A stretch of 64,000 nt of DNA from assembly GCA_051362555.1 (NCBI GenBank), contig CM120644.1, forward strand, positions 19,552,534 through 19,616,533, written 5' to 3'. The notes beneath the pieces were generated by a model. The model worked only from the letters and a program-made list of their open reading frames with translations. It did no database searches and was not told where the DNA came from. Origin of the DNA: Lingula anatina. Taxonomy: Eukaryota; Animalia; Brachiopoda. Each line of letters starts with the position of its first letter. Positions within the stretch are counted from its first letter, which is position 1. Below, piece by piece: positions 1-64,000 of this stretch. The translations under genes were made by a program, and so were the position numbers.

Positions 1-3000
1 GAAACCCATTGTAAGGAGTAATCTGCATCTGGCATTGGTAGTAAGGAGAAGTCTTGTATGGGTATATATTGTTTTCCAGATGACAGTTATAGGTAATTTG
101 CAACCTCCTACACAAACACCCTCTAAACATCAACAACCTCAATCATATTTGCTGTTTTCTTTCAGAGTAAATAATAAGTTGCAATATTGAAATATTTGTT
201 TTGGTTAATTCTCACTCTTGTGATAATCAATTTCTCATAAACTTGACACTTAAAAAAAAGACACAGGCAACCGATCAGCTTATCACAGATTTTTCTTGTT
301 GTGTAGCATTATTTGTACAGATTTCAGAAATATTGGACTAGATTTGACAAAATTATTAACGTTTAACGATTTTAAGTCCTGCAATTTCCCAGTCTTTTCA
401 ATGCAATTTTTAGTTTTCCCATATATATTGTTCTAAAAAACACTTTTCATTAGACACAGACAACTGATCAGCTTATCCCAGATTTTTATTGTTGTAAAGC
501 ATCATTTGTACAAATTTCAGAAATATTGGACCAGATTTGACAAAATTATGAATGTTTAACTATTTTAAGTCCTGCAATCTCCCAGTCTATTCAATGTAAT
601 TTTTAGTTTTCCGAAATATATTGTCCTAAAAAACACTTTTCATTAAATACAGACAACTGATCAGCTTATCACAGATTTTTATTGTTGTTAAGCATCATTT
701 GTACAAATTTCAGAAATATTGGACAAGATTTGACAAAATTATTAACGTTTAACTATTTTAAGTCCTGTGATTTCCCAGTCTATTCAATGTAATTTTTAGT
801 TTTCCGAAATATATTGTCCTAAAAACACTTTTCATTAGATACAGACAACTGATCAGCTTATCACAAATTTTTATAATTCTTTAGCATCATTTGTACAAAT
901 ATCAGAAATTTTGGTCTAGATTTGACAAAATTATTAACGTTTAACTATTTTAAGTCACTGAATTTGCCATTCTTTTCAATGTAATTTTCAGTTCTTTCAG
1001 TTATATTGTTCTTGTTTCAGAGTACCCTTACAGTGAAAAAGCAGGCAGTGAAACACCACCAAGAGCAGCACTATGTCTTATCCATGTGTACAATACATGA
1101 TATTTGGCAAGATTTAGGACATTGTCTAATATTGTGATAACAACAACCCCTTCCAGAAACCTATTGTAAGGAGTAATCTGCATCTGGCATTAGTAGTGAA
1201 GAGAAGTCTTGTATGGGTATATACTGTTTTCCAGATGACAGTTATAGGTAATTTGCAACTCCTACACAAACAACCTCAAAACATCAACAACCTCAATCAT
1301 ATTTGCTGTTTTCTTTCAGAGTAAATAATATGTTGCAATATTGAAATATTTGTTTTGGTTAATTCTCAATCTTGTGATGATCAATTTCCCATAAACTTGA
1401 CACTTAAAAAAAAGACACAGACAACTGATCAGCTCATCCCAGATTTTTATTGTTGTTAAGCATCATGTGTACAGATTTCAGAAATATTGGACAAGATTTG
1501 ACAAAATTATTAACATTTAAATATTTTAAGTCCTGTGATTTCCCAGTCTATTCAAGTAATTTTTAGTTTTCCGAAATATATTGTCCTAAAAACACTTTTC
1601 ATTAGATACAGACAACTGATCAGCTTATCACAAATTTTTATAATTCTTTAGCATCATTTGTACAAATATCAGAAATTTTGGTCTAGATTTGACAAAATTA
1701 TTAATGTTTAACTATTTTAAGTCACTGAATTTGCCATTCTTTTCAATGTAATTTTCAGTTCTTTCAGTTATATTGTTCTTGTTTCAGAGTACCCTTACAG
1801 TGAAAAAGCAGGCAGTGAAAGACCACCAAGAGCAGCACTATGTCTTATCCATGTGTACAATACATGATATTTGGCAAGATTTAGGACATTGTCTAATATT
1901 GTGATAACAACAACCCCTTCCAGAAACCTATTGTAAGGAGTAATCTGCATCTGGCATTAGTAGTGAAGAGAAGTCTTGTATGGGTATATACTGTTTTCCA
2001 GATGACAGTTATAGGTAATTTGCAACTCCTACACAAACAACCTCAAAACATCAACAACCTCAATCATATTTGCTGTTTTCTTTCAGAGTAAATAATATGT
2101 TGCAATATTGAAATATTTGTTTTGGTTAATTCTCAATCTTGTGATGATCAATTTCCCATAAACTTGACACTTAAAAAAAAGACACAGACAACTGATCAGC
2201 TCATCCCAGATTTTTATTGTTGTTAAGCATCATGTGTACAGATTTCAGAAATATTGGACAAGATTAGACAAAATTATTAACATTTAAATATTTTAAGTCC
2301 AGTGATTTCCCAGTCTATTCAAGTAATTTTTAGTTTTCCCAAATATCTTGTCCTAAAAATACTTTTCAGTAGATACAGTCAACTGATCAGCTTATCACAG
2401 ATTTTTATTGTTCTTAAGCATCATTTGTACAAATTACAGAATCATTGCACAAGATTTGACAGAATTATTAACGTTTAACTATTGTAAATCCTGCAATTTC
2501 CCAGTCTTTTCAATGTAATTTTTTTAGTTCTCCCAAATATATTGTCTTAAAAACACTTTTCATTAGATACAGACAACTGATCGGCTTATCACAGATTTTA
2601 TTGTTGTTAAGCATCATTTGTACAAATATCAGAAATTTTGGTACAAATTTGACAAAATTATTAACATTTAACTATTTTAAGTCACTGAATTTGCAATTAT
2701 TTTCAATGTAATTTTCAGTTCTTTCAGTTATATTGTTCTTTTTCCAGAGTACCCTTACCATGAAAAAGCAGGCAGTGAAAGACAGCACCAAGAGCAGCAC
2801 TATGTCTTATCCATGTGTACAATACATGATATTTGGCAAGATTTAGGACATTGTCAAATATTGTGATAACAACCCCTTCCAGAAACCTATTGTAAGGAGT
2901 AATCTGCATCTGGCATTGGTAGTAAGGATAAGTCTTGTATGGGTATATATTGTTTTCCAGATGGCAGTTAAAGGTAATTTGCAACCTTCTACACAAACAA

Positions 3001-4735
3001 CCTCAAATCATCAACAACCTCAATCACATTTGCTGTTTTCTTTCAGAATAAATAATACATTGCAATATTGAAATATTTAGACAGCTGATCAGCTTATGAC
3101 AGATTTTTATTATTGTTAAGCATCATTTGTACAAATTTCATAAACATTGGACAAGATTTGACAAAATTATTAATGTTTAACTATTTTAAGGCCTGCGATT
3201 TGCCAGTCTTTTCAATGTAATTTTCAGTTTTCCCAAATATATTGTCCAAAAAAACACTTTTCATTAAACATAGTCAACTGATAAGCTTCTCACAGTTTTT
3301 AATTGTTTTTAATTATCATTTTTACAAATTTCATAAACATTGGACAAGATTTGACAAAATTATTTATGTTTAACTATTTTAAGGCCTGCGATTTGCCAGT
3401 CTCTTCAATGTCATTTTCAGTTTTCCCAAATATATTGTCAAAAAAAACACTTTTCATTAAACATAGTCAACTGATCAGCTTATCACAGATTTTTATTGAT
3501 GTTAATTATCATTTGTTTAAATTTCATAAACAATGGGCAAGATGTGACAAAATTATTAATGTTTAACTATTATAAAGCCTGCGATTTGCCAGTCTTTTCA
3601 ATGCAATTTTTAGTTTTCCCAAATTTATTGTCCCAAAAAACGCTTTTCATTAGTCACACTCAACTGATCAGCTTATCACAGATTTTTATTGATGTTAATT
3701 ATCATTTGTACAAATTTCAGAAATATTGGACCAGATTGTACATAATTATTAGCGTTTAACTATTTTAAGTCCTGCGATTTCCCAGTCTCTTCAATATTAT
3801 TATTAGTTTTCCTAAATATATTTTCCAAAAAAAAAAAAAAAATACTTTTCATTATATACAGTCAACTGATCAGCTTATCACAGATTTTCATTGTTCTTAA
3901 GCATCATTTGTACAAATTTCAGAAATATTGGACCAGATTTTACATAATTATTAACATTTAACTATTTTAAGTCATTGAATTTGCCAGTCTTTTCAATGTA
4001 ATTTTCAGTTCTTTCAGTTATATTGTTCTTTTTCCAGAGTACCCTTACCATGAAAAAGCAGGCAGTGAAAGACAGCACCAAGAGCAGCACTATGTCTTAT
4101 CCATGTGTACAATACATGATATTTGGCAAGATTTAGGACTGTCAAATATTGTGATAAGAACAACCCCTCCCAGAAACCCATTGTAAGGAGTAATCTGCAT
4201 TTGGCATTGGTAGTAAGGAGAAGTCTTGTATGGGTATATACTGTTTTCCAGATGACAGTTATAGGTAATTTGCAACTCCTACACAAACAACCTCAAATCA
4301 TCACATTTGCTGTAAGTAATACATTGCAATATTGAAATATTTGTTTTGGTTAATTCTCACTCTTCTGATGATGAATTTCCTATAAACTCAACACTTAAAT
4401 CATCACATTTGCTGTTTTCTTTCAGAGTAAATAATACATTGCAATATTAAAATAATTGTTTTAGTTAATTCTCACTCCTCTGATGATCAATTTCCCATAA
4501 ACTTGAAACTTGAAAAAAGACACAGACAACTGATCAGTTTATCTGAGATGTTTATTGTTGTTAAGCATCGTTTGTACAAATTTCAGAAATATTGGCCAAG
4601 ATTTGACAAAATTATTAATGTTTAACCACTTTAAGTCATTGAATTTGCCAGTGTTTTCAATGTCATTTTCAGTTTTCCCAAATATATTGTCCCAAAAAAC
4701 ACTTTTCATGAAACATAGTCAACTGATCAGCTTCT
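1..4735. repeat. Complex tandem satellite: ~192-bp monomer interleaved with a ~380-bp block, giving higher-order units of ~767/960/1290 bp
   Basis: The monomer landmark ACTGATCAGCTTATC recurs at 463, 656 and 848 (192-193 bp spacing). The block starting AGTACCCTTAC recurs at 1021, 1788, 2748 and 4038, with a partial copy at 1-250. Confidence 0.95.
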
Positions 4736-6430
4736 TTATATTATATAAGCCCATCTCATAAAATCAAGTGCAAATTGCATTTGATGCTGTATTCAAATAG
4801 CATTCAGTAAGATATTTTTATTTCTGTTGCAGATATTAATCAATGTGAAGAGACTCCCAGGGTGTGCAGCCAGTGTGGGTATCAATGAACACTTCTTCAT
4901 CACTTCAGCAATTGCACCAAATGTATCTGGAGGTCAGTGCTCACTACAACATGGGAAAACATAAAGTTATGTTTCCATCTGATATGTTTCAAGAAAGCTG
5001 GAATTTCTTTTGACTTGCTTTGACTTGCACTAGCTGTCACAAATTAAAACAGAGGCAAAAGCTAAGTACAATTAGAGTCGTAAATTGTGCCATATTTTGT
5101 TTTGCATTATTAGTTTTCCTGTGCGGTCCATGTGTCATGAGTGTTCAAAACAGGAAGTTAAACCTGGAATTTTTTAGCGTGGGATTAAGTTTTGCTCTGC
5201 GTGTGTGAACAAGCAAGTGAATCTGATTTTTTACCAAAAATTTGAATTTAAAATATCCAGATTTTTCAGATGGCAGTGTGAATGGGGTACTAGTGTTCTC
5301 TACTTTATCAGATGCACTGATTCTAGGCATATCTAAGCAGAGTAGTTTGAATTCATCATTTATTTTTTTTTATCATTATTATTATTATTCTTTGGACAAG
5401 GCTATTTGCAATACTGATTTATTCCTCTCATTTTGTTTTTTGCCATAATAAAGATAAATGGAATTATGATCTAATTGCTTAAAAAAAAGAACTTAAAAAA
5501 TTCATAAAATAGATATTTATAATAATAATAAATTTTTAACGTTGCGATAAAAAAGTCAGTGACTTTTATCATGTTTGATATTAGCAGTTGATTTAAATTA
5601 CTAATTTAAATTATGTATGACATGCTAAGCATTTTATTCCAGATATATTTACTGGACAGACTGGGATCATATCCCTTACATTGCTGACTCCAGGGAATGG
5701 ACGTCACCAACTGGTCATCTATGATCACAGAGAATCTGGGCTAGCCTAATTCCTTGACCACTGACTATGTCACCAGGAAGATGTGGTGGGCTGATGCACA
5801 TCTGGATTACATTGAGTTAGTATCAGCTTTGAGTTATTGATTTTCTAGGAAAATGTGATGGAATACTCCCATTTTTTGCGATTGGAAAAATGTGGCTAAA
5901 CTATATTTGTTTACATATCCTTATGCCTTTCCTTTGTTTTGAAAAAATTTATCATATTTATAACATCTTCAGTTGGTGAATGTAACCAAATTTGGTATGT
6001 GGTATTGTCAAAGGTTATTACCTGCACCACAGCCAAGCAGGTCTGGAGGTTGTAAAGTTGATCTTTTAACAGAGACATGAACAATTCACTGCAGGTTCTG
6101 TAGTTTTTCTTGTTCCATTTCATATATATGGAATAACATGAAATCTAATAGGTACATACATACATTACATTTCAGGTATGCCAACCTTGATGACAGCAAC
6201 AGACAGTTGGTCATATCAGGAATCAGAACATCTGAAAAATACAACTCTTACAAAGGCCATTGAGCGTAATGTGTCTCCAACTGCTGATTGGAGGCCATAC
6301 AATGTCAAAGTCCGGAGACAACTAGGTCAGTTCTTATAAATTGTAAAGTTTGTAAGTGAACTAAATGTTCATTTGTAGTGGCTTTATATGGTACTGCTGA
6401 TGTGTGTTTTGTAGAATATTGTAAAACTGT

Positions 6431-7753
6431 AGGGCCTGGTTTCATCAAGGCTGGATAGGGCTATCCTATGGATAAAAATGGTCGCTATCCTCTGGATAGT
6501 GCTATCCACAGAATAGTGCGTTTCATCAACAGTGGATAGCGTGATCCAGGGAATAAATCAGCTTATCCAACAGAATAAAGTTGTCCACTCAAAATAGGTG
6601 GGATAAATCTGACACCATGCTGTTAAATCATCCAAAATGGTGAACCTGCTGGGTTTGGCAGTAAATCCTTTGAGGTTTCACAGACGTAGAATGATTAAAG
6701 AGAAAACTTTATACTGGTTGCTATAAACACTGTAAAAGCCATGATAGGTGCTAACAACAGAAGTGATCTATACCATATATTTGGGAAATAAATTACCCAC
6801 AATACCCCTGTGTTCTGGTGCCATCTGTCATCTGCTTTTCTATCTTGCAGGATGGAACCTGCTTCAACAAGCAAGAGGCAGAGAAAGGCAAACTGGACAC
6901 AAGCCAAAACATCACTTTTAATAGAATTATGCAAGAAACATGCAGTGATTACGAACAAACACACTTCCACCTTGGACAACAAGACCAAGGTGAGAGTGTG
7001 GAAGGCCATAGCAAATGAAATATCATCAGTTGCCATATCAACGAGAAGTTCAGCAGAGTGCCCTGATAACTGGAGGCACCTTGTTTTGTCGGTTAAGAAG
7101 TCTCACAGCGAAGGCCAGACACCTAACTGGAGGGGGTCCACCACCCCAGGGACTAAGTCCAACCAAAACCAGAATAGTTAACATATATGCTGGAACTCCA
7201 GCGTTTGACAGTTTGGTAGGAGGGATGGAGACAAGTGGTAAGGTTTCATTTTCTTTTACTAAGAAAAATATTAACTAAGTAACAGAAAATATTGTGAAGT
7301 ATCGTACATATACATAATATTTTCCATCTTGTATTTTCAATGGCCATTGAGCGTAATATGTCTCCAACTGCTGATTGCTGTTATTGCTGAATATGCCAAA
7401 TTTGTCTTTTTCTTTATCATATTTGTACATGAAAAATAAGGACAGTCATTATTTATGTTTAGATTGACTTTGGAGGAGGTGCTCACTCTTTGTCTGTACG
7501 TTTTCCAAGTGAACAGGCGAAGGTGTGCAGACCACAGGATGACTTTCATGCTATTGCCAGATTCCCAAGAGTGCTGGGGTGCCATCTGGTGTGGATGGCA
7601 CTATGATTGCCATTAAATCTCCTACGGCCAACGTTGAAAACTCCTACGTCTGTCGTAAAGGCTTTCATTACATCAATGTGCAGGCAATTTGCAATGCCTA
7701 GCTTATGTAAATACATCTTTTTGTTTTATCATTTATTTCTTACAGTATAAGGT

Positions 7754-7814
<61 letters not shown>

Positions 7815-8340
7815 ATGATTTTGTCAAGATGTAAACCCACCTAATTGAGTCATGTATAGCAATCACAACTACTGCAATTGTGTTGGTTGTTGGTTGCTGT
7901 GAATAAAAAAAAAAGATTTTGCAATTCTGTAAAAAAGTCTTCAACATTGAAAGAAGAAATCATTCAAATGCAATTCATAATTTTATTAGAACTAGAAATA
8001 TTTTTTTTTAGAAATAATATCTCTAGTACATCCTCCAAGTGCAGGGACATGAAAATTTAATTCTCATTCAGAGATAATTGTTTCATTTTCAAAAAAATAT
8101 TTTTTTTATTTTCATTTTGAAAATACAGAAAATAGTGACTTAAGTATGTATGTTATTGTAAAATATTAATTCGTTTTAATTAGGGTTTATATATTTTTAA
8201 TTTTTTAATTAATTTATTTTTTCAGATACAGTGGTATTGGCCAACATTTTGAGGGTATGGACACAGAGGATATTCCAGGATTCCTCCAGGGGGGATGCTG
8301 GCTATCCTCTGTGCCCATATCTGATGACACCAAAAACAAA
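6431..8340 (+). mobile_element. PIF/Harbinger transposon remnant: Myb/SANT DNA-binding gene plus DDE transposase fragments
   Basis: Starts AGGGCCTGGTTTCATCAA with GGATAG/CTATCC subterminal repeats. 6852-7100 encodes RQRKANWTQAKTSLLIEL...KVRVWKAIANEI...C.DNW (Myb/SANT-like). 7535-7700 encodes FHAIARFPRVLG..VDGTMIAIKSP...YVCRKGFHYINVQAIC. 8285-8335 encodes GDAGYPLCPYLMTP. Right TIR not found. Confidence 0.85.
7757..7812. repeat. (TA)n microsatellite
   Basis: Direct reading. Confidence 0.95.
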
Positions 8341-8986
8341 CCCTCTGACAGAGCCAGACATAACATACAACAGGGCTCATATCTCAACTTGAAACACCAT
8401 GTGTGTGATTTTCTCTTTTGAGACATGATACAGTTACTACTTTCTCTTTCTTGAGAAATGATACACAATCCATTGATTATTTAGCTTTTACCCAGTAATA
8501 ATAAAAAAAGAATCTTTCATTAATTTTTTTACTATTAAAAGAACAATATTTTTGTTCTAAATATAGCATGACAGCTGTACTAGGTCAATTTTTTGGGAGC
8601 TTTTACATAATAGATTTAATTTAATTTTCTATTGTATTTTTTAGCTGAGGAGACAGTAAAACCCACACCAAGTCAGGCATGTCCTTGCAAGAATGGTGTC
8701 AAATGTAAGCCAGATCCAGAAACTGGTGGGCTGGTGTGTTTGTGCTTGAATAGTAAGTATCTGGGTTAGAAAAACAATGACAAAATATTGAAAATGTTGT
8801 TGTAATTGAGATGAAAATGTGATTTGTGTCAATAATCACAAAGCGCGGCAAACACATGAAGACTTTAATAGGAAGAGAAAATATAGGCTGATGATTTTAC
8901 AAAATCAAAATTACAATCATGGAGTTCATGGAGTTGAGGAAAACCAGGGTTTGCTGTTGTAAACTACTTTGTATCTTGTAAAATCT

Positions 8987-9159
8987 CAGGCCTGTAGCCA
9001 TCAATTTCAAAAAGGTTTTGTTTTTCTGAAAAAGTGGGCCTTTTCCAATGAAACCTTTGTGTACCTAGATCAAATTTTACCCAGAATAGACTTTTTCCTG
9101 ACAAAAAGGATGCTTCTTTTGAACCCTTGAACCCCCCCCCCTCCCTGGCCACGGGCCTG
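8987..9159. mobile_element. Short MITE
   Basis: TIRs CAGGCCTGTAGCCA / TGGCCACGGGCCTG, flanked by a direct AATCT (8982-8986, 9160-9164). Confidence 0.7.
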
Positions 9160-11058
9160 AATCTACTCAAGTTTATGGGATGGTATTAAAGAAAAATGCA
9201 GCATAGCTTGCTTACATCTGAAATGGTGTAGTAATGTTTTTGTTTTTATTTTATTTAAGTCAATATTTTTGTCACACTGTATTAAAATTAATTTGATCAA
9301 ATTTCAGACTATTATGGGGAATACTGTGAAAAGGAGCCTTCAGCATTCACTGGAGCTGATGCAAGTTCACGAAAGTTGAAATGACCATAGAATCTTTTCT
9401 TAGATCCTTTTTGAGGTCAATTTGAAAAACTGTATTAACTTTAAATTTTAATTTTTTTGATTATCATATCTCACTTTAAAGAAAAATTTGTTAAGCCATC
9501 TAAATGATATCAAATGCATCTTAGAAAATAAGGTATTCAGTATCAAACTGTTTTTTCTTAAAGGCACATAAGGTATAATCATTGTAGCAATTATTAAAAG
9601 ATTCATTTAATATTTATTAGAAGTCCAGATATTAATGTTTTGGTAATGATATCAAAGGATTACCCCGCATATTAAAATAGTTGTTGCTATGATTTCAGTA
9701 TGAGCAAGGCCCTGCATTCCAGTGGTGGAGACAAGTTCAGACTGGGGCACCTGCAGGAGCGGTGGCTTTCCATGGAGGAAATGTTGTGGCCATCAGCATG
9801 CCAGACTTTGTATACGACAGCTCTGTGGCACAGAATGTGGTAAACATAGTCACTTATTGTATAGAAATGTAATCAGTAAAAGATTTGAGGGTTGAATTTG
9901 GATACTCAGTTGACAAAAAAGACAGAAGATTTGGAACTTTGAAATACTCATTATTTTGCATTTATAGTAGAAAATTGTGTTAAGCTTCATTTTTTTATTT
10001 TTATTTTTTATTTATTTATTTTTTGTTTATTTGTTTTTTACCAATTGCCCATGAAAGCATTTTATATTTATGCTTCGTAGCTGGAAGTTTTCTTTTTATT
10101 CATTGGTTTAAAATGCTCATCCTTTTTCTCATAGGATGCAATGGAACCAGAGTACAACAAAACAGAATTTTGAAGACCACAACAAACTGACCAATTTCTC
10201 CAACCCAATGTATGGCAATATGACAGGATTAGAACTTGTTAAACCTCCAAACAAAGGACATGACCAACCCCACTCACTCCAATGGGGTAGCAGACAACCA
10301 GTCATCAGAGATCACAGTCCATATACCACATAAATAACTCTGTTCTTCAGATAGAAAAACAATTACGACACTGATGTTTTAGTCACTAATAGTCTAGTGA
10401 GATTTTTGAAAAAAGGCTCTGCATAAGAGGCAAGGGGCATTTTGGGGTAAAAGTTGGGAACCAGGCTTATTAGCATAATTTTGGGATGCTGAATCCGATT
10501 TACCCGGTTCCCAAGCAAAATTTTGCGTTTTTAACGGTCTAATTTGCAAAAAAACAAAATGGCCGCCAGATTTCCTATTTTCTGCAATACCTCTGGAACT
10601 AGACAGGCAAATATGACAAATGAAGTGTCTTTACCTATATTTTCAGGGTCGAGGAACATTATTAAAATGTTTCTGTTAGAATTAGATTTACGCAATTTTC
10701 CTAAATATGCAAATTAGGATCGCCATTGCTGAAAAACTGTTTTACTTCTGTATCTCTGTAACTAGGCAAGCAAACATGACAAATGAAGTGTCTACACCTA
10801 TGTTCTCAGGGTCAGGGAATGTGATAAATCAGATTTCTTGTCTGATGGGTAGCACTGACTTTGTGAATCGTGTCCGAGTAGCACCTTTTATTGTTTCTTC
10901 CCTGTATCTGTCAAACACAAGTAAATCTGCTGATAGTTAGAACCTGCCTTCAGAACTGCTCTGACGTACGTGTCAGCCAAACTACCAAAGGTCACTGCAT
11001 TGTCAGGCTTTCCCAGTGAAACTGTCAGTGCTTGCCCATCAATTATAAGGCAAGGTGA

Positions 11059-11245
11059 GCAGAGGCGGATCCAGGATCATTTGAAGGGGGAGTCCGCGGA
11101 TGCAAAGCCCCCCCCCCCACTTGGCAACGGGTTAGGGGCCTGTTGAAGGGCCACACAAAATTTTTGTATTTAAGAGGGCGAATGGTGCCATTTGGTATGG
11201 TTTACAACTATGATTCAGCTAGTCAAAATTATAATTTCAAGGGGG
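11059..11245 (+). repeat. Dispersed G/C-run-rich non-autonomous repeat; inverted copy at ~16757-16958
   Basis: GCGGATCCAGG...GTATTTAAGAGGGCGAA.GGTGCCATTTGGTATGGTTTA..ACTATGATTCAGCTAGTCAAAATT matches the reverse complement of 16765-16955. Confidence 0.8.
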
Positions 11246-11439
11246 GACCAGAATTCGAAGGGGGGGAGGGGGGGGGAGGGGCCTGCATTACATAATATGT
11301 GGCAGTTTCTCTGAGCAGTCCTCTTTGGCTGGTTACAGAATGCGTATAAAAGGGCAGCAGTTCTGCAGAATAAGTCTATATATTTCGACAACGTCCAGTC
11401 AGAAGAGTTTGATATTTTGCAGACTCTTAGCTGACCTTA

Positions 11440-12330
11440 CGGTATGTGAACTAACGACAGCAACTTGCCACACTATTGTTGCATTATGCCAGAATGGACA
11501 GAAGCAAACTGCTATTGCCAGACAGCTGCATGTGTCCCAGGGAGCAGTTTCTAACGTCTTACAGAAACACGCCCAGACTGGTGCATTAACACAGAGACCA
11601 CGGCCAGGATGTCCTAAAGTCACCACCAGAAGGGAAGACCCCTTGCTTCTGTGGTTATGTCGCAACAACCGGACAAAGACAATTCTTGCTGAACAAAATG
11701 AGTGGCAAATTACCATTCAAAGAACTCTAGTGAATGCAAGCTAGCAACATGGTGGGCTAGACGCCATTTGCGGTTCCAGGCACAGCACTGGGTTCATGTA
11801 GATTTTAACAGATGAGGCAGGGTTTGAGTTCCACCACCGGCTGAATCAGAGTCAGTAGGTTTCCAGACGAGTTACTGCACGAGGATTGTGTCACACTACA
11901 GTGACTTGTGGCCGTGGCAGTATCTGTGTATGGGCCGGTTTCCACTCTGGAGCCAAAACACTATTGGTGGCAATTGACGGAAACCTCAACCAGATAAAAT
12001 ACAGGGACATTTAAGAGAATACTTGCTTGCAATTTGCAAGAAGGTACTTCCAGGACAACTTCATCCTGCAAGATGACAATGCCCGACCACACCATGCCCA
12101 TGCAATAACTGCTTTTCTGCAAAACCAAGAGGTAAACCAGTTGCCTTGGCTGACGAAATTCCCCTGACATGAATTCTATAGAAAACCTGTGGGCATAAAT
12201 CGCTAGCAGAATCAAGAGCTTACCCGTCCACCCTACAAATCGGCACAAGTTAAGGCAAGCTCTGACTAATGCGTGTAACACAATACTGGATCACACTCTC
12301 AGAAACCTCTCTGCATGGAATGATTGTGTC
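11440..12330 (+). mobile_element. Tc1-like transposase pseudogene nested in the long-TIR element
   Basis: HTH IVALCQNGQKQTAIARQLHVSQGAVSNVL...RPRPGCPKVTTRRED. DDE motifs TDEAGF, FILQDDNARPH and PDMNSIENLWA, with frameshifts. Confidence 0.85.
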
Positions 12331-12784
12331 ACAGCCTCTGGTTGAGGCTGCACGCATTGTTATCAGTTTCCATTTTTCACATTTGTATTGATGATTCTTT
12401 TGTGTGAGAGAAAATCCTTACCAACTGATATTATTGATAATATCGAGTTCATAAGAATTTAATACCTCGTTATCAGCTATAAAATTATCCATGCGCTGTT
12501 TATAACGCTGATTTGAATATTAAATTATAATTTAAATTATATTTTTGATTATGTATTCACACGGGTTGCCATATCGAACACGATAACAAGTGTTTTTTCA
12601 TCCATTACTAATATATGGGGAAAATTCAAAGAAAATATGTTTGAAAAAAATCCATTTTAAATGTGAAGTCTGTACATTGCATCACATGAATTACTTGATT
12701 CAGCAAATCCCACCATTGCATTAATAAGGTAATCTTTTTTAAATCTAGGTAAAAAGGGCAGTTGTGTGATCCAATATGTTTACA

Positions 12785-13250
12785 TAATAATAATAATAAT
12801 AATAAAACACTTCTTTAAAACCGCGCTACACATGCGTCTCAGCGCTGTTTACATAAAAAATATAACTCCACAGATAAATTAAAGCCAGTATAGACTAAAA
12901 ACAGAATACTTAAAAATTTTAAAAAACTAAAAAGATGCTATAAATTAAGTATTCTTTAAATAAAAAAGTTTTTAAATTCTTCTTAAAACAGTAATATGAG
13001 TCATCCAGAGACACATTAGATCTTGTGATAAAATTAGACCATAAAATCGGTGCACAAATCTCGAAACTTCTGTGTCCATATGTCTTAAGAGTCTTTTTAG
13101 TGTCTTTTCGCTTAAGTTGAAGTTGTCCACTCGAATCGAAGTGATCTGATAGGAGTTAAAAGTTCTATGGTAGAGTTTAAGTAAAATGGACAGTCGCCCT
13201 TTAAAATCTTAAAAGTCAAAAGTAACATCCCAATGGCAGTGCAGTATTTA
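12785..13250 (-). mobile_element. L2/CR1-clade LINE 3' end
   Basis: Minus strand reads LLLTFKIL...FYL...YGHRSFEICAPILW...FKKNLKTFLF, followed by a 3' stem region and a (TTA)n tail. Confidence 0.75.
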
Positions 13251-16238
13251 ATTGCAAAATTCAATTCAGATTCGAATAATTGCTACAGTGTGACAGTGTA
13301 GCACTCATTGCTGATTTGATTATAGTGAAAATGTCTTAATCACTTTCCCTAACGCTGAAAACATGGGTGTGGGCACTTCATATGTCATGTTTGCTTGCCT
13401 AGTTAACATAAAAGCAGTTCTGAAGGCAGGTTCTAACTATCAGCAGATTGACTTGTGTTTGACAGATACAGGGAAGAAACAATAGAAGATGCTACTCGGA
13501 CAAGATTCACAAAGTCATTGCTACCCATAAGACAAGACATCTGATTTATCACATTCCCTGACCCTGAGAACATAGGTGTAGACACTTCATTTGTCATGTT
13601 TGCTTGCCTAGTTACAGAGATACAGAAGTAAAACAGTTTTTCAGCAATGGCGATCCTAATTTGCATATTTAGGAAAATTGCGTAAGTCTAATTCTAACAG
13701 AAACATCTTAATAATGTTCCTCGACCCTGAAAATATAGGTAAAGACACTTCATTTGTCATGTTCACCTGTCTAGTCCCAGAGATATTGCAGAAAATAGGA
13801 AATCTGGCGGCCATTTTGTTTTTTTGCAAATTAGACCGTTAAAAACGCAAAATTTTGCTTGGGAACCGGGTAAATCGGATTCAGCATCCCAAAATTATGC
13901 CAATAAGCCTGGTTCCCAACTTTTACCCCAAAATGCCCCTACTATTCATCTTTTGTGGAAATCCCACTAGACTATAATACAGATTTATGAGACTAAAGAT
14001 TTTTTTTACCATAAGAATTCTTGATGATCGTTCCAAGGCTTGGGAGGGAATACATCTCACACCAAGCAGATTAGATGTTTGTAGTTATGATGAAACTTTA
14101 TTATGAAGTGATACCGGGTATATCAAACCCATACAAAATATTTGTTCTTGTGAAACAACTCAATGGATTTAATGTGAAGATTCCATATGAAAACTTTACA
14201 GTTTGTTTTGATACATTATCCTAGAAATACATCTTTTGATTTAAAGATGCTTGTGAAAAAGTATTTTTTTTAGTACATTCATGTCAATATTATGTATGTT
14301 CTTCATTATTTCACTGTAATAAAGGATGTTTTTCAGGAAAAAATGTGTGTTAAATTGTTTCTCTTTTTCTCTGATCTTTTTCTTTTCACTTAAATTTTAA
14401 GAAAGAAGACTAAAATAATTTTTGTGAAAAAATGGAATAATATTAATAAGCAGATATTCCTATTTAAAATATACAAGTATATAAATTTTGATTACCTTCA
14501 AATTAATGGATTATGATTTCTTGTATGAAATGCTTTGCTGAAGGATTGTCTGTATAATTAAATAGTTTTTTTGATGATAACAGACAACTGCCCATGTTTT
14601 TCATTTAAATTTCTGCTATGTGTCTGCTCCAATCAGTTTACCTCAAATGATATCCAAAACTTTTAAATATAATACTTATTTCATCATTTTTTATTTCTTC
14701 GTGTGATGAGCCCTCTTTTCCTTTTTAATAAATCTTTATATTTTTTTTCAAATTCGCCTGCAGTACTTTTAAATGACCCCCAAACTGTCACTTGCTAAAC
14801 GTCTTTCCATTTACCAAAGAATCAAACTAGATCAGAATTTCAGCAACATTTTTTCATTATTTGTCATGTTTTTCTATTCATTCTTTGCTGAATTTTCTCA
14901 CTTAAAAAAATCTAAAAGCTTTTCCTTAAAATTTCCACTGTAACTTCACTAACTAGCATTTATTTCAGACACAAGTACAATATTTTATCAGTGTTTGGCC
15001 ATTTCTGCTCATTTTCATTTACTTCCTTTTTTCTTTTCTTTTTTTTTTTTTTTGTTTTTGTATTTTTCGGTACGTCATGCTGATTGCCGCATAGTTTAAG
15101 GCCAGGTTTACCAATTAGGGAGGAGGGTCGATCCCCAAAGTGCAATTTTGGTTGATTCTTTTTTTTTTTTCTGGGAAACACTTTCCTGGTATTTCCGGCG
15201 TGCCCCCCCCCCCTTTTTTTCCTACTGTTTTCGTATTTTTCTGTGCTCAAAGGTAACATGGCTGTTAATTGTAGGCCAAAACAAACCTTTTTTACATTTT
15301 ATTTTTCTAAAGAATATCAATAAAGGAATTTTAATGCACTTCTCTTGGTACTTTAGTTCTTAGTACAAGATCATTCTTTATAAATGCAGAATCAAGTTGA
15401 TTATTAATATCTACCGGGGCTCTCGTCCAAAAGACCTACTCAGCCTTCCAGCTGTTACAAAATTCATCCGAAGGGCGATTCGAGCAATGATTTATAATGA
15501 GAAGGAAATTGTTTTATTTCTTGGAGGAAATTACATTTGGTAGCTTCAAATCTATACTATTTTTATCAAATAAAAAAAAAAATCAAGATCAAGATCACCG
15601 CTATTTGAAATCTCTGATATGGACATCACTTCCGGACAGCCTTATATTACCACAGGCAATCTAATTTGCATATAAGAGAAAAATGCATTCTTTTTCTGTT
15701 TTTAAGATGTATACAGTTTTTCTTTCATTTTCGTAAATAGCAAGTCCCACTACACTCATAAATTCCAATCATTTCATCGACATGCCCTGTTAATTAATTC
15801 ATTTATATTAATTATAAAACTTCATATCACAGGCGTGAATCACGTTATCACGTCCAAGTCATAACATTGTTAAACTAGCGCCAATAACTGCAGTGGAGAA
15901 TGTAGGTCAATTGCCTGTACAATTCTCCCATAGCATTATTGATTTTTTCTGGTGTGGAACATTTAAGGGAGAGACGGACGATAGAGAGAGGTATCCATTT
16001 GAACCGCAAAATAAAAAGAGAGAGTGGAGCTGTTATAATCAGAGTCTATTATGCTTTTTGAGAAGAGTGTAAAAATAGCCCACTTTTCCAGTTTCACTGT
16101 GTAGCACTTTGCAGATAACATGATAATTCTCTATGCCATCTGTCTCTCCCTAACAATTTGTTGATCACGTTAACTGTTCAACTCCCGGCAGAAGATGAAC
16201 CTGCCAACGATAGTTTTGATACACAGGTGTAGGAGCCG

Positions 16239-16355
16239 CACCCTGAACTTCAGATCTTAATAGCAATTAACCCTTGCCGTTTCAAGTAACTGGAAACGAC
16301 AAGGGTATGCCATAGTGTAGATGTTTATTTCAAGTTATCTCTGAAGCTCAGGGTG
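16239..16355. mobile_element. 117-bp MITE with 8-bp TSD (hAT/P-type)
   Basis: TIRs CACCCTGAACTTCAGA / TCTGAAGCTCAGGGTG. AGGAGCCG is duplicated at 16231-16238 and 16356-16363. Confidence 0.85.
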
Positions 16356-16756
16356 AGGAGCCGGGATAGGGCGAGAGGGGAGGAGGGGGGGGGGCTTAAC
16401 CCTTTCACAACCAACTGCGTCACCCCTGAGTAGGGGGGCGAATGTGTTCCCTCAGCACTAACCAGTCAATTTATCTAAGAATCATTCACTGTTATTATTA
16501 TTAATAACTGAAAATGATTCCGAGTTTTTTATTTGAAAACTATTTAATGAAACGTAAACAGAACCATAGAAAATATCTGGTTGAAATTATTTTCCTATTT
16601 TTAAATATACGTTCACAAATGAAAACGAATAAAATCCAATAAAAACATACATGTGTTTGCACTAACCGAGAACCTATCCAGTGGCAGATTTAGAGGGGGG
16701 GGGGGTCAAGGGGGTCCTGACCCCCCCCCCCCTTCTTCGATTTCTGTTACCCTCTA

Positions 16757-16958
16757 GAAATTAGAATTTTGACTAGCTGAATCATAGTTCTAAACCATAC
16801 CAAATGGCACCTTTCGCCCTCTTAAATACCAAATTTTTTCAGGGCTTTTCATCGGGCCCCGAACCCCACGCCAAGTTGGGGGATGGGGAGGGGGGGTCGG
16901 CTTCGCATCCGCGGAGCCCCCCTTCACTGCTTCAGATAATCCTGGATCCGCCCCTGCT
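16757..16958 (-). repeat. Inverted copy of the 11059-11245 repeat
   Basis: Reverse-complement similarity. Confidence 0.75.
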
Positions 16959-17792
16959 GGCCAACTAATTTCCAATTTATTGGCGTAGGGGCGGATCCAG
17001 AGATTTTTTTTCTGACAATCTTCCAAATTATCTTTGTTGATGCATCCTCCATTTTTGACCGTCTTCCGACAGAAAAAAATTAGATACCCGTCAATGTGAA
17101 CTCGAAAATCCAAAAGACGGCCTCAATCTGCCCCTGCATTCTCCACCCGAAACAAATTTTCTCAATTCAGGACTTATATTTTTAAGAAATGATTTATTGT
17201 ATGAAATGAAGGACTTCGTTATCTTTAAGTAAAAACTACTCATGAACTAAGAAAGACCTGTTCTTTGAAATTCCTCCTTCCCCCGCCCCCTTTTTCTACT
17301 GCTACCATTCAAACAAACCGCTTTCAGCTCTTTGTGTGTAGTGAGCGTCACAAGTTTACACTTATTAAATTACATATTTGAAAATATACGTAAATATGCT
17401 TTATTCATTGTAACGTATGCATCTACATGGATAGATGAAAATGTACAAAGGAATGCAAATATATATAAATATGAATTATGATCAATAGTGATATTGTATG
17501 ACTCCTTGTATGAAAAAAAAAAAAAATACAAAACATATTTGGCAGAGCCCAAATGGCTCTACCTACTCAACTGGTTATGGGTGCAGCACAGTCCCTTTTT
17601 TGGAAGGCTAACCATTCATAACATAATGTAAATAACATGTTTTAAAATATGGAAGAGCAAAAATAATACGGATCATATTACTACAGTTACTGACAAGGCA
17701 ACCAGATGATGTCGCTTGATGAATGGATTGTTCCTTGTTATCAGCAATTTTTGCTTGTTTCTTTGCCAGAGATAAAAAAAATTAAACCAGTT

Positions 17793-17798
17793 AAAAAA
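17793..17798 (-). terminator. Pol III oligo-T terminator of tRNA-Gly
   Basis: T6 on the minus strand 4 nt downstream of the tRNA 3' end. Confidence 0.8.
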
Positions 17799-17802
17799 CT
17801 AT

Positions 17803-17873
17803 TGCATCGGCCGGGAATCGAACCCGGGCCGCCCGCGTGGCAGGCGAGCATTCTACCACTGAACCACCGATGC
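17803..17873 (-). tRNA. tRNA-Gly-GCC: tRNA-Gly (anticodon GCC)
   Basis: GCATCGGTGGTTCAGTGGTAGAATGCTCGCCTGCCACGCGGGCGGCCCGGGTTCGATTCCCGGCCGATGCA: canonical cloverleaf with A and B boxes. Confidence 0.98.
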
Positions 17874-18760
17874 TTGATACCTTATTCCCACCCCCCCTCA
17901 TCCCGCCTCTCCCCCCATCCCCTTCACACCGTGGTGTTCAACGGTTGTCAAAGCCTGGGTCCGGTTGGGCAACACTTTAAAGACATCACAAGATATTAAA
18001 AACTGAGCAACCAATGTTTCTTTTATTTTAAATATCAATAAACATATTTATTTCTGTGGAATGCAGTAATTTACATAATCACAGGTAGTCCTATCTCTGC
18101 CTTGGCCACTCATAGATGTGCGTGATGACAATGATTACTGACACAGGTATTCGTTTTACGCGTTCAGTGCATTTTGAACACGGAACATGTATTACATACT
18201 TCCTTTAAACAAAAGATGTCCTGAGAGGCATTGTTTTTTATTATTATTTTATTTTAATTTTTGAAACTACTGCCGACTTTTCCAACTCTGTCCCTTTGGC
18301 GCAATTATTAATTTCTAAATTTGTGTTATTTAAACGTTATTTAAACATGTCATTACGCGGCCCGTCCTTGTATTAAGATTCGATGTTTTATCTAAACCTT
18401 CATATTATAATTTACCTCTAAATGAATGGCCAATGATTTACAACAACACTTTCCTGGCTAGTACATGTAGGTCTACATCCACAAATCACATACTGTACCG
18501 GGTATGGCTTCGTTTTCCTTGTATAAGCCACAAGAAATTGGCACGTTTTTATTTTTATTTATTGATTTATTCATTCTTTTTATTTATTTTTTTTCTGACG
18601 TGACCTTGCATGGCGTCAAATTCAAACGATTTTATTTCTGGCTTCAAGTTGTGAGATGTCACGGCTACCTCCAGAAGTTTAGAGGAATCCACTTGCAATC
18701 CATGAAAGTAAGGCTGGATTCCCATCCCTAGATCGATCGAACAGGATCGGTTCATGTCCA

Positions 18761-18924
18761 CAGGGTTTCTCGCTAAATTTCTTTTAGCTTAAGTGGCTTC
18801 TAAAGATGTCTGAGACGCCTACTGAAGCTGCTAAACGATAGTTAATGAATTAATCAGCTTCAGTGGGCGTGACATACATCTAATTAAGCCGCCTAAGTTA
18901 ATTGCAATTAAGCGAGAATCCCCT
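18761..18924. mobile_element. Degenerate short MITE
   Basis: CAGGGTTTCTCGCT ... AGCGAGAATCCC inverted ends; TSD unclear. Confidence 0.5.
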
Positions 18925-19467
18925 TGGAGATAGTTCGATCCAAAGTTAGTACGATAGGGTCTGGTAATGGTCTCTAAGGTACCAGTATCAATAATTTCTA
19001 TCTTCATTATGTGTATTATACAAGCTTTTGCCACCCACCCACTTTCCGGTAGCTTGATGTCCTCAGCCATTTTGGAGAAGGGATTAGTAGCCTACATAGG
19101 CTATATCAGGGACAGAAATCATGCAGGTCAGAGATCGCCAAGTCATGTTGAAGTAAACGGTTTCCTTTTTTTTAGGATTTTAGGAGCTTTACCCCGGCAC
19201 TTGACAATAATTCCTTTGAAGCTGGCACTGCGGCGCATCTTTAGAATAAAGAAATAAAAAAAAATATAAGATATAATAATTTGTTCCTTATTGCTTTTTA
19301 GGGCCTACAAGGAGGTCACCTTATTTGTTATGTTTGTTTTTGTTTTTTGTTTTTAAGTCCATTTGTTCTCAGTTTTTCAAATATTCTGTGTTATTTTACA
19401 TGTAACATGTAGTGGCCAGGGTGGTTTCTTTGCGGAGTGTTTAGATCTACGGTGGTTGTTCACTCTT

Positions 19468-19505
<38 letters not shown>

Positions 19506-19569
19506 ATCTTCAAAACAGGGCTTGGCAAAATTAATGAATAACAATGCAGTTCTTTAAAAAAATGCATAA

Positions 19570-19970
19570 ATGAGCTCCGACGAAGCAGAAGCGCAAAAGT
19601 CCGCTGAAAGGCAGGTGTAAGGTAAAAACACAATCACGGTTGAGACACCGGTTGGCTAACCTCGCGTCAGGTCCGATAATTTACGAGATTCAAAACGTCA
19701 ATGGAGCCTCTCGTGTTAGTTTTCTGCACTTGTCTCACCCAGTTAGTCTGCCAGCCGTGCCTGGTATGGGGTCCTGGGTTATAGTAGATGATAGGAAAGA
19801 ACGTACGGCAAAAACTTGGGTGTAGACGACAGTAGTCTAATGTAAGTTTACGCACTATCACTGTGTTTTCTCTACACTTAGCCTGGGCCTAGATCTAACA
19901 GTGACAGCAATGTAGCCTTGTAAGTTACAGGGCGTGTCTACAGTCACGGCTTACCACGTGGGTGCGCTGA
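19570..19970 (+). promoter_or_regulatory. Candidate Pol II promoter/first-exon region
   Basis: Locally unique segment retaining CpGs, just after a long poly-T (19470-19503). GTAAGT donor-like sites at 19842 and 19920. MYB-like sites CGGTTG (19637, 19649) and CAGTTA (19740). Confidence 0.35.
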
Positions 19971-21311
19971 ATTTGCTTAGCTGTTCCTTTTCTGTCGTGA
20001 TTACATATAATATTTTTATGCCTTTATGTGCCTGATTTGTGGCAATATTGCTGTCTTGACAAATAAGATTACATCGTTAATGTCTTTAATTATTTTAGTA
20101 AATTGAAATTTTTATAAATGTAAGTTCAATAGAAAAATCTGTATTCTTTGCACTAGTATATAACTTTTACAAGTTACAACAGGGCCCCGTGTCTCGAAAG
20201 CTTTGCCTATGGTGAGCGGGCGCAAGCATGGCAATTCCTCGCTATCCCATATCTAGCAAGCCTCGCAAATTGCGACCGCAGGGCCGTAGCCTCCGGGGGG
20301 GCAGCTGCCCCCCCCTGGGATTTGAGGTGCAAAAAAAAAATAATCGCAAAGGTAAAACAAAATAATTGCGAAGTTGGTATCAATTCTGTGAGGAAATGCA
20401 CTCATGGCCACTAGACAATCATTCAACAATCTGTTTACAAAGGTGTACTGTTTTTAGCCAACTCAGTTCATGCCAAAAAGCTCACCCTCCCTTAGGGAGC
20501 TATCCCCCAGGCTGTACTTATGACAAAATGAACCCACAATTTCTGACTTCTGATTGAGCAATAAATAGCAGTTAAAATGCACCAGAATGCAGTATTATAC
20601 GCACAGTTTTTTTAAACTTTTCCACACCGTTGGAGGGGGAGACCCCCTCCCACACCCTCCCCCCTCGAGGGCTTTGCCCCCTCATGTCCGCTTACTTGAA
20701 GGTATTATTTGTTGCAGTGGCCTCTGTGTATGCATAATTCGTCATTTTAATGTGTCTTTCATGTAATTAAACATGGTGGCAAGTTTGGGTTGCTAGTCAT
20801 AATAGCATATAACAAAACATTTAACAAAAACATGGAAGCTTATAATAGATTGAATCACTCGGTACCTCTGATAGAAAACTTGCTGTAAATATTCACGTGA
20901 AGAATGCTAAAGTCATGCTCATGTACAAAACATGAAATGTGGCAAGTTTTATGATAAATGGAATGTGAAAAGCCAGAAATGGGGAACCATGGTAACAGGT
21001 AATTGCACGGTCTCCTTCCCTTTCTCCACGAAGAAAAAATCGCCAGTAATCACCTCTTGTGTTTCTTTTGGGTTTGAGTAGTTTTTGTCTTGTTGACCAG
21101 TTACTGTAATTTTCCCACTTTCCTTACATTAAATCACAAAAGTGCACTTCAAGTAGTTACAGCCAACTGGTGTGCCTAATATTATAGCTTAATATAGATA
21201 TAGATATTAATATTGATCTCTATTTTTTACTGCTGTAAGGATTTACATATTCAAGTATCACAAATATTGAAACAGATTTTGCAAAGTTAACATTGTTTTC
21301 ATTTCTTTCAG

Positions 21312-21366
21312 TCTGGGAATAGTGCTAGTGTCAGAAGTCAAAGCTGTCACCAGTAGCCCTCACAAT
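21312..21366 (+). other. Candidate short non-coding exon
   Basis: Strong acceptor TTTCATTTCTTTCAG and donor GTAAGT around 55 nt. Confidence 0.4.
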
Positions 21367-21478
21367 GTAAGTACATTTGAATTTTTTTTTTCACAGTCCA
21401 GTCACCAAATTAGCTGGGGCAGCCAGCTAGCACACCATGAATTGGAATTTTTTGACAATTGATTTCTTCAATTATTAA

Positions 21479-21654
21479 AGGGATAACAACTATTCCTTTT
21501 GATAAAAAAAAAAAAGAAAAGATTTTCCTGGGGCAAACGACAATTTCCCCATACTTGTACCATGGTTAATGAATCCATTCCTACATTCATTCTATGAATT
21601 GTTTCATAGAATTCATTACAAAATATGAATCTTATAAGAACAGTTGTTATCCCT
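21479..21654. mobile_element. Kolobok-like MITE (short copy)
   Basis: TTAA|AGGGATAACAACT...AGTTGTTATCCCT|TTAA. Confidence 0.8.
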
Positions 21655-22215
21655 TTAAGATAAAGTGTGTCCCTTCACAAATCCACTGTTCCCAGTCAGC
21701 CACTTGTGGTCATGAAGGTGTCTGGAGATGTCACCAGAAGACTCCCAACATGGCTTTAACTCCATAGAAACTTCCCCTGGACCCAGTTGATTACAGAGGC
21801 ACCTGGAAAAAGTGGTGTTCATAGTAGTAACTTGACATTTGTTTGCCAATGTTCCCTATGTGTATATGCATAATCAACCATATAATAATGATTACATGAT
21901 TCATGTTCAAGGATGTACTTTCTGAATCCGTGAAAATGGCCACAGAATGTAATTATATTTCAGCAGGTGCACTAATACTACCAATACCAATTGCCAGATT
22001 TTCACAGAGATTGCTTTCTAACGTTATCATGGCATTAAGTCATATGGCACAGTTCATCATGCATATGGGTGGTGCTTGATTTAGAATATTCTTTCTTGCT
22101 TTGTTGCATGTTGGATCATGATGAACCATACTCTTAATTTACCATGTTTTACAGTCATATATGATTGCAGAGGATATTTGAGTTGTTTGCTGGAGTTTTT
22201 GTAATGATAGTTTAA

Positions 22216-22545
22216 AGGGATAATAACTTCCTTTCGGCCAAAAAATTAATTTTCCTGGAGCAAACAATTTTCCCATACTTACCAATAGTTAATGAATCCA
22301 TTTTTACATTCAAAGTTAGTCCCCTTTTTTTTCTAAAAAGTTTGTTTTTTGTAAAAATCTCTTAAGAGATTTTAACAGAGTATAGCCATCAGTGGAGGTC
22401 ACATGGTCTAAAGACAAGCTCAAATATCAGAATAATAGCTATAACTGCCGTTTTTATGGTAAAACAGTATATATTATATTTCTATGAGTTCTTAACAATG
22501 TTTTTATTGTGAAATATAGATCTCATACGAAGAGTTATTATCCCT
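22216..22545. mobile_element. Kolobok-like MITE
   Basis: TTAA|AGGGATAATAACT...AGTTATTATCCCT|TTAA; same family as 29039-29375 (inverted). Confidence 0.85.
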
Positions 22546-22752
22546 TTAAGGGAAAAAAACAAGGAACAGGATACATTCTATCCTTGCAAACACTATAGAT
22601 ATGTATAGTGTGACTGCCCACAGCTTATGCATATATATGTATACATTTTAAAATTTCTTATCCTCTAACATAGGTATATGATATAAGTTTTGACCAAAAG
22701 ACGCATACAGGGAATGTGGCAGGATATGTAGGTCTACCTAGTGTTGTGTCCT

Positions 22753-22955
22753 TTACATGTGTGCCTGACTTCTTCCATTTGGATTTAAAAAGGGTGTTAA
22801 TAGATAAGGCTGAACAGGGTACCCTGAATCCCCTAGTAGGTAACTCTGGGACATTTGGCCTTCATTGAACTTCTGCTGGATATTGGATGAGGTGCAAACA
22901 AAGGAGTCATGTGTAGACCCTGGCCACTTTGCCACCAAATTGGTGAATCTGAAAT
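22753..22955 (-). mobile_element. Harbinger (HARBI1-like) transposase fragment
   Basis: FTNLVAKWPGSTHDS...YLLGDSGYPVQPYLLTP. Confidence 0.9.
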
Positions 22956-23200
22956 GTTAACTTGTGCTTCCATCTTTCTGAAAAAGTGTTTTTCCCATTT
23001 GGGAATAAAGTTGGGAAAGACTGTGCTTCCTTGTTGAATGAAGATTCAGGATGTTGATTTTCTGATGGAGCAAAACATAATATTCTGTCTTTGTACTTAT
23101 CTAATATATACTGCAACAAATCTGGTTGCAAGCATGTTACAAGGAGTGCACTTGCTTTTGTAACTTCATCTTCAATATTATCTGAAAAATGCACTATTTA
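22956..23200 (-). mobile_element. Helitron/Helentron RepHel fragment
   Basis: ILCFAPSENQHP...EAQSFPTLFPNGKNTF...KLT, resembling the motif preceding the Rep domain. Confidence 0.65.
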
Positions 23201-23400
23201 CTTCAAAGTATTTTCACTATTATTACCTTTATTACTGGCAACTACGCACCGAGGTCTAGTGCCCATTCTCTTCTGGATATGTGCATTCTCCTTAAGTAAT
23301 CTCGGTGATCTGGCATGGAGAGGTACGCTGAAATCTTCTCAGCAGAAGTGTTCCCCCTTGCAATAGCTCGCATTCCTAGTACACTTGCCCTGTTGACTCC

Positions 23401-24040
23401 TTAAATAATGTCCGGACCATAGGGCTGCTGTTGCTGGATTCTCCAGAAGGCTGAGCTGTCCCCATCCCCTACAAATGGATTGTATCGTAATCCATAAAGT
23501 TCCATGGAACGACTGTATAAAACAGACGCACCCTCAGCTTCCATGGCCTGGGCTGAGCCTTCGTGGTTGTGGTGGCACTCCTCTAAGTGTTTCAGTTGAA
23601 AGTCAACCTCTTCCGCCGTGGTTTGGAGCAGCTTTAGAAAATTGTCACATGTCCGACACATGGTACACATATAGTGAACGTCCAGAATTTCTCCCGTATC
23701 CAAATTGCAGCTACAAATCCATGTTTAGACAAGTTTCTGGTTTGCCAGGAACCGTCGATGGTAACCCCATAGTCCACAATTTCCCTTGGATCGACATTGC
23801 TCCCTGGGAAGACCTGCTTCACGGGAAGCGCGGTGCCATCCATGCTTTCCTGAGCTCTCTCCCTGGCGGGGTTGCCTAAGGCCTGGGTGTAGAGACACCA
23901 ACTGTTGTTTGCCACTGGAGCTGGCATGGAGAGGTACGCTGAAATCTTCTCAGCAGAAGTGTTCCCCCTTGCAATAGCTCGCATTCCTAGTACACTTGCC
24001 CTGTTGACTTCGAAATACCTCCCTATCTTTCGTGACATAG
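23401..24040 (-). mobile_element. Kolobok-type (Mutator-like domain) transposase fragment
   Basis: FEVNRASVLGMRAIARG...GVTIDGSWQTR...TGEILD...C..C...CHHNHEGSAQAMEAEGA...RS...LRY..FVGDGDSS, with one frameshift. Confidence 0.8.
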
Positions 24041-26270
24041 AATTCCAGCCAAAATATGTTGAACCTGGCCTCATTGACATTACTAGCTTCCTTCTGTCTA
24101 TAAAGATTGCAGACAAATTGTTCCATCACTTTTGATTTTCTTTCTGCAACTGCGAAGACTGCTCAAAGACAGGAGAAAGCCTCTATGAAGTCACTATTGC
24201 CAAAATTCATGTATATTTCAAAAGCTTTCCTCTCTCCTTTCCCCAAAAAAGGGGTTGCAGATTGTTAGAAGCACTGGAAGTTTTGGTATGCCAAGCATCG
24301 AATATTTGAATTCACTAAATGAGAATAGAATTAATAATTTTTTTTAAAGTGTGTAGATGATTCGTTGTAACTTTGCCTGCCTTAAACATAGCCAGCCATC
24401 CTGTGTTTTTCAGCAGTTCCTCCAGTTAGTCCATGTATTGAATCTTTGTAGGAAAGTGTGGGTAGTCCTGCCAAAGATTTTGTCTATTCTCTTCTGATAC
24501 TGGACTGAGCTGGGAGGTCCACAGCTGGCTTCTCCCAGACTCAACCATCTGGATCTATCACAACATTTCTTGCTGGGTCTGCTTGATACACCTAACTGTA
24601 AATCTGTAAATTTAAAAATATATATATAAGTACAAAAGAAGGTTTTACATGTACTTTCAAGTCTTTGTTGAATACAATCAGTCCTAAACAAACATATGCA
24701 TCAAAAAATAAAGAATAATTGTTGACAATGTATTTTTTTCTTCCAACACAATGTTTTAGGCACCAAACAAATTTTGTACACACCAGTCACAGCCGAGTTG
24801 TCCATTGTATTGTTTGCAGTTCCTTACCAAAGCCCGTGCAGGGCTGTCTGTGCAACAGATGAATGGAAATACGTTGAACCCCTTGAAAATGAATGCATGA
24901 AGTGAATAATGAAAAAACTCAAGCCTTAACAGATAAAATCACCGAATATTGTACCAAATATCTTTTGGCATACTAAACCAAAATGAAGTTATAATAGCTT
25001 GATCTTTGGAGAATTTACCCATTTGACCAAAAAAAAAAAAAAAGTGGAATTCCAGGATCCCTGCTGATTGAGTGTTTTGTTTTATAATTAAGTTTCTGAG
25101 ATTAAAAAAAAAATTAAAATATGGCTGCCTTGCCAAACTTGCCCACCTGTATGGCAACTATGTGGTGATCAATGGGCATACAAGAATTATCTCTTAACAC
25201 TCAGCTCAGCATGGCATGGCTTGTTGGCCTCTTCACTGTACATTGCAATCAGACACAACAAAACAGTAACCTGATTTGACAGCACTGAAGTCAAAAAGAC
25301 CTACTTGGGTTTAGGCTATTTGCAACCTTACATCTTTGATCTTTCAAAAGAGAATATTCAGTTTCTGTTTTATCTTATAGGTCTTTGGGGGGGGGGGGGC
25401 ATTTCACTTTCTTTTTGGCATATCTTGCTTTCTTCTCACTTGTGGACTCTTTCAGGGAGTCAGGAAGACATGTGTTCTATACTACATGTTATGTTCAGTT
25501 GCCTATCCAAATAAGGTAGGAAAATGTTGCCAGCATAATAATCCAATGTGTTGACACTGGCAGGAAGACTGGACAATGGTTGCACCATGTAGCACCTCAC
25601 AGTCATATGTTGATGGCTGATCTGGCTGCTTTCTTCTCAGGATTGATCTTTATAATGGCTTTTCTGAAGAGAGCTGAGGAATTCCTCTTGGTAGAAGTAT
25701 AAATGGACACTGTGCGTCCATAGAAAAGACTATCTAAAGAAACTGCTGGTGTTGTTTCTAACATGTCCATATGAAAATGCTGGGTTCTCAGTCAAATATA
25801 AAGTTTGACCTGTACTTAACTTTTTACCATATTGTTCTTCTGCTCATGGGCCTGATTGTATGGGATGACTGAAAACAATTGGCTGTTTCAGAAATCACGC
25901 AGTTTGAAGCATTTTTCAGTCTTGCACAGCAGAGACTTAAGGACAGACACCTACCTGGCCTAGTAAACATGGGTCAAGGTAAAGAAAAGGTGCTGCCTTA
26001 TTCAATGCTTCAACATGAAAGGAAAATACTTTCTCCTTATGGGCTCTGCTACACAGTAGAATGAAGGTTTCAGTATCTGATCCTAGAACGTGAGTGTTGG
26101 CCAGATTCTTATGTAGCCCAAGCCTTTTCTCCAAGTGTGAACCTCTTTTGAGCTGAGAGATTGCACAGGGTTAAGTGCAAGATGATGAGCACCGTACACT
26201 TGTTTTGAGCCAATGTGAGGCCTTCATAGAAAAAAAAGAGATCTTTCCAGTCTTCTAAGAGATGGCACCA
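24040..26270 (-). mobile_element. Academ transposase (XPG-like region) remnant, fragmented
   Basis: Collinear minus-strand motifs: DCEVLHGATIVQ...YAGNIFLPYLDRQL (~25600-25490), YSEEANK (~25235; cf. HEEADTR), F.GKG.RKAF (~24245) and MEQFVCNLY...VNEARF (~24130-24055). Confidence 0.65.
24779..24870 (-). mobile_element. EnSpm/CACTA (CMC)-like transposase fragment
   Basis: FPFICCTDSPARALVRNCKQYNGQLGCDWC (D.PAR......NG..GC..C motif). Confidence 0.7.
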
Positions 26271-29038
26271 AGGGTTTTTTCGATTGAAATTTCTGTCCAA
26301 TCTTCTTACCGCCTCTTCCCTGCCCCTACCCCAGTATTAAAATGCCTCCCTTCACCGTAAGACTTTGTTCATTAATTACTATAATTGCACTCACTGTAAT
26401 CTGGCAAATAGCGACTGATCAAATATGGTTACTGGGATTTGGCCTGGATTCAGATATTCAACTTTTTGGCCAAAAACATCCATGTCATGCTTTATTTGAT
26501 TGCCTTTATTGTGGATTCTAAAACCATCAGATAATTGATTTTTTTAAGACTTCAATTTGCTGAATGACTTTTTATTATTAAGGCAGGTTCAGTTTGAAAA
26601 TCAACACGATTTACTGTCCTGACAAATTTTTATTTATTAAAGTAGATATTGTTGCAATCCTTTTTGCTGTTTGTTATATGCATATTTACCAGCTTTGGTG
26701 TGTAGTCTTAGTTACATATGTCATATAGACTAAATCATCTTACTTTCAATATGACCTTGACTTCTGTTGTTGTGATTCAATGTAATTTGATAAATCATGA
26801 ATAAAACCAACAGCTTCATATAAGATTTTTGTGGTAGAAACGTTGCATCGTATTGTTCACCTGACATGGTGCATCACATACTGCAATTTTCCTCTCTTTT
26901 AACCCACATGACCAAGACGCACCACACCAAGCTTCAGGCACATATTACAACACTGTGTACAATCATTAAAAATATATATAGGGTAGACAATTGCCAAAGA
27001 CACCAAAAGTAAGTTTCTTTATGGGGAATTATCTGAGATATGTATATTTTTGTAGAATTCCATAAATTGGTGACCATCTTGAACGATTTGCCCAAATGTG
27101 GTTATTCTCCAGAGGGTTAGGAGGCTAGTATGATTTAGTATGTCAAAAGGTATCTATATATGTACACCTGCAAAATTTGGTGTTTTTGTCCAGCTAGCTG
27201 CCAATTATAGATGATGTCCTTAAAAATCTATCATGTGCTGAGATTGTGACTGATTGTGATTGCAATGTGTCCAGCATGCACCACTGTCACAATCTATGAA
27301 AGCAGGGCAAAGTGTCTCTTATTCATTTCAGTACTGTTTACAAATATTAGTAATTTATGAAGATTAATTAAAAGTGTAAAGTAGCCATAGAAATTTGAAG
27401 TCAATAATGATATTTTTTTATTTATCAAAGGGGCTAGTAAGAGAACACATATCAGTATAAATTCATGGTAATCTCTAGTAATCTCAAAGTATCTTATTGT
27501 TTCGTAACTTTTTGTCAAATTTGCCATTTTTGAGTACAACTTTTTGGGGAACCAGCTATATTGTTCTATAGTACTGTTAAGATAATATGGACATGCAGTC
27601 ATCCTTTTAGATTTTAGAGTCATCAAAATTACTTTATAAACTGTCCTTTGAGAAGTCAGTCCATCAATTCTGCAGGTATGTTAAGTTGGATGTTGTCTAT
27701 GTCCCAGATATTACTATGGACTTGGAGATCTTCCATTTATAAAGCACCTTCAGTTTGTCTTTTAGCCAAACTGTGTGAACTGACAGTGTATTAATAAAAT
27801 GCTTTGTTAATATTCTTATGCTGGCTTATATTTGGCTTTCTGCCTTTCTTTTCTGAAATATGCCTGCTCATCCCAAGCGCTAAGTTGTTTTCTTAATTTT
27901 TTTTTGTACAAAATTGGAGCAAACTTGCATGAGCAGATGGTCTTTTGGAAAGAACAGTCTGTTACTTGTGTGAACTATTTACTTGAACAGGTTATTGTGT
28001 CGTTCTGCTAGCTAAATTCATAATCTTGGCAGATGTTGGGAAATCTGACATAACATTGGAGGTTACTTTGCCTGGTGTTTCAGATATGCCTCCAATGAGG
28101 TGCAGATTGTCAAAGTTCCTAAATGTTATCAATAACACAAACACATTCCCTAAGTGCAACCTCTACCCATGTTTTAATTAGCTTTAATAAATCATTAATT
28201 GATTTTATTTTATTAAACTATTTAACAGCAGATAGAAATTCATTTAATTTTCATGTAACCCTGCTAACAAAAACACATTTTAATTAGCTTTAATTGAGCA
28301 TGAATTGAAATTTATTAAATGGCTAATATCATTAAAGAATTCTGGTCACGTTTAAATCCATTTCTCGAAATTTGTAAATTCAACAATCAATCCATACACT
28401 ATAGATATGTTTGAATCAACACCCACCTTTTAAATAGTATAAAAACCTTCTATTAGTAGAAAAACCATTTTAGTAAACCTCACCTCAATATGCAAAAATG
28501 AAGCAACAGATCTGGGTAACGTGATAGTAAGACAATATAGATGATAAAGGAGAAGGGCCGGAAGATTTAAGATTCCAGGATCAAGGAATTGCATAAAAAT
28601 AAGTATGAACTGAGTAAACAAGTTTTTGGTACACATATTAAATAATTTAACAGAAAACAAGTAAAAACCCTGTCAGTACAATATAATTTATTACACACTG
28701 TGTTGATCCCTGAAAATGAATGCACAAATTGTTATCTGAATATTGGGATTGTAATCAATGGTAGCGTGGGTCATACGAAGGATGGCAGAAACAATGGAAG
28801 TGAGGTCACTTCTGTGCTGATGTCATTTTCTCCCAGTTGACAAAAACTATATCTAAGTTTGCTGCCTAAATAGTAATGAGTTGTCTGTCAAATTCTGATT
28901 GAGAAATTCCAAAATAATTACTCATAAAAGATTCATCAAATGCTTCATTTAAGACTTCCATTTGAGGGTTATCAAGAGGGAGATACAGAACATTTATGAA
29001 GTGATGCTGAAGTGATTTATTTATTCTTTGTAGTTTAA

Positions 29039-29375
29039 AGGGATAATAACTCTTCGTATGAAATCTGTATTTCACAATAAAAACATTGTGAGTGACTCAT
29101 AAAAATATAATATATACTGTTTTCCCACAAAAACGGCTGTTATAGCTTTTATTCTGATATCTGAGCTTGTCTTTAGACCACGTGACCTCCATTGATGGCT
29201 ATACTCTGTTAAAATCTCTTAAGAGATTTTAACAAAAAACCAAACTTTTTAGAAAAAAACCAGGGACTAACTTTGAATGTAAAAATGGATTCATTAACCA
29301 TTGGTAAGTATGGGAAAATTGTTGTTTACTCCAGGAAAATTCATTTTTTGGCCGAAACGAAGAGTTATTATCACT
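29039..29375. mobile_element. Kolobok-like MITE, inverted relative to the 22216 copy
   Basis: TTAA|AGGGATAATAACTCTTCG...GAAGAGTTATTATCACT|TTAA. Confidence 0.85.
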
Positions 29376-29399
29376 TTAAGGCATCTGGCCAACAATACA

Positions 29400-30245
29400 T
29401 TACAATCTGTATAAACACAGAAGACATATACAATCAAGGCTTTACATACAGAAATAAATTATAAATATACCATACATATACAAGTATTTCATTTACATAT
29501 CTGGAAGGTTAACATTGTTATCTACTATTTTACTTCTTAGAGCAAAGGCGTTTAATAAAAATCTAGCCAGTGAGAAAATACTCTCTCTCGTCAGACATTA
29601 TAGTTGTAAACAAATGTTTATTTGGAAAGCAGGATGTCCATTCGGTTCTAAAGTATTTCAGTCTGAATTCATCATACAAGGGGCATAAAAGTAAAAAATG
29701 CATTTCGTCTTCAATTCTGTAAATGCCTAGTTTAAGGCATGAGCTCATGACTTGAGCAATGAAAATTTGAAAGTATTTTCCTTTGCTTGTAGGTTAAAGG
29801 CAGTGAAAGGTATCGTTCAGGATTTAAAGCGCTTTTGTAGAGTTTATAACTGATGCATTTAGATGATACATTAATATCGGAAAATGTAGTTTGTTGTGCA
29901 CAATCTGTTATTCTAGTTCTAAATAAACTTAAAAACGCCTCTGTGTCCCTGATATCGTTAGCTATCCAGGCGTATCCAAAAACATAATGAAATAATAAGT
30001 TTTTAATACAAGTTGCCCAGGATGACCTTCCTTCAGTGTCTAAACGGCGTGAATTTGTTCAACTTTTGCGCACTGTTGAAATCCCCATATTTCTGCTGCA
30101 TATATTAAAATCGGTTTCACAGTTGCATCGAACAATTTAAAGGCTTCTTGATAATCAAAATATCCAAAATATTTTTGACAGCAAAATATTGCATTAGATG
30201 CCTTTATCGCTTGTTATGACAAATGTTCCTGCGTTCTAGACCAAG
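29400..30245 (-). mobile_element. CR1/L2-group LINE ORF2 3' remnant
   Basis: LFDATVKPILIYAAEIWG...WATCIKNL...FGYAW...IEDEMHFLLLCPLYDEFRLKY. Confidence 0.8.
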
Positions 30246-30249
30246 CACA

Positions 30250-30445
30250 TTGTCATCAGTTGGTCCTATCTGTTCCACATTCTGGTAGATATTAACTTCA
30301 ATCAGGTCTCCGTTAAGACACACTGGAGAAGGCAGCCACATGCATGATGCAATTTTCATTTTCTAGTCTGTCTTCTATGGGGCTCAGCTCACGACAACAT
30401 ATGCATTCTAGTCCATTAGACATTGGATGACATGTACACTTAAAT
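30250..30445 (-). mobile_element. P2X7 C-terminal-like Cys-rich domain fragment (transposon accessory protein)
   Basis: CTCHPMSNGLECICCRELSPIEDRLENENCIMH..FSSV. Confidence 0.6.
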
Positions 30446-30516
30446 TGCATTTATGGTAAAAACGAGGTTGGTTTGAATTTGCCGACTGGCAAGTGGGGCG
30501 GCTTTGGGACGGCATA

Positions 30517-31316
30517 CGGTAAAGTCTTGAAAATTTCGTCGCTTAAAAATTAATTAATATTTTTAATTGTGTAAATCCGACTAATTTTTCAAAATTACCT
30601 CTCCCCGACTCCTGGGTATGACGAAATTTTCAAAAATCCGGTCTTTGGGCTTTTATCCTTAGCGACTGTTATCTTTGACCCTCCTATAGTGTGGGATATT
30701 TATTACTACTTCTTAAGTCATTTTCTGGTGGTAAATAATAATCTATTTATTAGTGCATCTCGATTAAGTTATATTTAACTTACTTTGTACCCGAAAACAT
30801 GTTGAGAATTATTTTCTCGGTAAGAAACATACCTCCTGATAGAGGAGAAGGATCAAGATAAGCCTAATTGCAACCTTGCATCATAACCTGGACGCGACAT
30901 GTTAAAAAAAATTACGCACTTGGGAACGTTTGTTGCATGCAGGGCTTTTCCCAGGATTGAGCCTCAGGCCTTCTAAAATTAACATCTGTAACTTCCTTAA
31001 AATTTACTGGGAGTTAAAATAATGATCTCCCGTTGACGATCTTCCGCAATTTAAGTTCCTTGAACTAATATGAAAACCGCATTTTATTATTTCTTACATC
31101 GCGAACAATCTCCCGATGAAGATGTGAAAATTGCCTTTTCGTCTAGCAAGGATCGCGAACGATCTCCCTCTGATATGATCTTACGCGAACAAAGTCCTGA
31201 GAAACCATGTCCTGAGAATATTACGCGAACGATTCTCCGCCGAAGATATACCGTGAGCGGGGCAGGGGGCGGATTAAAGATAAAATGAAAATGAATATTA
31301 TAAAAAAATCCAAAGT

Positions 31317-31347
<31 letters not shown>

Positions 31348-33168
31348 GGGGGGGGTTAAATAATCATCTCCCGCTGCGATCTTCCGCAAACGAAGTTCCC
31401 TAAATCCCTTGAACTAATATGAAAATTGCATTTCATTCTTGCTTTCATCGCGGACGATCTCCCAATGATGATATGAAAATTGCCTTTTCGTCTCGCTCGG
31501 GTCGCGAACGATCTCCCTCTGACGATTTTACGCGAACGAAGTCCTGACGATAGTACGCAAACGATTCTCCGCCGAAGATATGGCGTGAGCGGGGATGGGG
31601 GGTTTAAGATAAAACGAAATATATATATTATTTATAGTATTCAGAGGGGGAGGCGGTGTTAAAATAATGATCTCCCGCTGACGATCGTTCGCAAACTAAC
31701 TTCCTTAAACTAATATGAAAACTGCACTTTATTATTGCTTACATCGCGAACAATCTCCCGATGAAGATATGAAAATTGCCTTTAGGCCTACGTCAAGCTA
31801 GGATCGCGAACGATCTCCCTCTGATATGATCTTACGCGAACAAAGTCCTGAGGATATTACGCGAACGATTCTCCGCCGAAGATATACCTTGAGCGGGGGA
31901 AGGGGGGTGCGGATTAAAGATCAAATGAAAATGAATATTTTTTAAAAATCCAAAGTGTGTGTGTGTGTGTGTGTGGGGAGGGGGGGGGGTAATTAATATC
32001 CCGCTGACGATCTTCCGCGAACGAAGTTCCCTAAATCCCTTGAACTAATATGAAAATTGCATTTCAGTCTTGCTTACATCGCCAACGATCTCCCGATGAT
32101 GATATGAAAATTGCCTTTTCGTCTCGCTCGGATCGCGAACGATCTCCCTCTGACGATCTTACGCGAACAAAGTCTTGACGATATAACGCGAACGATTCTC
32201 CGCTGAAGATATGCCGTGAGCGGGGGAAGGGGGGGTTAAAGATAAAATGAAAAATATATATTATTTATAAAATTCAAAGGGGGAGGTGGGGTTAAAATAA
32301 TGATCTCCCGCTGACGATCTTCCACGAACGAAGTTCCCTTGAACAAATATGAAAAGTGCATTTTATTCTCGCTTACATCGCGAACGATCTCCCGCTGAAG
32401 ATATGAAGATTGCCTTTTCGTCTCTCTCGATATCGCAAACGATCTCCCGCTGATGATCTTATGCGAACGGAGTCCGCTACAAATATGAAAATTATCTTCT
32501 CGTCTCGTTTGGATCGCGAACGATCTGTTGGCGGTATTACGCGAACGATTCTAAGCTGAAGATATGAAAATTGCCATCTCGTCCCATTCGCATTGCGAAC
32601 GATCTCCACGTACTAGCCAGGTAATCGTTAAATGGTCCTAAATTGAACATGGACATGAATAGAAGTGACGGGTACATTTCACGTCGAGATAATATCTTGA
32701 TTTTTTCATTGTGTCTTCCCCATTTAGGACAGCCGCCGATAACAATAACGGCGTTACAAATGACAAAGCCGCGGCCTGTGACTTCTATTTGCCGGCTTGA
32801 TAACACAGGTAATAGTAATGCAACTAAAGACAAAAGGCCGACGTTCCCGCAACTGAGAACGGGAATTCACATCTTAACCATCTATATTGTGAGTAACCGC
32901 TCGCAGGGGCGCACTATTGTTCCTATCTCCCATTGAGAGTGTTATCGGCAATGATATCCTGATCGTATCATTGTCTTGAATCAACTGACGCATTAACTTC
33001 ATGTTTGAGCTGGACAACGCGGCCATTTTTGGTGACGAACTTTTCAAAAATTATCGAGTATCTCATTTTCAAGGTCGACGAAGTTTTCAAAGGGAAAAAA
33101 ATTACGTCGGTGGAAAATCGTCTGCCGACGAAATTTTCAAGAATGACGAAATTTTCAAGACTTTACCG
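30517..33168 (+). mobile_element. 2.65-kb non-autonomous TIR element with TA TSD and internal CGCG-rich tandem array (copy 1)
   Basis: TA|CGGTAAAGTCTTGAAAATTTCGTC ... GACGAAATTTTCAAGACTTTACCG|TA. Internal ~300-350-bp repeats at 31020-32610. Confidence 0.9.
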
Positions 33169-33409
33169 TATGCTTAATTGTCTTTTTGTACAAATATGCA
33201 ATCTTAAGTAGTGTAATGACTGGATTGATTGCAAGATCTAGAAGTTTAATGATTTTCTGCAATGACAATAAAATTAACTCCATAGTTTTGATCAACTATA
33301 AACAAACGTACTTTCTCCTACCATTCAGTATTTTCTAGGGGTGGATCCTCCCACTCATTAGCTGAAAAATCTCCTTCAACCTCTGATTCATCGTAATGCT
33401 TACTTTCGA

Positions 33410-33600
33410 GGGGCGGGGGGTCCAATTGACACCGTTTTTTCTCCCAAAAATTATTTGTTCAAGCAGCTTGTGTGGGTAGGGGCATTGTCTTGAAAAAAGC
33501 AGTGGCCTTCAGGGAGAGTTTCACTAAGGAATGGCAGATGGAAGTCTTATATAAATTCAACATTCATCAGCCCTGAAAGTTTGGTTGCACCCATTTCAGA
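33410..33600 (-). mobile_element. Tc1-like DDE fragment
   Basis: LPFLSETLPEGHCFFQDNAPTHTS...F.GENGVNW. Confidence 0.65.
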
Positions 33601-33705
33601 AATCCCTGAAAAAATTATATGTAAAGTGTTTTACATTAACATTTCATGAAGCAGTGTTGTTCACTGATGTGTAAGTGAAATCAGTGAATTTACAAAAGTC
33701 AATAA

Positions 33706-33707
<2 letters not shown>

Positions 33708-33772
<65 letters not shown>
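33708..33772. repeat. (TG)n(TA)n microsatellite
   Basis: Direct reading. Confidence 0.95.
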
Positions 33773-33778
<6 letters not shown>

Positions 33779-33897
33779 ATTAATTTATGAGTTTTTTTAT
33801 CATTCTCAAAATAATGTATTGGATATAAAATATATACAATAACATATATACATTTTCGACAAGTCAATAAAACAACAAAAGTAAATAAATATTTTAC

Positions 33898-34911
33898 CTG
33901 TACATTTAGGCTGTGTCTGCCCTTTCTGTTCACAAAATCTGGCTCCCTAGCCCCAGTTGGTGCCAGTATATGTACGTGAGTACAGTCGATGGCACCTATT
34001 ACATTGGGCATTCATGTGGAAAATTTTGAAGAAGTTATGAAAAGAAGTTACCAAATATATATTGATGGCCACTTGACCTCCATATGCTGGTTTTGAATCC
34101 AAATATTTCGCTTTTCTTGCAACCGCTCTCCCTACTTTAGCTAACGTTCCATATTGCCCGCCATTGTTTATCCACTAAGCGCAACATGACCTACTTTATA
34201 TCTGTAGGTGAGACGAATGCAATATTGTAAGCGCCCTCTATGTTTTTGAACGCTGTCTAATTTAAATTGGGTCAATTGAAGGTTGTGCACTTACCGGCAA
34301 GTTGGAAAAAGCCCTTCTTTACTTCTTCAAGTCGCCTTCCATTAGGAAACTGTACGAACTGTCCTGCAAGACGTGTTATTTCCACAGTAACTCTTCTTAT
34401 CACTCTGGACACAGTTGCTTTGGATATCCTGGGGATTGTATCCCTGACAACAAACATAAACAAACCAATGGCTACAAATCCCAAAGTTATCAATAACTGA
34501 AATAATGCCGGTATTGAGTGACTTCTATTGGTTGGAGGTTGAATTGTATTAATAATAAACTGGAGGATAAATAAAATAGAATGTCTTCTAAACCTAAAAC
34601 GCTCCCTCAGCTGATCGTCATTAAAATAATCTAAAGGATTTTCACGGTCTCTGAAGACACGCTCTCTTCGAACAGCTTGACGATGAAGATTATGAACAAC
34701 TGCGGCAGCGGCCATTTTGCTGATAGCGACAACTTAAGTCTCCTCCCGAGGAGGCTTGACATCGTCGACTTACAGCTAAGAAAAAAACGACGTAAGCGAC
34801 GTTTTAGATTCTTTGTGAAACGGGACTTAGTGACGTAACGACTTAATTACGTTGGTAACCAAGCCCTAAGTCAGGGAAACCGACTTAAGTTTTTTTGTGA
34901 AACGGGGGCCT
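33898..34911 (-). mobile_element. Harbinger element 5' end with spliced HARBI1-like transposase exons
   Basis: TIR AGGCCCCCGTTTCAC at 34911. Exon 1, 34715-34294: RRERVFRDRENPLD...RERFRF...QLLITL..A.G. Exon 2, 34011-33898: PNVIGAIDCTHVHI...FVNRKGRHSLNVQ. Confidence 0.9.
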
Positions 34912-34984
34912 GGTCATTCTGCATATAGGTGAGGCACTGTGCTTGTAGGTTTTATCAGCATGGAAGCGTGTGCGTGTCTTCACA

Positions 34985-35112
34985 TCTTGAGATCTGCTGG
35001 GATCTAGGGCGTCACATGGTTTGCTGTTACTTTATATGTGCACGTCCCTGTGCAGTCCCCATATGCGCAGCAGACATCCCAGGATGCTCTTGGCAGTGAT
35101 AAAAACACTACA
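34985..35112 (+). repeat. ~130-bp diverged direct repeat, second copy at 44170-44302
   Basis: Shared GGGATCTAGG..TCACATGGTT.GCTGTTACTTTATATGTG...GCAGTCCCCAT...CCCAGGAT..TCTTGGCAGTGA. Confidence 0.8.
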
Positions 35113-36069
35113 TATGATTTAACACAATTTCTTTGCATTTCATTTATATACCAGGTAATTTCTCTAAAGATAGTTATTAGTATTAATCATCAAACCAAAG
35201 GGATAATGCAGTTTTGGTTCCACAACAAACATTTTCTTTATTGGACTCTTTTAGTTTGAAGAATTGTGATGCTGAGCATGAAATAGATAATTGCGTGTCA
35301 AATCACTGGAGGTTGTCACATGAACAGTAAAGACAAAAATACAAAGACAATACTAAGTTGGACTCCAGATCATTTATCTGAAAATGAAATTTAGCACTAG
35401 TAGCTATAGGCTTTTGTCTTTTGTCCCCCTTCCCCCTCCAATGCAACAAATTATATCCCTCATGAATAGGCTTTAACACCAATGTTAATAAAATTAAAGC
35501 CCTATAACGTGTGTGTGTGTATGTGTGTGTGTGTGTATATATGTATATATATAGTAAGCAACCTTGTCAGCTTTCACAGCAGCAATTTTCTCCTTGACTG
35601 CTTTATTTCTATCAGGTCCATGGTGGCAGTCTATGATGATTTCACTGAAGATCATGAAAGGTATCACGTCAAATTCTAACCATCCAAGTAAAGTAACTTG
35701 TCTTTGATTCTGTAGTACATGTTTAAGATATACTTAGTGTTCACACTTCAAACAATCCCTTTACTTCTTTATTGGCAAATGTGTTCCTTATCAGATTGGT
35801 GCCAATTTCAGTGCCAAATTTTCGACCTACATGTGGAAACTGTAAGTGTTGCACCATGCAGGTCCATTTTTCTTCATTCTCCTTTGATCTTGATATCATC
35901 TGATTACCTCTCACTATGATGCTACAGCGTCACTGGAATTTAATCTTACCAAAAGGTTGCATCTTGCTTCTTATCTACATTTAAGTCTAATCTGGACATG
36001 TATGGGGAATAAACATTGAAATAAAAATAATAAAACCATGGATTTATGATTTCTCTCAATACCCCTTAG

Positions 36070-36210
36070 CTAGAAACTGTCTTTTCCACTCCTCAAAAGA
36101 TGAATTGTCTGTCTCGGCACAGTACCAGTTTCCATAGTATTGTCTATGTGCAAGGGCCTTGCGTTCTGTGTTGCACTTTTTACAGACATATACACAGATG
36201 AAGTCTTTTT
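36070..36210 (-). other. Cys/His-rich C-terminal fragment of a probable DNA-transposon protein
   Basis: YVCKKCNTERKALAHRQYYGNWYCAETDNSSFEEWKRQF. Confidence 0.45.
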
Positions 36211-38859
36211 GTATGCCCTTTTAAATACACCCTTCCTCTGCCTTCCTCTTCCTGTAATGTTGTGTAGAGTATGAAACTCTAGAAACAGAAATCTGTTCAG
36301 TACTAGTTACTGTTGTCACAGGCAGGGGTAAAACAAGAAGGGGTGGTTGGGGCAAAAGTGGTCTCAAAGGTGCAGTTGGAGCCTTAGTTGGCCTTCCTCT
36401 TTTTTTTGGGAAGTGAAGCAGTGCCTGCTGTGTTTGGTGGAGTGACAGGCCTCATTTCAGTCTATTTATTGTTGGATCTTTTTTTCAGATTTAATCTTGA
36501 TCTTTTATAATGTATGCCTTGTGTGAAACCATGGATACAGTAGCAGTAGTAGTAGAATTTTACTGGCATGCGTGCACTGTACAGTATTACTTTTGCCTTT
36601 TGGCTCATCCGGTTGAATATGGGTATTTCTAGATTTGATTTGCTTCGTCATCTACAAAAAAGTTCCCTTTTATTACTCCTTATTTCTAATTTTAATAAAG
36701 GAAATGGAAATATGACTTGCTTTTATCAAAAACATCTCTGTGAATGCAAGAATTGTCATCCCGTTTAGTCTTACTTTCCTAAATTATTGCATGTTCACGG
36801 ATTGTGATCAGTGCATTTTAATCAAAATATCAATAAAATGGATAAATTCCACTTGATTCTTGGTTCTTTTTGACTGTAAGACATCTGCAGTAGAAGATAT
36901 CTGGAGGAAGAGGTGTCTTGAGGCTCATGTAGTAAGACTGGCTGTGCACTTGTCCTGACTCCATTTCTGCAGCAGTTGTAGGCAACTGATACACTTCACT
37001 CTGCAACTGCAATCCAAAAGTCATATTTAAAATCCTACATTGTTAAAAGAGATTACAATAACAATTTGCATTAAGACCAAATGGCACAAGATGTATTCTT
37101 TAATGTGATGAACTATTTATGCTTTTTGTATGTTCCCAAAAAGATTTTTTTTCTTTAGCAGTTGGAAGGTCTGCACATGAACACTTACATCATCCTCCAT
37201 GCATGTTGTCATGTTTAAATTTTCACTCCACTTTCTCATCTCCTCCTGATTTGTGAAAGTCCTCACTTTCCTACAAAACAGAAAATAAATTATACCACCT
37301 AAATAAAACAAAAATCTTAATGGTTACATGGGATGCAAACAAGAGGACAAAGGCAATTTTAAGTTGTACTGTCGTAACTTTATCAGACTTTGGTCCATTA
37401 TGGAAAAAGTATGAATTAAGAGCATCAAAAACTCAGTTGTTATATATAAATAACTTATAACTTTTTTTATTTTGCACTGAATGCTGTGGATCTGTTGTTC
37501 TACTTTTAATGGATTTATGGATTTTTACCTGCCGCTGTAGTGACGTTTATTTTGTTGGTGTCTTCTTATCTTCATTTTTAAAAACTTTGTGTTTGGACTG
37601 TTGCTCAGGCCAATCTCCTCTGTGATCTGGATAAAGAATAAAAAGAAATTATCATTGTATCACTCAAAATTCATACATTCAGGTTTTATAATTTTGTATA
37701 ATCTGTTTAAATCATACTTTTTTTCAAGCTCATTTTATTTCACAGTATAATTTTTATAAAGCAAGGTGGCACAGATGTTGAAAAATGATAATTAAGATAA
37801 ATAAATGTATCCCAAAAGTTTGTATAAAAATAGCATATTACAGTGGTATCATAATATACTCACAGCAGTGATGGCAGAATGCATCTTATCTGCATCTTTA
37901 CTACCTCCAACGCCAATCCTAACAGTCCAGGTCTTGACAGATTGCTGAATTTAAAAAAAATGTGGAGAATAATAATAATAATCAAAGTAAATCCAAATCT
38001 GCTGAGAAAGGGCATTTTGCTAAATACTGTCTTATTTGACAATGTTCTGCTTTTATAATATGCAGGTATTAATCATTCCAGTAAAATTGTGCTATAAATA
38101 CGCAAAGAAAAAACATTTCATTGAAGAAAAATGTTTGTTAAACGTCTTAAGACAAAAAAGCCTTGTAAACTTTGGTAAACTCACATCATCATCAGCTGCA
38201 TAACATATTCAGCTACTGGTGAAGCATTCTTGTTCTGCAGTGCTGTAGCAGAAGCATGTTTCGTTAAATAACAATTCACAGTGCATATATATTTGTACCC
38301 TCTGTGCGATTCTTCCATGGTTACAGGGTTTATTCCTATCTGTAAGTGCAAAAATAAAAGTGTTGCTAAATGTAAGAAAATTATGCATTTTTGCACTTAA
38401 GGCATACTTATTTGATTTCTAAGTCAGTGTGTTCTTTAGATATTCATTGTAATTAAAACTTTTTCTACTTATGTAATTATAACTTTTATAAGGCTCAAAA
38501 TGCAATCCACGACTCCATAGTTTGTGTCAGCTTTACGCATTGCCGCTCAAAGAAAACCCAAGGACACATAATGACCAGTTTAATGGTTTATTTCTTGATG
38601 CTCTCTACATTCATATTAAAAAATATATTAAAAAAGTATATTAAAAAAGTATATTTAAAAAAAAAAGCACCAATCAGATGCATGAAGGGCTTATGAACAT
38701 TTAGTCATTACATACATAGTGAGAAAGCATTGTGCTGCACTCCAAAAGGAACAGAAGAGTAATATATATAATTTACTTTGTATATAAATAATTTAAAAAA
38801 GTTATTTTGATAATAGTGTTGGAACTGTAATAATTGGATAAAATGGAAACATGTTCCAT

Positions 38860-39612
38860 CTTTACCTGCTTTGACGATCTTGTCCTCACTAATTGAGGCA
38901 TGTATTTTCATGGGCAATTCAGTCCTTATGCCTTCCTCGCTGGTAATTGAGATAAGTCCCTTTGCAATTTCTTTATTCATTGCTGTTTCCCCTTCTAACT
39001 CTTCAGTTAGGAAGGGTAAATCCCCATTGTTAGAGGAGGAAAAAGCAATCAGTGTCAATTGTTTATCTATATCCATGCTTGGTTGTATCTGAAATGAACA
39101 AAGAAGACATACCTAAAACATTGTATTTGTTAGTTATTATATAAAACATTTAATTGTAGTGAAATTACAGGTCTAGGGACAGTGTTGAAAAGAAAAACAG
39201 TTGTTACCACATCTTTTGCATTGTTAATGTGGCATACTAGGCGTTTTTCAAATGAGTTGAAACTGTTGTCATGGAATTCTGCAGACCTGCCGACCTTGAC
39301 TGGTGAAGATGAGGCATCACGCCACAAGTTTGGAATGGAGTCAGTTGCATCTTCTACTATGACGGTAGTCATTTTGGTGGCTACTCCATTTACCTCCACA
39401 TCTTTGGAATTGTTGATGTGGCACACCAGTCTTTTTTCAAAAGAGTTGAAACTTATTTGTCTCTTAAATTCTGCCAAGCTTCCAACCTTGACAGGAGAAC
39501 TAGAGGCATCTCGTCATAGATTTCCAGTTATTGAGTCTGTTTCTTCTTGCACCATGAGGGTTGTTATCTTTGTCAGTTGTCCTTTGACTATAAGGTTCTT
39601 TGTTGTTTCAAT
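38860..39612 (-). pseudogene. OB-fold (RPA-like ssDNA-binding) coding remnant with internal tandem duplication
   Basis: Twice-repeated TK.TT..V...TDSI..NLWRDASSSPVKVG..AEF...SFNSFEKRLVCHINN. Splice acceptors at 39612 and ~39090. Stops and frameshifts present. Confidence 0.6.
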
Positions 39613-39936
39613 CTGTAAAAAGAGAATTCAACAAAAGAAACTATTTACAAATAAAAAATAAGCCTGCATTATGATGCATTGGTTTTGAAACCCCTTATGA
39701 AAATTTCCTATAGGATTTCCTATAGGAAATCTTATTAACTGCTTAGAATATTTTTACAGCTCTTTATATATTGTGAAGTACTTGGCAAAAATTGGTAGCT
39801 CTGGTCCTTCAAAACAAAAGAGAGTATCATGTTTATATCCTTTATTCAATATGTACAAAGTGTGTACATCTTCAACATACAACATATAATTCTGATTTAG
39901 GGTAGTAGTTCATCCCTTGAGTTATGACTAAGAATT

Positions 39937-41413
39937 TTAAACATAAGTCTTTTGTACATTGTTAAGCTTCGCAGTAATTGCTTTCTTTACTTCTGTTGAT
40001 GACATGTTAAACCATCTGCAGACATATTCTGAAAAAAAAAAACATTGTTTGTTCAGTTTGCTGTTTACAAAAATGCAAAATAGGGGGGAAAATTTTTCTA
40101 ATCAGATAAATAATAATTGCACCAATTCTATTTCGAGCAATTCATTGCCTTTATCAGTTAACAGCATTTTATCAAAGACGAGGGATTAAAGTAAAAATAT
40201 GAAGAACCAAATTGTTTAAAAGTGATACTGGCTGCTAGAATTTTATGCAAATGGAACCCATTATTATTGCACAATCTAAATTATTAGCGAAACATAAGGA
40301 TATCTGAAACAATAAGATTTGTCAGCTTTTGTAGAAATCAGCCACAACTTATTATCATGCTTACCACACAATGCCACCACCTTCGTCTGGTCAAGCTGTG
40401 GCTTAACCATTTTTTCTCTGTGTGCATTGGAACTCTTCCCAGTCAGAGAATGTGTTGCTAGGAGCTCTCTTGTCCAAATCATGTCCATTAAAACATAAAC
40501 AAATTTCCTCAGATCCCTATTCAAATCCAACACTTGCTTCTCCTCCCTCCTGATCTTTAATCCTGGGTGAAGCAGCACCTACAAAGACAACAGAAAATAT
40601 CAATCACTTATACACCTTTATGGATTAGTAAGCTGGATTAACAGACATCAACAATATAGATACATATTCAACTACCAAATTAACATGTAAAAAATTCTAT
40701 CAAAAATAATTCTAAATACAAACAAGGCACCAAAGCTGTTAAATGTAAAGACTGATTCCCCATAAAATACAGGAAGCATTTTTACTAATTTACTAATCAA
40801 GTTGAACAGTTTATGTAAATTTATGTCTGTGAAATAAAAAGATCCATTCCACTGATGAATTGTTTCAAAAATAAGACAATGCAATTTGCCAAATCCTAGA
40901 CCACGTAAATTCTTTTTACTGCTTGTCTAGGGAGATATAAATCTGTTTGTCCCTGATTTACCACTTGTGAATTATGAATATGATAATACTCAACAGACTG
41001 CATCCAAAAGTGTCACTTAAGTTGTCAGTTTGTTTTGGAGACAACACTAGAATTTGTCTTCTCTTGACTGTCAGTTCTTCAATTAATGCTCCTATGTTTT
41101 GTAGCTTTCTCACAGGACCTATGTCATCAAATCTGTCGAATGCAGCTGTATGAGAATGCCTAAAATCAACAGCATTTTAGCAACATTTCAAGAGAGTCTC
41201 CATCAGATGTCTCTTTCACCTCAAAACAATCCTTGCCCTTTCCTCCTGCTGGCCATCATTGGTCATTACAGTAGCAGCTCTGCCTGTTGTGGACGTGGTG
41301 GTGGTGGTGGTTGACTTTGCTGCTGATGCTGGCCTGCTATCAATATACTGCTGCCACATCATATTGGCACGAGCAAGTAGTCGCCGTATTTCTCTTGGAA
41401 TGTCCTCTGCCAT
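39937..41413 (-). pseudogene. BEN-domain protein gene (last two exons open; 5' exon damaged)
   Basis: Exon 40578-40365 (RKFVYVLMDMIWTRELLATHSLTGKSSNAH...KPQLDQTKVVALC) splices in phase 1 to 40028-39937 (EYVCRWFNMSSTEVKKAITAKLNNVQKTYV*). Upstream ATG at 41413. Confidence 0.75.
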
Positions 41414-41769
41414 ATCTAATTTCAGTATGATGTGATTGAACGCAATCCTACTATAATATACTGAACTATATCATGACAATACGAGCACAATGAACCACAT
41501 GTACTTGCATAATATGTGGAATCGAAAACATGGAAAAGGTCAAGGACGTTTCAGAGCACTGACTGTGCGCGAGAGCCATCTGGTGTTAAGTCTGCGAATG
41601 ACCGTTTGCGGTAACTGACTTTTGAATAGTTTATTGATAGTTAGATTATGACGAATGATTAAAATGACCAAAACTAATTTAGTAGAATTAAGTTTAGATA
41701 GTTAAAGTAGGTTTTCGCTGTTAAATAGTGCCGATAGATTGTTGAATTGAGGTCTGCATTTTTTGCGTG

Positions 41770-42520
41770 AATGGCGTTTAATACCGATGCATCAGGGCAC
41801 TCTACATTCGTCAGAAACAATGTACTTGGCTTCATTTCAGAGGAAATTATTTGCGCATAAATAACTAATCTTTTGTTGTTGGCGATGTCTGTGCTTTCAT
41901 CAGCAAGTGCTTTAACTACTGGTGATTCCCTTAGAGACTCTGTTATTTTTCTATCGACAACATTTGAAAGACTGTCTAAAAATCCGGAGTAATTCGTTGC
42001 TGAGTCATACATGATGTTGGACTGTTTCAGAAGTGATGTTGCTTTGAGATCATCCAGGGTTAATTCATGAAAGAAATTGTCAATGACTAAAGCCTTGTAT
42101 TTTATCAGGGGTATGTCTTCTGTCGCCAACCAATGGACGCATTTCAGGAGCACAGTCATAGCAGTGTCCAATTTTGAAGATCGTTACCTTTCAACTGCCT
42201 TTATGTCAGCTTGGAGAAGGGATGCTTCAATAAGCATCTTGTGTTCCGGCAGATTTGCGTGCCTTGTCAGGGTTGAATTTTGGAAATTTGTATTCCCCAA
42301 TTTGCACAAGTTGCAAAACATATAGCTGGCCAACTTGTCCTCTGAAAAACACAACCAGCTGTATTTTTGTAGCCAGGAGTGATTAAAATTTTGCTTCAGT
42401 TTACTTGCGCCTTGTGTTTCAGACTGAGAGCTAGGTTTTGTCGTGAGATACACTGATATTCCCGTTCTCGAACAATAACGTTCCTTGTTTTGGATCATAT
42501 TTAAGTCTTTTGGCCGCCAT
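41770..42520 (-). mobile_element. hAT transposase remnant (ZNF862/DUF4371-like)
   Basis: TTF-type finger FNHSWLQKYSWL...MFCNLCK...FQNSTLTRH...EH; WLATEDIPLIKY; ALADESTDIANNKRLVIY. Confidence 0.85.
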
Positions 42521-42789
42521 ATGTTCTCATTCTTGTTCTGGCGTGCTGGACGCTGGGAGCATATGTTATACGTTCTGTTCTAAAGAGCTCTCAAATGTAC
42601 TTTTGTTTTTCATTGACGAAGCTTATGATTGGTTCACGTAAACTAACTTAGACCAATCAAATGTAACGAAACAAAAGCGAGAAAAACACAACAACAAACA
42701 GAAATATTTTAGGCCTAGGTTTTTAATCGGCAAGATTACAACACTTTTGAAAGTAATTAGTTGTGGCTGTCATACATTAGGGTCAAATG

Positions 42790-43680
42790 ACACACTAGAT
42801 CATATTTTGTGCATCATTTTAAGGATTTATGCGTATTTTACACCTGACACAAACATAAATAAAACACTGATGTTGCTAGCTTCTTTTCTTTAAGTTGCTG
42901 ATCTTCATTGACCTGCATTTCTAATGACTTGAGTTCCTGGTTCAGTGATCCCAGTTTACAAAGCCCACCAGCACACTGCTGCTTTTACTGTAGAAAAGGT
43001 CAGATTTAATTTTAATTTCATCGAACAGAAGAGAAACATTCTTCTGATGTTCTGCAAGCTCTGAAAACTTGACAGCAGTAAGATGTCATTTTAAACTACT
43101 TGGACTCACACCACTAGAGATTGAGCCTGCATTCTCATAATCAAACAAAGTTCTGCAAGTGGGAAGTTTCATAAAACCACTTTGTGAAATGAATTCATAT
43201 GCAGTAGATGACATGGCCCCCAGATTCATGCACCATTTCATCATGGTTAAATGCCACCTCATTTGTTTTGCACTTTTCTTTTGGGTTGCCTGCAGCTGCT
43301 CTGTCCACAGGAGTTCTTGTACGGAACCTTCTGGAAACTCTGATGTGTTTGACTGAAGGATGTCAACCAACTTATCATGCAAATCTGGTGAGACACTGAC
43401 TCCTTCTTCCACACTCCGATTTTCAATTTTCCTCAGCTTTTCTTCTCTCTTTTTGTTCTGCTTCCGTCCAGCCTTTTCCACTTCCTTCACCATTTTTAAG
43501 CGTTCACTGTACAGTTAGGCTATTGATGGGGGCATGGCTGCTTGGACTGGTGTTGGACTTGTTTTCTTTGTTGGTTTCTCTATGGAAGATGCTCAGTAGC
43601 GTAGGCCTGCATTTGGCACAAGGTGCACATTTTTCATTATTACTGGTAATTAACACTGGACATTCAGATTGTCTTACTGT
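42790..43680 (-). mobile_element. P-element/THAP9-like transposase remnant
   Basis: MRWHLTMMKWCMNL...SSTAYEFI..SGFMKLPTCRTLFDY...SG; LLFDEIKIKSDLFY. Confidence 0.85.
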
Positions 43681-44169
43681 TGAAAAAAGGTTTGGCCCCT
43701 AATCTTGATGGAAAAATTGCTTTCCTTGGCAATGACTATTTACACAGGAATATATAGAAAACTGCAAGTCCATCTTTATTGTGGTTCCTGCATAACTGAA
43801 TAATACTGTCCCCACTGCTCCCTACACAGATTTTACCACATTTCTGATGCAGTAAAATCAATTCAGAGTTCGAAGTTATCTTCTCTGGTACATCACTGAA
43901 GATAGGATTCCTGGTGTTTGAGGTTTTGCTTGAGCACAGCCCACAAATTCTCAATTTGATCAAGGTCCGTACTCTCTGGTGGCATTTTAAACTAGTTGAT
44001 ATTATTGTCTTTATTGAATTGCTTTGCCATTAAAGTGTTTTACTCTATTTCTAAAAGCAGTAAAATACACTTCTGGTGCTTACTGAGAGTATTGTCTGTT
44101 CCTCCTGTTTGGTAGGAACAGCACTGCTTTGTAGTATAATGGAATCTTTTCTAGAGCGTGATGCGTCTG

Positions 44170-44302
44170 TCTTGAGCACTGATCTGGAGGGATCTAGGAC
44201 CTCACATGGTTGGCTGTTACTTTATATGTGGGCATCCCAGCGCAGTCCCCATAAGCGCAACCGAAATCCCAGGATCCTCTTGGCAGTGACAGAAAACACT
44301 AC
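44170..44302 (+). repeat. Second copy of the 34985-35112 repeat
   Basis: Direct similarity. Confidence 0.8.
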
Positions 44303-44309
44303 ACCAATT

Positions 44310-44440
44310 TGCTGGTGTACTTTGAGTCCATTGCCTTGCAAAAATCTATGTTTATCTGTCATTTTGTCCGTAATGAATGGAACCAGATATCCCCGTAAAA
44401 CCTCCACAAAAAGTTCATTGATTTTCACTTTTCTAATGTA
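44310..44440 (-). mobile_element. Tc1-like DDE fragment
   Basis: EVLRGYLVPFI...HRFLQGNGLK (degenerate HRFxQDNDPKH). Confidence 0.5.
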
Positions 44441-44974
44441 AATATGTGACAATGCATTTAACTCACCTATGCCTATCCTTGAAATAATAAATAGTAAGTC
44501 ACAGCCGTGAAATTGAAAAAGAACAAAATGTGAAGTAGGTCTTTCTCCAATGAAGTCACTGGGTGGAGTGAAATGAAATGTCCAAACTAATGGGAGTATC
44601 CCTAAACTTAAAGTTATCACTTATGCAAATGAACGTTGCATCAGATGTGCCAAAACGCCGGCTTCTCAAGCACATTAAAAGTGCTAACTAAATCCTACAG
44701 TGATTCAATATCAAGTATCACCAATTAATAATCTTAACTATTTTTTTGCCTTGACAAAATATGAAATTATGAAACAAATCTGCCGTCCCTTTGCTATAAT
44801 CAGTTTATCGCAGATATTACTGAAGTTACCACAAGGACCAAAATACATTTGCAAATGTCAAATATCAAACAAGGTAAATTAATGTACAGTACAGTCAGTT
44901 GCAGCCTCTTTTTCTGTCCGTCTCACACCCAAAAGAAGTCTTTGGCAACTTAATACCTTCACATAGTGTAGCAA

Positions 44975-45830
44975 ACTACTAGCCATCAGATGAGGAGGCA
45001 TTGGCACCAACCATATACCAAACAAAGTTGTACTCAGCATCAACTATGGCGAGCAGGACAATGGAAAAGAACCCCTTGTAATTAAAGTACAATGAGCCAC
45101 TGTTGTTTGGCTTCTTGATTGCCACGTTTCCCATCTATTTCTCCACATGTGAAATGAAAGTTCCGCCTCGAACTAAATTTGCGCACTACATCCTTCCAGC
45201 CATCTGCAGTTGAGGGTGATGTGAAGAGTTTGACCTTGTTCTCCTCATATCATATCTGTACACACTTCTGGTATGAACTTGGATATGGTGTTATGAGCCA
45301 CCCTGAAGTTGAATGCCAGACTGCAGTAGCTTGCCCCTGTTGCCAGGAACCGCAAGGTGATGGCAAGTTTCAATCCTGGTTCCAATGGTCTACGGCCTCT
45401 TAAACATAGAGCAAGGAAATTGGTGAATACATTATTATGGAACATAATGATGTTTAATCTAAAAATGTATGTATTTAATATCACTACTCTTATCTAATCA
45501 TTGCGGTGGAAGTGGCTAATGTTTTCATTCACTCCTATCACTCTTGGTAATCCTTGGAGTGACTCAAAGGAGGAGTTCAGTGAACAGGTTTTGGTCGACC
45601 CGTAGGTATTTCATAAAGTCACCCTGTGATTCCCATTCAAGCTCTATGAAAAGTGTATGGTACTGTCCAAAGAACCTTTTCCTCTCTATCCAAGGTCGCA
45701 CCCAGAATCACCTAGCTCTTGGATGGCTCTGTTTCTCTTGCTCTCTGATTAAGGCCATCAAAACTAGGTTGTGCTCGTGTTCAACTTTGTAAAAAATTTT
45801 GTTTATTCTTTCTGTTATATACATTTTGTG
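44975..45830 (-). mobile_element. Harbinger transposase remnant (second family)
   Basis: WVRPWIERK..FGQYHTLFIEL...F.KYLR; RRPLEPGLKLAITLRFLATGASY.SL.F.FRVAHNTIS; IKKP.NSGSLYFNYKGFFSIVLLAIVDAEYNF. Confidence 0.9.
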
Positions 45831-45982
45831 TGCCATGTCTCTGATATAATTTAGTCTATATTTAGATCTAACAGGACCAGGTGCCTTTTTGTTTTCTTCA
45901 TCTAAAGAATCATGCAAAGAATCATCATAATGTTACGGTAAAAAAATTAAAGTAACAAAAATTAAAAATGAAATGAAATTAA

Positions 45983-46613
45983 AGTCATAATAACTCTTCG
46001 TTTTGGCCAAAAATACGATTTTCCTGGAAAAAACAGCAATTTTCCCGTACTTACCAATGGTCAACGACCCCATTCCTGCATTCAAAGTTAATCCAGGTTT
46101 TTTTTCCTAAACGTACGGTTTTTTGTTAAAATCTCTTAAGAGATTTTAACTGACGGAGCCCTCTCGTATCGAGCAATAGTTTCTGGTGACCTACTTAAAA
46201 CCGCGGGAAAAGCAGACAACAACAACACTATATAACAATATTATAAGATTCATAAGATGTATTCGTCTTTTTGCTCAAAATGCATTTATATCTACAATGT
46301 GTGCAATTCTGGGCTTTTCGTTATCCGACGCACTGTACAAAAACTCGCAACGTACGTCTGAGGGTTTCCCGCCATGTTATTTTGGTCTCGAATGAATGCG
46401 AGAATCCGCGTGACACCTAAACGTCATCTGGCAACGGATGCACTTGTCAACCGCGAAGAAAGGCATCGTAAGCCCAAGTGACAAGCACAGATTTTAGTTT
46501 TACTACAATAACAGTCGTTTTAGTGGGAAAATGCAATAGAATATATTTCCAGGCGTTGTTTACAATGTATTTCTTGCGGAATTTTGAATCTCAAAGGAAG
46601 AGTTATTATTGCT
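45983..46613. mobile_element. Longer Kolobok-like non-autonomous element related to the TTAA MITEs
   Basis: TTAA|AGTCATAATAACTCTTC...GAAGAGTTATTATTGCT|TTAA; shares the AAAATCTCTTAAGAGATTTT palindrome. Confidence 0.75.
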
Positions 46614-47814
46614 TTAATGTTTTTTGCAACTAAAATTATTATAAACAATTGTCAAAATTTGAATGTAGAGGTAATCATTTCATTTATGCAATTTAAATGA
46701 GTTAACACAGCCAATAGAGATTACAACTTTTTTTAACTCCTAAGATTCCTTTTGGCTGTGTTCATGGTAGTCACCATTTTGCTCCAAAAGTTGTCTTCCC
46801 TATGATTGGGGTAAAATTTATGGACAGTATTTCTTATGAACCCCACTCTAACAACGTCCATCGACGCGCGTTTGTCTTGGTCTTTGGATGATCCCTTAAT
46901 ATTCCTTGTCGGGTCTGTTCTTTTAGTAGTAGTAAAAAGGCTTCGGCTCTACTATTTTGTCATTCATGAGTTATTGTATATCGTCCATTTTCTTATGAAG
47001 TTCCTCCAGTTTGTCCATAATTTTAACAGGTACCCTCTACAATCGCACTGCAACACAGACGCAGGTTGCTCTTGACCATTATTGGCCCTGCTGCACCTAG
47101 GGCCAGCAAGGGTCCAGGCTAAATATTCAAATAACCAAGAAATGTAACTATTGGTATCAACTGCAGCAAGGGAAGAAGTCTTTCTGACTTGGATTTTTTC
47201 AGCATTTCTCAAAAAAGATTTTGTAGTTCACTGTATTTAAAAAACAAATAATATATACATCTACAGCAGACATGCTGAAAACTCTGAGGGCAATGCAGGC
47301 CAATTGGCCTGCTTAGATCTGAATATTGCAGGCCCGGACAAGATATTGCCGGCCCAAATGTTTTTCGCATTAATTTGTATATTTACCCTATTTCGCGTAA
47401 AAACTGTGCACTTTTAACTTCTGCTTTATACACTTTCAAAGGACAGTTGAGTAGCAATTAGGTGATTAAAAATCAAATAACTGCATCTTTGAATAGATCT
47501 TTTATTGAAGAGACATTTTACTGCTCAGATAACATCTGGGTAATATATGACTTAGAGGTAAACTAAGGGCCAAAAAGGCATCAAAACTCACAGAAAACAA
47601 ATTTTCCATAGGTAAACTGCAATTTTTGTAGACTAACCTTAAACCAGGCCTTACCTGAGCTAAATCATCCATCTAAACTACCCAAGAGCACTTTTCCAAG
47701 TTTTGAGTTTCTTAGCAGCTTTAGACAAAATGTCAAATTATCCCAACCTACACATGACTTTAACTTGCATTATATAGAGCTTAACAGTAAATTGTATAAC
47801 TCTGAAGTATCGAA

Positions 47815-48007
47815 TAAAAGTACTGATGGAATAAAAGTACTGGGTGGAAAGAATTTTAATATTTAATAAAAGTACTGATGGAATTAAAGTACTGGGTGGA
47901 AAAAAATCTCGAAATTTAATAAAAGTACTGGATGGAATAAAATAAATAAATAAAATAAAGAAGAAGAAGAGAAAGAAAATGAAAGTACTGGATGGAATAA
48001 AAAATAT
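47815..48007. repeat. AAAGTACTG(A)TGGAATAA minisatellite, continuing after the 7.1-kb insertion at 55144-55185
   Basis: Repeated AAAAGTACTG units. The AATAAA..AAGAAGAAGAG.AAAGAAAA unit resumes right of 55143. Confidence 0.75.
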
Positions 48008-50788
48008 TGTAACGCGAGGGGTCGGGCCCGAGCAACCGCGACACCCATGCGCGGCGTGGGAACTTGGGTGTTTCTTAGGGAAAGTATATCCCTGTCCTTC
48101 AGAAATAAAGAGGCAGATTTATGTTTTAATAAATTTTATTAAACGGATAAATCGACCATAAAATTCTCAAGTCAGTGGTGATTATCACATGACTTATTGT
48201 CATAAATGTCTATAAAATTGAGAAGTTGGCGTTGCGCGTAGTGTGAGATGACATCTGAGATGGAGTCGACTTCGTTGACGGCTTTGCGTTGGATGGCATC
48301 GTTAATGGAATCGGGTAGCGTGCGATGACATCAGGCATCTCTAGTGGTAACCATGCGTAGGACGGCCTCGTTGACAGTTCGCGTTAGATGGCTGCGTTGA
48401 TGGAATTGGGAAGCGTGCGACGACATCTGGTATCTCTGGTGGTAACTACGCGAAGGACGGCCACGTTGACGGCACCGCGTTGGATGGCATCGTTGATGGA
48501 CGTCGTTGACCCTCACTTTGTTTCTTCTTGGTATCAGCTGGCTGAATAAGGTATCTGGTATTCCCAATGGGATAACTAAGGAAACTAAAATAAAAACTAC
48601 CCCCAAGTCTCATGGAGGATTTCACCGCGCACTTGGACTGGAACATCATCAACAGCACCAAGTTGCGTCTGCGCCGATGGCGCCCCGGACCCGTACGGCC
48701 TTTCACCCGAGGATGAGATGTGCACTTCTCTTCGCCATCAAAACCAGCAGCAACCTTGGCCAGGAACCTGTCAACTGCACCCCAAGCACAGCACAAAAAC
48801 AAATCTTTCCGATTTTTCAGCCTCCGCGGAATGACGTCGGAACAGTGCAAGCTGGCCTTTACAACGCGCGACTGAATGACGTTTTTCCGCGCAGGAGTAC
48901 CCCTTTCTCTTTTACACGGCCTTTCAACAGGCGTAATCTCGTTCGTCTTTCTTCGCGACTGAACAACGTTTTTCCGCAGGGGTCCTGCCTTGGTATTATG
49001 TGACGGTCGTTATTGGATTGTGACTGACATTTAAGAACATGAGATTTCAATGGAACTGAAAGATTTATATTGTTAATTCCTTTCAAAATGTCATTTAATT
49101 ATCTTAGGTGTGCTACATGTATATACTGTCGAAAGGCGTGATCATCCCGATCATAAGAACATCTCTCCTGAGGAAGCTTCCCCCGAGGGCTTATCATATT
49201 TTGTTATTCATCATTTCATTTCTCTTTGCGGATTTATCCCTAATAGTTGTATTTGATCTATCAAATCCAGTCCAATTCACAGTCGTCTCAAAAACCATTT
49301 TAAATTAATACAGATTGCTTAGAAGTCTATATTTAAAGCATGATCATTATTTCCATAAAATTGCAATGAATTATAATGAATAAGACTTGGTCAAAGGCCA
49401 TGCTGTTTGATTATTAAAAGTTTGGCCGCGGCCTTGGATATGCAACTCTGGTTGCAGCAACATAACTGACTAGCATTTAACTTGTCGCTTGTACTATAGA
49501 AATTGTTAATCACACTTGCGCTTACAAATCTGGATTTTATAGGATACGTTTTAAGGTGTCTCCGGAGTAAAAATCATTGTACTGAAATCATGATACACAG
49601 TCAGTGTTTTTTTAATTTTTTATTTTTTCAATTAATAAGGTGTATTAATAAAGATTCCTTAGTCGATCGCGATTTAGACTGCGGCAGTTTAAATAGATCT
49701 TAAGTTTATTTCACTGATGGACGTAGTGCTTATGCATTGAATCAGCGTGTGCAGTGGTGCAACCAATCTTTAACTAATAAGGGAGTTGGAAGAACCAGCG
49801 GGCGACTGTTAATCGTTCTAATATTTAATCAACACTGAGCGGAGAACAAACAAAAAAGGAAAAAGATGTGTCACTCCATGCGCTGGTGGCCGGGGAAATT
49901 TCAACAAAGCCCGACTAACAACAATGTACGTCACGGTCACCTTCAATATTTCATCCAGCTAAAAGACGAAAACAAAAATACTTTAATACCAATGTTGACT
50001 GGAGGTGCATAAGAATTTTTTTTATGAATAAGTATTGCCCCACAACTGATCGTAGTATATCCCACGATAAGATTTCGCTCGATAGACCATGTCTAGAACC
50101 ATAAGTAAACCATTAGTTCTTAACTAGCTGTCATAAAAAACCTTGCTTGAAAAACTGAATAACTATAAGACCATTGTTATTTTGCAAGGTTAAGCAGCGA
50201 TACATATGTTGATATATAGCAAACATTATCAGTATGATGTGCCGTAATACGTATATAACAGGAGTACTTTTTCTATTGATGATGATATCTTGCTCATAGT
50301 GGGTGACGAAGAGAAGGGAGGTTTAACCACGTAAGTGAAGAATCACTGCACATTAAACGTGCATCGTGTGTCCCTTTTACGCGGTTTCTGCTAATGAAAA
50401 TGTATCATATCGCAATATACTGATTTCTTCATAGAAATTCATTTTTCACATGAAAATAAGTAAATCGCCGCAAGTCAAAAACGGCTATTTTGTTTATAAG
50501 TTCTGGGCTTTGACAGAGAAGGACAGGCCTGCTTTAGATGACAGCCGGATTCGGTTGTATTTGTATGGGGATTGCTACCAGTAATTAACACAGTTTTCAC
50601 ATGAAGTACCATTGAAACACGACTCATGACTCATGAGCTGAGGTCAGTATAACAAGCAGCATGGTGGCCAATAAGCTATTTAATCTTTTATGTAACCTCT
50701 CTCCAACCGCGGTGATGAAGGCTTAAACCAAGTGTTTTGGTTTCTCACTTCTTTGTTTAAGCACAGCCCCCCCCCCCTCTTTTTTTCA

Positions 50789-50847
50789 GGACTTGGCAGC
50801 TGATGAAGGTCAGTTGTTGACCGAAAAGCGCTTTCTGCAACCAGTCC
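50789..50847 (+). ncRNA. Predicted minimal type I hammerhead ribozyme
   Basis: Stem I GGAC(U)..GCAG / CUGC..(A)GUCC; core CUGAUGA(A); stem II GGUCA-guugu-UGACC; GAAA; palindromic stem III A-AGCGCU-U; NUH triplet UUU. Confidence 0.65.
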
Positions 50848-51280
50848 AACCCCCCTTTTTTTCGTTTCACCAGCCGCACTGTGTGTATCTCGTACAGTCG
50901 ACCCTTCAGGTCAAACACATACAGAGGCGAGACACCTCTCTCACATCATACTGAGGTGAAACAACAGCCAATAATATTGAATACGGCAATAAATAGTTAT
51001 CTTACATAATTCGAATCAGAATTATAGACGGACACGTTCTATCACCGTTGTCATCTCTTCACAAACACGTGATAACGCATCTAAAGGGACTTTTATACTT
51101 CAATCTAAACTCTAACGTCCCAAAAACAATCTCAAAGCTTTTAACGAGGGGCGCTGTCAAAACACACGTCCCCAGGGGCCCAGTCCTGGATCGTGTTATT
51201 TTGATAAGAGTTAGTTGAACTAAGACATGAGCCGACAACCCCTAAACAACGAATATTAAATCGCAACTACAAAGGGGAGG

Positions 51281-51783
51281 ATGTGGTGTGGTGTGAAGAT
51301 AGCCACAGAGACAGAGTACAAAGTATATGTACAGGAAAAACGAGAGGATGAAGACAGTAAGTGTTTTTATTCCTTTTGTTATTTTCATAATATTCATTTA
51401 TTTTCATTTTTAATAATTGATTATCAATGTGTGTTGATAAATTACCAAGTCTTTAATTTTATTACATTCTCCATTTCTGTTGTAATGGTAGGCTACATGC
51501 ATTCTTGTAATTCTCAATCCTGATACTTGGTCTGAATTTTTTTTAGTCAGACATGCTGTTCCCTTTACCAAGTTATGTTTAATACGTTATTACACATTAT
51601 ATTTTGATATTATTTCGTTATATCTTCACAGAAACCGTTAAGAAGGACACCGCACTGGAAAAAAAGGAAAGGGCGATAGCAGCACTGAACAAGGGGAAGA
51701 CGTTGAAAGGGGCAACGGCAGAAATATCTGACGCGGGGGTCTGCCAGGCTAAAGGAGTGCTCAAGTTGATGTGTGGAAAATAA
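51281..51783 (+). CDS. Putative spliced 75-aa ORF of unknown function inside the 7.1-kb element
   Basis: Exon 51281-51356, GTAAGT...CACAG AT-rich intron, exon 51632-51783 joined in frame. Confidence 0.3.
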
Positions 51784-53089
51784 TTTACACGCAAGGGCGA
51801 TTTGATGTGTGGAAAATAATTTACACGCAAGGACGATTAGAGACCAAAGTTGTAGATTAGATAATATCACAGTATTCATCAATGTTAATATATCTCCTTT
51901 ACGGTGATTGATTTTTACTTACTGTTTTTATATATATTGTTATTATAATGAGATCAGTACTTCTTCTATTTGAACATATATTTGTATGTTATTTTGCTGT
52001 GATCCCAAGTAAACTTATATGTTTTAATTCAGGCCCAGTCTTGAAAGTCCAATTGGGGAGGGGAATGACCACAGTACGCGGGAAGCTAAATCATCAATGC
52101 ACAAATTACAGTGTACTATTATCTCACTGATAGTAGGCATTTAAAAAATATCCTGAAAATCACGTATCACCGGGTATAATGTCTTCGTTTCACGAAGGGC
52201 GGTGAATAAATAATTGCATTCACAAGTCGCGAGAATGGGGTGCTTCACGAATCACGCTAAATAAGATGAACGTTTCACAAACCTCAAGAAATAAATAGCT
52301 GTTTTTTCTACAGATTTATTCTGAAAGTAAATTTTTCTCTTAGGATTTGAGCAGCATTTATTTGATTTAATACTTTAAGTTAGTCGGATATTTCAGGTAC
52401 ATAATGTGTTGCGTTTCTCTTGTTATTTTATTTCTTTAGCCTACGCATTTTGTAGGGGTTTTGGTGACAATATTTAATCTTTCCTTGGAAGGTAGGCTTC
52501 ATCGCCTTACTCAATGTGAACAAAAATACCTAATGAGTGTAATTCTTAAAACGGGGTCGGGCAATTAGGGCACACATAATTGGCATGTTATTTATTCTCT
52601 GCAAATACATTAAGTCGATGGATAAGTAGTAGTCGTTTTCGTTTTCATCATATGTTTACCAGATGTCAGATAAATAATGGAAAAAGCCTGACTATTTATG
52701 TATCTGTGACGTTCCTATAATTGTACTTTTGTTTAGATTTTGTTCTGGAAAGTCGTATTTAAATGAGGTTCGTATTTATTTGCGTAATTATTTTACTAGG
52801 TAAATTTTTTAATGGTATTCGCTATTGTTTAGGGTGTGCGTATAATGAGAGTACAAAATAATACATTAGTGTAAGATTACTTTCCACTTGTGAAATAAAG
52901 TAGCTGTGTTGCGCTTTATAAACATAATTCCCACTGCATTGTAATGGTTATTGATGTTTTTTGCAATAAATTACTATAAATGAAAATTCACAGGCCTTCC
53001 TCTCATAAAATGAAATGCTACATGAATTTGAAACATTATCAGTGCTATAAGTAATTGAAATAACTATAATCGTCCATATTTGATTAGAT

Positions 53090-53990
53090 AAGGGTAGTAA
53101 AGACTTACCTAAAATTGCCTTTATTTGATCGGAAAAGGGTTATAATGGCGTACCTCATATCGCATTTACTTCATCGGAAAAGGGTTATAAAGACGTGTCA
53201 AAAATCGCCTATATTTGATCGGAAAGGAGTTGTAAAGAGGTTGTTTTTAGACGCCTATACTTGATCGGAAAGACGTAGTAATAGTGCAACTACAATTTTA
53301 AGCTTAGGCATAAAAGGGTAGTAAACCCGTAGACCCTGACCTTTCCGGTAGAGCTTTACACCGTTGAAAAGGCTTGTAAAGAGAATATTCAGACCCATTT
53401 CCTGAAGAGTAAAAGAGCTGAAAATTGACTTTTTGTGCTGTGAAGGTCTTGGCCAGGAACTTGTCAACTGCAGCCAAGGGACCAATTCCTACATGCTGGA
53501 ACCCCTCCTCACCAGGAAAAACACCTCCATATTCAGTCAGCCAACTGTCCACTTAAAAACTTAATAATTGCTAGGAGCACTTATATTAAAGAGAGGGTGC
53601 TGCCCTCTAAAAACTCACTGATCTAACTTTGTAAAACCATAGCTAAATAAGCTTGCCAATCACCTTATTTGTTAAAAGCATAAACCACTTGACTTCGGTA
53701 ACTTAACGAATTCTCTGACCTTAGCACTTTATTAAAGAGAGGGTGCCACTCTCTGAAAAGCTCACAAATCTAACCTTGTATGACCATAGTTACATAAGCT
53801 TGCCAGTCGCCTTACTTGATAAAGGCATAAACTTGGCGGTATAAGTCCACCCTTCTAATTAGGTAACTTAATGAATTCTCTGACCTTAGCACTTTATTAA
53901 AGAGAGGGTGCCACTCTCTGAAAAGCTCACAAATCTAACCTTGTATGACCATAGTTAAATAAGCTTGCCAGTCGCCTTACTTGTTTAAAA
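53090..53990. repeat. Internal tandem duplications (~45-50-bp TTGATCGGAAA units; ~150-180-bp AGCACTTTATTAAAGAGAGGGTGC units x3)
   Basis: Direct reading. Confidence 0.8.
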
Positions 53991-54079
53991 CTCAGAAACT
54001 AGTGGTAATTAATCTAACGAGCACATGCCGGTAAATTTTAAATGACCCAAACATTAAAGATAATCGGTTTCCATATAGT

Positions 54080-54675
54080 AATAACCCCTTAAGGTAACTC
54101 GAGATAACTTGTCCTCTTATAGAGATAACCCCTTAAGATAACTTAAGATAACCTACAGAGATAACCTAAGATAAGCTTTGATCTCATAGAGATAACCCAT
54201 TAAGATAACCTGAGATAACCTATAGAGATAACCTAGGATAACATGTTCTCTTATAGAGATAACCTGTTAAGATAACTTAAGATAACCTATAGAGATAACC
54301 TAAGATAACCTTTGATCTTATAGAGATAACCCATTAAGATAACCTAAGATAACCTATAGAGATAACCTAAGATAACATGTTCTCTTATAGAGATAACCTG
54401 TTAAGATAACTTAAGATAACCTATAGAGATAACCTGAGATAACCTTTGATCTTATAGAGATAATCCATGAAGATAACCTGGGATAACCTTTGATCTTATA
54501 GAGATAACCCATTAAGATAACCTAGGATAACCTGTAGAGATAACCTAAGATAACATGTTCTCTTATAGAGATAACCTGTTAAGATAACTTGAGATAACCT
54601 ATAGAGATAACCTGAGATAACCTTTGATCTTATAGAGATAACCCATGAAGAGATAACTTATAGAGATAACCCATT
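54080..54675. repeat. GAGATAACC/AAGATAACC minisatellite
   Basis: Dozens of AGATAAC units. Confidence 0.95.
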
Positions 54676-55642
54676 ACCCCCGCGGGGGCACCCTCTAAAT
54701 AAAATCTAACTCACTGGTACTAAAGGCTGTTGATTCTAATTCTGTCGAAAGTGGAGTCAGCTTTTCGAAGAACCCACGCTTTGGCTCTGCAGCCCTATTT
54801 ATAGACTCCGTTACGTCATGCTCGCGTTGCGGTCAAAGGTCGAAGGTCGTGACCTAACAGCATGGCCGCTCTGCATGGAAGTGTCACTAACTTGTGTATT
54901 GTAGATTTAGCGCCGTATTTCCATTATTTGGGATTTAAATGAAGAATTAACCTATGGGTTTAGTTGGATAAACTCCAGAACATATGTCTCTAAGGAAAAA
55001 CGAAGTCTTAGGTAAGATTTAATGTAAAGTTATTGAAGAAAAGTAGATTCCGGTCATAGCAGACGATCGTGCAGCACATGTTTACATTGTTTCTAATGAT
55101 TTTAAATAGCAGATTCGTGGCTTCTGTGACCCCCTTTGTTACAATATAAATAAAAATTAAGAAGAAGAGGAGAAAGAAAAAAACTATTTATCATTGTAAA
55201 AAAAACTTTCAGCAGATAAAATTCACTCAGTATTATAATTTATTTATATTAATTTATTTTCAAAAATAAAATTGCCATACGTTCTGAATAATGTATCAAA
55301 ATGTCATTTTTGTCACCTCCTAATAATGAAAAAATATAATGCATTCGTGTGAACAGCATTCACGGATAAGAGTTCAATTTCATAATCGTCAGGGTCCGAA
55401 GACGCACCAAAGCCGCCTCCGATAGCCATACGCTGTTAGGAGACGTTATTCAAAGTAAATTTATTCTCAGATATAAGGTTTGTTTTGGTTAACTCCTAAG
55501 GGTTTATCTTACATAGAAGTGTGATTTAACGAGGGCGTCCGTTGATTGATTGAGACTCAGGGTCTTTTCTGACTGGATGAAATTTATTTGGAGACTAGGA
55601 TTTAAGGTGTGAGGTTGTCTCCTAGTCCTCGTGAGGGTGGTA

Positions 55643-56833
55643 CGGTAAAGTCTTGAAAATTTCGTCGTTCTTGAAAATTTCGTTGGCAGAAGATTTTCCG
55701 CCGACGTAATTTTTTTCCCTTTGAAAACTTCGTCGACCTTAAAAATGAGGTAATCGATAATTTTTGAAAAGTTCGTCACCAAATATGGCCGCGTTGTCCA
55801 GCTCAAACATGAAGGTAATGCGTCAGTTGATTCAAGACAATGATACGATCAGGATATCATTGCCGATAACACTCTCAATGGGAGATAGGAACAATAGTGC
55901 GCCCCTGCGAGCGGTTACTCACAATATAGATGGTTTAGATGTGAATTCCCGTTCTCAATTGCGGGAACGTCGGCCTTTTGTCTTTAGTTGCATTACTATT
56001 ACCTGGCTTAAGGTGCCTTATCAAGCCGGCAAATAGAAGTCACAGGCCGCGGCTTTGTCATTTGTAACGCCGTTATTGTTATCGGCGGCTGTCCTAAATG
56101 AGGAAGACACAATGAAAAAATCAAGATATTATCTCGAAGTGAAATGTACCCGTCACTGCTATTCATGTCCATGTTCAATTTAGGACCATTTAACGATTAC
56201 CTGGCTCGTACATGGAGATCGTTCGCAATGCGAATGGGACGAGATGGCAATTTTCATGTCTTCAGCGGAGAATCGTTCGCGTAATATCGTCAACAGATCG
56301 TTCGCGATCCAAACGAGACGAGAAGATAATTTTCATATTTGTAGCGGACTCCGTTCGCATAAGATCATCAGCGGGAGATCGTTTGCGATTAGAGAGAGAT
56401 GAAAAGGCAATCTTCATATCTTCAGCGGGAGATCGTTCGCGATGTAAGCGAGAATAAAATGCACTTATCATATTTGTTCAAAGGAACTTCGTTTGTGGAA
56501 GATCGTCAGCAGGAGATCATTATTTTAACCCCCCCCTCCCCCTTTGAATTTTATAAATAATATATATTTTTCATTTTATCTTTAACCCCCCCTTCCCCCG
56601 CTCACGGCATATCTTCAGCGGAGAATCGATCGCGTAATATCATCAAGACTTTGTTCGCGTAAGATCGTCAGAGGGAGATCGTTCGCGATCCGAGGGAGAC
56701 GAAAAGGCAATTTGCATATCATCATCGGGAGATCGTTCGCGATGTACGCAAGAATGAAATGCAATTTTCATAATAGTTCAAGGGATTTAGGGAACTTTGT
56801 TCGCGGAAGATCGTCAGCGGGAGATTATTTAAC

Positions 56834-56879
<46 letters not shown>

Positions 56880-58029
56880 ATTCATTTTCATTTGATGTTT
56901 AATCCGCCCCCCTTCCCCCGCTCACGGTATATATTCGGCGGAGAATCGTTCGCGTAATATCCTCAGGACTTTGTTCGCGTAAGATCATATCAGAGGGAGA
57001 TCGTTCGCGATCCTGGCTTGACGTAAAGGCAATTTTCATATCTTCATCGGAAGATTGTTCGCGATGTAAGCAATAATAAAATGCAGTTTTCATATTAGTT
57101 CAAGGAACTTAGTTTGCGATCGTCAGCGGGAGATCATTATTTTAAACTCGTCTCCCCCTTTGAATATTATAAATAATATATATATTTAGTTTTATTTTTA
57201 ACCCCCCACTTCCCCGCTCACGGCATATCTTCGGCGGATAATCGTTTGCGTACTATCGTCAGGACTTTGTTCGCTTAAAATCATCATTTGGAGATCGTCT
57301 GCAATGTAAGCAAGAATGAAATGCAATTTTCATATTAGTTTAAGGGATTTAGGGAACTTCGTTCGTGGAAGATCGTCAGCGGGAGATCGTTCGCGATCCT
57401 TGCTAGAGGAATAGGCAATTTTCACATCTTCATCGGGAGATTGTTCGCGATGTAAGCAATAAAAAATGCAGTTTTCACATTAGTTCAAGGAACTTAAATT
57501 GCGGAAGATCGTCAACGGGAGATCATTATTTTAACTCCCTGTAAATTTTTAGGAAGTTACAGATGGTAATTTAAGAAGGCCTGACACTCAATCCTGGGAA
57601 AAGCCCTGCATGCAACAAACGTTCCCAAGTGCGTAATTTTTTTTAACATGTCGCGTCCAGGTTATGATGCAAGGTTGCAATTAGGCTTATCTTGATCCTT
57701 CTCCTCTATCAGGAGGTATGTTTCTTACCGAGAAAATAATTCTCAACATGTTTTCGGGTACAGTAAGTTAAATATAACTTAATCGAGATGCACTAATAAA
57801 TAGATTATTATTTACCACCAGAAAATGACTTAAGAAGTAGTAATAAATATCCCACCATAAAGGAAGGTCAAAGATAACAGTCGCTAAGGATAAAAGCCCA
57901 AAGGCCGGATTTTTGAAAATTTCGTCATACCCAGGAGTCGGGGAGAGGTAATTTTGAAAAATTAGTCGGATTTACACAATTAAAAATATTAATTAATTTT
58001 TAAGCGACGAAATTTTCAAGACTTTACCG
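55643..58029 (-). mobile_element. Copy 2 (inverted) of the TA-TSD CGGTAAAG element
   Basis: TA|CGGTAAAGTCTTGAAAATTTCGTC...CTTTACCG|TA. Reverse complement of 30517-33168 with deletions in the internal array. Confidence 0.9.
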
Positions 58030-58031
58030 TA

Positions 58032-59370
58032 TTGATTTTAGGAGGGCCGCTGTTGCTTAGTTTTTGGCTAGGCGGCTAGTATTTTTCATCCTAATGACTC
58101 GCAACTTTTAACAAGGTTTAAGATAGATGGTACAGCAGATGTGATTCTAGTTCTGTTAAGTTAGACCCAAGTGGTGTTAAGACCGAGTGAGTATCCTGCG
58201 ACTTCTTTATTTTTTAATGTTTTCTTTATTAGTTATATTTGGGCTTCTCGCCCTAGGGTCATGATTTCTTTCAAAGTAAAGAGAGGGTTTCTCGCCCTTG
58301 GGATGGGACAAAAGAGTGGTCTTGTGGCTTGTTTATTTATTACAATATATATATATATATGAATATTATGGTATTGCTTTTCCTGAGCATGTGTGTAGCC
58401 CTGAAAAGGGCTGTATTAAATTTGTGTTGCTGGCTCATTTGAGGCACTTCAGGGTGGCAGCTGTGCGGCGTTTTGCTTTAGTCGATGTGAAGATCTTCTT
58501 CTTCTTGGATTCCATTGTTAAAAGCAGAGTGCGGACCTGTTCCAGTAGATCTGGGTTGGTGTTGGGAGTCGGTTGAGGGCTGGCGTTGATTTCGTACGTC
58601 CCATGCATTTTAAAGAAGGCCTCTGCCTTGCTTTCGCGGGCTAGGGCTTCTTCATGGTTCTCCTTGGCCTTTTTCACAAAATACTCTATGTGGAGTTCGA
58701 TTGTATGCTTGATCTGCAGCCTTGTTCTGGATTTCAATTAGCTTGGTGGTGAGAGCTTCGTGGCCAGGACATCCTTTAAAATCTATCCTGGCTCTGACTT
58801 TGTGTGTTCCCCTTTCTTGTTGCCGGTTTATGTGGTTCACCCTCTCTGTACATCCTGTGATGTACTGTTTAGTTTCCATCACCTCCTCGTAATGTGGGTT
58901 ATTAGAGTCGCGTGGGGAACTCAAAGGTGCGGGTCGCTTGGGTTTGGGCAGAATGCCTTTTGGCGGTCCTGTTTTGTGCCATTTCTGAGAGTCATGTTGT
59001 CTTGGTTTCGGCCACTGGTGGTTCTCTCTGTTGTGTCTAAAGTTGTTGTGTTTGTAGGCGTTCTTTCTGCTTTCTGGATACTTGATGATTGATTGCCTCG
59101 AGACAGACTTATGCTTGCTTCCATGATTGTTCTCATTTTAAGTGTTCGGTGCACGGATGTTAACGACCTCCTCTGAGATTCTAAATTTTGATTTGTTAAT
59201 GTGATTTGTGCTTTGTTTGTAAGCACTTAATCCCTCTATGATTCGATTGGTGGAATTATTTTTTAGGTCGGCTGATGGGTTGGTAATTGATTGGTCATTT
59301 CTCTGAGTTGCCTCAAGATACAGTTTTCTCGAGGTCATTGGTTGTTTGTGTAAGATCTGTAAAAGGATCC
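58032..59370 (-). mobile_element. Probable retroelement (Penelope/LINE ORF1-like) 5' coding remnant; continues at 55400-55640
   Basis: Chain of overlapping A/C-rich minus-strand ORFs (59374-58435), including HINRQQERGT...; family not certain. Confidence 0.35.
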
Positions 59371-59459
59371 TCACTGTCGATCATCTCTTGCATCAGAAAA
59401 ACCCAAAAAGTCACCCCCCTCATCACTGCTAAACAAAACATCTGGGACAACATTGGCTG

Positions 59460-59880
59460 GACAGGATCCCTCCCCCTTCAACACACTGATGATCCCAGTT
59501 GTTTAGAACGACTTGACAACCATTTCGGGGCTGATATTGTTCCATGCCGACGCCACCCATGCAACAATGCCCTGTTAACTGGCCATTGACAATTTCTCAA
59601 ACTTACCCTTTGTTTCCATGGCTAACCGTTGCATGTGCTCCGTCCACATTTTCCTTAGGTGTACCTTGAACGGTCTATTCAAGGACATTTCTAGGGGCTG
59701 GGCCCTAGCTGTACAGCCCCAGGGATGACAGCCATGGTGGCATTGGCTTTGCATGCCACCTCCCTCACTTTCTCGGTTGTGTAGGCAGAAAACGCTTGCC
59801 ACAGCCCTCTCTTTTCTCGGTTGTGTGGGCAGAAAACACATCCAGGATTATTAGGGCTGGTCGTCTGTCCATGTAAGGCT
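59460..59880 (-). mobile_element. pogo-like DDE_1 transposase remnant
   Basis: AFSAYTTEKV...MAVIP.GCT..QPLEMSLNRPFKVHLRKMW...WVASAWNNISPEMVVKSF..TGI. Confidence 0.85.
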
Positions 59881-60413
59881 GCAGAATGTATCTGAGCCAT
59901 TTGTTTGAGCTGGGTGTGGGAGGTTAATAGTGGGAGTCATCTTTGGTACTAAATGTAGTGCAAATAAATGTAAGCTGTCACTCCTCCAGTGAAACTTAAG
60001 GGTGGCTTGCTAATCCCTACGTGACTTGTCATAGTTTATGACAGATATCCGTTGTTATGATTTGGCCAACTGACCTACTTTGACTGCATGCATACGCTAG
60101 ATTGTCATCAATACACCCATAGTTAACAGCTATGCCAATATGGGCGAGTTGGCTGTAGCCCATTGGATTTGATTAATGTTTTCTAACTTCGCCTTCGTGG
60201 GCGCTGGCGGTACACATGGTTTTAGTCCCGACCCGTATGTTCCTGCGGCTCCGCCGGCTCCTGCGACTCCTGCAGCTCCGCCGCCAAGTCACCGTTACCG
60301 CTTCTCCTCCTAGACGATAAGGGCCTCCATACCCATCTCTTGGATTTAGGTCACCTATAATCTCAACTCGTTCCACGTAAAATTTGGGCTTTGTCGGTAT
60401 TGGGGTCTAGGTG

Positions 60414-62990
60414 TGGCACTCATTGCAATGCACCCTTGTCCAAAAATGGCAAAATTAAATGCTAATTATCTCCCCTACAGAAGGAATTATGGGAAAAATT
60501 TCTACAGACAGCTTTCCAAAAGTCATATGTGTAGATTTCAAATATGCCCTTGGATTTGACCTTTGACCTTTATTTTAAGGTCAAACGGGCCAAAATTTTC
60601 AAAAAAACAAAATTTTTGCCGAAAAAAAAATTATTTGCGGTCTTATTCAGACACCACACAGACTTAACTAATAATATTAATGGAAAGTGTTACCCTTCAG
60701 GTCATCTTTCATCTCCGTGAATTTGGGGTCAATCGGTGCATTTTCACGGGAGTAGCGGCCATAAGATATCGAAACTGAAAACTGTCTCTTATTCGGGAAC
60801 CGTTAATGCTAGACACCCATTCTTTTTTGCATTTTGTAGAGCATGTAAAGCCCAACACTGGAGGTGGTCTCCGTTTTTTTGTATTCCATACGGTTTTCGA
60901 GTTACGCTGTATCAAAAAGTACATATTGGTGGTGAAAGCAAAATGTGCAGTACGGTAATGGATAATAAATTTTGAACTCCGGAAAAATAAAACATAAGGC
61001 TTGGCAAAGCAGACAACTTGTGGTCAAAAATGACATTATTTCATCAAATTTGAACATCTGGAACTTCAGAGCACCTCCCATTTCAAGAATTTTGACCAAA
61101 ATGACCTTTTCTTTATTTTAATTAATTTTTTTTGTAGGAAATTTATGGCACATTATGGTAACTCCAAAATTATAACATTTAGTCCCTTATATCTCCAAAA
61201 CTGGCATAGATAGGTCCATAGTTACTATTGAACTTGAATAGGAAGTCATACACTGGCAATCTAAATGTGACCTTAAAATTGACCTTTGACCTACTTTTCA
61301 CCATGAACTGAACTTTGCAAATTTTGCTTCCTTTTTATCTCCAAAACTGGCAGAGATAGGTCCATAGTTTCTATTGAACTTGAATAGGAAGTCATATACT
61401 GGCAATCTAAATGTGACCTTAAAATTGACCTTTGACCTACTTTTCACCATGAACTGAACTTTGCAAATTTTGCTTCCCTTTTATCTCCAAAACTGGCAGA
61501 GATAGGTCCATAGTTACTATTGAAGTTGAATAGGAAGTCAAATACTGGCAATCTAAATGTGACCTTAAAATTGACCTTTGACCTACTTTTCACCATGAAC
61601 TGAACTTTGCAAATTTTGCTTCCCTTTTATCTCCAAAACTGGCAGAGATAGGTCCATAGTTACTATTGAAGTTGAATAGGAAGTCATATACTGGCAATCT
61701 AAATGTGACCTTAAAATTGACCTTTGACCTACTTTTCACCATGAACTGAACTTTGCAAATTTTGATTCCCTTTTATCTTCAAAACTGGCAGAGATAGGTC
61801 CATAGTTACTATTGAAGTTGAATAGGAAGTCATATACTGGCAATCCAAATGTGACCTTAAAATTGACCTTTGACCTACTTTTCACCAAGAACTGAACTTT
61901 GCAAATTTTGCTTCCCTTTTATCTCCAAAGTTACGCTGTATCAAAAAGTCATATTGGTGGTGAAAGCAAAATGTGCAGTACGGTAATGGATAATAAATTT
62001 TGAACTCCGGAAAAATAAAACATAAGGCTTGGCAAAGCAGACAACTTGTGGTCAAAAATGACATTTCATCAAATTTGAACATCTGGAACTTCAGAGCACC
62101 TCCCATTTCAAGAATTTTGACCAAAATGACCTTTTCTTTATTTTAATTAATTTTTTCTGTAGGAAATATATGGCACATTATGGTAACTCCAAAATTATAA
62201 CATTTAGTCCCTCATATCTCCAAAACTGGCAGAGATACGTCCATAGTTACTATTGAAGTTGAATAGGAAGACATATACTGGCAATCTAAATGTGACCTTA
62301 AAATTTACCTTTGACCTACTTTTCACCATGAACTGAACTTTGCAAATTTTGCTTCCCTTTTATCTCCTAAACTGGCAGAGATAGGTCCATAGTCTCTATT
62401 GAACTTGAACAGGAAGTCATATACTGGCAATCTACATGTGACCTTAAAATTGACCTTTGACCTACTTTTCACCATGAACTGAACTTTGCAAATTTTGCTT
62501 CCCTTTTATCTCCAAAACTGGCAGAGATAGGTCCATAGTTACTATTGAAGTTGAATAGGAAGTCATATACTGGCAATCTTAAAGTGACCTTAAAATTGAC
62601 CTTTGACTTACTTTTCACCATGAACTGAACTTTGCATAGTTTGCTTCCCCTTTATCTCCAAAACTGGCAGAGATAGGTCCATAGTTACTATTGAACGTGA
62701 ATAGGAAGTCATATACTGGCAATCTAAGTGTGACCTTGAAATTGACCTTTGACCTACTTATTATCATGAACTGAACTCTGCTAATTTCTTTCTCTTTTAA
62801 CTCCAAACCTGGCAGAGATAGGCCCATAGTTACTATTGAAGTTGAATAGGAAGTCATATACTGGCAATTTACTGTGACCTTGGAATTGACCTTTGACCTA
62901 CCTTGCGATGAACTTAACTTTGATTGTACCATTTTTAGTAATATATATATTTTTTGCATATTTTGAAAATTCTTGTTGATTGCATTTTTA
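60414..62990. mobile_element. Non-autonomous DNA/Helentron-like element carrying an internal satellite
   Basis: GACCTTTGACCT-rich sequence. Block 60901-61320 is duplicated at 61929-62345. Ends not defined. Confidence 0.45.
61190..62920. repeat. 146-bp tandem repeat (~10 copies)
   Basis: ATCTCCAAAACTGGCA recurs at 61191, 61337, 61483, 61629... Confidence 0.95.
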
Positions 62991-63348
62991 CAGCTTGTCA
63001 AGCACAAGACTGGTGGCTGTGTTCCTTATTTTGTATATGTGGGGGTCTATATGAATGCGCTTGCTCCAGCTGGTGGTACAATATTCGGAAGCGGTATCGC
63101 CTCTCTGATCCTCTAGTTACTTGTGCTCCTCTCTCATTTCCCACTACTTCCTCTACACTTTCTGTTTCAAAGGCCTGCTCAAAATCCACAATCTGCAGTG
63201 CTTTTAACTGATATGGTGTTGAATAAATAGTTTGTGGGTTTTAAATCTACTCTCTCACCTTAATAGTTTCTGCTTTGAATGTGATAATACTTTTTTTTTA
63301 ATTCAGTAGCAAATAAATATACATTCTTACAGTTTTTGGCTTATGAAT

Positions 63349-63354
63349 CGCACA

Positions 63355-63392
<38 letters not shown>
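63349..63392. repeat. (CA)n microsatellite
   Basis: Direct reading. Confidence 0.95.
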
Positions 63393-63393
<1 letters not shown>

Positions 63394-63862
63394 TAACATA
63401 TTTGGACTCTCTTTCTCTCTCAGTAAAAAAAGGTTGTACAGTATTGCATAAACGGGTAGAAAGTAGAGATTGACAATTCATGTTGTTAACCTTACAATTG
63501 AAATTCTAAGAGGTATATCATTAGCTTCTTGATTGTCAATTAAGTTGTAATAGGCGATCAATATTTTCCCATTTTCTTTTATAATTTTGTTGTTTTTTGT
63601 TGGTAAACATATATAAAGAATATAAACAAATGTTTCTGTAATTTATAACATATTGTCTTGTTCCTTCCCATGTTGGGATTTCTGTTTTCGTTCTACTTAA
63701 ACTAACATATTTCTTAATTATTAAGATAAGTAGATAAAAACCTTTTATATCATATGCTTGCACAAGCCCGAGTATAAAAATCTCTGGAGATTTCTCAGTA
63801 ACATTACCTAAATTATCTTTTACGGAACAAATGACACACGTCCAGACATTCTGTACATGAGG

Positions 63863-63970
63863 AATGTGATAATACTTAACAGACTACAACCAAAAATGTC
63901 CCTAAAGTTGTCAATTTGTGTTGGAGACAACACTAAAATTTGTCTTCTCTTGACTGTCAGTTCTTCAACA
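63863..63970 (+). repeat. Second copy of sequence within the BEN-gene 5' region (40977-41082)
   Basis: Shared GTGATAATACT.AACAGACT...AAGTTGTCA.TTTGT.TTGGAGACAACACTA.AATTTGTCTTCTCTTGACTGTCAGTTCTTCAA. Confidence 0.8.
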
Positions 63971-64000
63971 GTAATGAGGATAATGCTATTTCTTTTTACA

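Follow-up and report, generated by a model that had tools for sequence, protein, structure and literature searches.

Uni-strand piRNA clusters are an already known class, described in slugs, planarians, and Nematostella (PMC11615739, PMC12506671, PMC5731801). In Arion vulgaris, clusters validated with small RNAs carry transposon fragments densely packed on a single strand, while the piRNAs come from the other (PMC11615739), and unidirectional clusters were described as the main piRNA source of Deroceras laeve (PMC12506671). DNA transposons, Kolobok and hAT among them, were reported to be enriched in the piRNA clusters of Lymnaea stagnalis (PMC6128900). What defines flamenco-type clusters is their antisense Gypsy/LTR content; in the flam-like clusters the strand bias is described as driven exclusively by Gypsy, syntenic examples cover 227–1,085 kb, and expression takes place in ovarian follicle cells (PMC10643416). 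Divergent cluster pairs with a shared start are known from mouse (PMC11615739). In this work, a 64,000-nucleotide stretch of the Lingula anatina genome (contig CM120644.1; hereinafter the window) was analyzed, for which a flamenco-like trap of antisense transposon fragments had been predicted at positions 19570–60000.

Stop-free stretches of at least 41 aa were collected between 4.7 and 61.3 kb, and 609 of 611 were scanned against Pfam (one satellite stretch and one low-entropy stretch were excluded); 421 of those scanned lie within 19570–60000, 201 on the plus and 220 on the minus strand. In this unbiased scan, transposon-type families were matched by 11 stretches of that span, representing nine remnants, all nine on the minus strand, and by none of the 201 plus-strand stretches. 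The four plus-strand matches at E ≤ 0.02 (EBV-NA1, Wx5_PLAF3D7, LRR_8, and Caskin-Pro-rich) all concern non-transposon families and fall under the curated cut-off. Targeted six-frame scans also revealed a Tc1 transposase remnant (43896..44620; DDE_3, 1.3e-5, at 43.9 kb) and a pogo transposase remnant (59432..59936; DDE_1, 1.5e-6, at 59.4–59.9 kb), both minus, and no plus-strand match for either. With a LINE tail, the tool-supported remnants between 19.6 and 60 kb number 12, and 12/12 are minus (two-sided p ~ 5e-4; p = 0.008 for the eight strict transposase remnants alone). The one-strand polarity of the coding remnants is real, as the original prediction had claimed for the region past ~20 kb.

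These minus-strand remnants form a mosaic of Harbinger, Mutator-like, hAT-type, P, Tc1, pogo, and LINE superfamilies. Three Harbinger transposase remnants matched DDE_Tnp_4, i.e., 22756..23045 (stretch 22756, 5.7e-10; tblastn 3e-11), a 5′ half with an intron at 33895..34920 (stretch 33664, 3.6e-4; HARBI1-like homologue 1.7e-23, also found by tblastn), and a 5′ part at 44982..45932 (stretch 44982, 2.3e-6). A Mutator-like transposase remnant, presumably of the Kolobok type, lies at 23307..24050 (stretches 23404 and 23637; PF20700, 1.3e-18 and 4e-9), and an ALS2CR8/CARF-like piece, which we take to be tied to transposons, at 35497..35733 (stretch 35497; PF15299, 2.1e-4). A plus-strand exception suspected near 35620 proved to be the reverse frame of this ALS2CR8 match. 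Two BEN-domain remnants were matched by stretches 40279 and 46736 (40279..40578, PF10523, 7e-11; 46736..46948, PF10523, 3.8e-4). The N-terminal transposase remnant at 41677..42579 (stretch 42187; zf-C17orf113, 3.4e-4) is presumably of the hAT type, and its 41.65–42.25 kb part gave no Pfam match. The P-element transposase remnant at 42945..43698 matched TNP-like_RNaseH_N (3.9e-6) and Tnp_P_element (1.9e-3) with stretches 42945 and 43089. For pogo, 405 homologues were found (best 3e-13), and tblastn with 150 of them gave exclusively minus-strand matches at 59–60 kb. The LINE-type ORF2 C-terminal remnant (29735..30213) matched unnamed ESM Atlas clusters at 0.98, eukaryotic where a taxon is recorded; its nearest named ESM family is zf-RVT (0.87), and the homologue search was empty.

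Approximately eight further minus-strand remnants were recognized by eye from motifs. They include a possible Helitron helicase remnant (21650..22100; weak motif, no Pfam or PDB match), pieces that we take to be Academ-like transposase (24060–24700 and 25500–26543; no Pfam match and an empty homologue search), and a presumably EnSpm/CACTA-like transposase piece (24790..24918; no matching Pfam family). By motifs that we assume to be diagnostic, a P2X7-like cysteine-rich piece (30316..30450) and a Tc1-like DDE piece (33340..33600) were also distinguished, both without Pfam or PDB matches, together with what is presumably the Zn-finger-like tail of a transposon accessory protein (36059..36460; no Pfam match). 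OB-fold-like pieces, partly duplicated as an internal repeat, lie at 38711..39660 on the minus strand; OB-fold families are among their named ESM matches (a weak lead, 0.81), and the PDB search gave no support. The minus-strand open frames at 58438..59380, previously considered Penelope/LINE-like, had no Pfam match and no viral relative, and none of the best 150 representative matches, for the one frame searched, covers them; a histone stem-loop-like hairpin (58373–58417; Rfam Histone3, E 0.0044, under the cut-off) adjoins them. Among the labels originally given, Academ, EnSpm, P2X7-like, 33.3-kb Tc1, Zn-tail, Helitron, and Penelope/LINE-like remain readings of motifs by eye; the chance level of 1e-4 to 1e-5 given with them is reached only when such motif-only pieces are counted.

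The fragments had been described as abutting; in the dense core (20.4–47.5 kb, ~27 kb), assigned coding remnants make up 38% of the sequence. Over the whole 19570–60000 span they make up 29%, and the array is patchy, with no coding remnant found in 47.5–58 kb. Some remnants may belong to one compound element, and independent events would then be fewer than fragments. CpG o/e among the remnants spans 0.05–0.85, and these differing decay states suggest a series of captures spread over a long period and not one event. No RT, integrase, or gag family was found in the 609 stretches (Pfam) or in 24 read-through frames, a search that very decayed LTR pieces could escape.

The statement that every fragment is on the minus strand holds for coding remnants and fails for non-coding elements, which are present in both relative orientations; this restriction of polarity to coding pieces was counted in favour of a piRNA source. 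A CpG-rich (CpG o/e 1.47) non-autonomous DNA element of 2.6 kb with terminal inverted repeats occupies 30514..33170, and its second copy, 91–96% identical, is inverted at 55641–58032. The CpG loss of the core copy versus the outside copy is 2 vs 2, and 3 vs 11; the core copy carries no extra loss and thus gives no sign that the core is methylated today. Within the CpG-rich gap, a minimal type I hammerhead-like motif of the Penelope/retrozyme type (50789..50847) lies on the plus strand, opposite to the array, and was counted against a piRNA source as it falls inside the 19570–60000 span, albeit outside the core. It is the only such motif in the window, against a chance expectation of 0.02. Penelope-type minimal hammerheads are characterized by a conserved core, helix I, helix II, and a palindromic helix III/loop 3 (PMC4209133), and the core, a 6-bp helix II, a palindromic segment, and helix I are all present here. 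Its lowest-energy fold differs from a hammerhead (z −1.5), Rfam gave no hammerhead match, and Pfam revealed no Penelope ORF in the vicinity.

The polarity is reversed left of 13 kb, where the plus strand carries all three coding elements, a Harbinger, a Tc1, and a broken LRP2-like gene. The last of these, an internally deleted gene copy (4800..10331) with a YWTD exon, an EGF-like exon, and an NPxY tail, has LRP2 residues 3350–3393 as its best PDB match, with an in-frame stop within the alignment; its frameshifts and NPxY tail were read directly in the sequence, its 4.8-kb exon has no PDB match, and a stop at ~10.33 kb closes its last exon. Nested in it is the Harbinger remnant (6434..8401), with a Myb/SANT ORF (Myb_DNA-bind_5, 5.5e-11) and transposase pieces (DDE_Tnp_4, 1.2e-3; tblastn with a HARBI1 homologue, 2e-6 and 8e-6, plus strand). 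The Tc1 remnant (11235..12360; PAX-like HTH, 4e-7; Sleeping Beauty transposase, 1.2e-6) belongs to a 3.5-kb element (10433–13940) whose 528-bp inverted ends are 97% identical. Further right lies a minus-strand tRNA-Gly(GCC) gene (17803..17873; ARAGORN; Rfam RF00005, 66.7 bits). The difference between three plus elements on the left and 11 minus elements on the right gives Fisher p = 0.003, with just three left elements, one of them a host pseudogene and one nested inside it. Satellites occur at both window ends. The flip is a hint of a divergent locus around the tRNA-Gly gene; the original prediction had overlooked it, together with the plus-strand hammerhead and the gap at 48–58 kb.

The CpG profile divides the window in a corresponding manner, as the depleted core is flanked by CpG-rich zones. 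CpG o/e is 0.20 left of a CpG-retaining zone between the arms (15000..20400), a candidate promoter region, 0.74 within this zone, 0.35 in the core (0.52 with its two CpG-rich inserts), where TpG/CpA are in excess, and 0.94–1.03 at 48–58 kb. Invertebrate methylation is concentrated in transcribed bodies, with promoters spared, and can also target transposons (PMC8857917). The profile agrees with a long transcription unit whose body is methylated and whose promoter zone is not; the CpG loss of the core could instead stem from transposon-directed methylation or predate the arrival of the pieces. The plus strand is T-rich over 19.5–60.8 kb (T/(A+T) 0.518), which was counted in favour of a piRNA source; A-rich coding strands on the minus yield such a skew as well. 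Splice motifs show no plus-strand excess (GGTAAG 3 plus, 12 minus), which, like the undepleted AATAAA given below, was counted against a piRNA source. An exon-like 55-nt plus-strand piece with a pyrimidine-tract acceptor and a strong donor (21312..21366) is a candidate precursor exon; the same scan gave four such pieces on each strand, i.e., no enrichment.

We consider it probable, judging from the DNA, that this is a plus-transcribed uni-strand piRNA source locus directed against DNA transposons. By analogy, its layout matches that of uni-strand piRNA clusters, in which dense, degenerate, shortened pieces of unrelated superfamilies share one strand; here, the transposon fragments are likewise densely packed, degenerate, and strongly biased to one strand. 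Putative plus-strand transcription would start in the CpG-rich zone at ~15–20.4 kb and yield a long Pol II precursor running through at least 20.4–47.5 kb, which would be processed into piRNAs of 24–31 nt complementary to the mRNAs of transposases and accessory proteins. An insertion in antisense orientation would bring in a new target and be retained, with deletions reducing it to its coding core; coding insertions in sense orientation would disappear, and non-autonomous elements, having no mRNA to target, would remain in either orientation. Some mammalian pachytene clusters bear pseudogenes and give piRNAs against host mRNA. An extended arrangement of this kind, in which a CpG-rich tRNA-Gly start zone would send a rightward precursor against at least a dozen DNA-transposon families and a leftward one antisense to Tc1, Harbinger, and the collapsed LRP2/megalin pseudogene, with piRNAs also against the host receptor mRNA, appears rather doubtful.

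An unlikely, but not negligible, alternative to a piRNA source is that the array belongs to a long gene or lncRNA on the plus strand, as part of its intron or body, and gives no piRNAs; selection would have removed sense insertions there, whose splice and polyadenylation signals interfere with the transcript. In mammals, intronic LINE and LTR elements show antisense bias, and DNA transposons were excluded from that orientation analysis as described (PMC3088655). A CpG-depleted body behind a CpG-rich zone suits any transcribed unit, and the exon-like piece would suit this one. However, there is no intact plus-strand host gene, as no plus-strand coding exon was found between 10.4 and 61 kb in the Pfam scan, and the obvious host for the intron allowed for in the original prediction is lost with the LRP2-like copy, the sole plus gene upstream, which is broken and ends before the array. 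Moreover, the plus strand shows no depletion of AATAAA (59 against 63 on the minus), the Harbinger within the LRP2-like copy sits sense, and purging alone leaves the enrichment for coding cores unexplained.

It is quite improbable that the locus descends from a former cluster, as a relic or by segmental duplication, with a polarity that came from piRNA selection, and is now silent or unprocessed. Most remnants are heavily decayed, the CpG-rich inserts occur in both orientations with no added CpG loss within the core, and the neighbours are a collapsed pseudogene and terminal satellites. However, well-preserved, CpG-retaining remnants are also minus (Harbinger 33.9–34.9 kb, o/e 0.82; LINE, 0.85; hAT, 0.71), which suggests that the filter acted recently. 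Fragments captured by a Helitron would share its strand, and one giant compound element of this type, or a few events, could give the polarity with no strand selection. Helitrons are known to capture gene fragments stepwise (PMC3288121), and possible Helitron and OB-fold pieces are in the array; this account is nevertheless very unlikely, as the Helitron label failed both Pfam and PDB tests, the decay states are widely spread, and the assigned pieces are all transposon-type, with none from ordinary host genes. No minus-strand Helitron end (hairpin and CTRR) bounding the array was found near 19.5–21.6 kb, where an old end could have decayed; the two minus candidates of the scan lie elsewhere and carry CTGG or CTAA ends, never CTAG. 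Chance, combined with a post hoc boundary and many scanned windows, is the least credible account: the three plus coding elements left of 13 kb lie outside the span, and counting the hammerhead with the tool-supported elements weakens the test (11/12, p = 0.006; at most three switches among 15, p = 0.03), but a test allowing for the chosen boundary gives p = 0.002 (at most one strand switch among 14 elements), or 5e-6 with motif-only pieces, and chance leaves the coding-core density and the matching CpG domain unexplained.

If the locus is a piRNA source, it would be a readable record of the DNA transposons silenced by this animal and a clean uni-strand case aimed at cut-and-paste elements, not retroviruses. 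The polarity of coding remnants together with the CpG profile could then suffice to find such loci in DNA sequence outside flies, for which prediction tools key on LTR content. As the class is known, the gain would be incremental, unless the divergent, pseudogene-bearing arrangement holds.

In the mammalian piC-DoG read-through clusters, too, a gene is followed by an array of transposons antisense to it (PMC11615739). Here, in contrast, the upstream gene is broken and 10 kb off, separated from the array by a sense Tc1, a tRNA gene, and a CpG-rich zone, so that a separate promoter seems likelier than read-through. In Drosophila flamenco and flam-like clusters (PMC10643416), as in this locus, fragments mostly oppose the inferred transcript and sense insertions are tolerated more toward the 3′ side; their discrete promoter has a candidate counterpart here. 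It differs from the flam-like clusters in its dominant DNA transposons, in showing no detected LTR remnant, and in a core of ~27 kb. The predicted preponderance of DNA transposons over LTR elements was borne out, and the flamenco-like reading keeps its trap architecture and loses flamenco or flam-like membership, which we reject because no Gypsy/LTR remnant, and hence no antisense enrichment of such elements, was detected in the scanned stretches and frames. Kolobok and hAT superfamilies are common to this locus and the clusters of Lymnaea stagnalis; those of L. stagnalis and Crassostrea gigas are also rich in Gypsy and young elements, whereas the pieces here are mostly decayed (which was counted against a piRNA source) and Gypsy was undetected, and the description of the clusters of the two molluscs (PMC6128900) gives no strand layout. 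The dense one-strand fragments resemble those of Arion vulgaris, with the difference that slug clusters are defined by mapped small RNA and the present locus by its DNA layout. By analogy, the slug uni-strand clusters and the DNA-transposon-enriched clusters of Lymnaea are closer models for this locus than flamenco.

The claim that the region at 19570-60000 is an antisense transposon trap with all coding fragments on the minus strand was examined with a Pfam scan of 609 out of the 611 stop-free stretches of at least 41 aa found between 4.7 and 61.3 kb, both strands being treated alike. Within the region, 421 stretches (201 plus and 220 minus) were covered, and 11 of them matched transposon-type families. 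All 11 are on the minus strand and represent nine remnants: three Harbinger remnants (DDE_Tnp_4), a Mutator-like transposase remnant, which we take to be of the Kolobok type, an ALS2CR8/CARF-like piece, two BEN domain remnants, a zinc finger remnant, presumably of the hAT type, and a P-element transposase remnant. The BEN and ALS2CR8 domains are assumed here to be carried by transposons. Four plus-strand matches at E ≤ 0.02 in the same region, all below the cut-off, belonged to unrelated families. Six-frame targeted scans indicated a Tc1 remnant at 43.9 kb and a pogo remnant at 59.4-59.9 kb, both on the minus strand, and gave no transposon match on the plus strand. For the pogo piece, 405 homologues were found, and tblastn with 150 of these matched, at the pogo site, only the minus strand; a HARBI1-like homologue mapped to the minus strand at 22.8 kb and 33.9-34.6 kb and to the plus strand at 7.5-8.4 kb. 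The LINE-like tail at 29.7 kb was supported by the ESM Atlas (0.98), with zf-RVT as the nearest named family.

The one-strand coding bias downstream of about 20 kb was thus confirmed for 12/12 tool-supported remnants, i.e., those backed by Pfam, a targeted scan or the ESM Atlas (p = 5 × 10−4; p = 0.008 for the eight strict transposases alone), and since several pieces possibly share one compound element, the independent events may be fewer than the pieces. The original prediction counted approximately 18 fragments; these 12 stand, but about eight minus-strand pieces recognized by motif only (Academ, EnSpm, P2X7-like, a second Tc1, Zn-tail, OB-fold, Helitron, and the frames at 58.4-59.4 kb) gained no firm support from the Pfam, PDB, ESM, homologue and viral searches variously applied to them. 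The suspected plus-strand exception near 35620 turned out to be the reverse frame of the minus-strand ALS2CR8 match. Overall, the strand observation largely holds and its piRNA interpretation is plausible.

Among the searches with single pieces, zero homologues were returned for the Academ-like piece and the LINE tail, and the lone metagenome locus of the latter was discarded because it had matched by chance, over 22 residues, where a bacterial dnaA gene lies. PDB searches were empty for the P2X7-like piece, the Tc1-like piece at 33.3 kb, the Helitron-like piece and the exon at 4.8 kb, and returned chance rows only for the OB-fold piece; no viral relatives were found for the 58.7-59.1 kb frame. 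The 24 read-through frames of 1600 aa (19.5-29.0 and 33.1-42.6 kb) added nothing on either strand in a scan less sensitive than the stretch-level one. Several local features were also recorded. A coding-like minus-strand stretch with a threonine run (41219-41500; Pfam empty) lies between the BEN and hAT remnants, the Kolobok-type remnant has a 92-bp direct duplication (99%) at both ends (23307-23398 and 23918-24009), and a 123-bp piece is present in two copies of the same orientation (34991-35112 and 44181-44303; 86% identical), the second of which breaks up the Tc1 remnant at 44 kb.

The array was initially described as spanning 19570-60000. It is dense at 20.4-47.5 kb (the core), where 38% is covered by assigned coding remnants, motif-only ones included, and a small group reappears at 58.4-59.9 kb, but zero coding remnants were found at 47.5-58 kb. 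Non-coding elements are present in both relative orientations, as exemplified by a 340-bp MITE at 22.2 kb and 29.0 kb. A CpG-rich non-autonomous DNA element of 2.6 kb with internal tandem units forms two inverted copies (30514-33170 and 55641-58032; 91-96%). In a long precursor these could fold back on each other into a large structure; they could also promote inversion of the intervening 22 kb. On the plus strand at 50789-50847 there is a minimal hammerhead-like motif (type I, as in Penelope elements and retrozymes) whose third helix is palindromic (criteria as described in PMC4209133); its core is the single match in the window, with 0.02 expected. Rfam gave no match for it and its lowest-energy fold differs from a hammerhead; it is probably an exception inside the 19570-60000 span, outside the core. 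A possible decayed second hammerhead core was seen near 50712. At 58373-58417 (minus), about 20 nt past the stop of the minus-strand frame 58438-58737, there is a hairpin resembling the histone 3' stem-loop (Rfam Histone3, E 0.0044, 26.1 bits, below cut-off), an unusual 3' end for a mobile-element-like ORF.

The GC content of the window is about 36%, and satellites occur at both its ends and at 54.1-54.7 kb. Positions 1-4700 form a higher-order tandem array (CpG o/e 0.16) of a 193-bp unit and longer units with splice-acceptor-like ends, which adjoins an LRP2-like gene copy and possibly consists of amplified intron-exon units, and a 146-bp satellite (CpG o/e 0.15), in which a higher-order repeat of 1 kb is seen, occupies 60900-62922. 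By zone, the CpG o/e values are 0.20 (1-10.4 kb), 0.74 (15-20.4 kb) and 0.94-1.03 (48-58 kb). For the core the value is 0.52, or 0.35 once two CpG-rich non-autonomous inserts are left out. TpG/CpA is in excess wherever CpG is low. From this patchy depletion and the set of transposon superfamilies we infer mosaic methylation of the invertebrate type, which is described as concentrated in transcribed bodies, sparing promoters and also targeting transposons (PMC8857917). A transcription unit that coincides with the core and has long existed would fit the profile; because such methylation also targets transposons, the profile does not prove such a unit, and it gives no direction. Against such a unit, in a paired-copy test of the 2.6-kb element the core copy showed no extra CpG loss versus the outside copy, one comparison leaning the opposite way (3 vs. 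11, p = 0.057). The AATAAA counts (59 plus vs. 63 minus) do not support a plus-strand transcript, and no plus-strand excess of splice motifs was seen. The T-richness of the plus strand (0.518) would also follow from having A-rich coding strands on the minus strand.

The observed layout is probably best explained by a uni-strand piRNA source, with transcription, processing and selection inferred to proceed as follows. A plus-strand Pol II precursor would start in the CpG-rich zone at 15-20.4 kb and, once processed, yield piRNAs in antisense orientation to the mRNAs of transposons; coding insertions landing antisense would be retained and cut down to coding cores, those landing sense would be lost, and non-autonomous elements would be ignored by the filter. 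As well-preserved and heavily decayed remnants alike obey the minus-strand rule, a lasting filter is suggested. An intron or lncRNA body could likewise have been purged of sense insertions without piRNAs; however, no plus-strand host exon was found, and the mammalian study considered here left out DNA transposons, as far as described in PMC3088655, and we regard this reading as unlikely.

At 4.8-12.4 kb (the left arm), 3/3 coding items are on the plus strand. They comprise an LRP2/megalin-like gene copy (4800-10331), a Harbinger within it, and a Tc1 remnant in a 3.5-kb element (10433-13940) with 528-bp inverted ends (97% identical), one of which presumably resembles an Academ terminus. The LRP2-like copy has frameshifts, and the exon that matches best contains an in-frame stop; the part between residue ~3390 and the NPxY tail is far too short for a whole gene, and this pseudogene keeps introns and lacks about a thousand residues between the YWTD exon and the membrane-proximal EGF/NPxY exons. 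The arms differ in strand (Fisher p = 0.003; at most one switch among 14 elements, p = 0.002), so coding pieces of both face the 13-20 kb zone. This would be expected from outward transcripts; as the left arm has only three elements, of which two are nested, it is a lead only. A divergent piRNA locus with a pseudogene-bearing left arm is accordingly regarded as an unlikely reading. In the CpG-rich zone between the arms, an intact tRNA-Gly(GCC) gene lies at 17803-17873 (minus). tRNA genes may act as boundaries, making this one a candidate for such a role. Also there, a palindromic MITE-like element (18744-18941) has a centre resembling a microRNA hairpin (18798-18887; Rfam mir-3836, far below cut-off), which, sitting in a 92-nt inverted repeat, was taken as a MITE and not as a microRNA.

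Less likely than the intron or lncRNA body is a relic or duplicated cluster. A single giant compound element, e.g., a Helitron (stepwise capture of fragments by Helitrons is described in PMC3288121), is very improbable, as the end scan found no matching end on the minus strand near 19.5-21.6 kb. Chance is the least credible explanation of all.

A uni-strand piRNA source, the preferred reading, has counterparts among described clusters. Those of the slug Arion vulgaris are reported as mostly uni-stranded, and in a top cluster the piRNAs lie opposite transposon fragments packed at high density (PMC11615739); unidirectional clusters are given as the main piRNA source in Deroceras laeve (PMC12506671), and 402/457 clusters are listed as unistranded in Nematostella (PMC5731801). 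Kolobok and hAT enrichment is described for Lymnaea clusters (PMC6128900), and read-through and bidirectional clusters are mentioned for mammals (PMC11615739). The likeness to flamenco proposed originally applies to layout and not to membership: flam-like clusters share their architecture with the present locus, but PMC10643416 ascribes their bias to Gypsy alone, and at the present locus LTR remnants were not detected. Uni-strand clusters are thus a kind already known, of which this locus, a candidate from its DNA layout, is plausibly an added example.
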